From contig JABDHB010000001.1 in the NCBI GenBank assembly GCA_013285775.1, positions 1 to 52,526 on the forward strand: DNA of 52,526 bases. The letters run 5' to 3'. This document shows positions 1 to 52,526 of this stretch, piece after piece. Within the stretch, counting starts at the first letter, position 1, and each line of letters opens with the position of its first letter. The translations under genes and the position numbers were made by a program. A model generated the notes under the pieces. That model worked only from the letters and a program-made list of their open reading frames with translations. It searched no databases and was not told the DNA's origin. The stretch comes from Chlamydiota bacterium. GTDB taxonomy: Bacteria; Chlamydiota; Chlamydiia; Chlamydiales; Rhabdochlamydiaceae.

Positions 1-65
1 TCATGGATCATGTATTTTTGTCGTGTACAGAGATATACAATAAATAATTTCTTCTTTCTTAAAAT

Positions 66-362
66 TTGATGATTATTCATGATCAAAAATTTCGAGGAGA
101 GCAGAAAATTATGGTATTTTCGATTTGTCTAGCGATTTTGGGACTGCTATTTATCTACCTAGAGTTTTTTCTTCCTGGCTGGGTCTTAGGGATAGGAGGA
201 GGATTGCTGATCATATTTAGCATAGCCCTATTTCTTGGAGAAACAACGGCTCTTATGCCAGTCTTTATTTTTGTGGGAATCCTTTCTATTTTAGCTGTAT
301 ATACTTGCAATTTAGCCCTTAAGAGACGTGTAAAGCTCAAAAAAGATGAAGATCTTAATTGA
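66..362 (+). CDS. small hydrophobic membrane protein, family unknown
   Basis: 98-aa ORF. It has 2-3 hydrophobic helices (ICLAILGLLFIYLEFFLPGWVLGIGGGLLIIFSIALFL, MPVFIFVGILSILAVY) and a basic tail. The start is ambiguous between ATG 66 and ATG 111 (MVFSICL). Confidence 0.45.
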   Translation: MMIIHDQKFRGEQKIMVFSICLAILGLLFIYLEFFLPGWVLGIGGGLLIIFSIALFLGETTALMPVFIFVGILSILAVYTCNLALKRRVKLKKDEDLN

Positions 363-394
363 ATCTTAATTGCAAAACGGTATAATCCTAGGCT

Positions 395-1162
395 ATGACA
401 TGTTGTAGCGTTTTTCCTGTAATTCCTTGTTTGGAATCTTACGATGATAAGTGGCGTGATATCTGCGGCAAAAAAATATATGCTGATGGCTCTAGCTTTG
501 AACCAAAAATTTATACGGTAAGTACCACAAGTGGAAATGTTTTTCTCAAAACGGAAAGTGCAGATATTAGTTTGATTTCAGCCCTGATGATTCCCGGATA
601 TGCGCTTTACGGTGCAGCTTCCATTGTGTTTCATACTTTAAGAATTTTCCCGGATCTTTATGTTCATCTTAAAGAGGGGGAGATCTGCAATGCGCTCGTA
701 GCTGTAGCAATAGATATTTGGAACATCATTAGAGACCTCATTTATACCCCTCTTCTCATGTTAGCTGCGCTCTATGGCATTTTGTTTTCTCATGAAGGAA
801 GAGAGCTTATGGCTATGCTCGATCTTTCTTGGCATCATGGCGTAAATTATGAAGGAGACTATAGAAATACTCTTATTAAGAGGGAGCAATCACAACTGCG
901 GAAGCTAGAGAGTTCTAAGGATCTTACACCTGAAGACGTAGCCAAAAAACAGGAACTTACCGATAAGTTTAAAGATATGAGTGATTTCAAAGTTTTTTGG
1001 ACAGCTGCGAAAGCGGCCAAAGTGTTCTATCTTCCTTGGTGCATGCAATCTCGAGGGAATGTCCGTAAGTCAAATATTTCTGTTGTTTGGGACCGTACTG
1101 ACGATACAACGAAAAAACTTCTCAAAGAGAGGCTTAATCTTGCTCCAGTGGCTCCTCAATAG
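395..1162 (+). CDS. hypothetical membrane protein with two hydrophobic segments and a charged C-terminal half
   Basis: 255-aa ORF. Hydrophobic segments ISLISALMIPGYALYGAASIVF and LVAVAIDIWNIIRDLIYTPLLMLAALYGILF are followed by a Lys/Glu-rich region. No recognisable family. Its 3' end overlaps the convergent FliO-like ORF by 29 nt. Confidence 0.55.
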   Translation: MTCCSVFPVIPCLESYDDKWRDICGKKIYADGSSFEPKIYTVSTTSGNVFLKTESADISLISALMIPGYALYGAASIVFHTLRIFPDLYVHLKEGEICNALVAVAIDIWNIIRDLIYTPLLMLAALYGILFSHEGRELMAMLDLSWHHGVNYEGDYRNTLIKREQSQLRKLESSKDLTPEDVAKKQELTDKFKDMSDFKVFWTAAKAAKVFYLPWCMQSRGNVRKSNISVVWDRTDDTTKKLLKERLNLAPVAPQ

Positions 1163-1550
1163 GGGTTAGCACCCTCACTTCGAGCTGAGACTCAGAGACT
1201 AGCATCTTTTTTCCCCCAATTTCTACAACGTAAAGAAGTGTTTTAGAGCTAAGAGAGCGCTTTTCTAAAATTTTTACCGTTACATTTTGATTCATAAACC
1301 TCATCCGCCCTTGCGACAGCCTTTTAAGGGCCCAGAAGGTGAGGAACACTAAAACCAACAATCCGACCAAGGAAAGGATCATCTTGAAAAAGGCATGCTC
1401 ATAGGAAGGGGTTTCTGGGAGCATTTCAGGCTGCACAGGAGCAACCTCTTGAGTTTGAGCTGTGGCAGGAGATGGTGTAGGTGTAGGAACATCTTCAGCG
1501 TAAGTATAGGTAAAGAACACCAGTAAAAGGATGTAAAGAATTTTTTTCAT
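1134..1550 (-). CDS. FliO-like small membrane protein (signal peptide, Pro/Thr-rich linker, one TM, FliO-type C-terminal domain)
   Basis: 138 aa. The layout is MKKILYILLLVFFTYTYA signal, a PTPTPSP linker, TM ILSLVGLLVLVFLTFWAL followed by KRL, then VTVKILEKRSLSSKTLLYVVEIGGKKMLVSESQLEVRVL. This mirrors E. coli FliO as I recall it (TM..AAWLVKRL..LKISASASLGARERVVVVDVEDARLVLGVTAGQINLL). Confidence 0.6.
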   Translation of the reverse strand: MKKILYILLLVFFTYTYAEDVPTPTPSPATAQTQEVAPVQPEMLPETPSYEHAFFKMILSLVGLLVLVFLTFWALKRLSQGRMRFMNQNVTVKILEKRSLSSKTLLYVVEIGGKKMLVSESQLEVRVLTPIEEPLEQD

Positions 1551-1607
1551 AGCTAGTCCTTATTTCTTAGATAAGTAATAATATCGCATAAAAGTGGCGG
1601 TAAGGCA

Positions 1608-2546
1608 ATGATGAAAGTGATCGAATTGAATTTAGCAGCAGCAAAAAAAAGAAAATCTAAGCAAACAGGATTTATCCATCACTGCTACGAAGATCCAAAA
1701 AACAGTGATACAATCCCCGTGATCGAAAATTTTTGCTACGCTGAAGCCCTTTTAAGAAGCCGTCTTGCGGAAAATGTTTTGGAAGGAAGAGCTCTTTTAG
1801 AAAAGCTCAAAGCTTTTGAGATTGATGGGCTATATCCTGTTTATCTGCATGAATACCCCAATTGCAGAGTTAAAAAGCCTGAGAGCATAAAAACAGCTCT
1901 GCCCGAGAACTGGCATCCCAGGTTTCACGCATTTATTGAAGATAAGCAGCAGGAAAAAGGGGAGCCAGAACTCACGTTAGACGATTTAAGGATGGGACAG
2001 CTTTACAATTCTTTTTCTAAAAGGGCTCTTACTGATCATCCGGTCCATTTAAGAGCTTCTCTCATAGAGCCGTCTGAGGTTCTAAACATTGAGAACAATG
2101 ATCCATTTGTAAGAAGACTCAGCGAAAATACGTTTAAAATTTGGTGGGGTGATCAGAGTGTTACCCACACATTTGCTCTTTTTACAAAAGGGAAGCTTGA
2201 AAAAATTTCTGAAGAAGAGTTTTTAATCTATTTGCCTGAAGAGCATTTAGAAGAAGAAGCTTTAGAAATTAAGTGCTTTTTGAATATGCATGAGGAGAAT
2301 AAAATTACCATGAAAGCCAGCACTTTTAAAGTGGCAGAGGTAGTTGAGATTTCTTCCAAAGAGTTAAAAATAGAACTAAGCTTTTATGCAGATGAGGGGA
2401 ATTTTTTAGGCCACATCTCGCACGGGAATCGTCCCCATTCCAAAAATGTCACCATCTTTGATGCCTACGATTGGCAAATTGCTCTTCGTTCCATCAGAAG
2501 ACCCGTGAACTCTATCGTCCGAGCAATCATAAAAATCACAAGCTAA
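1608..2546 (+). CDS. hypothetical protein
   Basis: 312-aa uninterrupted ORF with a weak AAGG Shine-Dalgarno before ATGATG. No family recognised. Confidence 0.6.
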   Translation: MMKVIELNLAAAKKRKSKQTGFIHHCYEDPKNSDTIPVIENFCYAEALLRSRLAENVLEGRALLEKLKAFEIDGLYPVYLHEYPNCRVKKPESIKTALPENWHPRFHAFIEDKQQEKGEPELTLDDLRMGQLYNSFSKRALTDHPVHLRASLIEPSEVLNIENNDPFVRRLSENTFKIWWGDQSVTHTFALFTKGKLEKISEEEFLIYLPEEHLEEEALEIKCFLNMHEENKITMKASTFKVAEVVEISSKELKIELSFYADEGNFLGHISHGNRPHSKNVTIFDAYDWQIALRSIRRPVNSIVRAIIKITS

Positions 2547-2558
2547 AAACAAGATTTT

Positions 2559-2755
2559 TTCATCGCGAAGCGATTCTTTTTCTCTCTTCATCGCGAAGCG
2601 ATTTTGGAGTGCGCAAATTTATTTGCGCTTTTCTCTACATCGATTTATCGATGTATAAGCTAGCGGCGATGAATCGCCTTAAAGAAAAGCGCAAATAAAT
2701 TTGCGCACTCCAAAATCGCTTCGCGATGAAGAGAGAATCGCTTCGCGATAAAGAA
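2559..2755. repeat. Repeat family A, copy 1: ~197-bp nested palindrome
   Basis: The left arm ttcatcgcgaagcgatt..ttcatcgcgaagcgattttggagtgcgcaaatttatttgcgcttttc is mirrored by gaaaagcgcaaataaatttgcgcactccaaaatcgcttcgcgatgaa..atcgcttcgcgataaagaa. The centre carries catcgatttatcgatg and ggcgatgaatcgcc. It lies between the stop codons of convergent genes (1608..2546 and fabI). Confidence 0.9.
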
Positions 2756-2766
2756 GAGTTTCTTCT

Positions 2767-3663
2767 CTAAACTAGTTTGAGTGACGGAGAGTCCACAGCC
2801 ATTCCCATAGCGTGCATTCCGTTATCAACGTAGAGGGTCACTCCCGTGATAGCAGACGCAGCAGGAGAAAGGAGGAATGCAGCTGCTTGGCTGACCTCTT
2901 CGGCGGTCATCTCTTTTACAAGAGGGGCATTTGCTTTTGAGTATTCAATCATGCTGTCGATTGTCCCAATGGCTCTGGCAGCTCTACTGCGAAGAGGACC
3001 GGCAGAAATGGTATTCACACGGATACCCCACTTCCTTCCAGCTTCCCAAGCAAGAGTGCGGGTGTCGCTTTCAAGAGCTGCTTTGGCAGAGCTCATACCG
3101 CCACCGTAGCCTGGAACTGCTTTTTCTGAGGCGAGATAAGTAAGGGAAACTGTAGCGCCTCCATGAGTCATGATAGGACCAAAATACTTAAGCATGCTGA
3201 CAAAAGAATAGGCGGACGCGCTAACTGCTGCTAAATACCCCTTTCTCGAAGTTTCTAAGAGAGGTTTTTTCACTTCAGGACCGTTTGCAAGGCAATGGAC
3301 GACAATATCGATTGTCCCAAAGTCTTCTGCGACTTTCGCTGCTACTTCAGAAATCGTATAATGGGAAGCTTCTTGGTACCGTTTATTCTCTTTAATTTCT
3401 TGAGGAACATCTTCTGGAGTGTCAAACGCAGCATCAAGAGCATAAAGCTTTGCGTATTCCATCAAAGAACCGTCGGAAAGGGTTCTGGATTCATCAAATT
3501 TTCCTAATTTCCACGATTGAGTAAAGATGTTGACCATAGGGGTCCAAGTTCCAATCAAAATGGTTGCGCCAGCTTCAGCGAGCCCCTTAGCAATCGCCCA
3601 GCCATACCCTTGATCGTCTCCCACACCTGCAATAAAAGCTTTTTTTCCTTTAAGATTAGCCAT
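2767..3663 (-). CDS. fabI: enoyl-[acyl-carrier-protein] reductase (NADH), plant/chlamydial type FabI
   Basis: 298 aa. Long matches to plastid-type ENR as I recall it: [93 protein letters not shown]. Confidence 0.95.
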
Positions 3664-3720
3664 GATAGTTACCCCTTCAGTTAAGGTAACCTTTGTAACA
3701 TATTTCCTCGTTTAGAGGAA

Positions 3721-3924
3721 TTATTTCTTTTTTCCCATCATGAGGCGTCTCCACCCTTCAGCAGTCAGAATTTTTCGGTGGGATCCTTTAACGGGAGTTG
3801 AAGTTTTTTCTTTAGGTTTGTGTTCCATAATTTCCTTGCCTTTGGCCTTTTTTATCGGTTTTTTGACAACAGGAGCTTTCTTAACAGGTTTTTTGGCAAA
3901 TTTCTTCATCATCCGCTTAATCAT
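3721..3924 (-). CDS. small lysine-rich basic protein (possible nucleoid or histone-like protein)
   Basis: Start taken at ATG 3924 (MIKRMMKKFAKKPVKKAPVVKKPIKKAKGK...), 7-8 nt after AAGGGAGAG. 67 aa, very Lys-rich, with a C-terminal TAEGWRRLMMGKKK. The longer 84-aa ORF start at 3975 lacks an SD. Confidence 0.5.
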   Translation of the reverse strand: MIKRMMKKFAKKPVKKAPVVKKPIKKAKGKEIMEHKPKEKTSTPVKGSHRKILTAEGWRRLMMGKKK

Positions 3925-4066
3925 ACACAGGCTCTCCCTTAAGATTAGTATTAATAATTTTATTTTATTTGTCAATAAAATATTTAAATTGCAATTTGCC
4001 CGTGACTGTAATTGCGTAATATAGGATAATTTAAGCTAGCAATAATAAACTTATACAGGAGGCAAT

Positions 4067-4510
4067 ATGAGTACTATAGGAGCAGCAGGAGCGGGGTCAT
4101 CAGCAGCAGGTTCTTTTGCAGAGACAACTGTTAAGACTCTCTTGCAATTGGAAGAAGAAAATGCCTTGAACATGGCAAACGAAAAGCATATTGCTGCCTC
4201 TGAAGCTTTCTCTTCTGCTTTCAACACGTTCGAGAAATACATAAAAGTAATTGGTATTGTGGCAATTATCGGTCTTGGGGTGATAGCTTTAGGAGTTTGC
4301 TGCAGATTTAATGTAGGAGCTCTTCCAGACGTTCTCTCTAAGCAATATGCTTGGATTCCGTTAGTTGTAGGTGGCGTAGCTTTAACAACGCTTCCTTTTT
4401 CCTTGAATGTTGCTAACTGTAAATACAAAAACAGCCAGAACGTTAAGGCTAGGCATGCGTATAATGCTCTATATCATAAAAAGCTAGGTATATCATATGT
4501 ACGTTTCTAG
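4067..4510 (+). CDS. candidate inclusion-membrane (Inc-like) protein with a bilobed hydrophobic domain
   Basis: 147 aa with a strong SD (AGGAGG, 5 nt before the ATG). Two ~18-aa hydrophobic segments (VIGIVAIIGLGVIALGVCC and WIPLVVGGVALTTLPFSL) are separated by a 16-aa loop. The N-terminus is small-residue-rich (MSTIGAAGAGSSAAG). Confidence 0.6.
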   Translation: MSTIGAAGAGSSAAGSFAETTVKTLLQLEEENALNMANEKHIAASEAFSSAFNTFEKYIKVIGIVAIIGLGVIALGVCCRFNVGALPDVLSKQYAWIPLVVGGVALTTLPFSLNVANCKYKNSQNVKARHAYNALYHKKLGISYVRF

Positions 4511-4618
4511 TAGCATCATGCTTGAGAGAATCTTCGCGCACTGCAAAAGATAGATGACTAACGGAAGAAAGAAAGAGAGTTCAATTCTCTTAAGGTCCAT
4601 TGGGTAAGGTGGCTTTTC

Positions 4619-4811
4619 TAGCCCAACGGGCTAAAACTGTGTAGCCTAGGGCATCGCCCTAGGTAAACGGGAAAAAATAAAATCGCAGCCTGTAGGGCTG
4701 CAACAGGGCCATAACTTTGATATTCTGTTGCAGCCCTACAGGCTGCGATTTTTATGGTGCATTTTTCCTAGGGCGATGCCCTAGGCTACAGAGTTTTAGC
4801 CCGTTGGGCTA
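4619..4811. repeat. Repeat family B, copy 1: ~193-bp palindrome built from three hairpin modules
   Basis: Module order is agcccaacgggct / cctagggcatcgccctagg / gcagcctgtagggctgc, then a centre, then gcagccctacaggctgc / cctagggcgatgccctagg / agcccgttgggct. A partial direct re-duplication of the flank extends to ~4867. Confidence 0.9.
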
Positions 4812-4870
4812 TTTGGAGAAAATTTTCCTGGGCTAGATAATTTTACTCGTTGGGCTAATTTGGAGAGAGA

Positions 4871-5281
4871 ATGGAAATTGAAATTGAGTATTTGGGAAAT
4901 CTAGAGACTAAGTGCGTTCACGGGGAAAATGGATCGGTTGTATTCACCGATGCACCGAAAGATAATCAGGGAAAAGGGGAGAACTTTTCTCCGACAGATC
5001 TTTTTGCGGCGTCGCTTGGTTCTTGCGTGCTGACAATCATGGGGATTTACGCGAAAAAGATCGGGGTGGATATTACCGGGACAAAAATTCAGGTAACAAA
5101 GGAAATGGCAAAAATCCCTCCACGGAGGATCCAGCATCTCAAGTGTGTTTTAACCTCTCCCCACTTTTTTACCTCTGATGTAGCAGAAAAACTGCAGCAA
5201 GCAGGAGAGCATTGTCCTGTCCATTTAAGCTTGCACCCTGACATCACATGTGAATTTATCTACCATTGGGGACAAAAGTGA
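4871..5281 (+). CDS. OsmC/Ohr family peroxiredoxin-like protein
   Basis: 136 aa with an OsmC-like core (GENFSPTDLFAASLGSCVLTIMGIYAKKIGVDI ... GEHCPVHLSL). GGAGAGAGA SD directly upstream. Confidence 0.8.
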   Translation: MEIEIEYLGNLETKCVHGENGSVVFTDAPKDNQGKGENFSPTDLFAASLGSCVLTIMGIYAKKIGVDITGTKIQVTKEMAKIPPRRIQHLKCVLTSPHFFTSDVAEKLQQAGEHCPVHLSLHPDITCEFIYHWGQK

Positions 5282-6123
5282 GATTTCAGGTTGTTCCTTG
5301 TTACTATTGCGCTGGGGCAGAAGCTGAGCGAAAAAAGATCATCGATCAAATTGTGATCGCGCTTTGCAAACAAGATTTAACGGTTTTACCACGCTCATAC
5401 AATGCTGAAGAAACTCCTGTTTCTTCTGTGATGGCAGAGCTCAATACTCGGCCTCTTTTGGGCAAGTTTTCCATCATCGTATTTGATAGTGTGGAAAAAC
5501 TTAAAAAAGCAGAGCTCCAGATATTAGAGAGTTATATTGCAAAGCCAGCTCCCTACGCACATCTGATTCTAGGCGGAACTACTCTCAAAATCACAAAAGG
5601 GGTATTAGCTTTTGATCTTTCCTCTGAAAAACCATGGGAAAAGCAGAATCGACTAAAAGAGTGGATGATGGGGGTTGCAGCCAAAGAAAGAAAGAGGTTA
5701 ACGCCCGATCTTATTGCTTACTTATTTGCTCGCGTGGGCCCAGATGTTGCAGCCCTTGAGCAAGAGCTGCAGAAGCTTTTGACCTACGCTCTTGATAAAG
5801 AAGTCATTGACGTGGCAGATGCTGAAAAACTGTGCCCGCAACCTGCAGCAGTTACAAGTTGGAAGCTTGTCGAAATGCTTGTTTTCGAAGGGAAAATGCC
5901 TCCAAATCCGCCTGTAGAAGATATCTCTTCTCTTCTCGCTTTTATGGGGCAGATCCGCTACCAGCTAGAACAAGGAATAAAAAAAGAAGGAAAAAAACCT
6001 TTTTTTATAAACGCCCTTAAAGAGCTTTTTCGCTTAGAGGTGCAATGTAAAACACTTAATGTGGATTCCCGAGTTTTATATGATGTATTTGCTGCCAAAC
6101 TTATTAGATCAAGGCGCTCTTAA
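5266..6123 (+). CDS. holA: probable DNA polymerase III delta subunit
   Basis: 285 aa. Delta-subunit-like features include FSIIVFDSVEKLKKAELQILESYIAKPAPYAHLILGG and LEQELQKLLTY. The start is ambiguous (TTG 5266 or GTG 5278) and overlaps the end of the OsmC gene. Confidence 0.55.
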   Translation: MGTKVRFQVVPCYYCAGAEAERKKIIDQIVIALCKQDLTVLPRSYNAEETPVSSVMAELNTRPLLGKFSIIVFDSVEKLKKAELQILESYIAKPAPYAHLILGGTTLKITKGVLAFDLSSEKPWEKQNRLKEWMMGVAAKERKRLTPDLIAYLFARVGPDVAALEQELQKLLTYALDKEVIDVADAEKLCPQPAAVTSWKLVEMLVFEGKMPPNPPVEDISSLLAFMGQIRYQLEQGIKKEGKKPFFINALKELFRLEVQCKTLNVDSRVLYDVFAAKLIRSRRS

Positions 6124-6730
6124 GGAGCACTCGTTTCCTCCCATTGTTGCACAGATTGTCCCAACATTGACAGGGCTGATTGCTGAAAGTGAAAGGGGCG
6201 CGCGCTCTTTCTTAAAACAATTTGCAACCCATATTCCCCTTTTTTTACTAAACGAACACACAACCGATTCTGCCATCGCTGATTTCATTAATCAGTATAC
6301 AGGAACCTGGGGTCTTATTTCCGACGCAGGCCTTCCATGCCTTGCAGATCCAGGCGCTAAACTCGTTGCTCTTGCGCGCAAAAAAACCATCCCCATTAAA
6401 GCGATCACTGGTCCTTGCTCAATCACTCTAGCGATCATGCTCTCAGGAATTCCCAGCCAAGCTTTCACTTTTCACGGTTATCCTAACAAAGATCTTCTCT
6501 CCCTCCAAAAAAACCACACCCATATCTTTATCGAAGCTCCTTACCGTAACCAAAAATTTCTCGAGCAACTCATCAAAACCCTCCCCGATAAAGCCCTCCT
6601 CTGCACAGCCACCGACCTTACAGCTCCCACAGAAGAAGTGATCACTCTTCCCGTTGCTTCTTGGAAAAAACACCCTCTTCCCGAAATCAACAAAAGACCT
6701 ACGGTCTTTTTGTTGAACGTTGAACGCTGA
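6080..6730 (+). CDS. SAM-dependent methyltransferase, tetrapyrrole-methylase fold (RsmI/YraL-like)
   Basis: Conserved N-terminus MMYLLPNLL. and the motif GLISDAGLPCLADPGAKLVALARKKTIPIKAITGPCSITLAIMLSG. Start chosen at ATG 6080; the ORF opens at 6059. The last codons (LLNVER-stop) lie inside repeat family F. Confidence 0.7.
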   Translation: MMYLLPNLLDQGALKEHSFPPIVAQIVPTLTGLIAESERGARSFLKQFATHIPLFLLNEHTTDSAIADFINQYTGTWGLISDAGLPCLADPGAKLVALARKKTIPIKAITGPCSITLAIMLSGIPSQAFTFHGYPNKDLLSLQKNHTHIFIEAPYRNQKFLEQLIKTLPDKALLCTATDLTAPTEEVITLPVASWKKHPLPEINKRPTVFLLNVER

Positions 6731-6795
6731 ACGATGAGCTGAAGAAAGAAAGAGTCCCTCTTCAGTTCAGCGTTCATCATTCATCGTTCAGCGTT
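6712..6795. repeat. Repeat family F, copy 1: imperfect inverted repeat built from (t)gaacg units
   Basis: gttgaacgttgaacgctgaacgatgagctgaag, a loop, then cttcagttcagcgttcatcattcatcgttcagcgtt. The right arm (6760..6795) is identical over 36 nt to 33191..33226. Confidence 0.75.
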
Positions 6796-6801
6796 TCTCT
6801 C

Positions 6802-7005
6802 CTACGCTTTGTACCGCATCAAAAACTTCCTCTCTCCTTTGGGGAGGGAGCGCTTTTTTCGTTTGGAGAAGAATTTGAGTGCAACTTCGAAGAGGCGTGT
6901 AGATTTTTTCTTGGTGAGCTTTCTTTTCTTGAAATTACGCTGCCGCTCTTTTTGTTTCTCTTTTGATAGTGTGGTTGCATTGGTTTTTAAGAGCTTTTTG
7001 GGCAT
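6802..7005 (-). CDS. possible small Lys/Arg-rich basic protein
   Basis: 67 aa from ATG 7005 (MPKKLLKTNATTLSKEKQKERQRNFKKRKLTKKK...), 8 nt after AGGTGGG. A mirror ORF on the + strand (6809..7099) is equally long, so the coding call is weak. Confidence 0.3.
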   Translation of the reverse strand: MPKKLLKTNATTLSKEKQKERQRNFKKRKLTKKKSTRLFEVALKFFSKRKKRSLPKGERKFLMRYKA

Positions 7006-7147
7006 CTTGGTTCCCACCTTTTTAAAACGGGGTGGCGGTGGGAGATATCTTCTAGCAGGAGGGGTTTTGGGGCGTATGTTTGCTACCATAAGCAGATAAT
7101 GTAAAAATTTTTTTAATTGTCAAGTTTTAGGTGTTTTTGCAAAATTA

Positions 7148-8299
7148 GTGCCTATGAAAAAGGAACTCATTGAAAAGTTGTTCGAAATTAGTGAAAAGAG
7201 GGGGATGAACCTGAGTCTGGATAAGGCTTGGGAACTTGCCGATGCTCTCGGCCTTCCTGAATTTCCGATGATCCATGTGGCTGGAACAAATGGAAAAGGA
7301 TCTGTCACTACAAAGATTGGAAAGGCTTATGAGTTGCTCGGTTATCGAGTGGGAGTCTATACGTCCCCCCATTTATTTACATTTAGAGAACGGATTGTCA
7401 TTAATGGAGAGATGATTTCAGAGCAGGCTGTAAATGAAGGCCTGGAAAAGATCTTTTCTTTGGGCATTGATGCTACCTACTTTGAAATACTTACTTTTTT
7501 GGCTTTTGACTATTTTAGTAAGGAGCAAATTGACATCGCGATCATTGAAACGGGGTTAGGAGGGCGGTTAGATGCCACGAATGTGATTACCCCTATTCTT
7601 ACGGTTATCACTTCTATAGCAGAGGACCATATGCCCCTTTTGGGAACGACTTTGGAAGAAGTAGCTCAAGAAAAAGCGGGAATCATCAAGCCGGGAATCC
7701 CTCTAGTGATCGGTCCAAAGGCCCAATATAGGGCTATCATGGATAAGGCCGATGAGCTCTATATTGCAGATGAGGTAGAAGGGGACTTTGATGCCCAAAA
7801 TAGTGAAATTGCTAGGTTAGCCCTAGAAGTGAATGGGGTTGTTTGCCCCGAGGCTCTAAAAGTAAGGCCTATGTGCCGGTTTGAGCAAGAAGGGGATGTG
7901 ATTTACGATGTCGCTCATAATGCGGATGGGTTTAAAGCTCTATTTAAAGCACTCGAACTTCATTTTCCAGGAGAGGCTATAACGGCCATTGTGGGGATGT
8001 CCAAGGATAAAAACATAGAAAAATGTTTTGAAGTACTAGTCAAGCATTGTAAACACATCCATTTGGTAGAGGCAAATAGCCCTAGGGCCGCTACAAAAGA
8101 AGAGCTTGCAGCTGTTTTAGACCAAATGAATTATTGCTCCTATACAACAGGGACCATTGAAGACGGAATGGGTACCGCAGGCAAAAAAGTTGTCTGCGGC
8201 ACGTTTTTTATTATGAAAGATGCTAGAAATTATCCTACTAAAGACACTCTTGACTTGAATGAGAGGTCGCTTAGCATCAGCTCTTCTAGTCTCACCTGA
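7148..8299 (+). CDS. folC: folylpolyglutamate synthase / dihydrofolate synthase
   Basis: 383 aa. Mur-ligase-type P-loop HVAGTNGKGSV, then TSPHL..F.ERI.ING and ETGLGGRLDATNV. The 3' end overlaps the convergent ORF 8230..9072 by 70 nt. Confidence 0.9.
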   Translation: MPMKKELIEKLFEISEKRGMNLSLDKAWELADALGLPEFPMIHVAGTNGKGSVTTKIGKAYELLGYRVGVYTSPHLFTFRERIVINGEMISEQAVNEGLEKIFSLGIDATYFEILTFLAFDYFSKEQIDIAIIETGLGGRLDATNVITPILTVITSIAEDHMPLLGTTLEEVAQEKAGIIKPGIPLVIGPKAQYRAIMDKADELYIADEVEGDFDAQNSEIARLALEVNGVVCPEALKVRPMCRFEQEGDVIYDVAHNADGFKALFKALELHFPGEAITAIVGMSKDKNIEKCFEVLVKHCKHIHLVEANSPRAATKEELAAVLDQMNYCSYTTGTIEDGMGTAGKKVVCGTFFIMKDARNYPTKDTLDLNERSLSISSSSLT

Positions 8300-9072
8300 T
8301 CTGCTTCTTTAAATAAAGAATTTATTTCAAGCTCGTTTATGTCTGCAGAATCAGCGATCTCAAAAGCAGCTGTAAGGATCGCCTGCATCATATTCCCTTG
8401 AGAAGAGGACAAGTGGGCTTGCACTCGTCTTTTGGGAAACTCTGCAAGTTGATTGAGCTTTATTTGAGCGCATTTCGTTCTATGTTGGTAAAACAGATCA
8501 GCTATCTCAAACAAATCGAGGGCAACTTCATCTTTTTCACACTCCTCTATGCTTGGCGAGCTTGGGACCTGTCTTGGAGGGATGTAACCTCCCGCGGCTT
8601 TTTTTAGTGCATCCTTTGCAAAGGCAATCACTTTACGGTCTTTTTTTAGAAGACGGTGGTTTTTACAGATATTTGTCACATGGTCTTGTAAAATTTTTTC
8701 TTGAATTTTGATCTCTTTTGGCAAAGATTTTTTTACTAATTCTTCCAGTTTTAGAGCTTCCTGCTCAAGTTTTAAAATTTCCGAGGTGACCCACTGATTG
8801 TCTATTCTTCCGTAAAGGGTGATCATTCTCTCGTCGAGACCATCTATCAGAGTATTGATTTGGATTTGCGTAAAAACATTTATTGAGCTAATTTGAGCTT
8901 GGATTTCTTTCAGCTCTATTTGAGCTCTTTCGAGTTCTCGGAAAAGTTCTTCGTGCAGCTCTGGAGATATGATGGGGGTATTGTGGAGCCTTTCTTCGAC
9001 AGCTTCCACCTTTCTTACCAACAATTCTGACACTTTAATAAGTTGTCTGGAATCCATATTTTTGTACTCCAT
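8230..9072 (-). CDS. hypothetical coiled-coil protein
   Basis: 280-aa ORF rich in E/K/L/Q heptad-like stretches. It has no TM segment and no recognised family. A 240-bp AT-rich region lies upstream. Confidence 0.55.
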   Translation of the reverse strand: MEYKNMDSRQLIKVSELLVRKVEAVEERLHNTPIISPELHEELFRELERAQIELKEIQAQISSINVFTQIQINTLIDGLDERMITLYGRIDNQWVTSEILKLEQEALKLEELVKKSLPKEIKIQEKILQDHVTNICKNHRLLKKDRKVIAFAKDALKKAAGGYIPPRQVPSSPSIEECEKDEVALDLFEIADLFYQHRTKCAQIKLNQLAEFPKRRVQAHLSSSQGNMMQAILTAAFEIADSADINELEINSLFKEADQVRLEELMLSDLSFKSRVSLVG

Positions 9073-9311
9073 TTATTAAGTTATTATAACTATTATGAAG
9101 CTATTGTTACGATTTAATTAAGCTTCTTTAATAATTATAACTAATTTATTGTAGTTTGGCAACCCGTAAACTTTATTTAACCTAGATTCCGACAACTTTA
9201 AATTTTACTCTTTACAATATTCTTCACGATCTTCAAAATCGGAATAGGGGTCTCTTTTCCCAACACATAATCATGCGATTAAATGATGTAAAGCGAAACC
9301 TGAATTAAAAT

Positions 9312-9878
9312 TTATTTTATATGTTTTTGAATAAAAATCAGAGAAGGGGAGGTTTCTCTATTAACCCAGCGGGTGTAAGAGGCGCTAAAGACCTTTGGGT
9401 CTAGGGTAGAACAGAGGCTTAAGAGGGCTTTTTCTTCTTTTTCTCCCTCAGGATGGCCTGGATAACAGGTGATCGATACACCGCCTGTGGCCAAGGCAAG
9501 GGCCTTTTTTACACTAAGAAGGGTGGTCTCTGTCATTGTGGTGATAGACTTGTTTTTTCCAGGGAGGTAGCCTAAGTTGTAAATAATTAACTTTACTCTG
9601 TTTTCTTCAGGAAATTCTACATGGGATTGGTGATAGAACAGAACTCTCTCTTTTTCTTCAGCGGAAAGGAGCATTTGCGCGGCCTCTAAGGCCTCTTTTT
9701 GGATGTCTAATGAGAGTACTTTTCCTTGTGATAAAATCTTTACTAGTTCTAGCGTATCATGTCCATTGCCACAAGTAGCATCGACTGCTGTATCTGTGGG
9801 AAGCAAGAGCTTTTCCCAAAACTGGTGTGCGAGATCGAGGTGGGAGTCGAAAACAGAAAATTGTTGTCTTCTATGCAT
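9312..9878 (-). CDS. ytqB: class I SAM-dependent methyltransferase, YtqB/MnmM family
   Basis: 188 aa. Motifs match B. subtilis YtqB as I recall it: VDATCGNGHDT, YNLGYLPGKNKSITT, CYPGHPEGEKE. Confidence 0.8.
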   Translation of the reverse strand: MHRRQQFSVFDSHLDLAHQFWEKLLLPTDTAVDATCGNGHDTLELVKILSQGKVLSLDIQKEALEAAQMLLSAEEKERVLFYHQSHVEFPEENRVKLIIYNLGYLPGKNKSITTMTETTLLSVKKALALATGGVSITCYPGHPEGEKEEKALLSLCSTLDPKVFSASYTRWVNRETSPSLIFIQKHIK

Positions 9879-9913
9879 AAAAAAAGTATCCTATACCCGT
9901 TATTAAATACCAA

Positions 9914-9987
9914 GGGGTATTAGCTCAGTTGGTTAGAGCGCCTCGTTGACATCGAGGAGGTCAGCTGTTCGAGTCAGCTATATCCCA
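9914..9987 (+). tRNA. tRNA-Val (anticodon GAC)
   Basis: Manual cloverleaf fold. Acceptor GGGGTAT/ATATCCC, D stem GCTC/GAGC, anticodon stem CCTCG/CGAGG with loop TTGACAT, variable loop AGGTC, T arm AGCTG-TTCGAGT-CAGCT, discriminator A. CCA is not encoded. Confidence 0.9.
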
Positions 9988-10002
9988 CACTTTGAACGCA
10001 GA

Positions 10003-11218
10003 ATGCAAAACGCAAATCTAAAAATAAAGCATGCAGCAGCCCAAGTCATGGCTGCCGCTGTTCTTGACGTATTTCCTGGTACAATACTGGTAGAGGGACG
10101 GGGCCTTAGGCAAGGTTTCTATTACGATTTTATCTTTACATTTTCCTTTAGAGAGGAATTTCTTGTTCTCATTGAAGAGAGGATGAGAAAGATTATAAAG
10201 GAAAAAAGAGAGATCAAAAAAATCGAGATGGTCCCGGTAAGCGCAGCTGGGTTTTTAAGGCACAAAGGACAGCCGCTTAGAGCTGAAGCCGCAGAAAGCT
10301 CTCCTGATACGTTGATTTCGCTTATGCAGATTGGGGAACATGTCGACTATCAAGAATTTGATTTTTCTGAAGATGTTGGGATAGTAGGATCTTTTAAATT
10401 ACTCAAATTTAGTGAGGTGGGCGGGGCTACCCGTATTTTGGGGACAGCTTTTTCTTCTAAAGAGGAGCTTAAAGCGGCTTTAAAAGAAGAGATTTCAATC
10501 GAGCCTTGTGATCATAGAAAAATAGGGGAAGAGATGAAACTCTTCGCTCCTGTAGAGGATTCAGGCTATTGGAGATGGCTTCCTAATGGGGATATTCTGC
10601 GCCAGCAGATGCTAGAACTTTTACCAAAAACTTTTTTAAGATACGTGCATGATGAAAATGCTGCAGGAGAAGGGATGCTTGATTCCAGGGGGTATTTTCT
10701 AGATCAAACAACTCATTTAAAAGAACCCTTGCAATTCATCGTAAAATTATTTAAACTTTGTGGAATAAAAAAGTACAGGTCTGTTGCTGATCAATTTTTG
10801 ATCGAAGACGATCTGGGCAGGGAGTGGCCGGGCCCTTATGTTGAGCAAGAAGTTTGCTCAGTGTTTGGTCCGATGGAACGGTTTGTGGCTGTGATGCTCG
10901 AACAAAACGGGGGGGAAGTTGCCCTTCTTTTTGGCTCCTGAGCAAGTAAGGGTTATCGTTATAGACGATATGCCTGAAGAGTTTATTTGCCACTTGCGCT
11001 CTATTGGAATACGTGCTACGGTAGATGCCCGTGATGCACAATTAAAGATGAGGGTGCGAGAAGCTCTTTTAGAGCGAGTTCCTTATATTATTGTGATAGG
11101 GAAAAAAGAACTGCAAACGAACAGCGTCACTGTAAGAGCTTATTCTGCAGTAGAACAGACAATGCTAGTTGATAAACTATTGGATAGGTTAAAACTTGAG
11201 AATCAACAGAGAGATTAG
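10003..11218 (+). pseudogene. thrS: thrS-like remnant: ThrRS second-additional (editing) domain, collapsed class II core and anticodon-binding domain, split by a frameshift at a G7 tract
   Basis: Frame 1 (to 10941) contains GFYYDF, FKLLKFS, RILGTAFSSKEELKAALKE, DHRKIGEEMKLF and GPMERFVAVMLEQ. Frame 2 (from 10919) continues LPFFLAPEQVRVIVI...GIRATVDARDAQLKMRVREA.L.RVPYIIVIGKKE, an anticodon-binding domain. The frames switch at ggggggg (10909..10915). About 170 aa of catalytic core and the TGS domain are missing. Editing-site residues (HxxxH, CRGPH) are not conserved. Confidence 0.7.
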
Positions 11219-11705
11219 AGCGCCAAGAGTGCGCGTGATCGGTTCAGACGGAAGTCAATTAGGAGTATTACTCTTAAGCGAAGCTTTGGGAAAAGCGGAC
11301 CTTGAGGGATTGGATCTTGTAGAAATTTCTGCAGCTTCAGACCCTCCTGTTTGTAAAATTATCGATTATGGCAAATACCGTTATCAGATTACAAAAAAAG
11401 AAAAAGAAGGGAAAAAGTCGCAGCATCAGGTAAAAGTTAAAGAGATCAAAGTGAAACCGAATACTGATGAGCACGATTTACAAACAAAAGTGAAGCATGG
11501 TCGAGAATTTCTTTCGAAAGGAAACAAAGTACGGTTGACTTGCGTTTTTCGTGGAAGAGAGATGATGCATCCTGAGTTTGGCCAGAAAATAGTGCGTAAA
11601 ATGTTAGAGGGGATGGCAGACCTAGGTTCAGCTGAAGCTCCTCCAAAAATGCTCGGCAAAAGCCTCTCGGTAGTTATTGCTCCTGGAGTTAAGAAAAAAG
11701 CTTAA
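11196..11705 (+). CDS. infC: translation initiation factor IF-3
   Basis: 169 aa: RINREIRAPRVRVIGSDGSQLGV...PPVCKIIDYGKYRY. The frame opens just after a TAA at 11190. Only non-ATG starts are available (TTG 11196, ATC 11202, ATT 11214). Confidence 0.9.
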   Translation: MRINREIRAPRVRVIGSDGSQLGVLLLSEALGKADLEGLDLVEISAASDPPVCKIIDYGKYRYQITKKEKEGKKSQHQVKVKEIKVKPNTDEHDLQTKVKHGREFLSKGNKVRLTCVFRGREMMHPEFGQKIVRKMLEGMADLGSAEAPPKMLGKSLSVVIAPGVKKKA

Positions 11706-11719
11706 AAATAAGGTCTACT

Positions 11720-11923
11720 ATGGCAAAAGTAAAACAAAAAACAAACAAAGCTGTTAAGGCGAGATTCAAAGTGACTGGAACTGGGAAACTACTACGTGGA
11801 AAACCTGGAAGCCGACACATTTTAACAAAGAAATCTTCAAATCGTAAACGCCGTTTACGTAAAGATGCTCTTGTTGATCATGGACAAACAAAAATGTATG
11901 CACGCCTCATGGGTGTAGCGTAA
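11720..11923 (+). CDS. rpmI: 50S ribosomal protein L35
   Basis: 67 aa (MAKVKQKTNKAVKARFKVTGTGKLLR...) in the canonical position after infC. Confidence 0.95.
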   Translation: MAKVKQKTNKAVKARFKVTGTGKLLRGKPGSRHILTKKSSNRKRRLRKDALVDHGQTKMYARLMGVA

Positions 11924-11942
11924 GAAATATTAGGAGAATTTT

Positions 11943-12299
11943 ATGGCAAGAGTAACAAACGCAGTAGCACGTCATCGTAAGATTAAAAGACTGCTCAAGC
12001 GTGCAAAAGGTTTCGTAGGAGATAGAAAGAACCACGTTCGTCTAACTTACGATGCTGTTTTATCAGCAATGGCTTTTAATTATCGCCATCGTAAAGAAAA
12101 GAAAAGAGACTACAGAGCTCTTTGGACAACTCGTATTGGAGCCGCTGCTAAAATGAACGGCGTTTCCTACAGCAAGTTGATTTTTGGACTAAAGAAAGCA
12201 GGTTGCTCAATCAACCGTAAAATGCTCTCTGACATGGCAATCAAAGATCCAGCTAGCTTTGCTGCAGTTGCTGAAACTGCAAAAAAGGCCCTGGTTTAA
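11943..12299 (+). CDS. rplT: 50S ribosomal protein L20
   Basis: 118 aa (MARVTNAVARHRKIKRLLKRAKGF.G...YR.RK.KKRDYR.LW..RI.AA). AGGAGA SD upstream. Confidence 0.95.
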   Translation: MARVTNAVARHRKIKRLLKRAKGFVGDRKNHVRLTYDAVLSAMAFNYRHRKEKKRDYRALWTTRIGAAAKMNGVSYSKLIFGLKKAGCSINRKMLSDMAIKDPASFAAVAETAKKALV

Positions 12300-12327
12300 A
12301 CCTGGGCTGGTTCACACACACCCTATA

Positions 12328-12496
12328 CCTAGGGCGATGCCCTAGGCTACAGAGTTTTAGCCCGTTGGGCTAAGGGATTGAGCTAACCTAGGTTGGTGAT
12401 GCTGTGAGCTTTTAGCCCGAAGGGCTAGAACTCTGTAGCCTGGGGCATCGCCCCAGGTTAGGTCCAAAATCTAATCGCAGCCTGTAGGGCTGCAAC
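12328..12496. repeat. Repeat family B, copy 2 (same modules, different order), inside the rplT-pheS spacer
   Basis: cctagggcgatgccctaggctacagagttttagcccgttgggcta (12328..12372), its inverted partner agcccgaagggctagaactctgtagcctggggcatcgccccagg (~12413..12457), and aatcgcagcctgtagggctgcaac (12473..12496). Confidence 0.9.
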
Positions 12497-12512
12497 TAAA
12501 ACGTTGGGTCTT

Positions 12513-13532
12513 ATGCACGAAAGAGTCTCTTCTCTTAGACAACAGTTTCAGGCTGATTTCACCAAAATCGCACAATCTAAAGACGTCGAAGAAATTAAAG
12601 TTAAATATCTTGGCAAAAAAGGTCCTATTCAGCAGCTGATGCAGGATTTGCGCAACGTTTCAGCAGAAGATCGCCCCCTCATGGGTAAACTCATCAATGA
12701 GCTTAAAGAAGAAATCACCCATCTTTGCGAAAAAGGACTTGAAGGATTAAGCCAAGCAGAAGAAGCGCAAAAACTTCAAGAAGAGAAGATCGATGTCACT
12801 TTTCCAGGACGGACCCATTTTTTAGGAAAAAAACATCCTGTCTATCTTCTCATGGATGAAGTTCTCTCTATTTTTAAAGGAATGGGATTTTCTGTTCATT
12901 ATGGACCCGACATAGATTCTGATTATTACAATTACGAAGGACTCAATTTCCCGAAAAATCATCCTGCAAGAGACATGCAAGACACTTTTTACCTCACTCC
13001 CGACATGCTCCTTCGCTCCCACACATCCAACACACAACTTCGGATCATGGAAGCACACAAACCTCCTCTACGTGTGGTTATGCCTGGTACCGTTTATAGA
13101 AATGAAGATATTAGCGCTCGTTCTCATGTTTTTTTTCATCAGGTAGAAGGGATGTACATTGATAAGCACGTAACGTTTGCAGATCTTTTTGCAACCATGC
13201 ATGAATTTTGGAGCAAACTTTTTAAAACTGATGTTGTAACTCGCTTCCGTCCTAGTTATTTTCCATTTGTTGAGCCAGGTCTTGAAGTAGACATCAAATG
13301 TACTTCGTGCCAAGGATCGGGCTGCCGCCTTTGTAAACATACAGGTTGGCTAGAAGTTGTTGGCGCTGGCATGATCCATCCTGAAGTTCTAAAAAACGGC
13401 GGTATCGATCCTGAAGTGTATTCAGGCTTTGCTTGGGGCTTTGGCATAGAACGCCTCGCTCTTCTCCTCTATGGCATTACCGATATCCGCGCCTTTACCC
13501 AAAACGACCTAAAACTGTTGCAACAATTTTAA
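12513..13532 (+). CDS. pheS: phenylalanine--tRNA ligase alpha subunit
   Basis: 339 aa from ATG 12513; the ORF opens at TTG 12504. Class II motifs present: HPARDMQDTFY, LLRSHTSNTQ.R, FRPSYFPFVEPG.EVD, GAGMIHP.VL, AWGFGIERLA.L. Confidence 0.95.
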   Translation: MHERVSSLRQQFQADFTKIAQSKDVEEIKVKYLGKKGPIQQLMQDLRNVSAEDRPLMGKLINELKEEITHLCEKGLEGLSQAEEAQKLQEEKIDVTFPGRTHFLGKKHPVYLLMDEVLSIFKGMGFSVHYGPDIDSDYYNYEGLNFPKNHPARDMQDTFYLTPDMLLRSHTSNTQLRIMEAHKPPLRVVMPGTVYRNEDISARSHVFFHQVEGMYIDKHVTFADLFATMHEFWSKLFKTDVVTRFRPSYFPFVEPGLEVDIKCTSCQGSGCRLCKHTGWLEVVGAGMIHPEVLKNGGIDPEVYSGFAWGFGIERLALLLYGITDIRAFTQNDLKLLQQF

Positions 13533-13564
13533 CAAGTTGTTATGATCCTCGCACATATTCGGCA

Positions 13565-13649
13565 TGGAAGAGTGGCAGAGTGGCCGATTGCGTCTGTCTT
13601 GAAAACAGAAGTCGGGCAACCGACCGTGGGTTCGAATCCTACCTCTTCC
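13565..13649 (+). tRNA. tRNA-Ser (anticodon UGA)
   Basis: Manual fold. Acceptor GGAAGAG/CTCTTCC, anticodon stem TCTGT/ACAGA with loop CTTGAAA, long variable arm (TCGG-GCAA-CCGA), T arm GTGGG-TTCGAAT-CCTAC, discriminator G. Confidence 0.9.
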
Positions 13650-13660
13650 GATCAAACAAA

Positions 13661-13688
13661 AAAACCCACCAATCGGTGGGTTTTTTTA
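13661..13688 (+). terminator. rho-independent terminator after tRNA-Ser
   Basis: aaacccacc-aatc-ggtgggttttttttt: a 6-bp GC stem flanked by an A-run and followed by a T-run. Confidence 0.7.
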
Positions 13689-13690
13689 TT

Positions 13691-13880
13691 TTTCCATTCT
13701 TCATCGCGAAGCGATTTTGGAGTGCGCAAATTTATTTGCGCTTTTCTCCACATCGATTTATCGATGTGTGCGTGGTGGCGGAATGCTTGTTAGATACAGC
13801 TTGTTCATCGATGAATCGATGAAGAGAAAAGCGCAAATAAATTTGCGCACTCCAAAATCGCTTCGCGATGAAGAATGGGA
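13691..13880. repeat. Repeat family A, copy 2
   Basis: tttccattcttcatcgcgaagcgattttggagtgcgcaaatttatttgcgcttttctc ... gagaaaagcgcaaataaatttgcgcactccaaaatcgcttcgcgatgaagaatgggaaa. The centre has catcgatttatcgatg and catcgatgaatcgatg. It lies between tRNA-Ser and the convergent MORN gene. Confidence 0.9.
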
Positions 13881-13936
13881 AATTTTTGCCCACGCGCTGT
13901 CGCGGCGTCAGTTTATGTTATGATTTGATAGTGAAT

Positions 13937-15286
13937 TCACTGCGTAGAAACTAATTTGAGAGATCCTTCTACTTGGCCATTTTTCCACTTCCCAATATAG
14001 ACTGCTCGATTTGGATAAATAAGCGTTCCATGTCCATGGAATCTACCTTCCTGAAAATCTCCAATATAGGTGGATTTTGGAGAAAGAGAAGTTTTTACGC
14101 CTCGTCCATGTGCACCTGCATTAGTAAGCTCTCCCTCGTATTCGTCTCCATTAGAGTAAATAATCTTACCCTGTGTTAAGGTGCCATCTCTCCATTGCCC
14201 TACATATTTGTCTCCGGAAGAGAAAGTGAGTGTTCCTTCTCCATGCTGTCTGTCCTCTTGCCATTGTCCAACATATTTGATCCCAGAGGCCAAAGTGAGT
14301 GTTCCTTCTCCATGCTTTCTGTCATTTTGCCATTGTCCCACATAGGTGTCTCCATTCAGCCAAGTCTGTGTGCCTTCTGAAAGTACGCCTTCAAGCCACT
14401 TTCCTATATAAGTCGTTCCTGAATGATTAATAATTGTGCCAAATCCATTTACAACAAAATTACAACATGCTGTCAAAAGCTTTAGTGAATAACTAGATGA
14501 TAAACCATTTAAAAAATTCAGAGAATTCAGGTTAGGGAATAAAGGAGGTTGTCCTAAACGCGAGCTTTTAGAAAGGACTGTGATAATTTTTTCTGAGGTG
14601 AAATTTCGAGCAGCGGTGAAATTTATAGAAGTAATTTGGGAAAGTCTTTCAGTAGGTAGTGTTTGTAAACAGTTTAGATGTTTCAAGGAAATGAAATTAA
14701 AGTCGAAGTTAGAAAAATCGATTTCTGTGAGATTGGTTAAATAGTTGGAAATTCTTTTCCAATCAGAGCCTTTTCCAAAAATAATTAATGAAAACAAGTG
14801 AATTTTTTCTAAAGAAAGACTGGTTTTTGTCTTGATTTGTTGGATTGCGACTGTTCTAGAAGCTGTATAAAATGGTCTGGAAGTCGTTCTTATAGCTAAA
14901 ATTTCTTTACAATCTAGAAATTGCAAAATGCTGGTTACGTGATCATTTTCTTCGAAAATTTTTGGCGTAGGTGTTTGTGGTTTAGTGGGCAACTCGGGAG
15001 GGAGATTAGGAGAAACTTCGGGGATAATAGAAGGAACTAAATTTACTCGGTTTTTCCAAATATAAGCAGAGGCAATAAAGTTTATAAAAGCAAGGCCTCC
15101 GCTAGCGTATGCAGTATCCAATAATTGTGTGGAAAATTGGGGTAATCTAATAAAAGTTAAGGTCATAAGAATCAGGGCAATTGCTGTAAAGGCAATGCCT
15201 ATGATGGCCGCAGACCTCATGCGCGAGCTTGCTACATGATAGGAAACTGGTTCTTGAGGGAGTGTTTTACTAATTAATATTGTCAT
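13937..15286 (-). CDS. eukaryote-like protein: N-terminal bilobed hydrophobic anchor, F-box-like motif, LRR-like region, C-terminal MORN repeats
   Basis: 449 aa. TM pair AAIIGIAFTAIALILMTLTFI and GGLAFINFIASAYIW. F-box-like ILQFLDCKEILAIRTTSRPFY (about aa 119-140). Leu/Asn-rich LRR-like stretch (LTNLTEIDFSNFDFNFISLKHLNCLQTL...NLNSLNFLNGL). About 6-7 MORN units (YVGQWQNDRKHGEGT, YVGQWQEDRQHGEGT, YEGELTNAGAHGRG, YIGDFQEGRFHGHGT, YIGKWKNGQVEG). Confidence 0.8.
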   Translation of the reverse strand: MTILISKTLPQEPVSYHVASSRMRSAAIIGIAFTAIALILMTLTFIRLPQFSTQLLDTAYASGGLAFINFIASAYIWKNRVNLVPSIIPEVSPNLPPELPTKPQTPTPKIFEENDHVTSILQFLDCKEILAIRTTSRPFYTASRTVAIQQIKTKTSLSLEKIHLFSLIIFGKGSDWKRISNYLTNLTEIDFSNFDFNFISLKHLNCLQTLPTERLSQITSINFTAARNFTSEKIITVLSKSSRLGQPPLFPNLNSLNFLNGLSSSYSLKLLTACCNFVVNGFGTIINHSGTTYIGKWLEGVLSEGTQTWLNGDTYVGQWQNDRKHGEGTLTLASGIKYVGQWQEDRQHGEGTLTFSSGDKYVGQWRDGTLTQGKIIYSNGDEYEGELTNAGAHGRGVKTSLSPKSTYIGDFQEGRFHGHGTLIYPNRAVYIGKWKNGQVEGSLKLVSTQ

Positions 15287-15516
15287 AATGTTTTTTTATT
15301 TATTATAATTATAATTTAAATCAATTTAAAATACAAGTTAATTGTTTTTGAAGATTATTTATATAAAGGTAATGCTTTAAAAATAAAGAGGTTCCATAGG
15401 ATTCGAAGGTGTCCGGCAGCGGCTCATCAAAATTCTGGAGAAAATTACATTGACTCTATAAAATTGACTAAATAGCCTCAAAAACTCATTTATAATTGGT
15501 TGAATAGGGATTTATT

Positions 15517-16053
15517 ATGTCAATTAAAGCAGAATATTTATGGAATAATGTATGCAATGCTGCAAGAGATTTTGAAGCATTATTGGATGTTTCAGAAAAC
15601 AAGAAAATCTTTGGTGTTACTAGAGCAAAAAAGGACCTTAAACGCGCTGTAGAAACTTTTAAGGCAGCGGGAGGTACGCTTACTAGAATAAATGAACTCG
15701 TGTTAGGTTGTTGTTACTATGATACTCTGATTGTAGAGTACGCAGTTAAATATTTTAAACGGGATTCTTGCGTATCCATCGCTTCCTGCAAAACTTTGAC
15801 GGTTCCTTCAGTAACGGATTATGCTAGGAAAGTGTGCTCAGCAATTCTTCAGTGTGTTACTTATTATGTCGTACACGACATGCCTTCGAGATTTACAGAT
15901 TATAGTAAAATGAAACAATCATACACAGAGGCTATCACAGCTGCTCTAGATGTATTCTCAGTTACGGGTTTAAAATCTGCTATGAGAGAAGAAGGGTTTA
16001 AAGAAGCTACATTAAATAAAATCGATCGTGTACAAAAACGGATGATCTTGTAG
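15517..16053 (+). CDS. hypothetical protein
   Basis: 178-aa ORF after a 230-bp AT-rich spacer. No TM segment and no recognised family. Confidence 0.55.
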   Translation: MSIKAEYLWNNVCNAARDFEALLDVSENKKIFGVTRAKKDLKRAVETFKAAGGTLTRINELVLGCCYYDTLIVEYAVKYFKRDSCVSIASCKTLTVPSVTDYARKVCSAILQCVTYYVVHDMPSRFTDYSKMKQSYTEAITAALDVFSVTGLKSAMREEGFKEATLNKIDRVQKRMIL

Positions 16054-16081
16054 GCTACGGTTTTACCAAAAGCAGGGTCAG

Positions 16082-18751
16082 ATGCACCGTTTTATTCTTT
16101 TTTTCATATTCATTTGCTCCAGTGTTTTTTCTTTAGAAATTGTAGGAAGGGAAGATCTTTCTGAGGGGATGACAACCTGCAAGGCGAGGTTGGATAATGG
16201 TCTCGAAGTGTATCTTGTATCTGATCCAAGGAGAGAAAAAGGGGCGGTTGGTCTAGCAGTTGAGGCGGGGTCTTTTAATGATCCGTATGAACATCCAGGG
16301 ATGGCTCATTTTTTAGAGCATCTTTTATTTATGGGCACAGAGACCTACCCTGAGGAGAAGGATTTTTTAGAGTTTATCAATGATCATGGTGGAACGGCTA
16401 ATGCTTTTACGATGCATGATAGAACGGTCTATGGGTTTTCGATATATGATGATTGGTTTGATGAAACGCTAGATAGATTTTCCCATTTTTTTATCGATCC
16501 TTTGTTTACTGAATCTGCCATTCAAAGAGAAATGCATGCAGTAGATCATGAATTTGGAGACAACTATGAAGATGATTTTATTAGAGTTTGGAGAATCTTA
16601 AAGCAAACGGGGAGGCAGGACCATCCGAATGCTCTATTTTCTATTGGAAATATCACGAGTTTAAAGAAAACGACTCCTAAGGCTGTAAAACGGTGGTTCC
16701 ATAAACACTATATTGCGAACAAAATGCATCTAGCGGTTTTTTCGGGGCGATCTATCGAACAGATGGCAGGGCAGATAGAAGATCTATTTTCTCCTGTTCT
16801 TTCTGGCCCCTCTACAGAAATGCCACTCTCTAGTCTCTTGTCTGAGGAGCAGTTAGGGAAAATGATCTATGTTGAACCGATAAAAGATCAAAAGGTGCTT
16901 GATCTGATTTGGGAGCTTCCTTCTAAATTTGCAATGGACAATGAACGTTCGGCTGCAGATCTTGTGATTCAAGCGCTAAGCAATGGAGACGAATATGGTC
17001 TTGTAACTCTTTTAAGGGAAGAGGGGCTTGCAAGAAATATTGGTGTGCAGAAATTGCAATTAAGCAAAACGAATCTTTTATTGGATTTAGAGATTTCTTT
17101 AACGGATAAGGGGCTTGAAAATACAGATCTGGTGATCTTACGCATTTTTGAGGCAATTGCTAAGCTAAAAGAGCTCGATATTCCAGAGTATATGTTCGAT
17201 GATCTTAAAAGAATGCATGGAGCGCCTGATTTTTTAAGCGGTAATCTTTTCACTCTTGCTCTTGAAACTGCTCAGGAAATGATTGCTGAGGAGTTTGAGA
17301 CGTTTCCTAAAAGATCTCATTTCCCTCAAATTTATGACCCCCTATTTATCAAAGAGTTTATCAGATCTCTTACTCCTCAATCTTGTGCTTATACTGTTCT
17401 TGCAGATCCAAAAATTACTGGTGTTAAACCAAATATGTTAGAAAAATGGATGGGAGGGCGTTTTGCTATTAAGCCTATTTCTGCTGAAAAACTTCTGTCT
17501 TGGGAGGCCTCAGAGCCTCATCCCCAGATTGAACTTCCAAGACCTTTTCCTGAAGAAGAAGATCTTTCTAAGGAAGAGGTTTTAGAGAGTGTGGTTTTAG
17601 AAGATAATTCTTTAGGATATGTAGAATTTGAATATGCAGATGAGGAGATCAAACTCGAGCTTCTTTTAGAAATTCCAGAGTTAGATGGAAGTGTAGATAG
17701 TAAGGTTCTCACGGAGATTTTCATTGAAGGGGTATACGAAAAATTAGATGCGCTCATGAATCAAGGGTTAGAGTTTGATTTTTTTATGGAACAAGAATCT
17801 AGAGCATTGAACCTCTCTTTAATCGCTCCTTCAGATCATCTCCTTGGAATTCTTAAGAATTTTAAGGAAATCTTTATTTCAAAAGAGGATTTTGAAAAAT
17901 ATAAAGAGCTTCTAGCTAAACAATGGGGGAAGGAATCCAATCCACTTGGGTCTGCGCAAGATATTCTTGAAAGTGTGTTTTATAAAGAGCACTTTACCAA
18001 TAAACAGCTTCTTGAGGTTCTTTGTTCTGTTACTTATGAACAGTTTTCCGGGTTTTTAAAAGATTTTCTCTCTACAGCGTATATTACTGGAAATATTCAT
18101 GGGAGACTTGAAAAAGAAGAGGCGAGAAATCTTTGGACTAATATAAAAGAAATCCTTGCTGTTACTCGATTAGAAGGGAGAATTTTTGCAGCGGATGTAA
18201 AAAAACCTTCTTTGCCTGCACATTTTAGAATGGAAACAGGGAGAATAGGTAGCGCATGTATACTTCTTATAGAGCAAGGAACCCATAACTATGAAAGTTG
18301 GGCCGCTCATGAAATCATAGGAACAATTTTAAAGAACGATTTTTTTGATGATTTAAGAACAAAGCAACAAATAGCCTATACGACTGAAACACAGTCATTG
18401 CTTGTTGATAACGTTCTTTATCAGTATTTTTCTGCCCAATCAAGTACGTGGAGTGCAGAAGAGTTATTGGAAAAATTTGATGATTTTGTACGGAGATTTA
18501 GCACGACTTTTTCTAAAAGGGTCAGCGAAAAGCGGTTTTCTGATTTAAAAAATACGATTCTTCGAAGTTTTAAAGGGCAATCTGAGGATATTCTTGAGTT
18601 TGCTGGCGTAGATGAAGATTCATCCATGAATGAACAAGCTTTGCAAAACTTAACCTATGAGGATCTTTGCAGCGCTGTGGACGTTTTTTTCTTAGACAAC
18701 CCCAAAAAACTCACGATTCTCGTGGAAGGACAGCTCAGAAAAATAGACTGA
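16082..18751 (+). CDS. M16 (insulinase/pitrilysin) family zinc metalloprotease with a signal peptide
   Basis: 889 aa. Signal MHRFILFFIFICSSVFSLE, inverted zinc motif HFLEHLLFMGTETYPEE (HxxEH), and four-domain length typical of protease III / IDE-like enzymes. Confidence 0.9.
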   Translation: MHRFILFFIFICSSVFSLEIVGREDLSEGMTTCKARLDNGLEVYLVSDPRREKGAVGLAVEAGSFNDPYEHPGMAHFLEHLLFMGTETYPEEKDFLEFINDHGGTANAFTMHDRTVYGFSIYDDWFDETLDRFSHFFIDPLFTESAIQREMHAVDHEFGDNYEDDFIRVWRILKQTGRQDHPNALFSIGNITSLKKTTPKAVKRWFHKHYIANKMHLAVFSGRSIEQMAGQIEDLFSPVLSGPSTEMPLSSLLSEEQLGKMIYVEPIKDQKVLDLIWELPSKFAMDNERSAADLVIQALSNGDEYGLVTLLREEGLARNIGVQKLQLSKTNLLLDLEISLTDKGLENTDLVILRIFEAIAKLKELDIPEYMFDDLKRMHGAPDFLSGNLFTLALETAQEMIAEEFETFPKRSHFPQIYDPLFIKEFIRSLTPQSCAYTVLADPKITGVKPNMLEKWMGGRFAIKPISAEKLLSWEASEPHPQIELPRPFPEEEDLSKEEVLESVVLEDNSLGYVEFEYADEEIKLELLLEIPELDGSVDSKVLTEIFIEGVYEKLDALMNQGLEFDFFMEQESRALNLSLIAPSDHLLGILKNFKEIFISKEDFEKYKELLAKQWGKESNPLGSAQDILESVFYKEHFTNKQLLEVLCSVTYEQFSGFLKDFLSTAYITGNIHGRLEKEEARNLWTNIKEILAVTRLEGRIFAADVKKPSLPAHFRMETGRIGSACILLIEQGTHNYESWAAHEIIGTILKNDFFDDLRTKQQIAYTTETQSLLVDNVLYQYFSAQSSTWSAEELLEKFDDFVRRFSTTFSKRVSEKRFSDLKNTILRSFKGQSEDILEFAGVDEDSSMNEQALQNLTYEDLCSAVDVFFLDNPKKLTILVEGQLRKID

Positions 18752-18905
18752 AATGCATTAGACCTCTTTCGAAATTTCATTCGCCCGCTAAAATCGCCCT
18801 TTTCTCGGCCTTTCGATCTGCTGCTGCTGCGCCTACTCACTTGAGTATGTCTTGCAGTCTAAGCCAGGAACTGGCGACACTATTTTGCGTAAGATGAGTT
18901 AATAA

Positions 18906-19048
18906 TTTTCTCTGCGTTCTCTGCGGCTCAGTCTTCACTCTGCGCCGATGAAATTCAGCATCCAGACAACAAGACCCTGCCTTGTTGGTTGAATACCAAA
19001 CTCCATCAGCGCAGAGTGAAGACTGAGCCGCAGAGAACGCAGAGAAAA
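18906..19048. repeat. Repeat family E, copy 1
   Basis: The arm ttttctctgcgttctctgcggctcagtcttcactctgcgccgatgaaatt is mirrored by ctccatcagcgcagagtgaagactgagccgcagagaacgcagagaaaa. It lies between the convergent M16 protease and lpxD genes. Confidence 0.9.
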
Positions 19049-19075
19049 AAGATTTTTTCAAATCAGTTTTTGAAA

Positions 19076-20122
19076 TTAGTCTTGGGTGGTTTTCTCTTCG
19101 AGGTCTTTGATCCGTTTTTCGAGAGAGCCGATCTGTTTGATGTAGTTGCCGATTTTACGAAGCTGTACTTGTTGTCTGTTGTATTCGTCAAGTGGCATAA
19201 TGGGAGCGCCATTGTATTTACCAGGCTCGGTAACAGATTTACTGACGCCACCGCGGGTTGCAATCATTGCATAGTCGCAAATTTCAACGTGGCCAACCAC
19301 ACCTGCTTGCCCTCCAAGGACCACATTTTTCCCAGTTTTAGCAGAGCCTGCAATTCCTGTTTGAGAAACGATGATGTTGTCACGTCCGAGTTGAACGTTA
19401 TGAGCTATTTGGACGAGGTTATCAATTTTTGTCCCTTTGCCAATTTTTGTGGCTTTAAAGCGGGCGCGATCAATGGTGGTGTTAGCTCCAATTTCAACGT
19501 TGTCTTCTATAATAACAATTCCAAGCTGATCAAGTTTTGTGTGATTCCCTTTGGCATCTGTTGTATAACCAAAACCGCAAGAACCAATCACGCAACCAGG
19601 TTGGAGAATCACATGATTTCCAATGATGCACCGCTCTCGGATCGAGACATGCGTGTGGAAGTGGCAGTTTTGTCCGATTGTCACACCAGCTCCAATAAAC
19701 ACGTGAGCGTTAATCTCTGTGTTGTCCCCAATCTCAACGCCTCTATCGATGACAGCACATGGACCAACAGTCACGTTTTTGCCGATTTTAACAGAGGGGT
19801 CAATGACTGCTGAGGGGTGGATTCCTGTAAACGCGGAAGGCTCGGTAATTAAAAGGGTTTCAACGATAAGTTGAAAACAGCGGGAAGGATTATCTGAAAG
19901 GAGGTAATTTTTCCCTTCTTCTAGAGCAAAGCGGGAATCCATACAGATGACCCCCGCTTTAGATTTCTTTGCTGCGTCAATATATTTAGGGTTGGCTAAA
20001 AATGAGGCGTCTTCAGGCGTAGCAGAATTTAAGTCTTCCACTCCTGTGATGACATAATTTGGATCGCCTATAAGTTTAGCTTCTGTGAGCTTTGCAAGCT
20101 CCCCTAGATTATTTTTTCGCAT
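19076..20122 (-). CDS. lpxD: UDP-3-O-(3-hydroxyacyl)glucosamine N-acyltransferase
   Basis: 348 aa from ATG 20122 (MRKNNLGELAKLTEAKLIGD). Left-handed beta-helix hexapeptide repeats (IG.N..I....VIG..) are present. Its position after skp matches other Gram-negatives and Chlamydia. Confidence 0.9.
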   Translation of the reverse strand: MRKNNLGELAKLTEAKLIGDPNYVITGVEDLNSATPEDASFLANPKYIDAAKKSKAGVICMDSRFALEEGKNYLLSDNPSRCFQLIVETLLITEPSAFTGIHPSAVIDPSVKIGKNVTVGPCAVIDRGVEIGDNTEINAHVFIGAGVTIGQNCHFHTHVSIRERCIIGNHVILQPGCVIGSCGFGYTTDAKGNHTKLDQLGIVIIEDNVEIGANTTIDRARFKATKIGKGTKIDNLVQIAHNVQLGRDNIIVSQTGIAGSAKTGKNVVLGGQAGVVGHVEICDYAMIATRGGVSKSVTEPGKYNGAPIMPLDEYNRQQVQLRKIGNYIKQIGSLEKRIKDLEEKTTQD

Positions 20123-20639
20123 CTTCTTCTTGTTTAAAGTTTTTATCCATCTCTGCAACTACAAGAGAGGTCACTTCGAGCTGAGGAGAATAGAAGAAGC
20201 AAGCGTCTTTATTAACAATTACTGTAAGTTTTTTCTCTTTTGCTACTTTTTCTGCAGCATTGTTAATATGTGTGCCGACAGCTTGTACTATTTTCATGTT
20301 TGCTTGATTGAGCACTTGGTAGTATTGATTTTGGTGTCTTTGCATCTCTTCACTTAGTTGTCGAAACTCCATTTTGAGTTTATCTTCCCCTTCAGGAGAA
20401 AGACCATCTAAATACTCTGGGTCATTTAGTTTTACAGAAATTTCTTGAAGCTTTTTCTCTGTATCTTCAAGAACGCCTGTCATTTGTTTTTTTAGAGCTT
20501 CAAAAGAAGCTTGTTCCTGTTTTCCCATTTTCGAGTCTGCGATACATGTGCCGAAGTTCACGACACCAACATCACCTGCAGTAGCTGTGCCAAGCAGGGC
20601 AATTAAACTTAGGATTGTGTATGTAAATTTGCGATTCAT
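20109..20639 (-). CDS. skp: periplasmic chaperone Skp (OmpH family)
   Basis: 176 aa from ATG 20639 (GAGG SD). Signal MNRKFTYTILSLIALLGTATA followed by coiled, Lys/Glu/Gln-rich sequence. It sits between bamA and lpxD. Confidence 0.8.
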   Translation of the reverse strand: MNRKFTYTILSLIALLGTATAGDVGVVNFGTCIADSKMGKQEQASFEALKKQMTGVLEDTEKKLQEISVKLNDPEYLDGLSPEGEDKLKMEFRQLSEEMQRHQNQYYQVLNQANMKIVQAVGTHINNAAEKVAKEKKLTVIVNKDACFFYSPQLEVTSLVVAEMDKNFKQEEDAKK

Positions 20640-20660
20640 TTGTAGCCTCATTGTTAATAA

Positions 20661-23018
20661 TTAAAATTGTCCGCCCATTGAGAAGAAGAATTTACGCACT
20701 TCACTTTTCCCATCGGGATTTACAGGGAAACCCATCCCTAAAATCACCGGAACACGGTTGATCAATTCTACACGTGCACCAAAGCCGTAACTCATTCTCC
20801 AAGTTCCTGGCATAAACCGTTTCTGAGAGATCGCGCCCATGTCAGCAAACACAAATCCATCTAGGAAGCGGAAGATTTCATGTAAATACTCGATTGATGC
20901 AAGCCCTGAGGAAATTCCCCCTTTTGGATCTCCATTTTCAAAGTGGGGGCCTAAATCGAAGGCGCGATAACCACGAACTGAATTTTCTCCACCAAGGAAG
21001 AATCTTTCACTCACAGGGATATCATTGACATCATTGCTTTTCCACATAGGTTCAATGAATTTAAACTCCCAACGATACTTAAACGTACCTCTTGCCCAAA
21101 GTGGGGTGTAGTAGGAGTTTAGATAACCCAAACGCAAGAAAGTGAATTTTCCACCTAATCCGACAAATTCAGATTCTAAAAGAGATCTAAATCCTCGGTG
21201 TGTCTTGATCGGGTTGTCTGTAGAGTCAAATGTCATAGACGCGCTTACTGCAGAAATAAGACCGCTCGCTTTTTGATCTTCCCTTTCTTGTTTACTTACA
21301 TGATGAGAGATACTGTTGATCGATTGACGTAAACGGTATTTTGTTCCAAACGTCCAAAGATTGTTGAGCGGATACGCTGCGAAGATTGATCCTCCATAGG
21401 TATCGATTCTGTAATCGCTTGATTGGAGGGTGCTATAGGTTTTACTTAAATCAAATCCTGTTCTCCACATAGTATCTCTAAAATACGGGGTCATCCAAGA
21501 AAGTGTATAGGCAGTTTGTTTTTCCCCAACGCTTGCTCTGATCCGTGCGTATTCTCCCCCACCACGCGCTGCGCTAATCCCGTGTTTAAATGCTCTTCCA
21601 ATCCCTTTATAATTAAAGTTATTTTCTACGAGATCAAGACCCCCAAAAAGATCATCTGCTGTACTGAAGCCAAAGAAAAGGCTTACATTGCCTGTAGTTG
21701 TTTCTTCTACTTCAATGTAAACATCTCTGTAATTTTCGCCGAGATATTGGTCGTCTTGTGTACGAACAGCGTAGACGTTCACATTTTTAAAATACCCCAT
21801 ATTCTCAAGACGTTGTTCTGTAGCTTTGAGTTTTAAAGAGTCAAAAGTCTCTCCTGGGACTAAAAGAGATTCCCGTAAAATAACATGAGCCTCAGTTTGG
21901 ACGTTTCCTACAATCCGGATAATCCCAATTTTATATTGTTCCCCTTCTTCAATTGTAAAGGTGACATTATAAATTTCCCCGTTTTCAGCGAGGAATGTTT
22001 CATATTGGACGTTTGTATCGATATGTCCTTTGCGGCCATACATTTCTTTGATCGCATCTGCTGTTGCACGCAATTTTTCTGGGGAATAGATCTCTTCTGG
22101 ATGAACAGTAAACCGATCTTCCACTTCTTTATCCGTAAAGAGGGTATTTCCTGAGAAAGCAACTCTTCCTAAGTGAAAAACAGGTCCTCTATCAGCTGTG
22201 ATTTCTAAAACGATCTTCCCTTCGGTAGCAGATTCTTTGACAACGATCTCTACTTTTGCATCAACGTAACCCTGATTTTGTAGAAAGTTGATGATCGTCA
22301 TTTTGTCTTGATCGAGGGCTTCTTCTTGATATTTGCCTGTGCCTGTAAGCCAGCTGAGGAGAAGGTTATATTTTTTTGTGTGGATCATGGAGATAATGTC
22401 ACTCTCTTCGCTCGAGGTGAAACCTTTAAAGCTTATGTCATCGATCAGCCCAGATCTTCCTTCTATAACAGTCACTTGGACATCTACTTCATTTGTTTTA
22501 TTGTCCATCACAAGAGTGTATTGGAGTTGAGATTCGAAATATCCCTTCTTTACGTAATACTCTTTTACCTTGTTAAAGGCTTTGTTGAAATCTTGCCTGT
22601 TAAATGTAGAATTTGGCTTGATTCCAAGCTCTTTTTGAAGGGTTTTTGTATTGATGTGTTTGTTCCCTTCCCACTTGATTGTTCTGATAAGGGGTTTGGG
22701 CCACACTTTAATCGAAATTTTCACTTGCCCCTGATCGACTTTGATTACAGGCTCAACCCGATCGTATTCTTCCGCAAGGGCTTTTAAGTCGGTATCAAAA
22801 GTAGATTGTGAGAAAGGATCTCCCATTTTTGTTTTCAGCCTTGAAATCACCTTTTTTGCATCAAAGGTAGCATCAGGAGGAAGATTTTCAGGGATAATTT
22901 CTATAGTAGAAACAGGTTTGCTTTCATAAGCCTCAGTTGGGGCATAGTCGGCAAAAACAGGGGCGATAGGCGCTGTATATAAAGCGATGGAGCAGAGGAG
23001 GAGGAATTTTTTACTCAT
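20661..23018 (-). CDS. bamA: outer membrane protein assembly factor BamA (Omp85)
   Basis: 785 aa from ATG 23018 (MSKKFLLLCSIALYTAPIAPVFA signal). POTRA-like repeats are followed by a C-terminal beta-barrel ending ..FFFSMGGQF. bamA-skp-lpxD synteny. Confidence 0.9.
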   Translation of the reverse strand: MSKKFLLLCSIALYTAPIAPVFADYAPTEAYESKPVSTIEIIPENLPPDATFDAKKVISRLKTKMGDPFSQSTFDTDLKALAEEYDRVEPVIKVDQGQVKISIKVWPKPLIRTIKWEGNKHINTKTLQKELGIKPNSTFNRQDFNKAFNKVKEYYVKKGYFESQLQYTLVMDNKTNEVDVQVTVIEGRSGLIDDISFKGFTSSEESDIISMIHTKKYNLLLSWLTGTGKYQEEALDQDKMTIINFLQNQGYVDAKVEIVVKESATEGKIVLEITADRGPVFHLGRVAFSGNTLFTDKEVEDRFTVHPEEIYSPEKLRATADAIKEMYGRKGHIDTNVQYETFLAENGEIYNVTFTIEEGEQYKIGIIRIVGNVQTEAHVILRESLLVPGETFDSLKLKATEQRLENMGYFKNVNVYAVRTQDDQYLGENYRDVYIEVEETTTGNVSLFFGFSTADDLFGGLDLVENNFNYKGIGRAFKHGISAARGGGEYARIRASVGEKQTAYTLSWMTPYFRDTMWRTGFDLSKTYSTLQSSDYRIDTYGGSIFAAYPLNNLWTFGTKYRLRQSINSISHHVSKQEREDQKASGLISAVSASMTFDSTDNPIKTHRGFRSLLESEFVGLGGKFTFLRLGYLNSYYTPLWARGTFKYRWEFKFIEPMWKSNDVNDIPVSERFFLGGENSVRGYRAFDLGPHFENGDPKGGISSGLASIEYLHEIFRFLDGFVFADMGAISQKRFMPGTWRMSYGFGARVELINRVPVILGMGFPVNPDGKSEVRKFFFSMGGQF

Positions 23019-23122
23019 TGGCCGTATTAAGGTTAGTTTGTAACTCGCAATCATAAAAAAAAATGGGAAAAATGCAAAGAGCAAAATTTATTTTAGCTAA
23101 GAAGAGAGGGGAAGAGAAGAAA

Positions 23123-23231
23123 GATCGGGCACGGGCACGCACGCGGGCTCGGGCTCGAAAGAAAAACAAACTTAAGTCTTCTTCTCTTTCCGGATTCGAG
23201 CCCGAGCCCGCGTGCGTGCCCGTGCCCGATC
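23123..23231. repeat. Repeat family D: GC-rich hairpin with perfect 37-bp arms
   Basis: gatcgggcacgggcacgcacgcgggctcgggctcgaa (23123..23159), a 35-nt loop, then the exact reverse complement (23195..23231). It lies between the recR stop and the bamA start. Confidence 0.9.
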
Positions 23232-23247
23232 TTTTTTTTCTTAGATT

Positions 23248-23841
23248 TTAGAAGGATTGTCGTCCCATAAGGGCTCTTGAAAGAGTTCCACCGTCAATAA
23301 AGTCAAGCGAGCTGCCTAAAGGTAGGCCAAGGGCCAGGCGGGAGATCGATATATGGGAAGCGGTAAGCTGGTCTTTGAGGTAGAGAGAAGTGGTGTCTCC
23401 TTCAAGAGTAGAGTCAAGTGCGATAACAATTTCTTTAATTTGAAGGTCAGCTATTCTTTTTTTGAGTTTTTCAACCCCGATTTTTTCAGCGGTTTTTCCA
23501 TCGATGGGAGAGAGAAGGCCATCGATTACATGGTAGAGCCCTTTGTATATGTGGGTATCTTCAATGGCAAAAGCATCCTTAGCTGAGGAAATGATGCACA
23601 AGCAAGAGGTATCCCTTTTATTGCAGAAAGTGCAGGCTAGATCAATTTCTCCCATGCAGCCACATTCAGGACAAAATTGAATTTTTTTCTTTACAGTGCT
23701 TACCTGTTCGGCAAACATGTGAATTTGCGTTTCTTCCCAACCTAACAGTTCAAAAGCAAACCGCTCAGCGGTTTTACTCCCAACACCAGGAAGTTTTTTA
23801 AAAAGGGCAATCAGCTTAAGGAGGTCTGCAGGGTATCTCAT
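23248..23841 (-). CDS. recR: recombination protein RecR
   Basis: 197 aa. HhH motif LPGVGSKTAERFAF, C4 zinc finger CPECG...CTFC, Toprim region EIVIALDSTLEGDTTSLYL. Confidence 0.95.
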   Translation of the reverse strand: MRYPADLLKLIALFKKLPGVGSKTAERFAFELLGWEETQIHMFAEQVSTVKKKIQFCPECGCMGEIDLACTFCNKRDTSCLCIISSAKDAFAIEDTHIYKGLYHVIDGLLSPIDGKTAEKIGVEKLKKRIADLQIKEIVIALDSTLEGDTTSLYLKDQLTASHISISRLALGLPLGSSLDFIDGGTLSRALMGRQSF

Positions 23842-23910
23842 TTCTCCATTCTTACAGATTGTTGATTTTTAGGCGAGTTTTGCGAATTTAATAAGCAATT
23901 TTTTTAATCT

Positions 23911-23939
23911 TTGGCTTTTTTTGGGGGTTCGGGTAAAAT
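23911..23939 (+). promoter_or_regulatory. candidate sigma-70-type promoter for fabH-fabD-fabG-acpP
   Basis: TTGGCT, a 17-nt spacer, then TAAAAT, ending 35 nt before the fabH TTG start. Pattern match only. Confidence 0.35.
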
Positions 23940-23973
23940 AGCTTGATATCGAATTTATTTTTTAGGTGGTGCT

Positions 23974-24963
23974 TTGAAAGCTAAGATTGTCGGAACAGGT
24001 TCTTATTTGCCAAAACGTGTACTTACCAATGCTGATTTGGAAAAGATGGTTGAGACATCAGATGAGTGGATTGTCACACGTACTGGCATGAAGGAAAGAA
24101 GAGTTGCGCGAGATGATGAGTTTACCTCTGACATGGGGGTTGAAGCTGCGCAAAAAGCTATGGAATCTGCTGGAATTACCGCTGATCAAGTCGATCTTGT
24201 ACTCGTAGCAACACTTACTCCTGACTATATGTTTCCTAGCACAGCGTGCCTTATTCAATCTAAATTAGGAATTAAAGGGGCTGCTTTTGACATGCAAGCC
24301 GCGTGTTCTGGCTATGTTTATGGCCTTTCGATGGCAAAAGCTTATGTCGAATCAGGTCTTTATCAAACAGTTTTGCTAGTGGCTTCTGAAAAATTATCTT
24401 CTATTGTGAATTACAGTGATAGAAATACCTGTGTATTATTCGGTGATGGGGCCGCTGCTTGCATTGTGAGTGGTAAGGGAAAGGGGTTGGCTATTCGTGA
24501 CGTGAGCTTAGGTTGTGATGGAGAGCTCTCTCAACTTTTAAGTATGCCTGCAGGCGGAGTGAAAATGCCTGCTTCTCAAAAAACTGTTGAGGATAAGCTT
24601 CATTGTATCCACATGGAAGGGAAAGAGGTGTTTAAGCACGCAGTAAGACGGATGGAAGCTTCAACGAAGGAATGTTTAGAAAAAGCGGGTGTTTTGCAAA
24701 GCGAGATTAGCTGGCTTGTTCCTCATCAGGCAAATCTCCGTATTATTGAGGCTCTGGCCAAACGTTTTGAGATCCCTGATGATCGAGTTTTCTTGACGAT
24801 TCATAAATATGGAAATACTTCAGCTTCTTCTGTAGGCATCGCTCTTGATGAGCTTTTGAAAGAACATAAAATCACTGATGGAGAAAATATTGTTCTAACC
24901 GCTTTCGGTGCAGGTCTTACATGGGGCTCTTCTTTATTAACGATGAGTGGGGATCATGAGTAA
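23974..24963 (+). CDS. fabH: 3-oxoacyl-ACP synthase III
   Basis: 329 aa with a TTG start after AGGTGGTG. Active-site context ACSGYVYGL, plus HQAN.RI and GNTSASS. Confidence 0.95.
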   Translation: MKAKIVGTGSYLPKRVLTNADLEKMVETSDEWIVTRTGMKERRVARDDEFTSDMGVEAAQKAMESAGITADQVDLVLVATLTPDYMFPSTACLIQSKLGIKGAAFDMQAACSGYVYGLSMAKAYVESGLYQTVLLVASEKLSSIVNYSDRNTCVLFGDGAAACIVSGKGKGLAIRDVSLGCDGELSQLLSMPAGGVKMPASQKTVEDKLHCIHMEGKEVFKHAVRRMEASTKECLEKAGVLQSEISWLVPHQANLRIIEALAKRFEIPDDRVFLTIHKYGNTSASSVGIALDELLKEHKITDGENIVLTAFGAGLTWGSSLLTMSGDHE

Positions 24964-25867
24964 AAAAGCGTTTATTTTCCCTGGACAAGGGGCACAATAT
25001 CCAGGTATGGGTAAAGATTTCTATGAGGCATTTTCGATTGCAAGAGAGACTTTTGAAGAGGCAGATGATATTTTAGGTATGGGCCTTAAGAAATGTATTT
25101 TTGAAGGACCTGCATCAGATCTCACCCTTACAAAAAATTCTCAGCCAGCTATCTATATTGTGAGTATGGCAATTTTACGCACATTGTTATCTCAGTTTCC
25201 CGACCTAAAACCATCTATTTGTGCTGGTCTGAGTTTAGGAGAATACACAGCTCTTACAGCTGCTGGAAAAATTTCCTTTAAAGAGGCTCTTTTGCTGGTG
25301 AAAGCTAGGGCAGAATATATGCACGAGGCTTGTATCTCCCATCCAGGTACTATGCAAGTTGTTTTAGGAATGGAAGAGACCCAAATTGAAAAAATTATTA
25401 CGGGAAATGCTTGGGTTGCAAATCTTAATTGCCCAGGACAAGTTGTGATTGCAGGAACTCTGTTAGGAATAGAGAAAGCTGCGGCAGATTTAAAAGCAGC
25501 TGGAGCCAAAAGGGTTCTTCCTCTTGATGTTTCTGGGGCATTTCATAGTCCTCTTATGCAGGACGCTCAAGACAGGCTTACACCTATTATTGAACAAACT
25601 CAGATTTTAGACACTCCTATAGAGATTGTGATGAATGTTCCAGGAGATTTTGTAAAAATGCCTGCGGATATTCGCAAATGCATGATCGCGCAAGTGACAA
25701 GTTGTGTGCGCTGGGAAAAAGGGATCCGCTCTATGGGCGTGGACACTTTTTTTGAAATAGGCTGTGGAAAAACTCTTTCTGGGATGAACAAACGGATAGG
25801 GGTTTTAGGCTCTACTACAAGTATTGAAAAGGTCGCAGATTTAGAAGGGGTTTTATGCAATTATTAA
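24956..25867 (+). CDS. fabD: malonyl CoA-ACP transacylase
   Basis: 303 aa from ATG 24956 (MSKKAFIFPGQGAQY.GMG). Active site GLSLGEYTAL. Overlaps the fabH end by 8 nt. Confidence 0.95.
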   Translation: MSKKAFIFPGQGAQYPGMGKDFYEAFSIARETFEEADDILGMGLKKCIFEGPASDLTLTKNSQPAIYIVSMAILRTLLSQFPDLKPSICAGLSLGEYTALTAAGKISFKEALLLVKARAEYMHEACISHPGTMQVVLGMEETQIEKIITGNAWVANLNCPGQVVIAGTLLGIEKAAADLKAAGAKRVLPLDVSGAFHSPLMQDAQDRLTPIIEQTQILDTPIEIVMNVPGDFVKMPADIRKCMIAQVTSCVRWEKGIRSMGVDTFFEIGCGKTLSGMNKRIGVLGSTTSIEKVADLEGVLCNY

Positions 25868-26595
25868 AAGGTAAGACAGCATTAATTACTGGTGGCACAG
25901 CTGGTATTGGAAAAGAAATTGCCCTCCATTTTATTAAGCAAGGGGCCATTGTTTGCATTTGGGGAACAAATGAACAAAGAGCGCAAGAAACTGTTACAGA
26001 GCTTTTAGCTCATGGCCAAGCAACTTTCAAAATTGTCGATGTATCCCATAAAAAATCTGTAGAAACTGCGATCAATGAACTTCTCGCTGAATGGGGGAAA
26101 GTAGATATCCTTGTAAATAACGCAGGGATTACACGCGATGGCCTTCTCATGAAGATGAGTGAAGAGGACTGGGATGCGGTTCTTGATACCAATTTAAAAT
26201 CAGCTTATAACACGTGTCAATCGATTGTCCGTCCGATGCTAAAAGCAAGATCTGGGAAGATCATTAATATTTCCTCCGTTGTTGGCTTGACAGGAAATGC
26301 GGGACAAGTGAATTATGCTGCCTCCAAATCGGGGATGATAGGATTAACAAAGGCTTTAGCGCAAGAAGTTGCAACGCGCGGTATCTGTGTGAATTGCATT
26401 GCGCCAGGCTTTATTATGACGCGCATGACAGATGCGCTGACAGAACTACAAAAAGAGGGGATTCTTAAAAAAATTCCAATGGGAAGATTGGGGAATCCTC
26501 AAGATGTAGCCAACGCTGCACTATATTTAGCGTGTGACATGTCTGATTACGTGACAGGTCAAGTGTTAACTGTAGACGGTGGAATGGTAATGTGA
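25855..26595 (+). CDS. fabG: 3-oxoacyl-ACP reductase
   Basis: 246 aa SDR: [42 protein letters not shown]. Confidence 0.95.
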
Positions 26596-26623
26596 TGAAA
26601 CGAAACTCAAAGAGGAAGGAAAA

Positions 26624-26866
26624 ATGCTTATGTCAATTGAAAAAGAAGTGATTGATATCGTTGTGGAACAACTCGGCGTTGACCCAACAGATGTTACACT
26701 AGAAAAGTCGTTTGTAGAAGGATTAAACGCAGATTCACTAGACCTTACAGAGCTCATCATGACTTTCGAAGAGCGTTTTGGCTTTGAGATTTCTGAAGAA
26801 GAAGCAGAAAAACTCAAAACTGTAGGTGACGTCGTCAGCTACATCAAAACAAAGAAAGGTGAATAA
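26624..26866 (+). CDS. acpP: acyl carrier protein
   Basis: 80 aa with the [20 protein letters not shown] phosphopantetheine-attachment motif (DSLD). The start could instead be ATG 26630. Confidence 0.95.
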
Positions 26867-26870
26867 TTAA

Positions 26871-26900
26871 ATCGAGCCCTTCATGGGCTCGATTGTTTTA
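26871..26900 (+). terminator. hairpin terminator after acpP
   Basis: atcgagccc-ttcat-gggctcgat followed by tgtttta. 9-bp stem and a short T-rich tail. Confidence 0.55.
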
Positions 26901-26907
26901 AGTATTT

Positions 26908-27105
26908 CTTCATCGCGAAGCGATTCTTTCTTTATCGCGAAGCGATTTTTTTCTCTCTTCATCGCGAAGCGATTTTGGAGTGCGCAAATTTATTTGCGCT
27001 TTTCTCTACATCGATTTATCGATGTACAAATTGGCGGCGATAAATCGCCTTGAAGAAAAGCGCAAATAAATTTGCGCACTCCAAAATCGCTTCGCGATGA
27101 AGAGA
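26908..27105. repeat. Repeat family A, copy 3 (asymmetric: three left and one right atcgcgaagcgat modules)
   Basis: Same core arms as copies 1 and 2 (..cgattttggagtgcgcaaatttatttgcgcttttctc / gaaaagcgcaaataaatttgcgcactccaaaatcgcttcgcgatgaag). The centre has catcgatttatcgatg and ggcgataaatcgcc. It lies between convergent acpP and potD. Confidence 0.9.
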
Positions 27106-27131
27106 GAAAGAATTCTTAAGTTCTTCTTTCT

Positions 27132-27167
27132 TTCGAGCCCGAGCCCGTGTGCGAGCCCGCGCCCGAT
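27132..27167. repeat. Repeat family D, solitary half-copy
   Basis: ttcgagcccgagcccgtgtgcgagcccgcgcccgatc resembles the right arm at 23195..23231, and its purine-rich flank is similar. No inverted partner is nearby. Confidence 0.7.
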
Positions 27168-27194
27168 CTTCTCTTTTCTTTTCCCCTCTTCTAT

Positions 27195-28253
27195 TCAGCG
27201 TTTAAGCTCTACCCACATATCTCTCATTTGTTGTTGAGAGACGATAGGACGGTAGAAATGAAATTTATCGAAATCTTTTTGAGAGGCAAAGATCCACCGC
27301 TCTGCTTTTGGGTCGAGGGAAAATTCGTCTAGCTTGTCTTGAGTAGGAGGGAAAAAGCCGAAAAGGTCAAAGTGATGAATGAGGATTTCAGGTTGATAGA
27401 GGTAGTTCATGAGTTTATAAACTAATTCTTCTTTGCGGCTAGCTTTGGGGATGCAGAGATTTTCTATTGTGATGAAACTCCCTTCTTCTGGAACGATAAA
27501 ATCGACAAAATCAAACAAACGCATTGTTCTCCAGATGTAGGAGCTTGAAGCAAAAACAACGGGACAGTTTTTCGTAGCGAGAAAGTAGTCTCCGCGGAAA
27601 TTTGCGTAGGCTTCCACCCATTTTTTTTGTTTAATCAGAAGATCTTTTACTTGGGTCAACTCATCTGTAGTAAGTGGGTCGATTTTATTAAAGAGAAAGA
27701 ATGTAGTTAAAAGAGTTGCTTCTGCAGGGTCATTGGTCATCGAGACTTTATACCCTCTATTTTCAAAAAGCATTTTCCAGTTATTAACAAGTGGGTGGAT
27801 TTTAAAGTAGTCCTTGTCTATTCCTAGACCGTAAATTTCCCATTCAAAAGGGATCGAATACTTGTTTTCAGGATCATATCCATGTCCTAAAAGACTGGGG
27901 GACAGCCTGTTATAAAAATTTAGTTTTGTATGGTCGATCTCTTTTAAAAGCCCTTCATTGCGCAAAAAAGTAACTGCGTAATCAGAAGGGATGATCAGAT
28001 CATACCCCTCTCCTTTTGTAGCTTTGAGTTTAACAAGGAGCTCTTCATTGGAGGAGTAGTAACTTAAGTTGACTTTGATGTTTGTCTTTTTTTCAAAATC
28101 GGCGATGATCGCAGGATCTAAAATATCTCCCCAAGCAAAGACGTTGAGGGTATCGTCTCTAAAATAAATAATTTTAGGCAAATAAAGACTAAAGAAGATC
28201 AGTAAAAGCCAGAGGAAGATAATAAAAGAACGGGTAATCCATCTTTTTAGCAT
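27195..28253 (-). CDS. potD: spermidine/putrescine ABC transporter substrate-binding protein
   Basis: 352 aa with an N-terminal anchor (FIIFLWLLLIFFSLYL). PotD/PotF-like length, and it follows potA-potB-potC in one operon. Confidence 0.8.
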   Translation of the reverse strand: MLKRWITRSFIIFLWLLLIFFSLYLPKIIYFRDDTLNVFAWGDILDPAIIADFEKKTNIKVNLSYYSSNEELLVKLKATKGEGYDLIIPSDYAVTFLRNEGLLKEIDHTKLNFYNRLSPSLLGHGYDPENKYSIPFEWEIYGLGIDKDYFKIHPLVNNWKMLFENRGYKVSMTNDPAEATLLTTFFLFNKIDPLTTDELTQVKDLLIKQKKWVEAYANFRGDYFLATKNCPVVFASSSYIWRTMRLFDFVDFIVPEEGSFITIENLCIPKASRKEELVYKLMNYLYQPEILIHHFDLFGFFPPTQDKLDEFSLDPKAERWIFASQKDFDKFHFYRPIVSQQQMRDMWVELKR

Positions 28254-29020
28254 TAGAAGATCCTCGTACGTGATTTAAGGGAAAAAAAGAGGAAAACAAG
28301 AAAACTGCTTAAAAAAAGTAGAAGCGCAGAAAGGGCATTCACGACAGGAGATACACCGGAGCGAAGCATGGAGAGAATGTAGAGAGAAAGGGTTTGTGCC
28401 GAGCTTCCTGCGCAAAAATAGGAAAGGATAAAGTCGTCAAACGAGATGATGAATACTAAAAGACCTGTTGCAATGAGAGAAGGGCGAAGAAGGGGAAAAG
28501 TCACTTTAAAAAAGGTTTGGAAAGGGGAGGCTCCTAGCACTAACGAGGCCTCAGTGAGTCTGAAATCGAGCTCTAGAAAACGGGCATACCCCATAGGAAC
28601 AACAAATCCAAGTCCTAGAACTGTATGAGCTACTACTAATGTTGGCAATCCTAAGGGAATAGAGATTAAACTAAAAAATCCTAGCAAACTCACAGCTAAG
28701 ACCGTTTCAGGAATGACAAGATTGCCGTAAAAAAGGGAAAGAAATTTTTTCATCCTCCCTCCTTGTGCAGCATAAAAAATTAAAAGAACGCCGATAGCGA
28801 GGCTAAGGGTAGTTGCGCAAATAGCCACAACAAGGGAATTGTAAAAAGCCTGCCAAAGATGGGTAGAATGAAAAAGCTCAACATACCATTTTAGGGTAAA
28901 GCTCTTCCAAGGAGAAGGAAACCCTTCTGTATTAAAAGAAAAAACAAGCAAAACTACAATGGGGACATATAGGAATAGGTAAGTGAAGGTCACCATGAAA
29001 AATTTATAAAACTTACCCAT
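28253..29020 (-). CDS. potC: spermidine/putrescine ABC transporter permease
   Basis: 255 aa, six hydrophobic helices, with an EAA-type loop (EASLVLGASPFQTFFKVTFPLLRP). Confidence 0.85.
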   Translation of the reverse strand: MGKFYKFFMVTFTYLFLYVPIVVLLVFSFNTEGFPSPWKSFTLKWYVELFHSTHLWQAFYNSLVVAICATTLSLAIGVLLIFYAAQGGRMKKFLSLFYGNLVIPETVLAVSLLGFFSLISIPLGLPTLVVAHTVLGLGFVVPMGYARFLELDFRLTEASLVLGASPFQTFFKVTFPLLRPSLIATGLLVFIISFDDFILSYFCAGSSAQTLSLYILSMLRSGVSPVVNALSALLLFLSSFLVFLFFSLKSRTRIF

Positions 29021-29873
29021 AGACCTTCTTCATTAATTTATTCATAAGCCAATAAAGAATCACTACACTTACAAGAAGCGCTGCGCAGCTTACAACAGTG
29101 AAAGCAGCTCCTAAAGAACCAGTTTCTTCACCTAAAATATAATGAGAGACAACGCTTCCCACAAACATTTGTTTATCTCCTCCCATAAGCTCAGGGATTG
29201 CAAATTCTGCAAAAGAGGGGATATAAACGAGGAAAAATCCCCCGCGAACTCCGCTAAGGGTTAAAGGAAGCAATATCCGTCTAAAAGTGTGTGACCATCC
29301 AGCTCCAAGGTCCATCGAGGCTTCAATAAGGCGTCGATCGAGCCGTTCAAGGGAGGAGTAAATGGGCAATAGCATAAAAGGAAGGTAGTAGTAGACCATC
29401 ATGATCATGATTGCAAACATCGAATTTAGAAAATGGATCGGCTCATCGATGATTCCCAGAAAACGGAGCAAATTGTTTAGGAACCCTTCTTTTTCAAGAA
29501 CGAAGAACCAGGCGTACACGTGAAGCAAAAAATTGGTCCAAAAGGGGACGATGAGAAGGAATAGGAAAAGATTTTTGAATTTATGAGACGTGAAGGCTAA
29601 AAAATAGGCAATAGGATAAGCGATAAAAAGGCATAGGACTGCATTGCTTAGAGCTAAAAGAAATGAGGATCCGATTACGCCGAGGTAGATAGGGCTAAAA
29701 AAAATCCAAAGTTTTTCGAATGTTATTCCTTCAATCACTCCTAGATCAGAGACTTTTAGAATGCTTGATACTACAATGAAAAGAAGGGGCAAATAAAAGA
29801 AAACGATCTGCCAGATTACAGCAGGCATGCCAAATGAAAAGGGGAGATGAGAAGTAAAATTTTTATTTTTCAT
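29013..29873 (-). CDS. potB: spermidine/putrescine ABC transporter permease
   Basis: 286 aa polytopic protein with an EAA loop (EASMDLGAGWSHTFRRILLPLT). Overlaps potC and potA by a few nt. Confidence 0.85.
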   Translation of the reverse strand: MKNKNFTSHLPFSFGMPAVIWQIVFFYLPLLFIVVSSILKVSDLGVIEGITFEKLWIFFSPIYLGVIGSSFLLALSNAVLCLFIAYPIAYFLAFTSHKFKNLFLFLLIVPFWTNFLLHVYAWFFVLEKEGFLNNLLRFLGIIDEPIHFLNSMFAIMIMMVYYYLPFMLLPIYSSLERLDRRLIEASMDLGAGWSHTFRRILLPLTLSGVRGGFFLVYIPSFAEFAIPELMGGDKQMFVGSVVSHYILGEETGSLGAAFTVVSCAALLVSVVILYWLMNKLMKKVYG

Positions 29874-31006
29874 CGCTCAAGTATAACCACGTTTTCTTTT
29901 TGCCAGTAAAGGTTCACCTCGTTGTCATAGTCAACAACCTCTTGGGGAAAATGTTCTTCATTCTGTTCGAATACTTGGATCCGCATCCCGTTTTTCAAGG
30001 TAATATTGTATTGAGTAGATCTGCCATGATAGACAATCGATTGGACAGACCCCTTCATATGATTGGAGAAGTTCTTTGCTTCTTTTTTAGTGATAAAGAT
30101 TTTTTCTGGTCGAATGCTCATACTCACTTCATGCCCTTCGACCATCCAAGGCTTTTTTTGGGAGAGATAAACTTTAAAGGTTCCCAGATCGGGGATTGTG
30201 ATTTCAGGATCTGAGTGGATGTTTTTAAGCTGACCTGAAAAAATATTTGTTGTTCCTACGAACTTAGCTACGAAAGAAGAGATAGGGAATTCATAGATTT
30301 CTTTAGGAGTTCCAATTTGCTCAATTGCACCATCGTGGTTCATAATAGCCATTTGGTCTGCCACTGTAAGGGCTTCAAACTGATCATGAGTGACGTAAAC
30401 AAAGGTGGTCTTTAATTTGTCTTGGAGCTCGATTAATTCGATCAGCATCCGCTCTCTGAGCTTAAAATCAAGGGCTGCTAGAGGTTCATCTAATAAGAGA
30501 ACATCTGGTTCGCTAACAATTGCCCTAGCAAGCGCTACTCGTTGTTGCTGTCCACCTGAAAGCTGAGAGGGGAGCTTATGAATATGATCTACTAGATGGA
30601 AAGATTCTAAAATTTTAAATACTTTTTGCTCAATAACGAGTTTAGGAAGTTTTTTAAGCTTTAGGCTATATGCGATATTATCAAAAACATCAAGATGAGG
30701 AAAGAGAGCATAGCTTTGAAAGACCATATTAATTGGCCTTTGGTTGATAGGGATATGGGTAATATCCTCTTCACCTAGATAAATTTGCCCCCCTTCAGCA
30801 TCTTCTAATCCTGCAATAAGCCGGAGGAGTGTTGTTTTGCCGCAACCACTTGGTCCCAATAGGGCGAAAAACTTCCCCGCAGGGATTGTTAGGTTCACCT
30901 TATCGATGATAAGGCTTCCGTGTTTTGACTTGGTGAGATTCGATAGCTTGATACTTCTCATATGACCTGTAATTCTATATTCCTCTGATTTATTTGTAAT
31001 GCTCAA
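29870..31006 (-). CDS. potA: spermidine/putrescine ABC transporter ATP-binding protein
   Basis: 378 aa. Walker A GPSGCGKTT, signature LSGGQQQRVALARA, Walker B LLLDEPL, and a C-terminal regulatory domain. Confidence 0.9.
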   Translation of the reverse strand: MSITNKSEEYRITGHMRSIKLSNLTKSKHGSLIIDKVNLTIPAGKFFALLGPSGCGKTTLLRLIAGLEDAEGGQIYLGEEDITHIPINQRPINMVFQSYALFPHLDVFDNIAYSLKLKKLPKLVIEQKVFKILESFHLVDHIHKLPSQLSGGQQQRVALARAIVSEPDVLLLDEPLAALDFKLRERMLIELIELQDKLKTTFVYVTHDQFEALTVADQMAIMNHDGAIEQIGTPKEIYEFPISSFVAKFVGTTNIFSGQLKNIHSDPEITIPDLGTFKVYLSQKKPWMVEGHEVSMSIRPEKIFITKKEAKNFSNHMKGSVQSIVYHGRSTQYNITLKNGMRIQVFEQNEEHFPQEVVDYDNEVNLYWQKENVVILER

Positions 31007-31052
31007 TTTTAATCCTTTTGCTACATTCTTAATTTCATACTAGAGAGGAAAA

Positions 31053-31997
31053 ATGGAACGACGAAAATTGGTCATTATTGGCTCAGGGCCGGCAGCTCAT
31101 ACGGCGGCAATTTACGCAGCTAGAGCGAACTTAAATCCACTGCTTTTTGAGGGGTTTTATTCTGGAACGGCAGGAGGGCAGCTCATGACGACAACTGAGG
31201 TAGAAAATTATCCAGGTTTTCCCGACGGGATCACCGGCCCAGAGCTTATGGAGAAGTTTCGCAACCAGGCTTTGAAGTTTGGCACTTCTATGCTTACTGA
31301 GGATGTGATTTCTGTCGAACTTCAAAAAAGACCTTTTATAGTAAGAGGAAAAAACACTGTAGTAGAAGCTGAGAGCATTATTATAGCCACTGGCGCCACA
31401 GCAAAACGACTTGATGTGCCTGGAACGAGGGATGGAGAGTTTTGGCAAAAAGGGGTGACTGCTTGTGCCGTATGCGATGGGGCTATGCCTATATTTCGTA
31501 ACCAGCCTTTATATGTTTTTGGTGGAGGCGATACAGCCGTTGAAGAGGCGGTTTTTTTAACAAAATATGCAAGCATGGTTTATCTCGTCCACAGACGGGA
31601 TGAGCTTAGAGCTTCAAAAATCATGGCGGAAAGGGCTCTTGCAAACCCTAAAATCAAGCCTATTTGGAACACTGTTCTTGCAAAAGTAGAAGGAGACACC
31701 GTAGTGAGATCTGTTGTGCTACAAGACCTCAATACGAAAAATGAGGTAAAGCACCCAGCAGGTGGAGTATTTTTTGCTATCGGCCATACCCCTAACACAG
31801 CTTTTTTAGGAGGGCAGATTGAAACCCATCCTAATGGCTACATCAAAGTAGAACCCTTTTCGACCCGAACAAATGTAGAAGGTGTTTTTGCAGCAGGTGA
31901 TGTGCAAGACCATACCTACCGGCAAGCAATTAGCGCCGCAGGTTCGGGTTGCATGGCAGCTTTAGACGCAGAACGTTGGTTATCCTACCATGAATAA
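31053..31997 (+). CDS. trxB: thioredoxin-disulfide reductase
   Basis: 314 aa. [17 protein letters not shown], redox centre [34 protein letters not shown]. Confidence 0.95.
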
Positions 31998-32781
31998 AAT
32001 CCTTTTATTACTATTACCTATCTCTCTTTCTGCCTTAGAAATGAAGCCTTGGTTTGGAGAGCTTTTCGAATTTTATTTTACGGCTGATTACACGTATAGC
32101 AGGTATAACAAAGTCGATCATGCGATTCCTCCTTTAAAGCATCCATCGAATGATCAACTCGTTCTTTTGGGCCTCGAATTTTCCCCTGCATCTGATTGGG
32201 ATGCAGATATAGAGATCGAATTTGTAAACACTCCTAGACAATCGTGGGGATACAGAAGTTTTGCTCTTCAAGTACGCAGGCTTTGGCTTGATGAAAATTA
32301 TGATGATCCTGTCTCTATTTCTACCGGTGCGAACTTTAGAAATGTGAACCATCTTTCCTTAACAGATGTGAGCTGTCCTTATGCTACCGCTTATGATTTT
32401 GAAATGAATTTTGCTATTGGAAAAGAATGGTGTCCTTGTAGAGTTTTTGCTCTCGGCGCAATTGGGGCTGGCACGGGAGGTGCTACTTGGGCAAAAGCCC
32501 ATGCAGCATTCGAAAGTAATTGGGATAAGACAAATAGGTATGAGCTTTTTGTAGATAGCCTCTTTGGCTTTGGGTCTGAACAAACCGTCGATATCGAGCA
32601 CTTTAACAGCTACGCTCATATCCATTACCAAGCAGTAGATTTGGGCCTTGCCTATACTTACGCAACCCAAGTCTGGGGGAATTTTAGCTTTTCTTATGCT
32701 CACCGCGTCTACGCTCAATCTTTCCCCGCGAACACCAACTTCTTTATGCTCTCTTATAAGCTCCCATTCTCACTCTTTTGA
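31990..32781 (+). CDS. hypothetical secreted protein, probably an outer-membrane beta-barrel
   Basis: 263 aa. Signal [17 protein letters not shown], alternating aromatic/polar strands, and a C-terminal ..[10 protein letters not shown] (terminal Phe). Overlaps the trxB end by 8 nt. Confidence 0.6.
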
Positions 32782-32832
32782 ACGCTCCTGCGACCATACG
32801 CGTTAAGCTAACAGGCTTGTTAACCAAGCGTT

Positions 32833-33079
32833 GAATTCCATCAGCGCAGAGTGAAGACTGAGCCGCAGAGGGCGCAGAGGAAGAGGGAAAGAGCTTTTTT
32901 TTCGCAGAGGCGAAAAAGAAAGCACATCCACTCGCTTCGCTCGGAAAATGCAGTTGCAATCGACTTCCCGAGCGCAGCGAGTGAGGATATTCTTTTTTTG
33001 TCTCTGCGAAAAAAGGAATTCTTTCTCTCTTCCTCTGCGCCCTCTGCGGCTCAGTCTTCACTCCGCGCTGATGGAATTT
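32833..33079. repeat. Repeat family E, copy 2: 247-bp multi-layer palindrome (weaker symmetry out to ~32787..33128)
   Basis: Outer arms gaattccatcagcgcagagtgaagactgagccgcagagggcgcagaggaagag / ctcttcctctgcgccctctgcggctcagtcttcactccgcgctgatggaattt. Inner pairs ttttcgcagag/ctctgcgaaaa and atccactcgcttcgctcgg/ccgagcgcagcgagtgaggat. The arms are in the opposite relative order to copy 1. Confidence 0.9.
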
Positions 33080-33190
33080 GGCATTCACTGTAAAAGCTCG
33101 TTAGGTTAATGCGTATAGGCCTGCGACCTGGGCTGTAACATAACAGCCCTATCGGGCCTAAGAATTCAGAGCTCTTTCACTTCCCTATCT

Positions 33191-33226
33191 CTTCAGTTCA
33201 GCGTTCATCATTCATCGTTCAGCGTT
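33191..33226. repeat. Repeat family F, copy 2 (solitary arm)
   Basis: cttcagttcagcgttcatcattcatcgttcagcgtt is identical to 6760..6795. It covers the last codons and stop codon of acpS. Confidence 0.85.
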
Positions 33227-33591
33227 ACCAAAGCGACTGCTGTCGCGTATTCCTTGCAATGAGACATAGAGATGAGGATGCGAGGATGGTGGAAGATTCG
33301 GGAAGCTTCAGGAGAGAGCGTGGCTTCAGGCTTGCCTTCTCTGTTGTTTAGGATTTCCATGTCTTGCCAGGAGAGAGTTTTGCCGATCCCTGTGCCTAGA
33401 GCTTTTGCGATAGCCTCTTTTGCAGCAAAACGTGCTGCAAGAGGAGAGGCTGGATCTTTATGCTGAAAACAGTAAGCTCGTTCTTTTTCTGTGCAGATTC
33501 TTTCAAAGAATTTATCTTGAAATTCTTTTATCGAGTCTCGAATCCTTTCAATTTCTACAATGTCTGTGCCGATACCGAGAATATTATTCAT
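33208..33591 (-). CDS. acpS: holo-[acyl-carrier-protein] synthase
   Basis: 127 aa from ATG 33591 (MNNILGIGTDIVEIERI...). Also FAAKEA.AKALGTGIG and ISMSHC.EYA.A. Overlaps the upstream PIN/TRAM gene by 8 nt. Confidence 0.9.
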   Translation of the reverse strand: MNNILGIGTDIVEIERIRDSIKEFQDKFFERICTEKERAYCFQHKDPASPLAARFAAKEAIAKALGTGIGKTLSWQDMEILNNREGKPEATLSPEASRIFHHPRILISMSHCKEYATAVALVTLNDE

Positions 33592-34609
33592 ACTCTTCTT
33601 CTCCACCTTCGACATCAGGGGCGTTACAGAAGATCATTCTTCCTGAAGTTGTATGTTTCACAGAAAGGACTTTAGCATCAACTGTTTCTCCCAGATGTTT
33701 GCCGCCGCCATTTACTACGACCATCGTGCCATCATCGAGATATCCCACTCCTTGTCTAGGTTCTTTTCCGTACCGCTGGATTTTGATTCGGATAGATTCC
33801 CCTGTTTGTGTGAGAGGCTTTAAAGCGGTCGAAAGTGAGTTAATGTTCACGATTCGTACCCCATCGCTTGCAGAAACACGTGTAGTTTCAGCAGTAATGA
33901 TATTCGCATCAAGAAGTCTTGCAAGGCGAAGAATTTTCTCATGAATATCTTTTACTTCAGGAAAATCGGTATCATTGTAGCGGATGTGCAGAGTTTCTAA
34001 GCTTTCAAGTTTTTTGATTGTTTCTAAAGGACGTTTTCCAAGTTCACTCTCTGCATAAAGCTCTTTTACAATGAATCTAGGAAGAACCAGTTGCCCATCT
34101 AAAAGGCCTGACGTAGCTATATCAATGACTCGAGGATCAGCAAGAAGAGAAATATCAACAAGCAAATCCTTCTTTTTTTGTCCTGCAACTGCAAGTTTTA
34201 CAAAAGGGATGCTGATATAAAACTCATCTGAGCCTCTAAGAGTCATGATTGTGCCGAGATATACACCAAATAAGAAGAGGGAAATTTTGATGATTTCTAA
34301 CGTTTGAGGCTGCATCACAATGGAGATCGAGCTAATGTCTAGTATTGCCTTAAAGATTAAAAGAAGAGCTTCTCCCATAAGAAAACCTAGGAACATCCCT
34401 ACGACCGCTATATTAAAAGCGCGAAGGTTGAACCGTTTAAAAAAGGTGTCAAAAGCGATTAAAAGAAGTCCGAAAAGCACTCCGAGCCCTACTCCGATGC
34501 CTATTTTTAAAGGCATAGAGGAAAGGGGGCTTGATACCATATAAACAGTCATGAAAAAGATGCTGAGGATGAAAAAGAAAACTCTTGTAAATGCTAGAGA
34601 AATGTTCAT
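33584..34609 (-). CDS. membrane-anchored PIN and TRAM domain protein (YacL-like)
   Basis: 341 aa from ATG 34609. About four N-terminal TM helices, a PIN-like region (LLVDISLLADPRVIDIATSGLLDGQLVLPRFIV.EL...ITAE) and a C-terminal TRAM-like beta domain (GETVDAKVLSVKHTTSGRMIFC). The longer ORF start at 34819 would overlap the divergent gene. Confidence 0.75.
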   Translation of the reverse strand: MNISLAFTRVFFFILSIFFMTVYMVSSPLSSMPLKIGIGVGLGVLFGLLLIAFDTFFKRFNLRAFNIAVVGMFLGFLMGEALLLIFKAILDISSISIVMQPQTLEIIKISLFLFGVYLGTIMTLRGSDEFYISIPFVKLAVAGQKKKDLLVDISLLADPRVIDIATSGLLDGQLVLPRFIVKELYAESELGKRPLETIKKLESLETLHIRYNDTDFPEVKDIHEKILRLARLLDANIITAETTRVSASDGVRIVNINSLSTALKPLTQTGESIRIKIQRYGKEPRQGVGYLDDGTMVVVNGGGKHLGETVDAKVLSVKHTTSGRMIFCNAPDVEGGEEEYE

Positions 34610-34661
34610 AATAGTCCTTGTAAATCGATATTTAGTTTTAAACTTAAGGATCATTTTTGTC

Positions 34662-35075
34662 ATGCGTAAACAAATTGCTATAGCACTTTCTGGTACTCTT
34701 TGGATGGGGATAGGCATCATGTTATTAACCAAAGGATTAAGACTCCTAGTTACAGCTGGAAAAGGAGAGCAAACAACACTTGCTCTTGTTTCCGTTGCCT
34801 TGCTTCTTGGTTTTATCAAAGGACGTTTTGTTCTTGCAAAAACAGTCAGAAGAGTTGTCTCAAGAATTGCTTCCTTGCCAGAGGTTACATTTACTAATGT
34901 GTACGAGAAAAAATATCTTATCTTGCTCTCTTCTATGGTTGCTTTAGGAGTTAGCCTAAAATTTTTCCCTCTTCCACCGCAAGTCTTAGGATTTGTAGAT
35001 GTAGTTATTGGCTCAGCTCTGATAAATGGAGCGCTGCTCTATATTCGTTCTCTTTTCCAATGGTCTAAACCGTGA
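34662..35075 (+). CDS. small polytopic membrane protein, translationally coupled to lgt
   Basis: 137 aa from ATG 34662 (MRKQIAIALSGTLWMGIGIMLL...) with 3-4 hydrophobic helices. The stop overlaps the lgt start (ATGA-type, 4 nt). Confidence 0.55.
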   Translation: MRKQIAIALSGTLWMGIGIMLLTKGLRLLVTAGKGEQTTLALVSVALLLGFIKGRFVLAKTVRRVVSRIASLPEVTFTNVYEKKYLILLSSMVALGVSLKFFPLPPQVLGFVDVVIGSALINGALLYIRSLFQWSKP

Positions 35076-35875
35076 TTTTATCTTACCTATACTGGGATCC
35101 TGCTAGAGAAATGCTCCCCTTTAACTTGCCCATTTTGGATCGTCCCATTTTATGGTATGGGTTTTTCTTTGCATTCGGATTTTTCATTGCCTACTGGATT
35201 GCTATCCATATGCTGAAAGGAGAATTTGGGAAAAAAGAAGCAAGGCATATCGTTGATAAGATGATGCTTTACATCATTTTGGGTACAATAATTGGAGCTA
35301 GACTAGGGGATATCCTCTTTTACCAAGATATTTCAGATTACATTCACGATCCATTAGCTGTTTTTAGAGTTTGGGAAGGGGGACTTGCTAGTCACGGAGG
35401 TGTTGTCGGAGTAATTATTGGTATATTCCTCTGCTCACGCAAACTTAAAATCTCTTGGATCCGTCTCCTCGACTTTATTGCTATTCCTACTTGTATCGTC
35501 GCATCTTGCATTCGGATCGGGAACTTTTTTAACCAAGAAATACTCGGCAAACCCTCAGATCTTCCGTGGGCAGTCATTTTTGGACATCCAGCGGATGGAG
35601 GAGAGATCGTCCCACGCCATCCAGCTCAGATGTACGAGGCTCTCTTTTATTTCCTTCTCTTTTTTGTCCTTTATTTTACAAGAGACCATCTTAAAAAGCG
35701 GGGAAGAGTGGCAGGTACCTTTCTCATCTCCGTATTTACCTTCCGCTTCTTTATAGAGTATTTCAAGATGGAGCAAAGCGTCTATTTAACCGGCTCTGCA
35801 AGCCTCTTCACAATGGGACAAATACTGAGCATCCCCTTTATTTTATTTGGCATCTACTTATGTTCAAAAAAGTGA
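35072..35875 (+). CDS. lgt: prolipoprotein diacylglyceryl transferase
   Basis: 267 aa. YG.FFA.GF, GARLG, W.GGLASHGG, RIGNFFNQE..G and HPAQ.YEA motifs. Confidence 0.9.
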   Translation: MILSYLYWDPAREMLPFNLPILDRPILWYGFFFAFGFFIAYWIAIHMLKGEFGKKEARHIVDKMMLYIILGTIIGARLGDILFYQDISDYIHDPLAVFRVWEGGLASHGGVVGVIIGIFLCSRKLKISWIRLLDFIAIPTCIVASCIRIGNFFNQEILGKPSDLPWAVIFGHPADGGEIVPRHPAQMYEALFYFLLFFVLYFTRDHLKKRGRVAGTFLISVFTFRFFIEYFKMEQSVYLTGSASLFTMGQILSIPFILFGIYLCSKK

Positions 35876-35932
35876 TATGTTTTGTTGTGACAAACTTGTG
35901 ACACGCCTTATGACAAAAAAACGTGATTTTTG

Positions 35933-37618
35933 TCACAGTCCAGTTTGAAGCTTAGCGATATCTACAGGGAGATGAGGGATGATCCGGTTACAGAGTTCTT
36001 GGAGATTGTGACCGTTTTGTTGCTGATGCCATTTCAAAAAACGGCAGAGTGAGGATTCCGTTGTTTGTATGTACCAAATGTATTTGTAGAGAATCCAGAT
36101 CCTGACATTTACTTGTGGAAGGTAGGGAGCAAGCTCTGGGTGTTGTTTCAGGTATTCCATACAAATTTGGCTGACAAATTCGTAGTGGTTTGCATCTGGG
36201 GTCGTTTGGAATTTTTGTTCGATGAGCTTGAGTAGGGGAGCTTCATGGTCAAGTTTAATCCATCTGCACAGTAGATCGCCCTGAATTGTCCAGAGGTGGA
36301 TCTTTCTTTCCATTTCTTGCATCTGCTTTTGGATGCCGAGCTCTTTAAGTCTTTGAAAAAATTGAACGGTTATTTGAACAATCAGAGAAAAGCTTTGTTT
36401 GGGGTTGTCAATAAGGGTATTTGCAATTTCTTCTTCGATTTTTTGCCCAATTTTATAGGGAAGTTTTTCTAAAAGGTTTTCATAGTCGCTTAATGCTTTC
36501 CAAATGATCATTTCTAAAACATCCCCTTGAAGGATCGGAAGAAGTTTTGTTTCATGATAAATTTCCACGAGCGTATTTGGATTGCCAAGGGTGTTTTCCG
36601 CCGCAATAAACGCATAGACTGGCTGAGGAAGTCCTTGTTGGGAGAGGATTGCTTCATCGGAAAGATCTTTAGGTAGCCCGCTTGCCAAGGTATAGAGCGC
36701 TATAATTCGTCTTACGAGATCGCTGTATTTCAAAGTAGGATAGGCTTTTTTACAAAGGTCTATCTGCTTTTTGATAAAAGCGATTGCCGCATGTTTTGGC
36801 TCTGTAAGAGGATACGTTTTTTCAGCGAATAAGGCAGCAATGGTAAATGTCATCATGTCAATCGATGCAAAACTTGGTAGTTCATGCAAAGATTGGAGCG
36901 ATTCTTTTACTTTATGCTCTAGTTGTTTCTGCTCAATTTGAGGTTCTTTTGCAGTGATTTCTAAAATGAGTTTTACAATCAATCTATCCATTTTGTCGTA
37001 TTCATCGTAGGGAGATTTCAATTGATCTGGAGATCCTGTAAGTAAGTGGCGCTGCAAGGCCCAAATCATCCGAGTTAAGTGGTCAAGTTTGGGCTTTATC
37101 CCATCAATTGTTGCAATACACTCACTCATTTTGACTGCAAGCTGATGAGCAAAGTGGTGAGGTTGAGAAATCTTGCGCGTCGAAAAGTTTTTCAAGTTCT
37201 CTTTAATGAAGAAGGGGATATTTAATTTCCCTTCTTGTGTGATTGCCTCTTTTTGATCTTGGATATGGGCTAAATAATACGAGATTTTATCCCACATTTT
37301 TTTAAGAGCAGAAATGCCTAATCGGTAGTGGGGAAATTTCTGCTGAAAGTCAGGGGTGATCTTTTGAATCAGATCTTCTTGGATCTTATGAGACCATTTT
37401 TTTATAGATCCATGTGCATGCATTTCCTGCTTGATTTTTTGTGATAGAAACAAGCTTAAGTCTGAGTAAGGATTGTGGAAATCGGGGGCTTCATCAATCG
37501 AAAATAAGGTATCATTTGTCCCTTCTTTTTTTCCAAATGGAGGAGAGCCTGCCATCTTGACTGAAGGCTGGTTCCAAAATCCGTCCGAAGAAGAAGGTGG
37601 TTTAATAGCTCCTGACAT
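35933..37618 (-). CDS. large hypothetical soluble protein (lineage-specific)
   Basis: 561-aa uninterrupted ORF, helical by composition, with no TM segment and no recognised motif. Its N-terminus is Ser/Pro/Gly-rich (MSGAIKPPSSSDGFWNQPSVKMAGSPPFGKKEG). Confidence 0.6.
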   Translation of the reverse strand: MSGAIKPPSSSDGFWNQPSVKMAGSPPFGKKEGTNDTLFSIDEAPDFHNPYSDLSLFLSQKIKQEMHAHGSIKKWSHKIQEDLIQKITPDFQQKFPHYRLGISALKKMWDKISYYLAHIQDQKEAITQEGKLNIPFFIKENLKNFSTRKISQPHHFAHQLAVKMSECIATIDGIKPKLDHLTRMIWALQRHLLTGSPDQLKSPYDEYDKMDRLIVKLILEITAKEPQIEQKQLEHKVKESLQSLHELPSFASIDMMTFTIAALFAEKTYPLTEPKHAAIAFIKKQIDLCKKAYPTLKYSDLVRRIIALYTLASGLPKDLSDEAILSQQGLPQPVYAFIAAENTLGNPNTLVEIYHETKLLPILQGDVLEMIIWKALSDYENLLEKLPYKIGQKIEEEIANTLIDNPKQSFSLIVQITVQFFQRLKELGIQKQMQEMERKIHLWTIQGDLLCRWIKLDHEAPLLKLIEQKFQTTPDANHYEFVSQICMEYLKQHPELAPYLPQVNVRIWILYKYIWYIQTTESSLCRFLKWHQQQNGHNLQELCNRIIPHLPVDIAKLQTGL

Positions 37619-37803
37619 ATTCCTATATAAAAAAATTTAATTGTTAAATTCCTGTCTAAACGATCGTCCGATTTATTGTCTAATTAAATTTTAAACTTCA
37701 CAAAAAAAAGATCAACGCAAAGGCGCATACAAGTGGTATGCGACAGTTTGGGCTGTATCATTTCGGACTTGCAGGTCTGAAGAAAAAATTTATAGTTAAT
37801 TTG

Positions 37804-37832
37804 TTGACCGATATTAACAAAGCGTGTATAAT
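37804..37832 (+). promoter_or_regulatory. near-consensus sigma-70 promoter upstream of 37909..39216
   Basis: TTGACC (37804..37809), a 17-nt spacer, then TATAAT (37827..37832), about 75 nt before the ATG. Pattern match only. Confidence 0.45.
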
Positions 37833-37908
37833 ATTTAATTATATTTTAATGCAAACTTTATTAATAGAAATATAGTATTTACAGCTAAAGTAAAAAACGG
37901 AGCTATTT

Positions 37909-39216
37909 ATGACATCATATATTGGAAATAAACTTAATTCTCTTGCCTCCCAAATGGTAGGTGCCATTCCAGGCGAAAATGGGATGATAGTTCCCTACGG
38001 AAAGGTGAGTGGAGGAATCAGGTCTGCCAATGATGCCATACTAGCAAGCTTAAAAAATGGTCTCAGTACATGTCTTGCAAATATCTCTTCTCGATTTAAT
38101 AAATCTTTAGCGGCTCAAGGATTAGAAGGTAAATGCGCTCGCGCAGCAAAATCTGCTCTGATGACAGTGCCTCCCGCTGCTCCAGTGATTGCGACCGATC
38201 TTAGTAAGATAAAAGCATTGATTAATATAAACTCAGGAATAGAAGTATCTGTAGCTGCAGCAGTTTTAATGATTAACAAATTTTTCTTAAACAACTTAAC
38301 TCCACTAATAATCGAAAATAAAACTATAGTGAATGATGAACCCCTAACACCTCTTGGATTTATGGCGATAGCTATAAGTGGAGGGGTGGTCACCTTTATT
38401 GCATTTAAGATCTTAGATCAGGCAAAAGAACTAACATGGGCAGGAGATAATTTTTCTAACAGAATTACTTTGGTTTTATCTGGGATGTTAGCAAGTTCTG
38501 CGTTGGTTACGGTTGGAGAATCGATTTTATCACTTACAATTGGATCCAAAGCAGCAAAAATTGCCCCATTGCTGTCAATTTGTTGTTTGCCTCTTAGTTG
38601 TGGTTGTCTTTCGCATGTGTTTAGTAATGAGCCAATGACGTTTGGTAATGGCCCACCAGTATATATGAATAGCCCAACATCAAGGCTATTGAACGCTGCT
38701 ATAGATGCTGGGGCTATTCTAAATTCATCCTTAACATATGCACTTCATTCAAGTACCCCCTTTCAACTCAGACTTGCTTTGTTAGGGGCCTATGCTGCTT
38801 ATAACCATGAGCTATATCTTCGACAGCATAATTATTTTTATTCTGAAGAGGTAAAGAGGATGGCAATGTTGGCTAGTATAGCAATGGCGAGTGAGGCTCT
38901 TTACCCAGGCTATATAGCAACAGCAGTTACAGTTATATTAGCTGTCCCGCTTGTTGAAGCAATTTCTCTACTCAGTGAAGCCTTTTCTAAATTACAGCCC
39001 ATCTATGCCAAGAATCATGAAAAGGTAGAGATGCAGGGTGTGCAACTTCTAGTCGAAGAACTGTATCCTTCAGACTTGGCAAAGATGGTGATGGACTATG
39101 CTGACGAAGAGAATTTCTCAAGAATCCGATTTCCAGAAGCAGCACAAATAGAGGAAATAGTAGAGGCACAAGAACCAGAAATTGCAGGACCTCAAGCTTT
39201 AGACGCGCTAGACTAA
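37909..39216 (+). CDS. hypothetical polytopic membrane protein with an acidic C-terminal tail
   Basis: 435 aa with a GGAG SD. At least 5-6 hydrophobic segments (LGFMAIAISGGVVTFIAFKIL, ITLVLSGMLASSALVTVG, IAPLLSICCLPLSCGCL, IATAVTVILAVPLVEAISLL). C-terminus EEIVEAQEPEIAGPQALDALD. No recognised family. Confidence 0.6.
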   Translation: MTSYIGNKLNSLASQMVGAIPGENGMIVPYGKVSGGIRSANDAILASLKNGLSTCLANISSRFNKSLAAQGLEGKCARAAKSALMTVPPAAPVIATDLSKIKALININSGIEVSVAAAVLMINKFFLNNLTPLIIENKTIVNDEPLTPLGFMAIAISGGVVTFIAFKILDQAKELTWAGDNFSNRITLVLSGMLASSALVTVGESILSLTIGSKAAKIAPLLSICCLPLSCGCLSHVFSNEPMTFGNGPPVYMNSPTSRLLNAAIDAGAILNSSLTYALHSSTPFQLRLALLGAYAAYNHELYLRQHNYFYSEEVKRMAMLASIAMASEALYPGYIATAVTVILAVPLVEAISLLSEAFSKLQPIYAKNHEKVEMQGVQLLVEELYPSDLAKMVMDYADEENFSRIRFPEAAQIEEIVEAQEPEIAGPQALDALD

Positions 39217-39231
39217 AGTTCTATAGAATTT

Positions 39232-39334
39232 AAGATTAACGCAAAGGCGCAAAAGCGCGAAGACGCAAAAAGAATTGAAAATATTATAAAATTCTTTTTG
39301 CGTCTTCGCGCTTTTGCGCCTTTGCGTTGATCTT
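39232..39334. repeat. Repeat family C, copy 1: hairpin with ~45-bp arms
   Basis: aagattaacgcaaaggcgcaaaagcgcgaagacgcaaaaagaatt, a 13-nt AT loop, then aattctttttgcgtcttcgcgcttttgcgcctttgcgttgatctt (one mismatch). It lies between convergent stops and touches the oppF stop codon. Confidence 0.9.
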
Positions 39335-40256
39335 AACTTGGAGTCGCATATAAGTGACACGCCACGGTTTGGGTTGGGGTGAGTTGAAGGAGTTCTGGCT
39401 TGGTCTTGTGGCATTTTTCCATGGCAAAGGGGCAGCGGTTTGCAAAGACACATCCTTGGGAAGGGATGTGAGAGATATCCCCTTTTAGGAGGATCTTTTT
39501 ACGGGCTCTTTCTTTTTTTGGGTCTGGGATAGGGATGGCAGAGAGGAGGGCTTGGGTGTAGGGGTGCTTGGGGTTTTTATAGAGGTCTTCAGATGAAGCA
39601 AGCTCCAAGATGTTGCCAAGATACATGACAGCTACTCTATTGGAGAGGTATTTTACCAAGCTAAGATCATGGGAAATGAATAGATAGGTAAGTCCTAGCT
39701 CTTTTTGGAGCTTTTTTAGAAGATTGATGATCTGGGCTTGGATCGAAACATCGAGTGCAGAAATCGGTTCATCGCAGACGATGAATTCGGGATTAAGTGC
39801 TAGGGCTCTTGCAATGCCGATCCTCTGCCTTTGTCCTCCACTAAATTCATGTGGATATCGATGCATAAACGTGGGACAGAGGCCCACAAGTTCGAGGAGT
39901 TCCTTGATTTTCGATGAGGGGATCGTTTCTTTGTGGATTTTAAAGGGTTCCTCGATGATTTCTTTTACACTCATACGGGGATTTAAAGAAGAGTAGGGAT
40001 CTTGGAAAATGATCTGCGCTTTTTTGCGCCACTCGCTCAAATCAAGGTTTAAAAGGTTTTGATCTCGATAAAGTATTTCTCCAGAATTAGGTTCGTGCAG
40101 GCGCAGAAGTGTTTTCCCAAGCGTGGATTTTCCTGAACCACTTTCTCCAACAATCCCAAGAGTTTCTCCTTGAAAAATCTCAAGTGAAACCTCATCTAAT
40201 GCTTTAACGGGGCCAAAATGCTTTTTGAGTTTTTTTATTTTGTAGAGAGCCAGCAT
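39333..40256 (-). CDS. oppF: oligopeptide/dipeptide ABC transporter ATP-binding protein
   Basis: 307 aa. Walker [10 protein letters not shown], signature [15 protein letters not shown], Walker B IVCDEP, and an Opp-type C-terminal Cys-containing extension. Confidence 0.9.
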
Positions 40257-41179
40257 GAGGTTGTGTGTCCGGGGGTAATAGTAAAGATAGGAGGAGATTC
40301 ATTTTTACACGCTTGTATGGAGTCTGTGCATCTGGGGCAAAAAGAGCATCCTGTGATCGATTTCCCAAGATCGGGAGGAGTGCCTTCAATGGGATGTAAT
40401 GGTTCATTTTGAGGCATATCGAGTCTTGGTTTGGAAAGGAGAAGGCGCCTTGTATAGGGATGTTGCGGGGTTTCGAAAATTTGGTCCACAGGCGCAGATT
40501 CGATGATTTTACCTGCATACATCACAAGAACTCGATCGCAAAAACCTGCAACGACACTTAAATCGTGTGTGATCAGCAAAATGCTCATGTCGAGTTTTTG
40601 TTGGATGTCTTTTAGAAGATCCAAAATTTGAGCCTGTAGCGTTACGTCTAAAGCGGTTGTAGGCTCATCTGCAATAAGAAGTTTTGGGCTTGCAGCAAGC
40701 GCCAAAGCGATGAGAGCTCTTTGCCTCATCCCTCCACTTAGAGTGTGTGGATAGTGATCCATTCTGTCTTTAGGAATGCCCACTAAATCTAGAAGTTCTT
40801 CTGTTCTTTTCACAGCATCTTTTCTTGATTTTTCAGGGAAATGGCGCAAATAACTTTCCCTAATTTGAAAGCCAACTGTGAGTAAAGGATTGAGAGAGGT
40901 CATCGGATCTTGAAAAATCATTCCAATCTCTTTGCCTCTAACTTTTCGAAGCTCTTTTTCTGAAAATTCTAAGATGTTTTTTCCGTTGTAAATTACTTCT
41001 CCAGAAAATTCAGCGGTTTTTTTAGGAAATAACTTTACAAGAGATTTTGCAAGAGCGCTTTTACCTGATCCCGACTCTCCTACAATGGCAACAGTTTCTC
41101 CCTCTTTAATTTCTAGATTAACCCCTCTTACCGCATGCACATTCTTAAACCGCACATTTAGGTTGTTAATTTTGATCAT
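40235..41179 (-). CDS. oppD: oligopeptide/dipeptide ABC transporter ATP-binding protein
   Basis: 314 aa. [34 protein letters not shown], and a C-terminal CxFCPRC motif. Confidence 0.9.
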   Translation of the reverse strand: MIKINNLNVRFKNVHAVRGVNLEIKEGETVAIVGESGSGKSALAKSLVKLFPKKTAEFSGEVIYNGKNILEFSEKELRKVRGKEIGMIFQDPMTSLNPLLTVGFQIRESYLRHFPEKSRKDAVKRTEELLDLVGIPKDRMDHYPHTLSGGMRQRALIALALAASPKLLIADEPTTALDVTLQAQILDLLKDIQQKLDMSILLITHDLSVVAGFCDRVLVMYAGKIIESAPVDQIFETPQHPYTRRLLLSKPRLDMPQNEPLHPIEGTPPDLGKSITGCSFCPRCTDSIQACKNESPPIFTITPGHTTSCWLSTK

Positions 41180-41200
41180 ATGCTCTCCATGTCAGGGAAG

Positions 41201-41300
41201 AGATTCAACGCAAAGACGCAAAAACGCGAAGACGCAAAAAGAATTAAAATCTTTATAAAAATTTTTGCGTCTTTGCGCTTTTGCGTCTTTGCGTTAATTT
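41201..41300. repeat. Repeat family C, copy 2 (intercistronic, between oppC and oppD)
   Basis: agattcaacgcaaagacgcaaaaacgcgaagacgcaaaaagaatt, an AT loop, then atttttgcgtctttgcgcttttgcgtctttgcgttaattt. Confidence 0.9.
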
Positions 41301-41309
41301 CTTTTGCAA

Positions 41310-42140
41310 TCATATGCGGAGCCTGGGGTCGAGGGCGTCTCTTAAGGCATCACCGAGCAAATTAAAAGAAAGCATGGTTACGCTGATAAATGCAGCGGGA
41401 AAAAAGAGGCGCCAGGGGTAGTAGCGGAGAGCTGGCAGGCCATCGTTGGCCATTGTTCCCCAACTTGCAATGGGAGCTTGAACGCCGAGCCCTAAAAAAC
41501 TTAAAAAAGCTTCTGCAAAAATGGCTGTGGGGATACTCAAAGTGAGAGTAACAATGATAGAGGGGGTTGTGTTAGGAATCAGGTGCTTGGATAAAATCCA
41601 TGAGGAATTTGCGCCAAGAGCACGTGCAGCTAACACATAGTCGAATTCTTTCAGCTGGAGCACTTGTCCTCGCACGATACGAGCCATTCCAATCCAGCCT
41701 GTGATGCTCAATGCTATGATAATAGAAAGAAGACCTGGTCCTACAACAACCATTAAAAGGATGACAACAAGCAGATAGGGGATGGTGCTTAAAATATCTG
41801 CAGCACGCATCATGAATTCGTCGATTTTGCCCCCAAAGAATCCACAAACTGCCCCATAGACAACTCCAATGAGAAGATCGAGTACAGATGCAGAGATCCC
41901 CACAAGTAAAGAGATCCGCGCTCCCCACCAGATCCGTGTAAAAATATCTCTTCCAAGCTCATCTGTTCCAAACCAATATTCTAAGGAAGGAGATTGGTTT
42001 TTCAAAGGAAGCTGCGTTTCATAATAAGTATGGGAAGAGAGAAGGGGACCAAAGATGGCCATAACCATAAGCAAGGCTAGAAAATAGAGCCCGAACATCC
42101 CTGTCTTATTTACTTTAAGCCTCTGCCACGCGTTTACCAT
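41310..42140 (-). CDS. oppC: oligopeptide ABC transporter permease
   Basis: 276 aa polytopic protein of the BPD-transporter family (..LGTDELGRDIF.R...GARISL..G), in the opp operon. Confidence 0.9.
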   Translation of the reverse strand: MVNAWQRLKVNKTGMFGLYFLALLMVMAIFGPLLSSHTYYETQLPLKNQSPSLEYWFGTDELGRDIFTRIWWGARISLLVGISASVLDLLIGVVYGAVCGFFGGKIDEFMMRAADILSTIPYLLVVILLMVVVGPGLLSIIIALSITGWIGMARIVRGQVLQLKEFDYVLAARALGANSSWILSKHLIPNTTPSIIVTLTLSIPTAIFAEAFLSFLGLGVQAPIASWGTMANDGLPALRYYPWRLFFPAAFISVTMLSFNLLGDALRDALDPRLRI

Positions 42141-43053
42141 TTAGTCTTATCCTTGGGTCAATGAAACAGTATAAAAGATCTACAGCAAGTACGCAAACCA
42201 TTAAACAGGCGCTGTAAAAAAGGGTGGTTCCCATAATGACGGTGTAGTCCCTATTGACCACACTCATGACAAACCATCCTCCTAAACCTGGAATTCCAAA
42301 AACTTTTTCCACAACAAAACTTCCTGTAAGTACGGCAGCTACAAGAGGTCCTAAAAAGGAGATCACAGGAAGAAGTGCATTCCTAAGCACATGAACGATA
42401 GCTATCCGAAAGGGATTCAATCCTTTTGATCTTGCAGTTAAGATGTAATCTTGTTGCAAAATCTCTACCATATTCGATCTTGTAAGACGTGCGATAAAGG
42501 CAGCTGGAAGAAGGGATAAAGAGATGGCAGGAAGGATCGAATGGGCAAATGAACCCCACCTAGCAACAGGAAGGAGTTCGAGTTTCATAGAAAAAACATA
42601 TTGGAGTGCTGTTGCAATAATAAAACTTGGAAGAGAAACTCCAAGAACAGCAAAAAACATCACAAATTGATCTTGCCAGCGCAAGTGGTTAAAGGCTGCG
42701 AGAGTCCCAAGAGAAATCCCTAAGCCAATTGCTAAAAAGATCGCTTCAGCTCCCAATTTTAAAGAGATAGGAAATCCTTGCAGGATAATTTCAGTAACGG
42801 TTCTTCCTTCATATTTAAAGGAAGGCCCCAAGTCAAAAGTCACAATCCCTTTGAGATAGCTGAGATATTGCATAAAAAGAGGTCTATCTAGGCCATAGTG
42901 TTTTTTTAGGGCTGCCATAATCTCTTCAGGAATCGCTTTGTCTTGCGTAAAGGGATCGCCTGGGATAGCGTGCATGAGAAAAAAAGTTAGCGTTGCAACC
43001 AAAAATAGGGAAAGGAGTAAAATCCAGAATTTTTTACTGATGTATATAAGCAT
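42115..43053 (-). CDS. oppB: oligopeptide ABC transporter permease
   Basis: 312 aa: MLIYISKKFW.....F.V.TLTFFLMHAIPGDPF, with an EAA-type loop (DYILTARSKGLNPFRI...H.LRNAL.P). Confidence 0.9.
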   Translation of the reverse strand: MLIYISKKFWILLLSLFLVATLTFFLMHAIPGDPFTQDKAIPEEIMAALKKHYGLDRPLFMQYLSYLKGIVTFDLGPSFKYEGRTVTEIILQGFPISLKLGAEAIFLAIGLGISLGTLAAFNHLRWQDQFVMFFAVLGVSLPSFIIATALQYVFSMKLELLPVARWGSFAHSILPAISLSLLPAAFIARLTRSNMVEILQQDYILTARSKGLNPFRIAIVHVLRNALLPVISFLGPLVAAVLTGSFVVEKVFGIPGLGGWFVMSVVNRDYTVIMGTTLFYSACLMVCVLAVDLLYCFIDPRIRLNGKRVAEA

Positions 43054-44617
43054 GCTTTAAATCTATGTGTCCTGTGTTTGTAAAAACGACCCCTTTAACA
43101 TAAGGCTTTTGTAAATAGCTACTTGTATAAAAATAAATCGGTGCAATCGGCATATCATCTAAAAGTATCGTTTCTGCTTGATGGAGGATCTCTTCTCTTG
43201 TTTTTGGGTCGGTTGCCTGTTTAGCCATTTGGATGTATTTATCGTAGTTGAGGTTATTCCATCCTGTTCTCTCGGTATTAGATTCATCTAAAAAAGTCAC
43301 AGGATCATTATAACCCGCAACTCCTCCCATTCTTGCTACCTGATACTGATGTTGATTCGTCTCGTTTAGAAAAACCTTCCATTCTTTATTTTCGAGTTTT
43401 ACATCCACTCCAAAGGCTTCCTTCCATTGTTGCTGGATGGCCTGCGCAATTTTATGATGCCCGTCTGAAGTGTTATAGCTCAATGTAATTTTTGGGAGAG
43501 TTCCCCCTAATTCTTTTAGCCCAAGAGCAAATAATTTTTTTGCATTTGCAACATCGTGATCTAAATAAGCTGGTTTTGATGGTTCTTTCCAAAGATTTGG
43601 AGGGACGTAGGAGAGAGCAGGCTTTTGTTTTCCTTGTAAAATATTTTCAATGATTGTTTGCCTGTTGATAGCCAAAGTAAATGCCTTACGTATATTGACA
43701 TTATTAAAAGGGGGTTTTTCTGTATTAAAGATATAGAAATAGGTGCCGGCAAGGGGGGTTGTCTGTAGAGTTTGTGTTTTTAAGATCGATTGTAAGGAAT
43801 CCAACGGGATAGTAGAAAAAGGCTGTCCTGCCCAGTCAAGCTCTCCACTTTCGTACATCGAAAGCTCTGTTGTTTCATCTTGAATAATAGGAAAGAAAAG
43901 TTTTTGAAGCTTCACTTGATCTTTGTCCCAATAAGTTTCATTTTTCACCATGGTTACTTCATCATAGTGTTTCCAAGAAACCATTTTAAAAGGGCCATTT
44001 GCAAGATCGCCTTTATAAGGGAAGAAATAGGAGGTAGCTGCAAGTTCTGTAAAATAGGTGGTAGGATGTTCCAGATTGACCTGAAGCGTTTTATCGTCGA
44101 TTACTTTTATTCCAAGCTCTTCTTTTGTTGCCTTTCCAGCTTTAAAAGCTTTTCCATTTTTTATCACAAAAAGTTCATTTGCAAATTCAGAGGGGAAATT
44201 TGGAGAAAGAATTGTTGTCCAGGTATCTGCAAAATCTTGAGCTGTAACAGGTGAGCCATCTGACCACTTGGCATCTCTCAAATAAAATGTATACTCCATT
44301 TTATCTTCACTTGTTTCGAAGTGGCTGGCAATCCCAGGGCCATCATCTCGTAAAAGTCCTTCTAAACACATCCGGATCAGGTTAATCGAGGTCGTATCGG
44401 TGGCTCTGCGGGGATCAAATGTAGGAGGCTCAGTATGGATGCTCATCCTAAGCTCTTGAGAGGTAGGAGGGGGGGAGTGGTTTGTATCGCAGGAAGAGAG
44501 AAAGATTAACGCAAAGACGCAAAGACGCAAAGACGCAAAAAGAGAAAATATATCATAAAATTTATTTTTGCGTCTTTGCGCCTTTGCGTCTTTGCGTTTA
44601 AAAGGGACTATGACCAT
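43034..44617 (-). CDS. oppA: oligopeptide ABC transporter substrate-binding lipoprotein (SBP family 5)
   Basis: 527 aa. Family-5 SBP body (..DPRRATDTTSINLIRMCLEGLLR..). The N-terminus KRKDAKAQRRKNK-FYDIFSLFASLRLCVFALIFL-SSC looks like a lipoprotein signal with lipobox LSSC. That N-terminus is encoded by repeat family C, copy 3. Confidence 0.85.
   Translation of the reverse strand: MVIVPFKRKDAKAQRRKNKFYDIFSLFASLRLCVFALIFLSSCDTNHSPPPTSQELRMSIHTEPPTFDPRRATDTTSINLIRMCLEGLLRDDGPGIASHFETSEDKMEYTFYLRDAKWSDGSPVTAQDFADTWTTILSPNFPSEFANELFVIKNGKAFKAGKATKEELGIKVIDDKTLQVNLEHPTTYFTELAATSYFFPYKGDLANGPFKMVSWKHYDEVTMVKNETYWDKDQVKLQKLFFPIIQDETTELSMYESGELDWAGQPFSTIPLDSLQSILKTQTLQTTPLAGTYFYIFNTEKPPFNNVNIRKAFTLAINRQTIIENILQGKQKPALSYVPPNLWKEPSKPAYLDHDVANAKKLFALGLKELGGTLPKITLSYNTSDGHHKIAQAIQQQWKEAFGVDVKLENKEWKVFLNETNQHQYQVARMGGVAGYNDPVTFLDESNTERTGWNNLNYDKYIQMAKQATDPKTREEILHQAETILLDDMPIAPIYFYTSSYLQKPYVKGVVFTNTGHIDLKHAYIHQ
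44502..44602. repeat. Repeat family C, copy 3 (inside the 5' coding end of oppA)
   Basis: aagattaacgcaaagacgcaaagacgcaaagacgcaaaaagag, an AT loop, then tttatttttgcgtctttgcgcctttgcgtctttgcgtttaaa. Confidence 0.9.
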
Positions 44618-44677
44618 GAAGCTACCTGTGCAAGAAAATTATTTAATTCTTATTAATGAAAGCAATTTGTATCATAT

Positions 44678-46024
44678 TTGCAATATATGTTTAAAACAAA
44701 TTTAGGAAACAAGATCCATTTTACGAGCCTAGGGTGTGCACGCAATCTCGTGGACTCTGAGGTGATGCTCGGCATTTTACTAAGGTCGGGATATGAGGCT
44801 ACAGATAAGATCGAAGATGCAGATTATCTCGTAGTAAACACCTGCGGTTTTTTGTCTGCTTCGCGCAAAGAATCATGTGACACAATTGATGGGCTGATGC
44901 AAGAGAAGAAAGCTGGCGCAAAAGTGGTTGTCACAGGATGTATGGTGCAGAACCATAGTTCAGAAATTAAGGAGAAATTTAAGGATGTCCACTACTTCTT
45001 AGGTTCTGGTGATGTGGAAAAAATTCTGGAGGCAATACAAGCTCCAGGTCCTGGAGAAGCAATCACGAGTGCAAAGAGTTATATCCAGCTTGGAGAAGTT
45101 CCTCGTCAGCTCTCTACTCCAAAGCATTTTGCTTATCTAAAGATTGCAGAAGGGTGTGCAAAGCGATGTGCTTTTTGCATTATTCCAACGATTAAAGGCC
45201 CCTTAAAGAGTAAGCCTGTAGAGCAGATTCTTAAAGAATTTGAGCTCCTTCTTTCAGGTGGAGTGAAGGAAGTGATCTTGATTGCTCAGGATTTGGGAGA
45301 CTTTGGAAAAGACAGGGGAGAAGTAAAAGGTCTTGAGAACTTATTAAAAGAGATGCTTAAAGTGAAAAAAGACTTTTGGCTCCGCCTTCTCTATCTTTAT
45401 CCTGATGAAATCACAGAAGATCTTATCGAGATTATGGAAAAAGATTCCCGTATCTGCGCGTATCTCGATATGCCGATCCAACATATCAATAATGAAATGC
45501 TCAAAAGCATGCGAAGAAAAACATCCAAAGAGCAAATCATTCATACAATTGAGACCTTAAGAAAAAGGATCCCTTCTATTGTGATTAGAACAAGTTTGAT
45601 GGTGGGATTTCCTGGCGAGACAGAAGAGCAGTTTGAAGAGCTTATCCAGTTTGTTCAAAAGCATCCGCTTGATAACGTAGGTATTTTTAAATATTCAAAA
45701 GAGGAAAAATCTTCTTCTGCAAAATTTGAAGGACATTTAAGCGAAGAGATTAAAGATCGCCGTTATGAAAAGCTCGCAAAGGCTCAGATGAAGGTTTTGA
45801 AAAAGAGAAATAAAGCTTATATCGGCAAAAAACTTCGAGTGATTGTTGAGGGTTACCATCCTGAAACAGAACTTCTCATGCGCGCAAGATTCTATGGACA
45901 ATGTCCTGAAATTGATGGACAGATCATTATTAACGATGGGCGCAAAGTCAAAGCCTTTGGCGAATTTTACGAAGTAGAAATCACAGATGCCTCTGAATTT
46001 GATTTGATAGGGCGCGTTCTGTGA
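44678..46024 (+). CDS. rimO: ribosomal protein S12 methylthiotransferase RimO (radical SAM, MiaB family)
   Basis: 448 aa. N-terminal IHFTSLGCARNLVDSEVMLG, radical-SAM cluster motif CAKRCAFC, and a C-terminal TRAM domain (KLRVIVEG....ARFYGQCPEIDG...). Confidence 0.85.
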   Translation: MQYMFKTNLGNKIHFTSLGCARNLVDSEVMLGILLRSGYEATDKIEDADYLVVNTCGFLSASRKESCDTIDGLMQEKKAGAKVVVTGCMVQNHSSEIKEKFKDVHYFLGSGDVEKILEAIQAPGPGEAITSAKSYIQLGEVPRQLSTPKHFAYLKIAEGCAKRCAFCIIPTIKGPLKSKPVEQILKEFELLLSGGVKEVILIAQDLGDFGKDRGEVKGLENLLKEMLKVKKDFWLRLLYLYPDEITEDLIEIMEKDSRICAYLDMPIQHINNEMLKSMRRKTSKEQIIHTIETLRKRIPSIVIRTSLMVGFPGETEEQFEELIQFVQKHPLDNVGIFKYSKEEKSSSAKFEGHLSEEIKDRRYEKLAKAQMKVLKKRNKAYIGKKLRVIVEGYHPETELLMRARFYGQCPEIDGQIIINDGRKVKAFGEFYEVEITDASEFDLIGRVL

Positions 46025-47166
46025 TGATTGTATTAAAACCTGGTAGAGAAAAGTCGGTATTACGAGGCCATCCTTGGATATTTTCAGGGGCAATTGCGCG
46101 TGCGCCTAAATTTTCTAATGGGGATATCCTTCCTGTTCATGATCATGAGGGGAAATTTCTTGCGCTTGCTTACTTTCATACAGAAAATAGCATAGCTGGG
46201 CGCATTTTAAGTTTTAAGCAGCAAAATATAGAGGAAATTTTAAGAGAAAAATTGCTCGCTGCTTTTACTATGCGGAAATCTCTTTTACAAAATTCTAATT
46301 GTTTTCGTCATATCAATGCGGAAGGAGATGGTCTATCTGGTCTCATCATTGACTATTATGACAATGTGTTTGTCATCCAAATCAGTACCATTGGAATGGA
46401 TCGGCTCAAGCCTTTGCTTGTTACTCTTTTTGTAGAGCTTTTTAAACCCAAAGCTGTTTATGAAAAGTCCCTTTCCTCTTCGCGTAAGCAAGAAGGTTTG
46501 AGTGAGAGTGAGGGAACACTTTACGGTGCTCTCCCAGAAGAAATAGAAGTGAGTGAAAATGGGGTAAAGTTTCTTGTCTCCATTACGAAAGGGCAAAAGA
46601 CAGGTCTTTTTCTTGATCAGCGAAGCATGCGAAAAAAGATAGAATCTTATGCAAAAGACAAGCGTGTGCTAAATTGTTTTTCCTATACAGGCGGATTTTC
46701 CCTTTTTGCTTTGAAAGGTGGCGCATCAGAAGTTGTCAGTATTGATAGTTGTAAAACAGCTTCAGCTTATGCTCAAAAGAACACAGAACTAAATCATTTT
46801 TCTCATCATACGATCCATGTTTCTGATGTCTTTGACTTTTTAAGGAACGACCCGTTAAATTTCAATCTAGTGATCTTAGATCCCCCAGCTTTTGCAAAAA
46901 AACGGAATGATGTGGAACAAGCTTGCAAAGGATACATCGAGCTTAATCGCCTAGCTATCGAAAAAATGCCTCCCGCTTCTCTTCTCCTTACGTGTTCTTG
47001 CTCTTACTTTATCGACCAAAATCTTTTCCAAAACCTCATTTCCCAAGCTTCTTGCAATCGGAATGTGCGCATCTTAGAAAAACACTCTCAAGCCATCGAT
47101 CATCCCACCAACATCCATCATCCCGAAGGGGAATATCTCAAAAGTCTTCTCCTCTACATCGAATAA
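46021..47166 (+). CDS. rlmI: class I SAM-dependent rRNA methyltransferase, RlmI-like (PUA-like N-terminal domain plus methyltransferase)
   Basis: 381 aa. LKPGREKSVLRGHPWIFSGAI, QKTGLFLDQR, VLNCFSYTGGFS, ILDPPAFAK. 4-nt overlap with rimO. Confidence 0.8.
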   Translation: MMIVLKPGREKSVLRGHPWIFSGAIARAPKFSNGDILPVHDHEGKFLALAYFHTENSIAGRILSFKQQNIEEILREKLLAAFTMRKSLLQNSNCFRHINAEGDGLSGLIIDYYDNVFVIQISTIGMDRLKPLLVTLFVELFKPKAVYEKSLSSSRKQEGLSESEGTLYGALPEEIEVSENGVKFLVSITKGQKTGLFLDQRSMRKKIESYAKDKRVLNCFSYTGGFSLFALKGGASEVVSIDSCKTASAYAQKNTELNHFSHHTIHVSDVFDFLRNDPLNFNLVILDPPAFAKKRNDVEQACKGYIELNRLAIEKMPPASLLLTCSCSYFIDQNLFQNLISQASCNRNVRILEKHSQAIDHPTNIHHPEGEYLKSLLLYIE

Positions 47167-47174
47167 TTCACCCT

Positions 47175-47190
47175 TTATCGCTTCGCGATA
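47175..47190. repeat. solitary repeat family A hairpin module
   Basis: ttatcgcttcgcgata lies 9 nt after the rlmI stop. It is the same atcgc-ttc-gcgat module that tiles the family A arms. Confidence 0.6.
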
Positions 47191-47258
47191 GAAAAAAGAA
47201 TTGAAGAGAAGCAACCCATCATTTATACCTAAAATAAATAAGATAATTTTGGGGAAAC

Positions 47259-50200
47259 ATGAAAAAGTCGAAAATCGCGTTAAGTATTGTGTGTATTCTT
47301 TCTACGAATATGAGTTTTGCCAATAGTGTTACATGGTCGGGCACAACAAACTCAGACTGGAGCGTTGCTGCCAATTGGGGCGGGACTGCTCTTTCTGGAG
47401 GGGTAACGCCTGCTACTCTCACATTCCCAGCTACAATAGCAAGTGGCCGGTACATATCAACTTATACTTTCGGTCATCCCATTTCAAATCTTTCTGTAGG
47501 GACATTTGCAGTACCTACTGCTAATGCTTATACAATTCAAGGTTCTCAGGATGCCGTTTCTCCGTTTACTATTCTGCCGATCCCAATGGCTACAAATACA
47601 AGTATCTCAATTGGCCCAGGAGGGACAGCTCGTCCTACTTTTAACTACCTACAGGCTAACGGGAGCTTAACACTAACTAAAGCAAATACAACCACTACAC
47701 TTCCGACAGTTGTTAATTCTATCATCGGTGCAGGGGTATCTGCAGGAGGTGATTCTGTGATTTTTACTACTTCAGGCTCGCCTTCCACAAATTCAGGATT
47801 TCAATATGGGCAAACGATAGCTCATGGCTTTGGAGCTAATAGTTATAGCGGTGGTACCACGATAACCACACTCGGTTCATCTGCTGCAACTCTTAATATA
47901 CAATGTACTGCTGCTAATATATTCCCCTCTGCTACTGCGCCAATAGCTACTTTGACTTTCAATGGAGGTACTTTAGATTTAAATGCATTTAATCAAGCAA
48001 TAGATAGTATTACTAATAGTGGAGGGCCATCTCTTGCTATCATTGAAAATACAAGTATCGCAACAACTGCCGCTTTAACTATTGGATCTTTTACAACTTC
48101 AGGAAACCTTAACTCAACAATAAATGGACAGATAGGACCCTCAGGAAGTGCCAACCTTAGTTTAACTAAATCAGGAACGGGTACTCTGAGCATTCTTAAT
48201 AACACGGCACCTCAAAATCTATATTCTCATGGAACGACTTTAAATGGAGGAACAATTAAAGTAACGGACGCTACTAATTTAGGAAGCGGTACCTTTGTTT
48301 TTCAGAATTTAGATACGTCAGGCGGTGACATTACTCTTGATTTTAATATAACTACAACAAATAAGACATTTACTAATAGTATCACACTTAATGCACCCGG
48401 CACAGGTGCAATGGGCGGAATTGTGATCAGCAACACAGGTTTTCAACCGACCCTTACAGGGCCGATTACAGGTCCTGCAGGAAGTCCCTCTTTGCAACTT
48501 AATGCTGGCTCTTCAACTTTACAGCTTCTGCCTGTTGCAGATAGTACCTATCCTGGTGGAACCAATTTGCTGGGTGGAACTATTATAGCCTTTCGATTGA
48601 CTGCAGGGACTATAAATGCACTAGGCTATGGGCCTATAACCTTTAACGGAGGGAATTTAACGCTTGGAGATCAAATATTAGCTTCTTTCACTCTCTCTAA
48701 TACTAGTCCTCACAATAACATCCTTACTATGACGCAAGGTGGTTCAATAGATTGTAATGCAGCGAGCGTAACCCTTGGCGACAACATGAATACAGGGGCA
48801 GACATTATTACTGGTAGTGGGGTTCTTACTTTTAAAAATTCTTTGTCGAACTCAGGCGGTTTTATTATTCCTTATGCAAATAGCAGTTACTCTGCAGGAG
48901 TTGTTTTATCTAGTGGAATTGTATCGATAGGAAATGCTCAGAGCTTAGGAACAGGCATTATTAATTTAAGTGGAGGGGAATTATCACCTTCTGTTTCTTT
49001 AACGCTCGCAAATGGACTAAATGTAACAGCAAATTCAACCATAAATTCAGGGACAGGAATCAATACTGTTCTTTCCAATTCGGTAGCGGGAATTAATAGT
49101 CCGATTTTAACTTTAAGCGGATCTGGGACTACTGCAATAAATTCAGTTAGTGTGACTGATACTGGCGTATTTACCATTAGCGGAAACATTGCAGGCTCCC
49201 AAGCTTTGAATATAGCAGCTGGCAGTGGAACCCTTAATTTGCCTTTAGCTAGCAGCTACGCAGGTGGGACAAATTTGAATAGCGGGATTCTCTCTGTTGG
49301 AGATCCGGCAAGTTTAGGTAGTGGAACATTGGCTATGAGCGCCGGAACAACTCTCATCCCTTCTGTTACTCTTACCTTGCCAAATGCAGTAAATGTTACA
49401 GGAGATGCAACGATTGCCGCTGCAAATAGCGCAAATGCGATATTCTCAGGTCTTTTAACAGGAACAGATGGAACAACTTTAACATTAAACGGAATGGGAA
49501 CCACTGCTCTTGAACAAATCGCAGTAAACGGGACTGATGCGTTTGTCGTAAGTGGAGGAATTGGAGGCTCTCAGCCATTAACAAAAACAGGAACTGGATT
49601 GCTCACATTCCCTTTAGGAAACGACAATCAATGTGGAAGTGTGGAAGTTGCAGGAGGAGAACTTGCAGTTTTGGGAACATTAACTGCAAACACCACTCTC
49701 ACAGTTGATTCTGGTGCAACGCTCTCTGGAACAGGGACTGTAACTGGAGATGTGATAAATAATGGCTTTGTAGCGCCAGGAGCAAGTCCTGGACAGTTTT
49801 TCTTTGTAGGAAACTACATCGATAATAATACTTTTGTGGAAGCGATTACTCCTACTATAGGGGCTGAGCTATTTGTTACTGGGAATGTCATCATCAACTC
49901 TGGCACTACTTTTCAAATAGTACCTGATCTAACGATGGGTGCTTACACCTCGGGGACCACGTACACAGTGATCGATGCAACAGGTAGTGTTACTGGGAAA
50001 TATCAAACCCTCACTTCCACAGCTCCTTTAATTGTGGGAACTCTTTCTTATGTAGGCTCTACTGTAGTGCTAACTTTAGGTTCACCGCCACCGGTTCAGA
50101 CGGTTGTAACAGGTGGAAATGCCGGCAAAGTGGCAGCTGCCATAGACGCAGTCAATGCATCGGGAAACACAGCGCTTAAAGGAATCGCTGATTCTCTCAT

Positions 50201-51230
50201 GCATTTAACGCTTGATCAATTAATTAGCGCGCTTAATGCGATGGATCCTTCCCGTTTTAAAGGACTGGGAATTGTCCAAGAAAATAATGGTGTGATTGTG
50301 CAAGAAGCGCTTACACAGAGATTTCAAGTTGTACTAGATGGAAAGCATTGCTATGACCCTTGTCCTCAAGAGTGTGAACCTGATTATGATGTGAATCTAT
50401 GGGCTGCAGGGATGGGAGATTATCTGCATCAGTCAAATACCCACTTTTTTGGAAGCCCTGTTGCTGGCTACAGAGATAGCACAGGGGGAATTGTTACAGG
50501 GGCGGACTACAATTTTTCTAAGTATTTCTATGCAGGGGCTCTTGCCGCTTATACTCATTCACATATGAAATGGAACAATCAGCAAGGAAGTGGTGATATT
50601 AATAGCGGCTACGGAGGGCTTTATTTCTCTATGCTTGGGAGAATATTTTACGGCAACCTCTCTGTTATTGGAGCGTGGAGCGGCTATGATGCAAAAAGAA
50701 ACATCATCTATCCTGGAGTATCTCAAACAGCAAAAAATAATCACCATGGAAATCAAATTTTATCTCACGTAGACACAGGATTCAACCTTGGATACAAAGC
50801 TCTTACCATCCGCCCATTTGATTCTCTTGATTGGATCTTCCAAAAAGAGAGTTCTTTTGTAGAACATGGAGCTGGAGCCTATGATTTATCTGTAAAAAGC
50901 ACTCGTGCAAATATGCTCCGCAATGAGCTTGGGCTTAACCTCGCAGCTAGCCGCAGAAGCGAAAAAATCCAAACAACGATCGATGGAAAAGTGGGCTGGG
51001 TAAGAGAAGTGCGTATGAGTGGCAAGACTGTACAATCAGAATTTGTCACAACAGATGTTCCTTTTACTACCATTGGCTTCTTTCCTAATCGGAACCTCTT
51101 GTCTTTGGGAGGCAGCCTAACCGCTACCACCTCAGATGATCTATTGACCTTCACTCTTTACTACAATGGAGTTTTTGGGAACAGATACTCAGATAGCAAC
51201 GTTGGTGGAGAGATCTGTGTTGCTTTCTAA
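47259..51230 (+). CDS. large autotransporter: PATR-type beta-helical passenger plus C-terminal beta-barrel
   Basis: 1323 aa. Signal MKKSKIALSIVCILSTNMSFANS. The opening NSVTWSGTTNSDWSVAANWGG is typical of autotransporter-associated beta-strand (PATR) repeats. Gly/Thr/Ser/Asn-rich units of ~110 aa are iterated (..LGSGTL...SVTLTLPN..NVT..). The last ~280 aa are Tyr/Gly-rich alternating strands ending ..GGEICVAF. Confidence 0.85.
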   Translation: MKKSKIALSIVCILSTNMSFANSVTWSGTTNSDWSVAANWGGTALSGGVTPATLTFPATIASGRYISTYTFGHPISNLSVGTFAVPTANAYTIQGSQDAVSPFTILPIPMATNTSISIGPGGTARPTFNYLQANGSLTLTKANTTTTLPTVVNSIIGAGVSAGGDSVIFTTSGSPSTNSGFQYGQTIAHGFGANSYSGGTTITTLGSSAATLNIQCTAANIFPSATAPIATLTFNGGTLDLNAFNQAIDSITNSGGPSLAIIENTSIATTAALTIGSFTTSGNLNSTINGQIGPSGSANLSLTKSGTGTLSILNNTAPQNLYSHGTTLNGGTIKVTDATNLGSGTFVFQNLDTSGGDITLDFNITTTNKTFTNSITLNAPGTGAMGGIVISNTGFQPTLTGPITGPAGSPSLQLNAGSSTLQLLPVADSTYPGGTNLLGGTIIAFRLTAGTINALGYGPITFNGGNLTLGDQILASFTLSNTSPHNNILTMTQGGSIDCNAASVTLGDNMNTGADIITGSGVLTFKNSLSNSGGFIIPYANSSYSAGVVLSSGIVSIGNAQSLGTGIINLSGGELSPSVSLTLANGLNVTANSTINSGTGINTVLSNSVAGINSPILTLSGSGTTAINSVSVTDTGVFTISGNIAGSQALNIAAGSGTLNLPLASSYAGGTNLNSGILSVGDPASLGSGTLAMSAGTTLIPSVTLTLPNAVNVTGDATIAAANSANAIFSGLLTGTDGTTLTLNGMGTTALEQIAVNGTDAFVVSGGIGGSQPLTKTGTGLLTFPLGNDNQCGSVEVAGGELAVLGTLTANTTLTVDSGATLSGTGTVTGDVINNGFVAPGASPGQFFFVGNYIDNNTFVEAITPTIGAELFVTGNVIINSGTTFQIVPDLTMGAYTSGTTYTVIDATGSVTGKYQTLTSTAPLIVGTLSYVGSTVVLTLGSPPPVQTVVTGGNAGKVAAAIDAVNASGNTALKGIADSLMHLTLDQLISALNAMDPSRFKGLGIVQENNGVIVQEALTQRFQVVLDGKHCYDPCPQECEPDYDVNLWAAGMGDYLHQSNTHFFGSPVAGYRDSTGGIVTGADYNFSKYFYAGALAAYTHSHMKWNNQQGSGDINSGYGGLYFSMLGRIFYGNLSVIGAWSGYDAKRNIIYPGVSQTAKNNHHGNQILSHVDTGFNLGYKALTIRPFDSLDWIFQKESSFVEHGAGAYDLSVKSTRANMLRNELGLNLAASRRSEKIQTTIDGKVGWVREVRMSGKTVQSEFVTTDVPFTTIGFFPNRNLLSLGGSLTATTSDDLLTFTLYYNGVFGNRYSDSNVGGEICVAF

Positions 51231-51263
51231 AAATAGCTTGCGCAAGTTTTGGGCCTAAGTTAT

Positions 51264-51716
51264 ATGGAAACTATGAAATTCAGATTTATCAGGACACAAG
51301 ACCCTGAATATACGACAGAGCTCATGCTCCGTTGGGAGAATTTGCGAAAGCCGCTGGGACTGCCCCCTGGCTCTGAAGTTCTCCCTGAAGATAAAGAAAG
51401 CCTCCACTATACTGCTTATGATAAAAAGCAAATGGTAGGCTGCGTCGTCTTTTATCCAGAGAATAAAGAGAAAGGGCGCCTCTATCAAATGGCTGTTAGC
51501 GAAGAATATCGGGGAAAAGGGTTTGGGAGGCAGATGATTGCTACTCTCGAGCAGTTTCTTGCAAAAAACGGCTACAAAGAAGTCTATCTTTTCGTACGTG
51601 ATGAGAGCATCGGCTTTTACAAAAGAATGGGGTATCATTTAAACGGTGAGAGCAGCCAGCTCGCTGGCGTGCCCCACCTTTTAATGACGAAAACGATTTC
51701 AGTTTTGGACGAGTAA
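51264..51716 (+). CDS. GNAT family N-acetyltransferase
   Basis: 150 aa from ATG 51264. Acetyl-CoA-binding motif LYQMAVSEEYRGKGFGRQMI, then FYKRMGY. Confidence 0.85.
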   Translation: METMKFRFIRTQDPEYTTELMLRWENLRKPLGLPPGSEVLPEDKESLHYTAYDKKQMVGCVVFYPENKEKGRLYQMAVSEEYRGKGFGRQMIATLEQFLAKNGYKEVYLFVRDESIGFYKRMGYHLNGESSQLAGVPHLLMTKTISVLDE

Positions 51717-52361
51717 AAACTGTTTTTCTTCTTCTGTTCCATTAATCGTAGAAAGATCAGGACATTTCGCTTTAAATGCGTCTAGCGAATTTGTTGCAAT
51801 AAGAGAGTGAAGAGGGATTGTTGTATGGCGTTGCAAAAAGCTTGTAATGTCGTTAATCTCACGACTTTCTTTCTCAAGCTTACAGTGACTAGTCTGGTAC
51901 ATTTTATTGGCTAACGCAGCGATTATACCACCCAAAGCGCAAGACGCAAAAGCAGTTCCAACAATAGCAAAGGAATAGCCTAATTGCGTTCCTTCTAGGT
52001 TGTTCAGTTGGCTAAATGCCTGATGATATTGAGAAACTAAATCGGAGGGAGCTTGTGACCAACCACCATGCATCATGATTTGATTCCGTAACAAGTCAAT
52101 CTGAGAGCTTGATGCATCAACTTGTGGTTGGAGTGCATGGGCCTTTTGTCCGCAGATCACAGCTGCTAAAACACATCCCCCAATAAGGATAAGAATTGTG
52201 ACAATGGCAATTTTACGCACTCTTTGATCCCGGTTGTGCCTATCGACAAACGTTTGTCTGTTGATTGTTTGCCCGTCGTCATTTGTAAAATCTTTCCAGC
52301 CATCCCGTGCAGCGCCAGTGCTTACATATTCAGTACCATTCATTGATGGAATTTTAACCAT
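51699..52361 (-). CDS. hypothetical membrane protein with two well-separated TM helices
   Basis: 220 aa. IAIVTILILIGGCVLAAVICG and FAIVGTAFASCALGGIIAALA are separated by ~70 aa. AT-rich upstream region. No recognised family. Confidence 0.55.
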   Translation of the reverse strand: MVKIPSMNGTEYVSTGAARDGWKDFTNDDGQTINRQTFVDRHNRDQRVRKIAIVTILILIGGCVLAAVICGQKAHALQPQVDASSSQIDLLRNQIMMHGGWSQAPSDLVSQYHQAFSQLNNLEGTQLGYSFAIVGTAFASCALGGIIAALANKMYQTSHCKLEKESREINDITSFLQRHTTIPLHSLIATNSLDAFKAKCPDLSTINGTEEEKQFLLVQN

Positions 52362-52526
52362 AATAACCCCCTGTTATCTGTTTTATTTTTAAGTAGTATA
52401 TAATAAACATATTAATATTTAATAAATTTAATTGATTAAATTTATTTGTATTGTTATTTTGAAGTATTAATAATTTTAATTTAATGAGGATGGGGCTATT
52501 CTTCGTCCCTCAGGGACATAGGTTTA

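Follow-up and report, generated by a model that had tools for sequence, protein, structure and literature searches.

Palindromic repeats of the window

The DNA analysed here (the window) is a whole contig of 52.5 kb. It comes from an uncultured lineage of Chlamydiota not represented in the GTDB and JGI collections, and all copy counts for this organism refer to the window alone. Its genes include fabI, rplT, pheS, bamA, recR, lpxD, acpP and an opp operon, and the spacers between them carry six families (A-F) of palindromic repeats (Table 1). All six families, proposed in an initial annotation, were recovered by mechanical repeat finding, exactly at the loci listed there or no more than a few bases away. 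The elements sum to 2040 nt, or 3.9% of the window (about 1.9 kb and 3-4% had been estimated), and of the 6.3 kb that are intergenic they take up about 30%. The list of loci was incomplete: an additional REP unit of the family B class, a weak candidate unit and REP-like hairpins running past the contig end are also present.

Table 1. Palindromic elements and element fragments of the window
Feature	Positions	Strand	Context and remarks
A1 (family A, copy 1)	2554-2755	.	Between convergent hyp (1608-2546) and fabI; MFE -135.6, z -20
A2 (family A, copy 2)	13690-13882	.	Convergent with MORN-repeat gene
A3 (family A, copy 3)	26904-27115	.	Repeat finding and folding
Solo h1 module of family A (ATCGCTTCGCGAT)	47177-47189	.	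11 nt 3' of rlmI stop codon
B1 (family B, copy 1)	4619-4811	.	H1-H2-h3 / h3'-H2'-H1'; R1 model E = 0.008 and 0.004
B2 (family B, copy 2)	12327-12496	.	H2'-H1' / H1-H2 and solo h3; inside rplT-pheS spacer; R1 E = 1.4e-5 and 0.0036
Extra family-B-class REP unit	33114-33160	-	Between E2 and F2; R1 27.6 bits, E = 1.2e-5
C1 (family C, copy 1)	39227-39339	.	Convergent junction hyp|oppF; outer stem spans oppF stop codon
C2 (family C, copy 2)	41207-41295	.	Within opp operon, between oppD and oppC
C3 (family C, copy 3)	44508-44598	.	oppA 5' end; site empty in sister
Left-end fragment of family C (GATCAACGCAAAGGCGCA)	37709-37727	.	Repeat search
Weak candidate unit	37727-37779		Beyond the initial list
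D1 (family D, full copy)	23112-23242	.	Between bamA and recR
Half copy of family D	27132-27176	.	89% identical to D1 right arm; adjoins A3
E1 (family E, copy 1)	18906-19048	.	Convergent junction M16 peptidase|lpxD
E2 (family E, copy 2)	32834-33087	.	Arms in inside-out order around a 107-nt centre, itself palindromic
F1 (family F, full hairpin)	6712-6795	.	Overlaps end of rsmI-like ORF
F2 (family F, half copy)	33189-33226	.	38 nt, 100% identical to 6758-6795

All full copies form hairpins that are almost perfect, with MFE values of -41 to -181 kcal/mol and, compared with mononucleotide shuffles, z = -9 to -24. Between unlinked loci, members of one family share 84-100% identity over stretches of 40-160 nt; in family B, for example, the 45 nt at 4767-4811 and 12328-12372 are 100% identical. 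Neither this stability nor the identity within families can be due to chance. The elements are GC-rich islands, as had been described, relative to the empty spacers (25-41% GC), but not in absolute terms, their own GC content being 36-58% and that of the window 41%.

An independent Logan assembly of SRR8423049 contains a contig (L001) that repeats parts of the window with no mismatches, and two more contigs that encode window proteins exactly and were placed on the window via exact 60-mers. Thus, the hairpins are not an artefact of a single assembler. Three of the Logan contig ends fall in A1, A2 and C3, and this coincidence of palindromes with the ends of short-read contigs matters for the recovery of such organisms as MAGs.

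Architecture of the families

The arms of families A and B are composed of smaller hairpin modules, as had been suggested for all the elements, whereas those of C, D, E and F consist of short tandem oligomers. Family A contains the modules h1 (ATCGCGAAGCGAT, present twice per arm in A1), h2 (GCGCAAATTTATTTGCGC) and h3 (ACATCGATTTATCGATGT), which were terminator-like on both strands when scored. In A3, h1 occurs three times on the left and once on the right, compared with twice on each side in A1, a BIME-like mosaic variation. On the basis of this architecture family A is probably REP/REPIN-like.

A unit of family B comprises the hairpin H1 (TAGCCCAACGGGCTA), a 9-nt linker ending in GTAG, the hairpin H2 (CCTAGGGCATCGCCCTAGG) and the small hairpin h3 (GCAGCCTGTAGGGCTGC). 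B1 and B2 are inverted doublets of such units that form larger hairpins, which is the arrangement typical of REPINs. The GT[AG]G hairpin foot of REP sequences is found in this family (...CTGTGTAG|CCTAGGGCATCGCCCTAGG and ...CTCTGTAG|CCTGGGGCATCGCCCCAGG), is replaced by ATAG or ACAG in relatives and does not occur in families C-F. Altogether, five to six units of this class are present in 52 kb.

The arms of family C are built of ACGCAAAG repeated four times in tandem, with the unit number varying among C1-C3, and the corresponding oligomers are CGGGCA/CGGGCT in family D, CTCTGCG in family E and GTTGAAC in family F. The families had been regarded as unrelated in sequence; for C and E this does not apply, their arm heptamers (CGCAAAG and CGCAGAG) being one transition apart. 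Not all of the families are specific to this lineage: the arm motif of C, (ACGCAAAG)n, forms hairpins in many bacterial phyla, and both C and D also occur in the closest relative of the window.

Position relative to genes and terminators

Six of the seven convergent junctions of the window carry an element, and most divergent (promoter) spacers have none, in agreement with the proposed preference for convergent junctions and operon boundaries. Some copies do enter coding sequence, as had also been noticed: C1 and F1 overlap the ends of oppF and of the rsmI-like ORF, respectively, and in C3 the pyrimidine-rich arm codes for the hydrophobic core (h-region) of the OppA lipoprotein signal peptide.

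The bias towards the 3' ends of genes might indicate that the hairpins are host-selected terminators or stabilisers of mRNA 3' ends that arose in place, their likeness reflecting shared constraint or gene conversion. The first 20 kb contain 43 terminator-like sites compared with 18.9 +/- 4.7 expected. The modules h1, h2 and the h3 of family B are terminator-like on both strands, and these, together with D1, which ends in a run of eight T, fit the intrinsic-terminator pattern of a stem-loop and a T-run on one or both strands. The same junctions are, moreover, occupied in three genomes. However, a terminator does not require 84-100% identity over 40-160 nt at unlinked loci, and the stem is not followed by a T-run in many elements, among them C1 and A1, or in the whole-element hairpins. 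Native terminators already stand alongside two of the copies: A2 begins 3 nt past a classical bidirectional terminator (13658-13687), itself located 3' of tRNA-Ser, and A3 begins 10 nt past the acpP terminator hairpin (26870-26894). Other copies lie within operons (C2 at oppD|oppC, B2 at rplT|pheS) or at the 5' end of a coding sequence (C3). The presence of different families at orthologous junctions and the gain or loss of a 109-nt element between near-identical strains, both described below, also speak against an origin as terminators, which is therefore quite improbable for the elements as a whole. The co-option of some copies is compatible with their being mobile elements.

Abundance and turnover in a sister genome

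In the nearest relative of the window (the sister; RecR 79% identical), the corresponding gene junctions are likewise occupied by palindromic elements, but these belong to other families. The two genomes carry different families at g03|fabI, rplT|pheS, recR|bamA, lpxD|M16 (where the CTCTGTGG family is found in the sister) and the end of oppF, and at the bamA/recR junction families other than D are present in both relatives. Three more sites (oppD|oppC, oppD|oppF and oppA|rimO) carry an element in only one of the two genomes; oppD and oppC, separated by C2 in the window, abut in the sister. Exact 26-mer arms of the main sister family number at least 110 for the left and 110 for the right side in 775 kb, and 80 copies are paired; some elements of this family have D-type hairpins nested within. 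About 6% of these 775 kb occurs three or more times. Turnover is also evident between near-identical sister assemblies (L029 and L013): one contains a 109-nt element core that the other lacks, with flanks that are 100% identical, and this is the sole indel of at least 15 nt in their 71.6 kb overlap.

The repeats are thus a fast-turnover dispersed system and not a set of fixed regulatory hairpins, which bears out the proposed REP/BIME/MITE-like dispersal. The copies of the window do not stand alone, a related family exceeding 100 copies in the sister; their positions are not conserved, orthologous junctions being empty or filled by other families; and no catalogued chlamydial repeat family matched them.

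One way of spreading might be that of classical MITEs, with families C-F and the CTCTGTGG family of the sister descending from DDE-type insertion sequences and being mobilised in trans through terminal inverted repeats, with target-site duplications. The long terminal inverted repeats around a non-conserved or asymmetric centre and the more than 100 copies in the sister are consistent with this, as are a DDE transposase gene adjoining a Y1 transposase gene in a related contig (L129) and the 9-nt direct repeat (CTCTGTGGT) that bounds the lone polymorphic copy. However, this 9-nt repeat belongs to the motif that recurs within the element itself and is therefore not an independent target duplication; deletion between direct repeats is an equally possible origin of the polymorphic site. 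No consistent target-site duplication was found across 60 aligned copies of the main family of the sister, the flanks of which are further inverted copies of the motif, and for no family of the window was a target-site duplication or a clean empty site at nucleotide resolution obtained. Self-comparison of the first sister assembly (775 kb) revealed no IS-like repeats of at least 400 nt, the window has no DDE gene, and neither the scans of the window nor this assembly yielded a parent IS with matching ends. A MITE origin of these families is accordingly unlikely.

Alternatively, no dedicated enzyme might be needed if template switching, oligomer slippage and ectopic recombination or gene conversion acted in a genome that tolerates palindromes through the lack of hairpin-cleaving nucleases. 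The variable number of tandem oligomers in the arms of C-F, the different numbers of h1 in A1 and A3, the mosaic, nested and inside-out arrangements (E2, D within the main family, X/Y half-centres) and the direct repeat bounding the sole observed indel could all be explained in this way. Such processes, however, alter palindromes that already exist and do not put near-identical units of 100-200 nt at unlinked sites, for example in the opp operon, and they do not account for the specific link between B-type units and a Y1 gene, described in the following section. This makes an enzyme-free origin very improbable indeed.

A Y1 transposase of the sister flanked by units of the family B type

No transposase, integrase or Y1/RAYT gene was detected in the window by Pfam and NCBIfam scans, which took in 43 of the 46 listed ORFs (all except oppD, oppB and potB), by tblastn with Y1 queries or by Rfam, and general repeat finding, with no dedicated tool, revealed no CRISPR-like interspaced array among its direct-repeat families. 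The same had been concluded in the initial annotation. The statement that no mobilising enzyme is in sight holds for the window but not for the sister, which encodes a single Y1 HUH enzyme flanked by units of the family B type (L048:3788-4234; Pfam Y1_Tnp, E = 2e-24; NCBIfam transpos_IS200 model, 70.8 bits with a cut-off of 55; one copy in about 1 Mb).

The HxH, WQ and Y---Q--HH residues of the sister protein are invariant; the last motif reads YIVSQKEHH, and its Y113, Q117, H120 and H121 do not vary among 12 homologues. Y---Q--HH is the signature of TnpA-Y1 subclass 1.2 (Quentin et al. 2018, PMC6006769), and the sister enzyme also shares with this subclass a conserved C-terminal domain (...FDEKYLWD, kept among homologues) and a low copy number. 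Subclass 1.2 has been reported to be generally without IS200-type terminal hairpin structures (PMC6006769). Assignment of the enzyme to the RAYTs (TnpA-REP, class 2) was rejected by the NCBIfam REP_Tyr_transpos model (23.8 bits with a cut-off of 80).

The sister gene lies between two inverted units, 3688-3737(+) and 4282-4331(-) in L048, of the structure H1-linker-(T/C)AGCC-H2, which also surround its homologues in contigs L125-L130 and L212. The layout of B1 matches this locus minus the gene. A covariance model, R1, built only from the flanks in L127-L130, matches all four family B arms and the extra unit of the window (E = 1e-5 to 8e-3, obtained with a shortened calibration, three of the four family B matches reaching only 1e-2 to 1e-3). 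In the sister, the model also recognises the two flanks of the Y1 gene and about 30 other units, which often form inverted doublets; 775 kb contain 34 matches (E < 0.1), many paired on opposite strands 90-150 nt apart. In 690 kb of unrelated bacterial DNA, R1 matched only twice. Since a model derived from the Y1 flanks of other contigs recognises every family B arm, family B is REPIN-like and probably mobilised in trans.

No Y1 gene was found for the genome of the window, and none of the six closest homologues with fetched contigs came from SRR8423049; we infer that this genome nevertheless has a Y1 gene of this kind, which would move family B. For the other families a mode of movement can only be suggested. 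R1-type units and Y1 genes were not enriched near the family C-type arrays of other phyla, which leaves family C without an explanation by the Y1 enzyme.

Possible mode of spread and wider implications

The hairpins are quite likely short non-coding, non-autonomous elements that spread and turn over in one uncultured chlamydial lineage, family B by means of a Y1 enzyme. They would settle mainly in the spacers at gene 3' ends, often beside or inside existing hairpins, and be tolerated there. The unit of family B would be two or three small hairpins with the GTAG foot, present as inverted doublets, and a Y1 enzyme encoded elsewhere in the genome might move it by single-strand 'peel and paste' or by copy-out of hairpin units; as units of this type flank the Y1 gene in the sister and related contigs, this mode is the most likely one for family B. 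Families C-F would be TIR-type palindromes with tandem-oligomer arms, moved or lost through a Y1 enzyme (that of family B or a different one), through some other transposase, or when the direct repeats inside them recombine. A number of copies would have been co-opted, as mini-terminators or, in OppA, as part of a signal peptide.

Chlamydiae are commonly regarded as repeat-poor. Chlamydial genome papers give repeats only in bulk (for Waddlia, 4.9% in repeats >200 bp), and no description of such a repeat system for Chlamydiae was found in the searchable literature, in line with the initial statement that a system so dense and diverse is not known from them. About one third of the intergenic DNA of the window consists of fast-turnover palindromes, which alter the spacers of operons, adjoin terminators and even provide a signal peptide. 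Should the link between the Y1 enzyme and family B hold, it gives a testable function to an uncharacterised HUH/Y1 branch and would represent a second independent REPIN-like partnership of host and element, in an obligate intracellular lineage.

Octamer-array hairpins, (ACGCAAAG)n, (CGCAGAG)n or (CACAGAG)n, make up families C and E and the main family of the sister, and are found in Nostocales, Chloroflexota, Acidobacteriota, Planctomycetota, Verrucomicrobiota, Myxococcota, Chlamydiota and some viral contigs. A common trans-acting partner or mechanism may account for this distribution, which is now open to phylogenetic profiling. It is tentatively conceivable, though rather doubtful, that two linked possibilities are both true: that enzymes of the sister type are domesticated in a RAYT-like manner, and that octamer-array palindromes form an undescribed pan-bacterial class. 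Such enzymes may then sustain REPIN-type populations of multi-hairpin elements, both in Chlamydiota and in further phyla, and this would be a REP system of an origin independent from the RAYT clade.

Comparison with known systems

The initial annotation compared the elements with REP/BIME sequences, Correia elements and Rickettsia palindromic elements (RPEs). Like the Correia elements of Neisseria and other MITEs (Nezha, Chunjie), they are 100-200 nt long, have long inverted repeats, exceed 100 copies (in the sister) and insert in or beside genes and operons while leaving these intact. They differ in their unrelated sequences, in arms made of tandem oligomers, and in having neither TA nor any other consistent target duplication, nor a parent IS that could be found. 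RPEs are likewise palindromic repeats of an obligate intracellular bacterium, and C3, with its in-frame coding of the OppA signal peptide, adds to the likeness; RPEs, however, are unrelated in sequence and lie mostly inside genes, whereas the copies described here are almost all intergenic. The Rfam motif Acido-Lenti-1 (RF01687), a two-hairpin structure of PVC bacteria (Lentisphaerae) and Acidobacteria, matches the family B arms weakly, with 27.4 and 22.5 bits, below its gathering threshold of 37.

Enterobacterial BIMEs, which are mosaics of REP/PU and other motifs, resemble family A in their modular hairpins of variable number (h1 twice on each side in A1, three times and once in A3) and in solo modules; in sequence the two are unrelated, neither IHF nor gyrase motifs were recognised here, and the modules bear T-runs. 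TIRtrons with their TIRYT proteins (Di Nocera 2013, PMC3733652) and the IS200/IS605-derived PATEs also have a Y1 gene between inverted repeats of moderately abundant dispersed families, and B1 corresponds to such a locus minus the gene. TIRYTs are RAYT-like proteins of other clades, none of which has been reported from Chlamydiae, and the ends of IS200/IS605, unlike those seen here, are not inverted repeats.

The closest parallel for family B is the REP/REPIN-RAYT system (Nunvar 2010; Bertels & Rainey 2011, PMC3116915; Ton-Hoang 2012). Differences are the IS200-like protein with its subclass 1.2 signature, which fails the curated RAYT model and has been seen only in the sister genome, the composite unit of two or three hairpins and about 50 nt or more, and the modest copy number (five to six units in 52 kb, 34 in 775 kb of the sister). 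In common are short hairpin units with a tetranucleotide foot (GTAG in family B), inverted unit pairs forming a larger hairpin, an intergenic location at gene 3' ends, several families per genome and, in the sister, a single-copy Y1 HUH gene between inverted copies of the same units.

Gene content and relatives of the window

The window makes up one complete contig of 52,526 nt, has a GC content of 41% and carries housekeeping genes in a typically chlamydial order (fabI, holA, folC, infC-rpmI-rplT-pheS, lpxD-ompH-bamA, recR, fabHDG-acpP, potABCD, trxB, acpS, lgt, oppABCDF, rimO, rlmI and an autotransporter). In a RecR search the nearest relatives were two uncultured genomes, JGI Ga0207097 (the sister, 79% identity) and GCA_034680565.1 (the third genome, 75%), while the matches ranked after them, with Rhabdochlamydiaceae and Simkaniaceae MAGs among them, stood at about 63%; on the basis of these relatives, the earlier attribution of this DNA to Chlamydiae is correct.

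The thrS-like region is just about 1.25 kb long: a 331-aa ORF matches the N-terminal third of ThrRS alone, a separate 75-aa ORF appears to resemble the C-terminal anticodon-binding domain, and the catalytic core seems to be absent. The corresponding sister region is similarly sized, so this may be either a pseudogene or a truncated paralogue that is conserved. The gene of a MORN-repeat protein contains three tandem 69-nt repeats (62-80% identical), which are coding repeats with no relation to the palindromes. For one small ORF the Pfam match was FliO-like (E = 3.4e-7), an unusual feature among chlamydiae, and the adjacent ORFs gave no family match. Two apparent spacers are partly filled by small genes below the 100-aa ORF listing, which were named by sequence and position alone.

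Coordinates of the features discussed
Feature	DNA	Position	Strand	Remarks
FliO-like ORF	window	1134-1550	minus	
thrS-like region	window	9946-11196		
rpmI-position ORF	window	11706-11942		66 aa, basic; infC-rplT interval
Bidirectional terminator	window	13658-13687	both	after tRNA-Ser, directly upstream of A2
MORN-repeat protein gene	window	13937-15286	minus	
Tandem 69-nt repeats	window	14182-14388		within the MORN-repeat gene
acpP-position ORF	window	~26620-26860		79 aa, acidic; after fabG
Bidirectional terminator	window	26870-26894	both	after acpP, directly upstream of A3
Additional hairpin unit	window	33114-33160		
C3 hairpin within oppA	window	44508-44617	minus	5' end of the reading frame
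Contig-end hairpin cluster	window	52488-52526		
Y1 gene	sister L048	3788-4234		
109-nt core	sister L029	2580-2688		absent in L013
Nested D-type hairpin	sister L103	740-940		
Nested D-type hairpin	sister L041	8440-8620		

Palindromic repeat families

Mechanical repeat finding recovered all six repeat families (A-F) where the initial annotation had placed them. Their palindromic nature was borne out as well, all full copies being near-perfect hairpins (z-scores -9 to -24), and unlinked copies of a family were 84-100% identical. The elements measured 2040 nt, or 3.9% of the window, and they make up about 30% of its intergenic DNA. The reported placement at convergent junctions also held, as six of the seven carry at least one element, and divergent promoter spacers are nearly all without them. 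The window was confirmed to contain no transposase, integrase, Y1 (HUH tyrosine transposase) gene or CRISPR array. Other parts of the description were too broad: arms made of small hairpin modules are found in families A and B, whereas those of C-F are built from 6-8-mers in tandem; GC richness holds only in comparison with empty spacers; and the list of loci, all of which were recovered, lacked at least one further unit (Additional hairpin unit in the table).

The claim that some copies reach into coding sequence proved right for C3, which is coding in part. The C3 arm rich in pyrimidines codes for LRLCVFALIFLSSC, which forms the OppA signal peptide's hydrophobic core and lipobox and aligns with the signal peptide and lipobox of the sister OppA, LNFLIPILLLGFSC. 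The predicted translation of the purine-rich arm is KRKDAKAQRRK, and a TTG within C3 is predicted to start the product MRLCVFALIFLSSC.

Contig L001 of the Logan assembly (run SRR8423049) had 0 mismatches to the parts of the window that it covers, and contigs L292 and L293 of the same run, placed by exact 60-mers, carried window proteins exactly. Contig ends of this assembly fall in A1, A2 and C3, but they were not accepted as evidence that these elements are multi-copy: a perfect palindrome longer than k interrupts a de Bruijn contig even when it is single-copy. The window itself terminates within a cluster of additional REP-like hairpins, followed in L292 for 134 nt past the window end; they were read by eye only (GTCCCTCAGGGAC-ATAGGTTTA-TAGCCAGGG..., GTGCCCCATCGGGGCAC...) and were not recognised by R1, a covariance model of the hairpin units that flank Y1 genes. 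In an Rfam search of the window, tRNAs alone passed the gathering threshold; the sub-threshold matches were generic long-hairpin ones (to microRNA-precursor models and a few unrelated ones) and a weak Acido-Lenti-1.

Turnover and dispersal in relatives

An exact scan of GTDB genomes and JGI metagenomes for a 27-mer from family A found 0 matches; both collections lack this organism, and the question of dispersal was therefore addressed in relatives. The sister contig L002 carries a palindromic family of its own, with arms CTCTGTGGTTTCTTGTCTCTGTGGTT, which fills the junctions held in the window by D1 (recR|bamA) and E1 (lpxD|M16), and in the third genome recR|bamA is occupied by yet another palindrome variant. 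In 775 kb of the sister, its main family (the CTCTGTGG family) has at least 110 left and at least 110 right exact arms and at least 80 paired copies, and sequences occurring at least three times account for about 6% of this DNA; a sister 26-mer was found in at least 120 stretches of JGI metagenomes by exact scan. Synteny between window and sister revealed five junctions filled in both genomes by differing families (g03|fabI, rplT|pheS, recR|bamA, lpxD|M16 and the oppF end) and three sites filled in one genome and empty in the other. C2 separates oppD from oppC in the window, whereas in the sister these genes adjoin directly; oppD and oppF, overlapping genes in the window, have an element between them in the sister; and the sister oppA|rimO spacer is without C3.

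Of two JGI assemblies of one sister strain, one carries a 109-nt core of an CTCTGTGG-family element that the other lacks; the core is flanked by a 9-nt direct repeat, CTCTGTGGT, in surrounding DNA that is 100% identical, and this is the sole indel of at least 15 nt across 71.6 kb of overlap. Families C and D are common to the sister (about 5-7 and 13 loci, respectively), where elements of the CTCTGTGG family in L103 and L041 enclose a D-type hairpin at their centre and so form hybrid mosaics. Gain, loss and nesting thus occur on a short time scale, and the copy number, junction swaps, empty sites, 109-nt indel and nesting contradict ancient fixed regulatory hairpins. The comparison of orthologous junctions, named in the initial annotation, found differing families or empty sites, and perfect conservation was not seen. 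Its interpretation of a dense, diverse and dispersing palindromic repeat system is supported by the counts, turnover and nesting in relatives.

On either strand, the small modules of families A and B have terminator-like scores. An origin in place as terminators does not look likely, since unlinked copies are 84-100% identical, some copies lie within operons and the copies turn over between genomes. Classical bidirectional terminators precede A2 and A3 with a gap of 3-10 nt, which suggests insertion beside pre-existing hairpins. We read this as a preference of the elements for terminator-proximal DNA, or as their tolerance there, and some copies have probably been co-opted.

Distribution of the family C motif

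The arm motif of family C, ACGCAAAGRCGCAAAGRCGCAAAG, was found in at least 120 stretches of GTDB genomes. Represented among the matches listed are Nostocales, Chloroflexota, Acidobacteriota, Planctomycetota, Verrucomicrobiota, Sorangium and Legionellaceae, as well as several Chlamydiota MAGs, of which one shares its JGI series with the sister. Many of the listed matches are inverted pairs making hairpins, and one Sorangium copy has nearly the layout of C1. In GTDB (L131-L250) and IMG/VR (L251-L289) loci, (ACGCAAAG)n arrays often form hairpins of a purine arm, a loop and a pyrimidine arm, with (A/G)TCTCA as a frequent 5' flank; among the matches listed, a complementary array lies downstream of 66 and upstream of 16 of the 160 purine-strand arrays. 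The motif occurred in 39 IMG/VR stretches vs 2 for a permuted-octamer control (about 20-fold). The same loci contain CGCAGAG variants (compare family E) and CACAGAG variants (compare the sister main family), and in one instance the two arms, CGCAGAG and CTTTGCG, are joined exclusively by G-T/G-U pairs.

C-type arrays were not associated with Y1 genes, which lay within 8 kb at just 2 of the 120 loci listed, or enriched in B-type units nearby (2 R1 matches in 690 kb), and the 1.2 Mb of sequence from GTDB and viral loci picked for these arrays contained no match to the other five families (A, B, D, E, F). Matches in a plasmid collection were limited to two plasmids of cyanobacteria, whose annotation was uninformative, and no paper printing the octamer array was found in the literature searched.

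Candidate Y1 transposase and comparison with known systems

The earlier statement that no mobilising enzyme is in sight is true of the window, but the sister genome encodes a concrete candidate for family B. A tblastn search of about 1 Mb of sister sequence with Y1 queries found one Y1 gene. Its product matches Pfam Y1_Tnp (E = 2e-24) and the NCBIfam IS200 model (70.8 bits, cut-off 55) and falls below the model of RAYT, the REP-associated Y1 class TnpA-REP (23.8 bits, cut-off 80); the IS608 and ISDra2 transposases are its best relatives of solved structure. In an alignment of 12 homologues the HxH, WQ and Y---Q--HH residues are invariant and the C-terminus is conserved, a residue pattern that is the 'subclass 1.2' signature of Quentin et al. 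2018 (PMC6006769). The candidate enzyme for family B would be, judging from sequence, an IS200-like subclass 1.2 Y1 HUH transposase, presumably encoded elsewhere in the window's genome. Contigs were retrieved for six of the ten closest homologues (P0122-P0125, P0127 and P0131), and all come from other samples (DRR654895, SRR31802034, ERZ28664350, ERZ27247318, SRR8426800 and ERR11571144); the window genome's own Y1 gene was not among them.

The sister Y1 gene lies between inverted composite units of hairpin 1 (GGCCAACGGCC), 9-12 nt and TAGCC with hairpin 2, and a third hairpin adjoins the gene. Y1 homologues in L125-L130 and L212 have flanks of the same design, and at least L127 among these contigs has a chlamydia-like gene content. 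The family B unit, in which TAGCCCAACGGGCTA is joined to CCTAGGGCATCGCCCTAGG by a linker of 9 nt with GTAG at its end and hairpin GCAGCCTGTAGGGCTGC comes next, shares the geometry of the Y1 flanks, and the module order of B1, H1-H2-h3 / h3'-H2'-H1', is that of the Y1 locus minus the gene. The top five window matches of R1, trained on eight flank units from L127-L130 only, were the additional unit (E = 1.2e-5) and all four arms of family B, with E-values between 1.4e-5 and 8e-3. In the sister the model recovered both flanks of the Y1 gene, neither of which was in the training set, and about 30 further units, many of them inverted doublets 90-150 nt apart; 690 kb of unrelated bacterial DNA gave 2 matches, one adjoining another Y1 gene.

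Given the shared geometry and these matches, family B is a candidate for a family that behaves like REP/REPIN with an IS200-like Y1 partner, although it is not a strict member of the REP/RAYT system, because the candidate protein fails the RAYT model. Family A, in which a GAA-loop hairpin (h1), 8 nt, an 8-bp hairpin, 8 nt and a third hairpin form inverted doublets with a variable number of h1, is built like the family B and Y1-flank design. As no partner enzyme was found for it, we infer from this likeness that family A may be of the same kind, and the mechanism of families A and C-F we likewise infer. No palindromic repeat families, and no such system, were found described for Chlamydiae in the literature searched; in kind, this repeat system is akin to the known REP/REPIN and MITE-like systems.

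Follow-up and report, generated by a model that had tools for sequence, protein, structure and literature searches.

A compound palindrome at convergent gene ends of a chlamydial genome is probably a REPIN-type doublet of a GGAGTGC-tagged REP

Results

Three compound palindromes fill convergent gene junctions

The window, by which we mean the whole 52.5-kb stretch of DNA analysed here, has a GC content of 41%. Its gene identities were upheld for FabI, PheS/tRNA-Ser, a MORN-repeat protein, FabG, AcpP, PotD and RlmI. The window genome is chlamydial: its FabI is a match to PRK06300, a model of enoyl-ACP reductase, those FabI and PotD homologues that carry a source name belong to Rhabdochlamydiaceae, Chlamydiales or Chlamydiae MAGs, and related contigs are syntenic. 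Three full copies of a long palindrome, family A, lie in the window, all of them extragenic and each filling nearly the whole gap between convergent 3' ends; none is assigned a strand. Copy 1 (2559-2755; nhmmer extent 2542-2758) occupies the gap between the stops of an ORF at 1608-2546 (+) and fabI at 2767-3663 (-), leaving 12 nt on each side. Copy 2 (13691-13880) has the tRNA-Ser terminator on one side and the MORN gene on the other, and copy 3 (26908-27105) is likewise enclosed by the acpP terminator and potD. Directly adjoining copy 3 is half a copy of a further palindrome, family D (27108-27176), and another repeat of the window, family B, carries GTAG-tagged hairpins.

Copy 1 is a full compound palindrome. 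From the left it contains two copies of a 13-nt mini-hairpin module, ATCGCGAAGCGAT (2562-2574 and 2590-2602, + strand), each followed by a pyrimidine run and carrying GCGAAGC on the + strand, and then the left REP (2604-2628, +), in which the tag TTGGAGTGC overlaps the hairpin GCGCAAAT-TT-ATTTGCGC (2611-2628) and TTTTCTC comes next. Two inner hairpins without assigned strand, Ha (CATCGATTTATCGATG, 2638-2653) and Hb (GGCGATGAATCGCC, 2665-2678), separate it from the right REP (2689-2713, -), the reverse complement of the left one with its hairpin at 2689-2706 and the tag GCACTCCAA. The right-arm modules (2715-2727 and 2737-2749, -) have GCGAAGC on the - strand. Copy 2 has one module on each side (13703-13715, +; 13857-13869, -) and REPs at 13717-13741 and 13831-13855, while copy 3 has three modules on the left (starting at 26912, 26934 and 26961, +), one on the right (starting at 27086, -) and REPs at 26975-26999 and 27060-27084. 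REP starts on opposite strands are 78, 107 and 78 nt apart in copies 1, 2 and 3, respectively, and (T)TGGAGTGC forms the tag 5' of the hairpin in all six REPs. The order of the window element thus reads TTTTGGAGT-GCGCAAATTTATTTGCGC-TTTTCTCTA-CATCGATTTATCGATG-centre-GGCGATGAATCGCC-TTAAAGAAAA-GCGCAAATAAATTTGCGC-ACTCCAAAA. A lone module ATCGCGAAGCGAT is present at 47177-47189 (-), 11 nt past the rlmI stop and between co-directional neighbours.

The 18-nt core GCGCAAATTTATTTGCGC occurs at six window sites, one per arm and on opposite strands, against an expectation of 0.03, and this count was reached in none of 100 shuffles; the module occurs exactly 11 times against 0.08 expected. The repetition is real, non-random and well past chance. 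The six REP arms show no differences over 35 nt, and the arms of the copies are 91-95% complementary. Over 161 nt, copies 1 and 3 share 96% identity, which fits a recent duplication of the sequence; copy 2 has 29 additional nt in its centre and carries TCATCGATGAATCGATGA in place of the right inner hairpin GGCGATGAATCGCC. A preliminary description of this DNA had claimed three long palindromes with near-identical core arms, and module numbers of 2+2, 1+1 and 3+1 plus one solo module. Both claims are borne out, by the six core sites and the copy 1/copy 3 identity for the former and by exact ATCGCGAAGCGAT matches for the latter; the variation in module number among copies is real, and the remaining sequence statements were all correct. 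That description rightly saw a repeated, structured palindrome, but did not recognise the kind of element, REP/REPIN.

Each strand is predicted to fold into one long hairpin enclosing two small ones (-138 and -142 kcal/mol as RNA, -98 kcal/mol as DNA, with z around -20 for RNA or DNA); folding of both strands had been proposed in the preliminary description. The individual hairpins reach -3.5 to -7.7 kcal/mol as DNA. Among them, the core hairpin GCGCAAAT-TT-ATTTGCGC is predicted to have a 7-bp stem and a 4-nt loop (-7.6/-7.7 kcal/mol as DNA, z -4.3/-3.7). On the strand with the order module-tag-hairpin, the module is invariably found 5' of the tag, and spacings are 22, 27 or 28 nt. Within the module is GCGAAGC, known for the exceptional stability of the mini-hairpin that it forms in DNA (PMC13037366); a generic DNA energy model assigns the module only -3.5 kcal/mol. 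Slippage or unequal exchange could be the source of the varying module number.

An Rfam search of the window returned nothing over threshold except two tRNAs, and family A matches no Rfam family. Plasmid and phage collections contained no match to the core, viral contigs none to the core or the module-tag junction, and a literature search for the core sequences gave as its sole match a chance primer in an electric-fish paper. Two candidate identities for the core were rejected: the R''/R' spacing of attC sites is absent, and so is the conserved XerD arm of dif/Xer sites.

Homologous elements in high-GC genomes

In a scan of one genome per species, exact matches to the 23-mer GGAGTGCGCAAATTTATTTGCGC were obtained in two MAGs of Armatimonadota (57% and 51% GC). 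A scan of JGI metagenomes identified 40 sites at 29 loci, all in the sample Ga0307515; by chance, the 23-mer alone would be expected ~0.02 times in 596 Gb. The Ga0307515 matches lie on 11 long contigs (66-846 kb, 61% GC, ~4.5 Mb in total), and ~250 kb of loci from this sample yielded 28 full copies of a very uniform element of 118 nt. Its layout is cccATGTGGAGT-GCGCAAATTTATTTGCGC-connector-GGAGATTTATCTCC-central hairpin (GTAG..CTAC)-GCCAATAAATTGGC-connector-GCGCAAATAAATTTGCGC-ACTCCACATggg. The window and Ga0307515 elements share the same order of parts, namely tag, outer hairpin, connector, inner hairpin and centre, followed by the mirror image, and the (T)TGGAGTGC tag is 5' of the hairpin in the Ga0307515 elements too. 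A profile built from the three window copies matched the Ga0307515 elements over the entire core with E values of 1e-17 to 1e-19, and matched an element in a Fimbriimonas MAG with an E value of 1e-16 (L001). Because the profile matches span the whole core, the likeness between window and metagenome is homology of the entire unit rather than a chance 23-mer.

The window copies had been described as restricted to convergent junctions. This holds for all three of them, a number that lends weak support to exclusiveness, but it is not a rule of the family, about half of whose members elsewhere lie between co-directional genes: a crude GC3-based gene call placed the Ga0307515 elements at ~12 convergent, ~12 tandem and 1 divergent junction. 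Their ends are mostly 1-13 nt from stop codons. A location downstream of genes holds for the family A homologues, as it does for REPs generally (PMC3733652). The orientation of the Ga0307515 elements (n = 28) showed no association with local GC skew in a test for lagging-strand bias (Fisher p = 0.69). At one homologous locus (L015) a solo core was considered as the mark of a longer autonomous element; ordinary genes come after it, and the candidate was rejected. At another (L025) the gene between two elements is a 292-aa ORF without similarity to the RAYT query and reads as a putative rmlD-like reductase.

Local hairpins, not the long stem, are the conserved units

Two pairing models were compared on an alignment of 27 Ga0307515 copies. 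In the local model the two REP hairpins are paired at 99.5% and 98.6%, and compensated double changes occur at five pairs, in which AAAT/ATTT is replaced by TAAC/GTTA, TAAT/ATTA or CGAT/ATCG. In the central hairpin, 7 of 12 pairs vary in both partners. In the long-range model, pairing of the left REP with the right REP (H1:H4) breaks down at two positions in 9 of the 27 copies, and no compensating changes are present there; Ha and Hb, the inner hairpins, are mutually non-complementary, never complementing each other at 5 of 14 positions. Local pairs are thus compensated and long-range pairs are not, which identifies the single hairpins as the conserved units. By this alignment the 190-bp stem is a by-product of the doublet arrangement, and the hairpin-level conservation fits readout of single-stranded DNA in its folded form. 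However, covariation extends to the innermost pair, next to the 2-nt loop, and simple hairpin stability is no explanation for this; repair templated across the hairpin is possible, as is a degree of double-strand recognition.

Hairpins with a common tag flank RAYT homologues

All ORFs of the loci collected were screened with a RAYT consensus. A single match was obtained, a 181-aa ORF at 1816-2361 of the Ga0307515 locus L005 that is tightly bracketed by elements at 1697-1814 and 2372-2488, its ATG being located inside the terminal CACATGGG box of the upstream element. The protein scored 30.1 bits against Pfam Y1_Tnp (threshold 23) and 75.1 bits (E 5e-21) against the NCBIfam REP-associated tyrosine transposase, slightly under the cut-off of 80. 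Its best PDB match was E. coli TnpA-REP (4ER8, E 1.8e-7), and the alignment pairs HYH with the HUH motif (HMH) and YVHSN with the catalytic-tyrosine helix (YIYIN). These matches place the L005 protein in the RAYT branch of the HUH/Y1 family, with a predicted HUH motif and a predicted catalytic tyrosine. It has more than 1200 homologues, and among their source names are 'transposase [Armatimonadota bacterium]' and 'REP-associated tyrosine transposase'.

Another six of these RAYT homologues, from other assemblies and with 48-77% identity to the L005 protein, were inspected (L038, L039/L040, L041, L042, L046 and L047), and all six are flanked by GGAGTGC-tagged hairpins with differing stems. The tag takes the form (CA)TGTGGAGTGC, TTGGGAGTGC or TTTTGGAGTGC, and L047 also has the TTTTGGAGTGC end of the window elements. 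Stems include GCGGCGAT-TT-ATCGCCGC, GCGCTGC-TTTA-GCAGCGC, GCGCGAAC-AG-GTTCGCGC, GAGTGC-CTGC-ACTCGC and TAACGC-CTGC-GTTAGC, and they already differ beside the relatives that are 71-77% identical to the L005 RAYT. The stem-loop of the inner hairpin Hb, GGCGATGAATCGCC, is itself the REP hairpin beside the RAYT homologues in L038 and L039. A constant asymmetric tag with a changing stem beside a single RAYT gene is the REP signature (PMC3733652, PMC3479197), and an inverted REP pair with a spacer constitutes a REPIN (PMC3116915, PMC3337134).

Family A is therefore, in our judgement, probably a REPIN-type doublet of a GGAGTGC-tagged REP that is spread by a RAYT, a new family of a known kind. Each element would consist of two REPs, inverted around a short structured spacer and each made of the (T)TGGAGTGC tag and the 8-bp hairpin GCGCAAAT-TT-ATTTGCGC; in the window lineage both ends would have been extended by one to three 13-nt mini-hairpin modules, a pyrimidine run following each. 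The likely partner, judging from these sequences, is a single-strand-specific Y1/HUH transposase, which would read the folded hairpin together with the unpaired tag on single-stranded DNA and cut alongside. Since it is the hairpin and tag that the RAYT would read, the functional unit would be each local hairpin with its tag and not the 190-bp stem. Copies would then build up just 3' of genes, where insertions are least harmful. We infer that the window organism has, or once had, a cognate RAYT and that this enzyme spread the copies, and the family A REP sequence expected beside such a gene is TTGGAGTGCGCAAATTTATTTGCGC. The terminal modules are a part of the window element that the REPIN model leaves unexplained, as they are without counterpart in RAYT-associated elements: module and pyrimidine spacer are confined to the window lineage, with none in the loci of chlamydial relatives or in the RAYT-associated elements.

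The long terminal inverted repeats could also suggest a classical MITE, a deletion derivative of a DDE-transposase IS that moved through these repeats as double-stranded DNA, and the perfect short palindromes an array of sites for a dimeric regulator or nucleoid protein. Covariation of the innermost pairs (21-24 and 111-114), which are unable to form in a hairpin with a 2-nt loop, agrees with such double-strand readings. However, a target-site duplication is absent at all three window copies, no target-site signature was found, no IS with family A ends was seen, and the plasmid, phage and viral collections gave no matches. The sole gene found bracketed by the elements encodes a Y1/HUH RAYT homologue, and stems are replaced wholesale among the RAYT relatives while the tag GGAGTGC is kept, which points to recognition of hairpin plus tag. 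We therefore consider a MITE or a dimer-site array highly improbable. The preliminary description had proposed that the short palindromes resemble dimeric protein-binding sites and that their role may go beyond RNA hairpin formation; the second part stands, whereas a dimeric double-strand binder is less likely because the stems of relatives vary freely around a preserved asymmetric tag.

Family A among relatives and across phyla

Five related chlamydial loci, 80.6 kb in total, contain no family A, where ~4.6 copies would be expected at the density of the window (Poisson probability of zero copies, ~0.01). In the closest relative (L033) the syntenic fabI junction is a 15-nt gap to another convergent gene, and in L035 it contains an unrelated palindrome; the potD-acpP region of L045 has three extra small ORFs and no family A. 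No clean pair of filled and empty sites was found among the related loci, the fabI and potD-acpP junctions being rearranged. The distribution suggests a gain of family A within the window lineage.

No RAYT-like ORF was detected in the 52.5-kb window with the RAYT consensus or with the L005 RAYT as query (tblastn E > 1). Homologues chosen by amino-acid composition, with the aim of reaching a low-GC chlamydial RAYT, all lie on non-chlamydial contigs of 49-56% GC; over all inspected RAYT homologues the range is 49-60% GC, and none is on a low-GC chlamydial contig. The three copies might accordingly be viewed as dead relics of one or more transferred REPINs or of an extinct RAYT system, immobile and harmless at gene ends. 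That only three copies are known and that the window and the inspected chlamydial contexts lack a RAYT would agree with this, and REPINs decay after RAYT loss (bioRxiv 10.1101/2021.07.10.451892). Yet the 96% identity of copies 1 and 3 over 161 nt and the six identical REP arms show little decay, and three copies in 52 kb versus none in the 80.6 kb of relatives argue for multiplication within the lineage. Relics are thus a very unlikely explanation in our estimate, and a REPIN population that multiplied under a RAYT is the reading we retain.

The REP of the chlamydial window is identical over 23-27 nt to that of the Armatimonadota-like genomes. Horizontal acquisition of family A across phyla is plausible on this comparison, and it is the simplest reading since distant phyla share the REP while RAYT relatives of 71-77% identity differ in their stems. 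It is at odds with the published view, by which REPINs are inherited almost exclusively vertically (bioRxiv 10.1101/2021.07.10.451892), with rare REPIN-RAYT transfer conceded over long time scales (PMC5581495). It is possible, and we put it forward only tentatively, that a REPIN-RAYT system or its REPINs came from an Armatimonadota-like donor, founded a multiplying population in the obligate intracellular chlamydial lineage and there gained the GCGAAGC terminal arrays.

Possible effects on convergent transcripts

Family A could alternatively be a host-selected bidirectional transcription stop or insulator, with arms that terminate or protect convergent transcripts and a module number that tunes their strength. 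An RNA polymerase entering an arm would meet one to three small hairpins with pyrimidine runs and then the core hairpin with TTTTCT, and transcripts would be ended or shielded at their 3' ends ahead of a collision. All three window copies sit where 3' ends converge and take up the entire space between the genes, and every arm presents inward-facing hairpins with T-runs on the incoming transcript's strand (module + TCTTTTTCTC, core + TTTTCTCT), with 5-6 per region versus 0.6-1.0 in shuffled sequence; REPs are known to affect termination and mRNA stability (PMC3733652). On the other side, the + side gene already has a strong canonical terminator upstream of the element at two of the three sites (13658-13687 for tRNA-Ser and 26870-26894 for acpP), the long stem is flanked on either strand by pyrimidines at its 5' side and purines at its 3' side, opposite to the arrangement of a bidirectional terminator, and the hairpins are weak as DNA. 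Homologous elements are also found at tandem and divergent junctions and bracketing a transposase gene, relatives lack the element at the same junctions, and a conserved asymmetric tag common to several phyla would have no explanation. Selection as a transcription stop or insulator is therefore unlikely as the basis of family A. Some effect on transcripts is nevertheless plausible because every arm has hairpins and T/C runs on the incoming strand. The inward-facing motifs may incidentally stop or stabilise convergent transcripts, and such a terminator-like effect is possibly a side effect of the REPIN-type element and not the reason for it.

Discussion

REPs and REPINs are well studied in Proteobacteria as vertically inherited partners of single-copy RAYT genes. 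Two REP super-families are distinguished by their tags, GTAG and CGTC (PMC3733652); the tag GGAGTGC is neither, so family A is not filed under either of them. The GGAGTGC REP family and its RAYT clade stand outside both described tag super-families and have hosts of 49-61% GC, the named ones being Armatimonadota. We found no description of this REP family or of its RAYT clade in the literature searched. If the tentative transfer scenario is true, family A would document the establishment of a REPIN across phyla, an event that is 'vanishingly' unlikely by current theory, and would make GGAGTGC the tag of a third REP super-family, one that has a RAYT clade to itself. The occurrence of family A in a chlamydia makes horizontal REPIN establishment directly testable from the full genome.

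The filling of gaps at gene ends is also relevant to annotation and to the prediction of operons and terminators. Family A palindromes coincide with a short-read contig end of the window organism and may break such assemblies; an independent assembly (L003) breaks inside copy 1, and the palindrome alone could be the cause.

Rickettsia palindromic elements (RPEs), Correia/NEMIS and ERIC are 100-200 bp repeats with long inverted arms that are dispersed through compact genomes, some of which belong to obligate intracellular bacteria. Family A resembles them in its 100-200 bp size and its long inverted arms. RPEs insert in frame into genes, and Correia elements have TA duplications and IHF sites; we know of no RPE, Correia/NEMIS or ERIC element that contains tagged REP hairpins or is associated with a Y1 transposase. 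With bidirectional terminators family A shares GC-containing hairpins at convergent 3' ends and T-rich runs on the incoming-transcript strand. It differs from them in that the whole palindrome is T-rich at the 5' side and A/G-rich at the 3' side whichever strand is read, two of the sites have a canonical terminator ahead of it, and it is a dispersed repeat whose homologues flank a transposase gene.

TIRYT/TIRtron systems are described by Di Nocera et al. 2013 (PMC3733652) as RAYT-like genes flanked by long, partly self-complementary TIRs that form moderately abundant repeat families. Likewise, the RAYT-like gene here is flanked by repeats of ~118 nt with self-complementary tracts, longer than simple REPs, and the repeats are also dispersed, singly or as doublets, in non-proteobacterial phyla. 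GGGGWSAS is the motif reported as common to several TIRs, and the present tag, GTGGAGTG / TTGGAGTG, departs from it. As the flanking repeat is clearly a doublet of a tagged hairpin, family A is closer to a REPIN than to a TIRYT.

The likeness to REP/REPIN-RAYT systems (E. coli REP/BIME with TnpA-REP 4ER8, P. fluorescens REPINs; PMC3116915, PMC3337134, PMC3479197) extends to the hairpin palindrome with a conserved 5' unpaired tag, the inverted REP pair around a short spacer, the extragenic copies chiefly just 3' of genes (three in the window, 28 in the Ga0307515 loci), and a RAYT with HUH and tyrosine motifs that is tightly bracketed by repeats, here in L005 and six homologous loci. Family A differs in its tag, GGAGTGC instead of GTAG, in a spacer made of conserved small hairpins (Ha and Hb, with an additional central GTAG...CTAC in the high-GC host), and in the extra terminal GCGAAGC mini-hairpin arrays of the window copies. 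Moreover, the cognate RAYT was not found in the 52.5-kb window, instead of Proteobacteria it is Chlamydiota and Armatimonadota-like bacteria that act as hosts, and one REP sequence occurs across phyla where almost exclusively vertical descent has been described. Family A thus does not reveal a new kind of system; its one surprise is that it is shared across phyla.

Different elements at the fabI 3' junction of related chlamydiae

The 3' junction of fabI, which in the window adjoins copy 1 of the family A palindrome, was compared with that of two related chlamydial loci. In L035, whose FabI is 86% identical to that of the window, the place of family A is taken by a long palindrome unrelated to it (CCTCTGTGGTTTCTTGTCTCTGTGGTTAA ... 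reverse complement; 1600-1730). In the closest relative, L033, the junction consists of a gap of only 15 nt. Thus, the same kind of site is filled with different elements in different lineages. The window FabI is also encoded, with an identical protein sequence, in an independent short-read assembly (L003, a 2089-nt Logan contig from run SRR8423049). This contig ends inside family A copy 1, directly past the second module, a break that could be due either to the copy number of the repeat or to the palindrome as such.

Other palindrome families and repeats in the window

Families A to E together account for 13 palindromic elements in the 52.5 kb of the window. Family B (4619-4811 and 12321-12458) is a compound palindrome built from small GC-rich hairpins, and both copies lie between co-directional genes. 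Two of the hairpins carry a GTAG tag, GTAG-CCTAGGGC..GCCCTAGG and GTAG-GGCTGCAAC..GTTGCAGCC-CTAC. These tagged hairpins are of the classical GTAG REP type, and the window organism therefore seems to harbor at least two REP families.

The remaining families are long palindromes with arms tiled by a short direct repeat, namely CTCTGCG in family C (18906-19048 and 32834-33087), CGGGCN in family D (23112-23242 and 27108-27176) and CGCAAAG in family E (39227-39339, 41207-41295 and 44502-44598). The second family D element is a half copy that adjoins family A copy 3; the closest relative likewise carries family D (L033 14458-14580). Repeats of other kinds include a 38-nt exact direct repeat (CTCTTCAGTTCAGCGTTCATCATTCATCGTTCAGCGTT) at two distant sites (6758-6795 and 33189-33226) and, in the MORN gene (14182-14388), three tandem 69-nt repeats that are 62-80% identical and reflect in the DNA the 23-aa period of the MORN repeats.

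Ends and central hairpin of the homologous 118-nt elements

In the Ga0307515 metagenome loci (L004-L032), the extended ends of the 118-nt elements homologous to the family A core often read CTAA/TTAG or CTAG, thereby placing stop codons at the ends of the inverted repeats or directly beyond them; stop codons are usually 1-13 nt from the element ends on both sides. In L005, the RAYT homologue has its start codon (1816) within the terminal CACATGGG box of the element that lies upstream of it.

The central hairpin of these high-GC elements (columns 54-79 of alignment A2) reads GTAG...CTAC twice and is both the most variable and the most covarying part, with changes on both sides at 7 of 12 pairs. 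The family A element of the window entirely lacks this central GTAG...CTAC hairpin.
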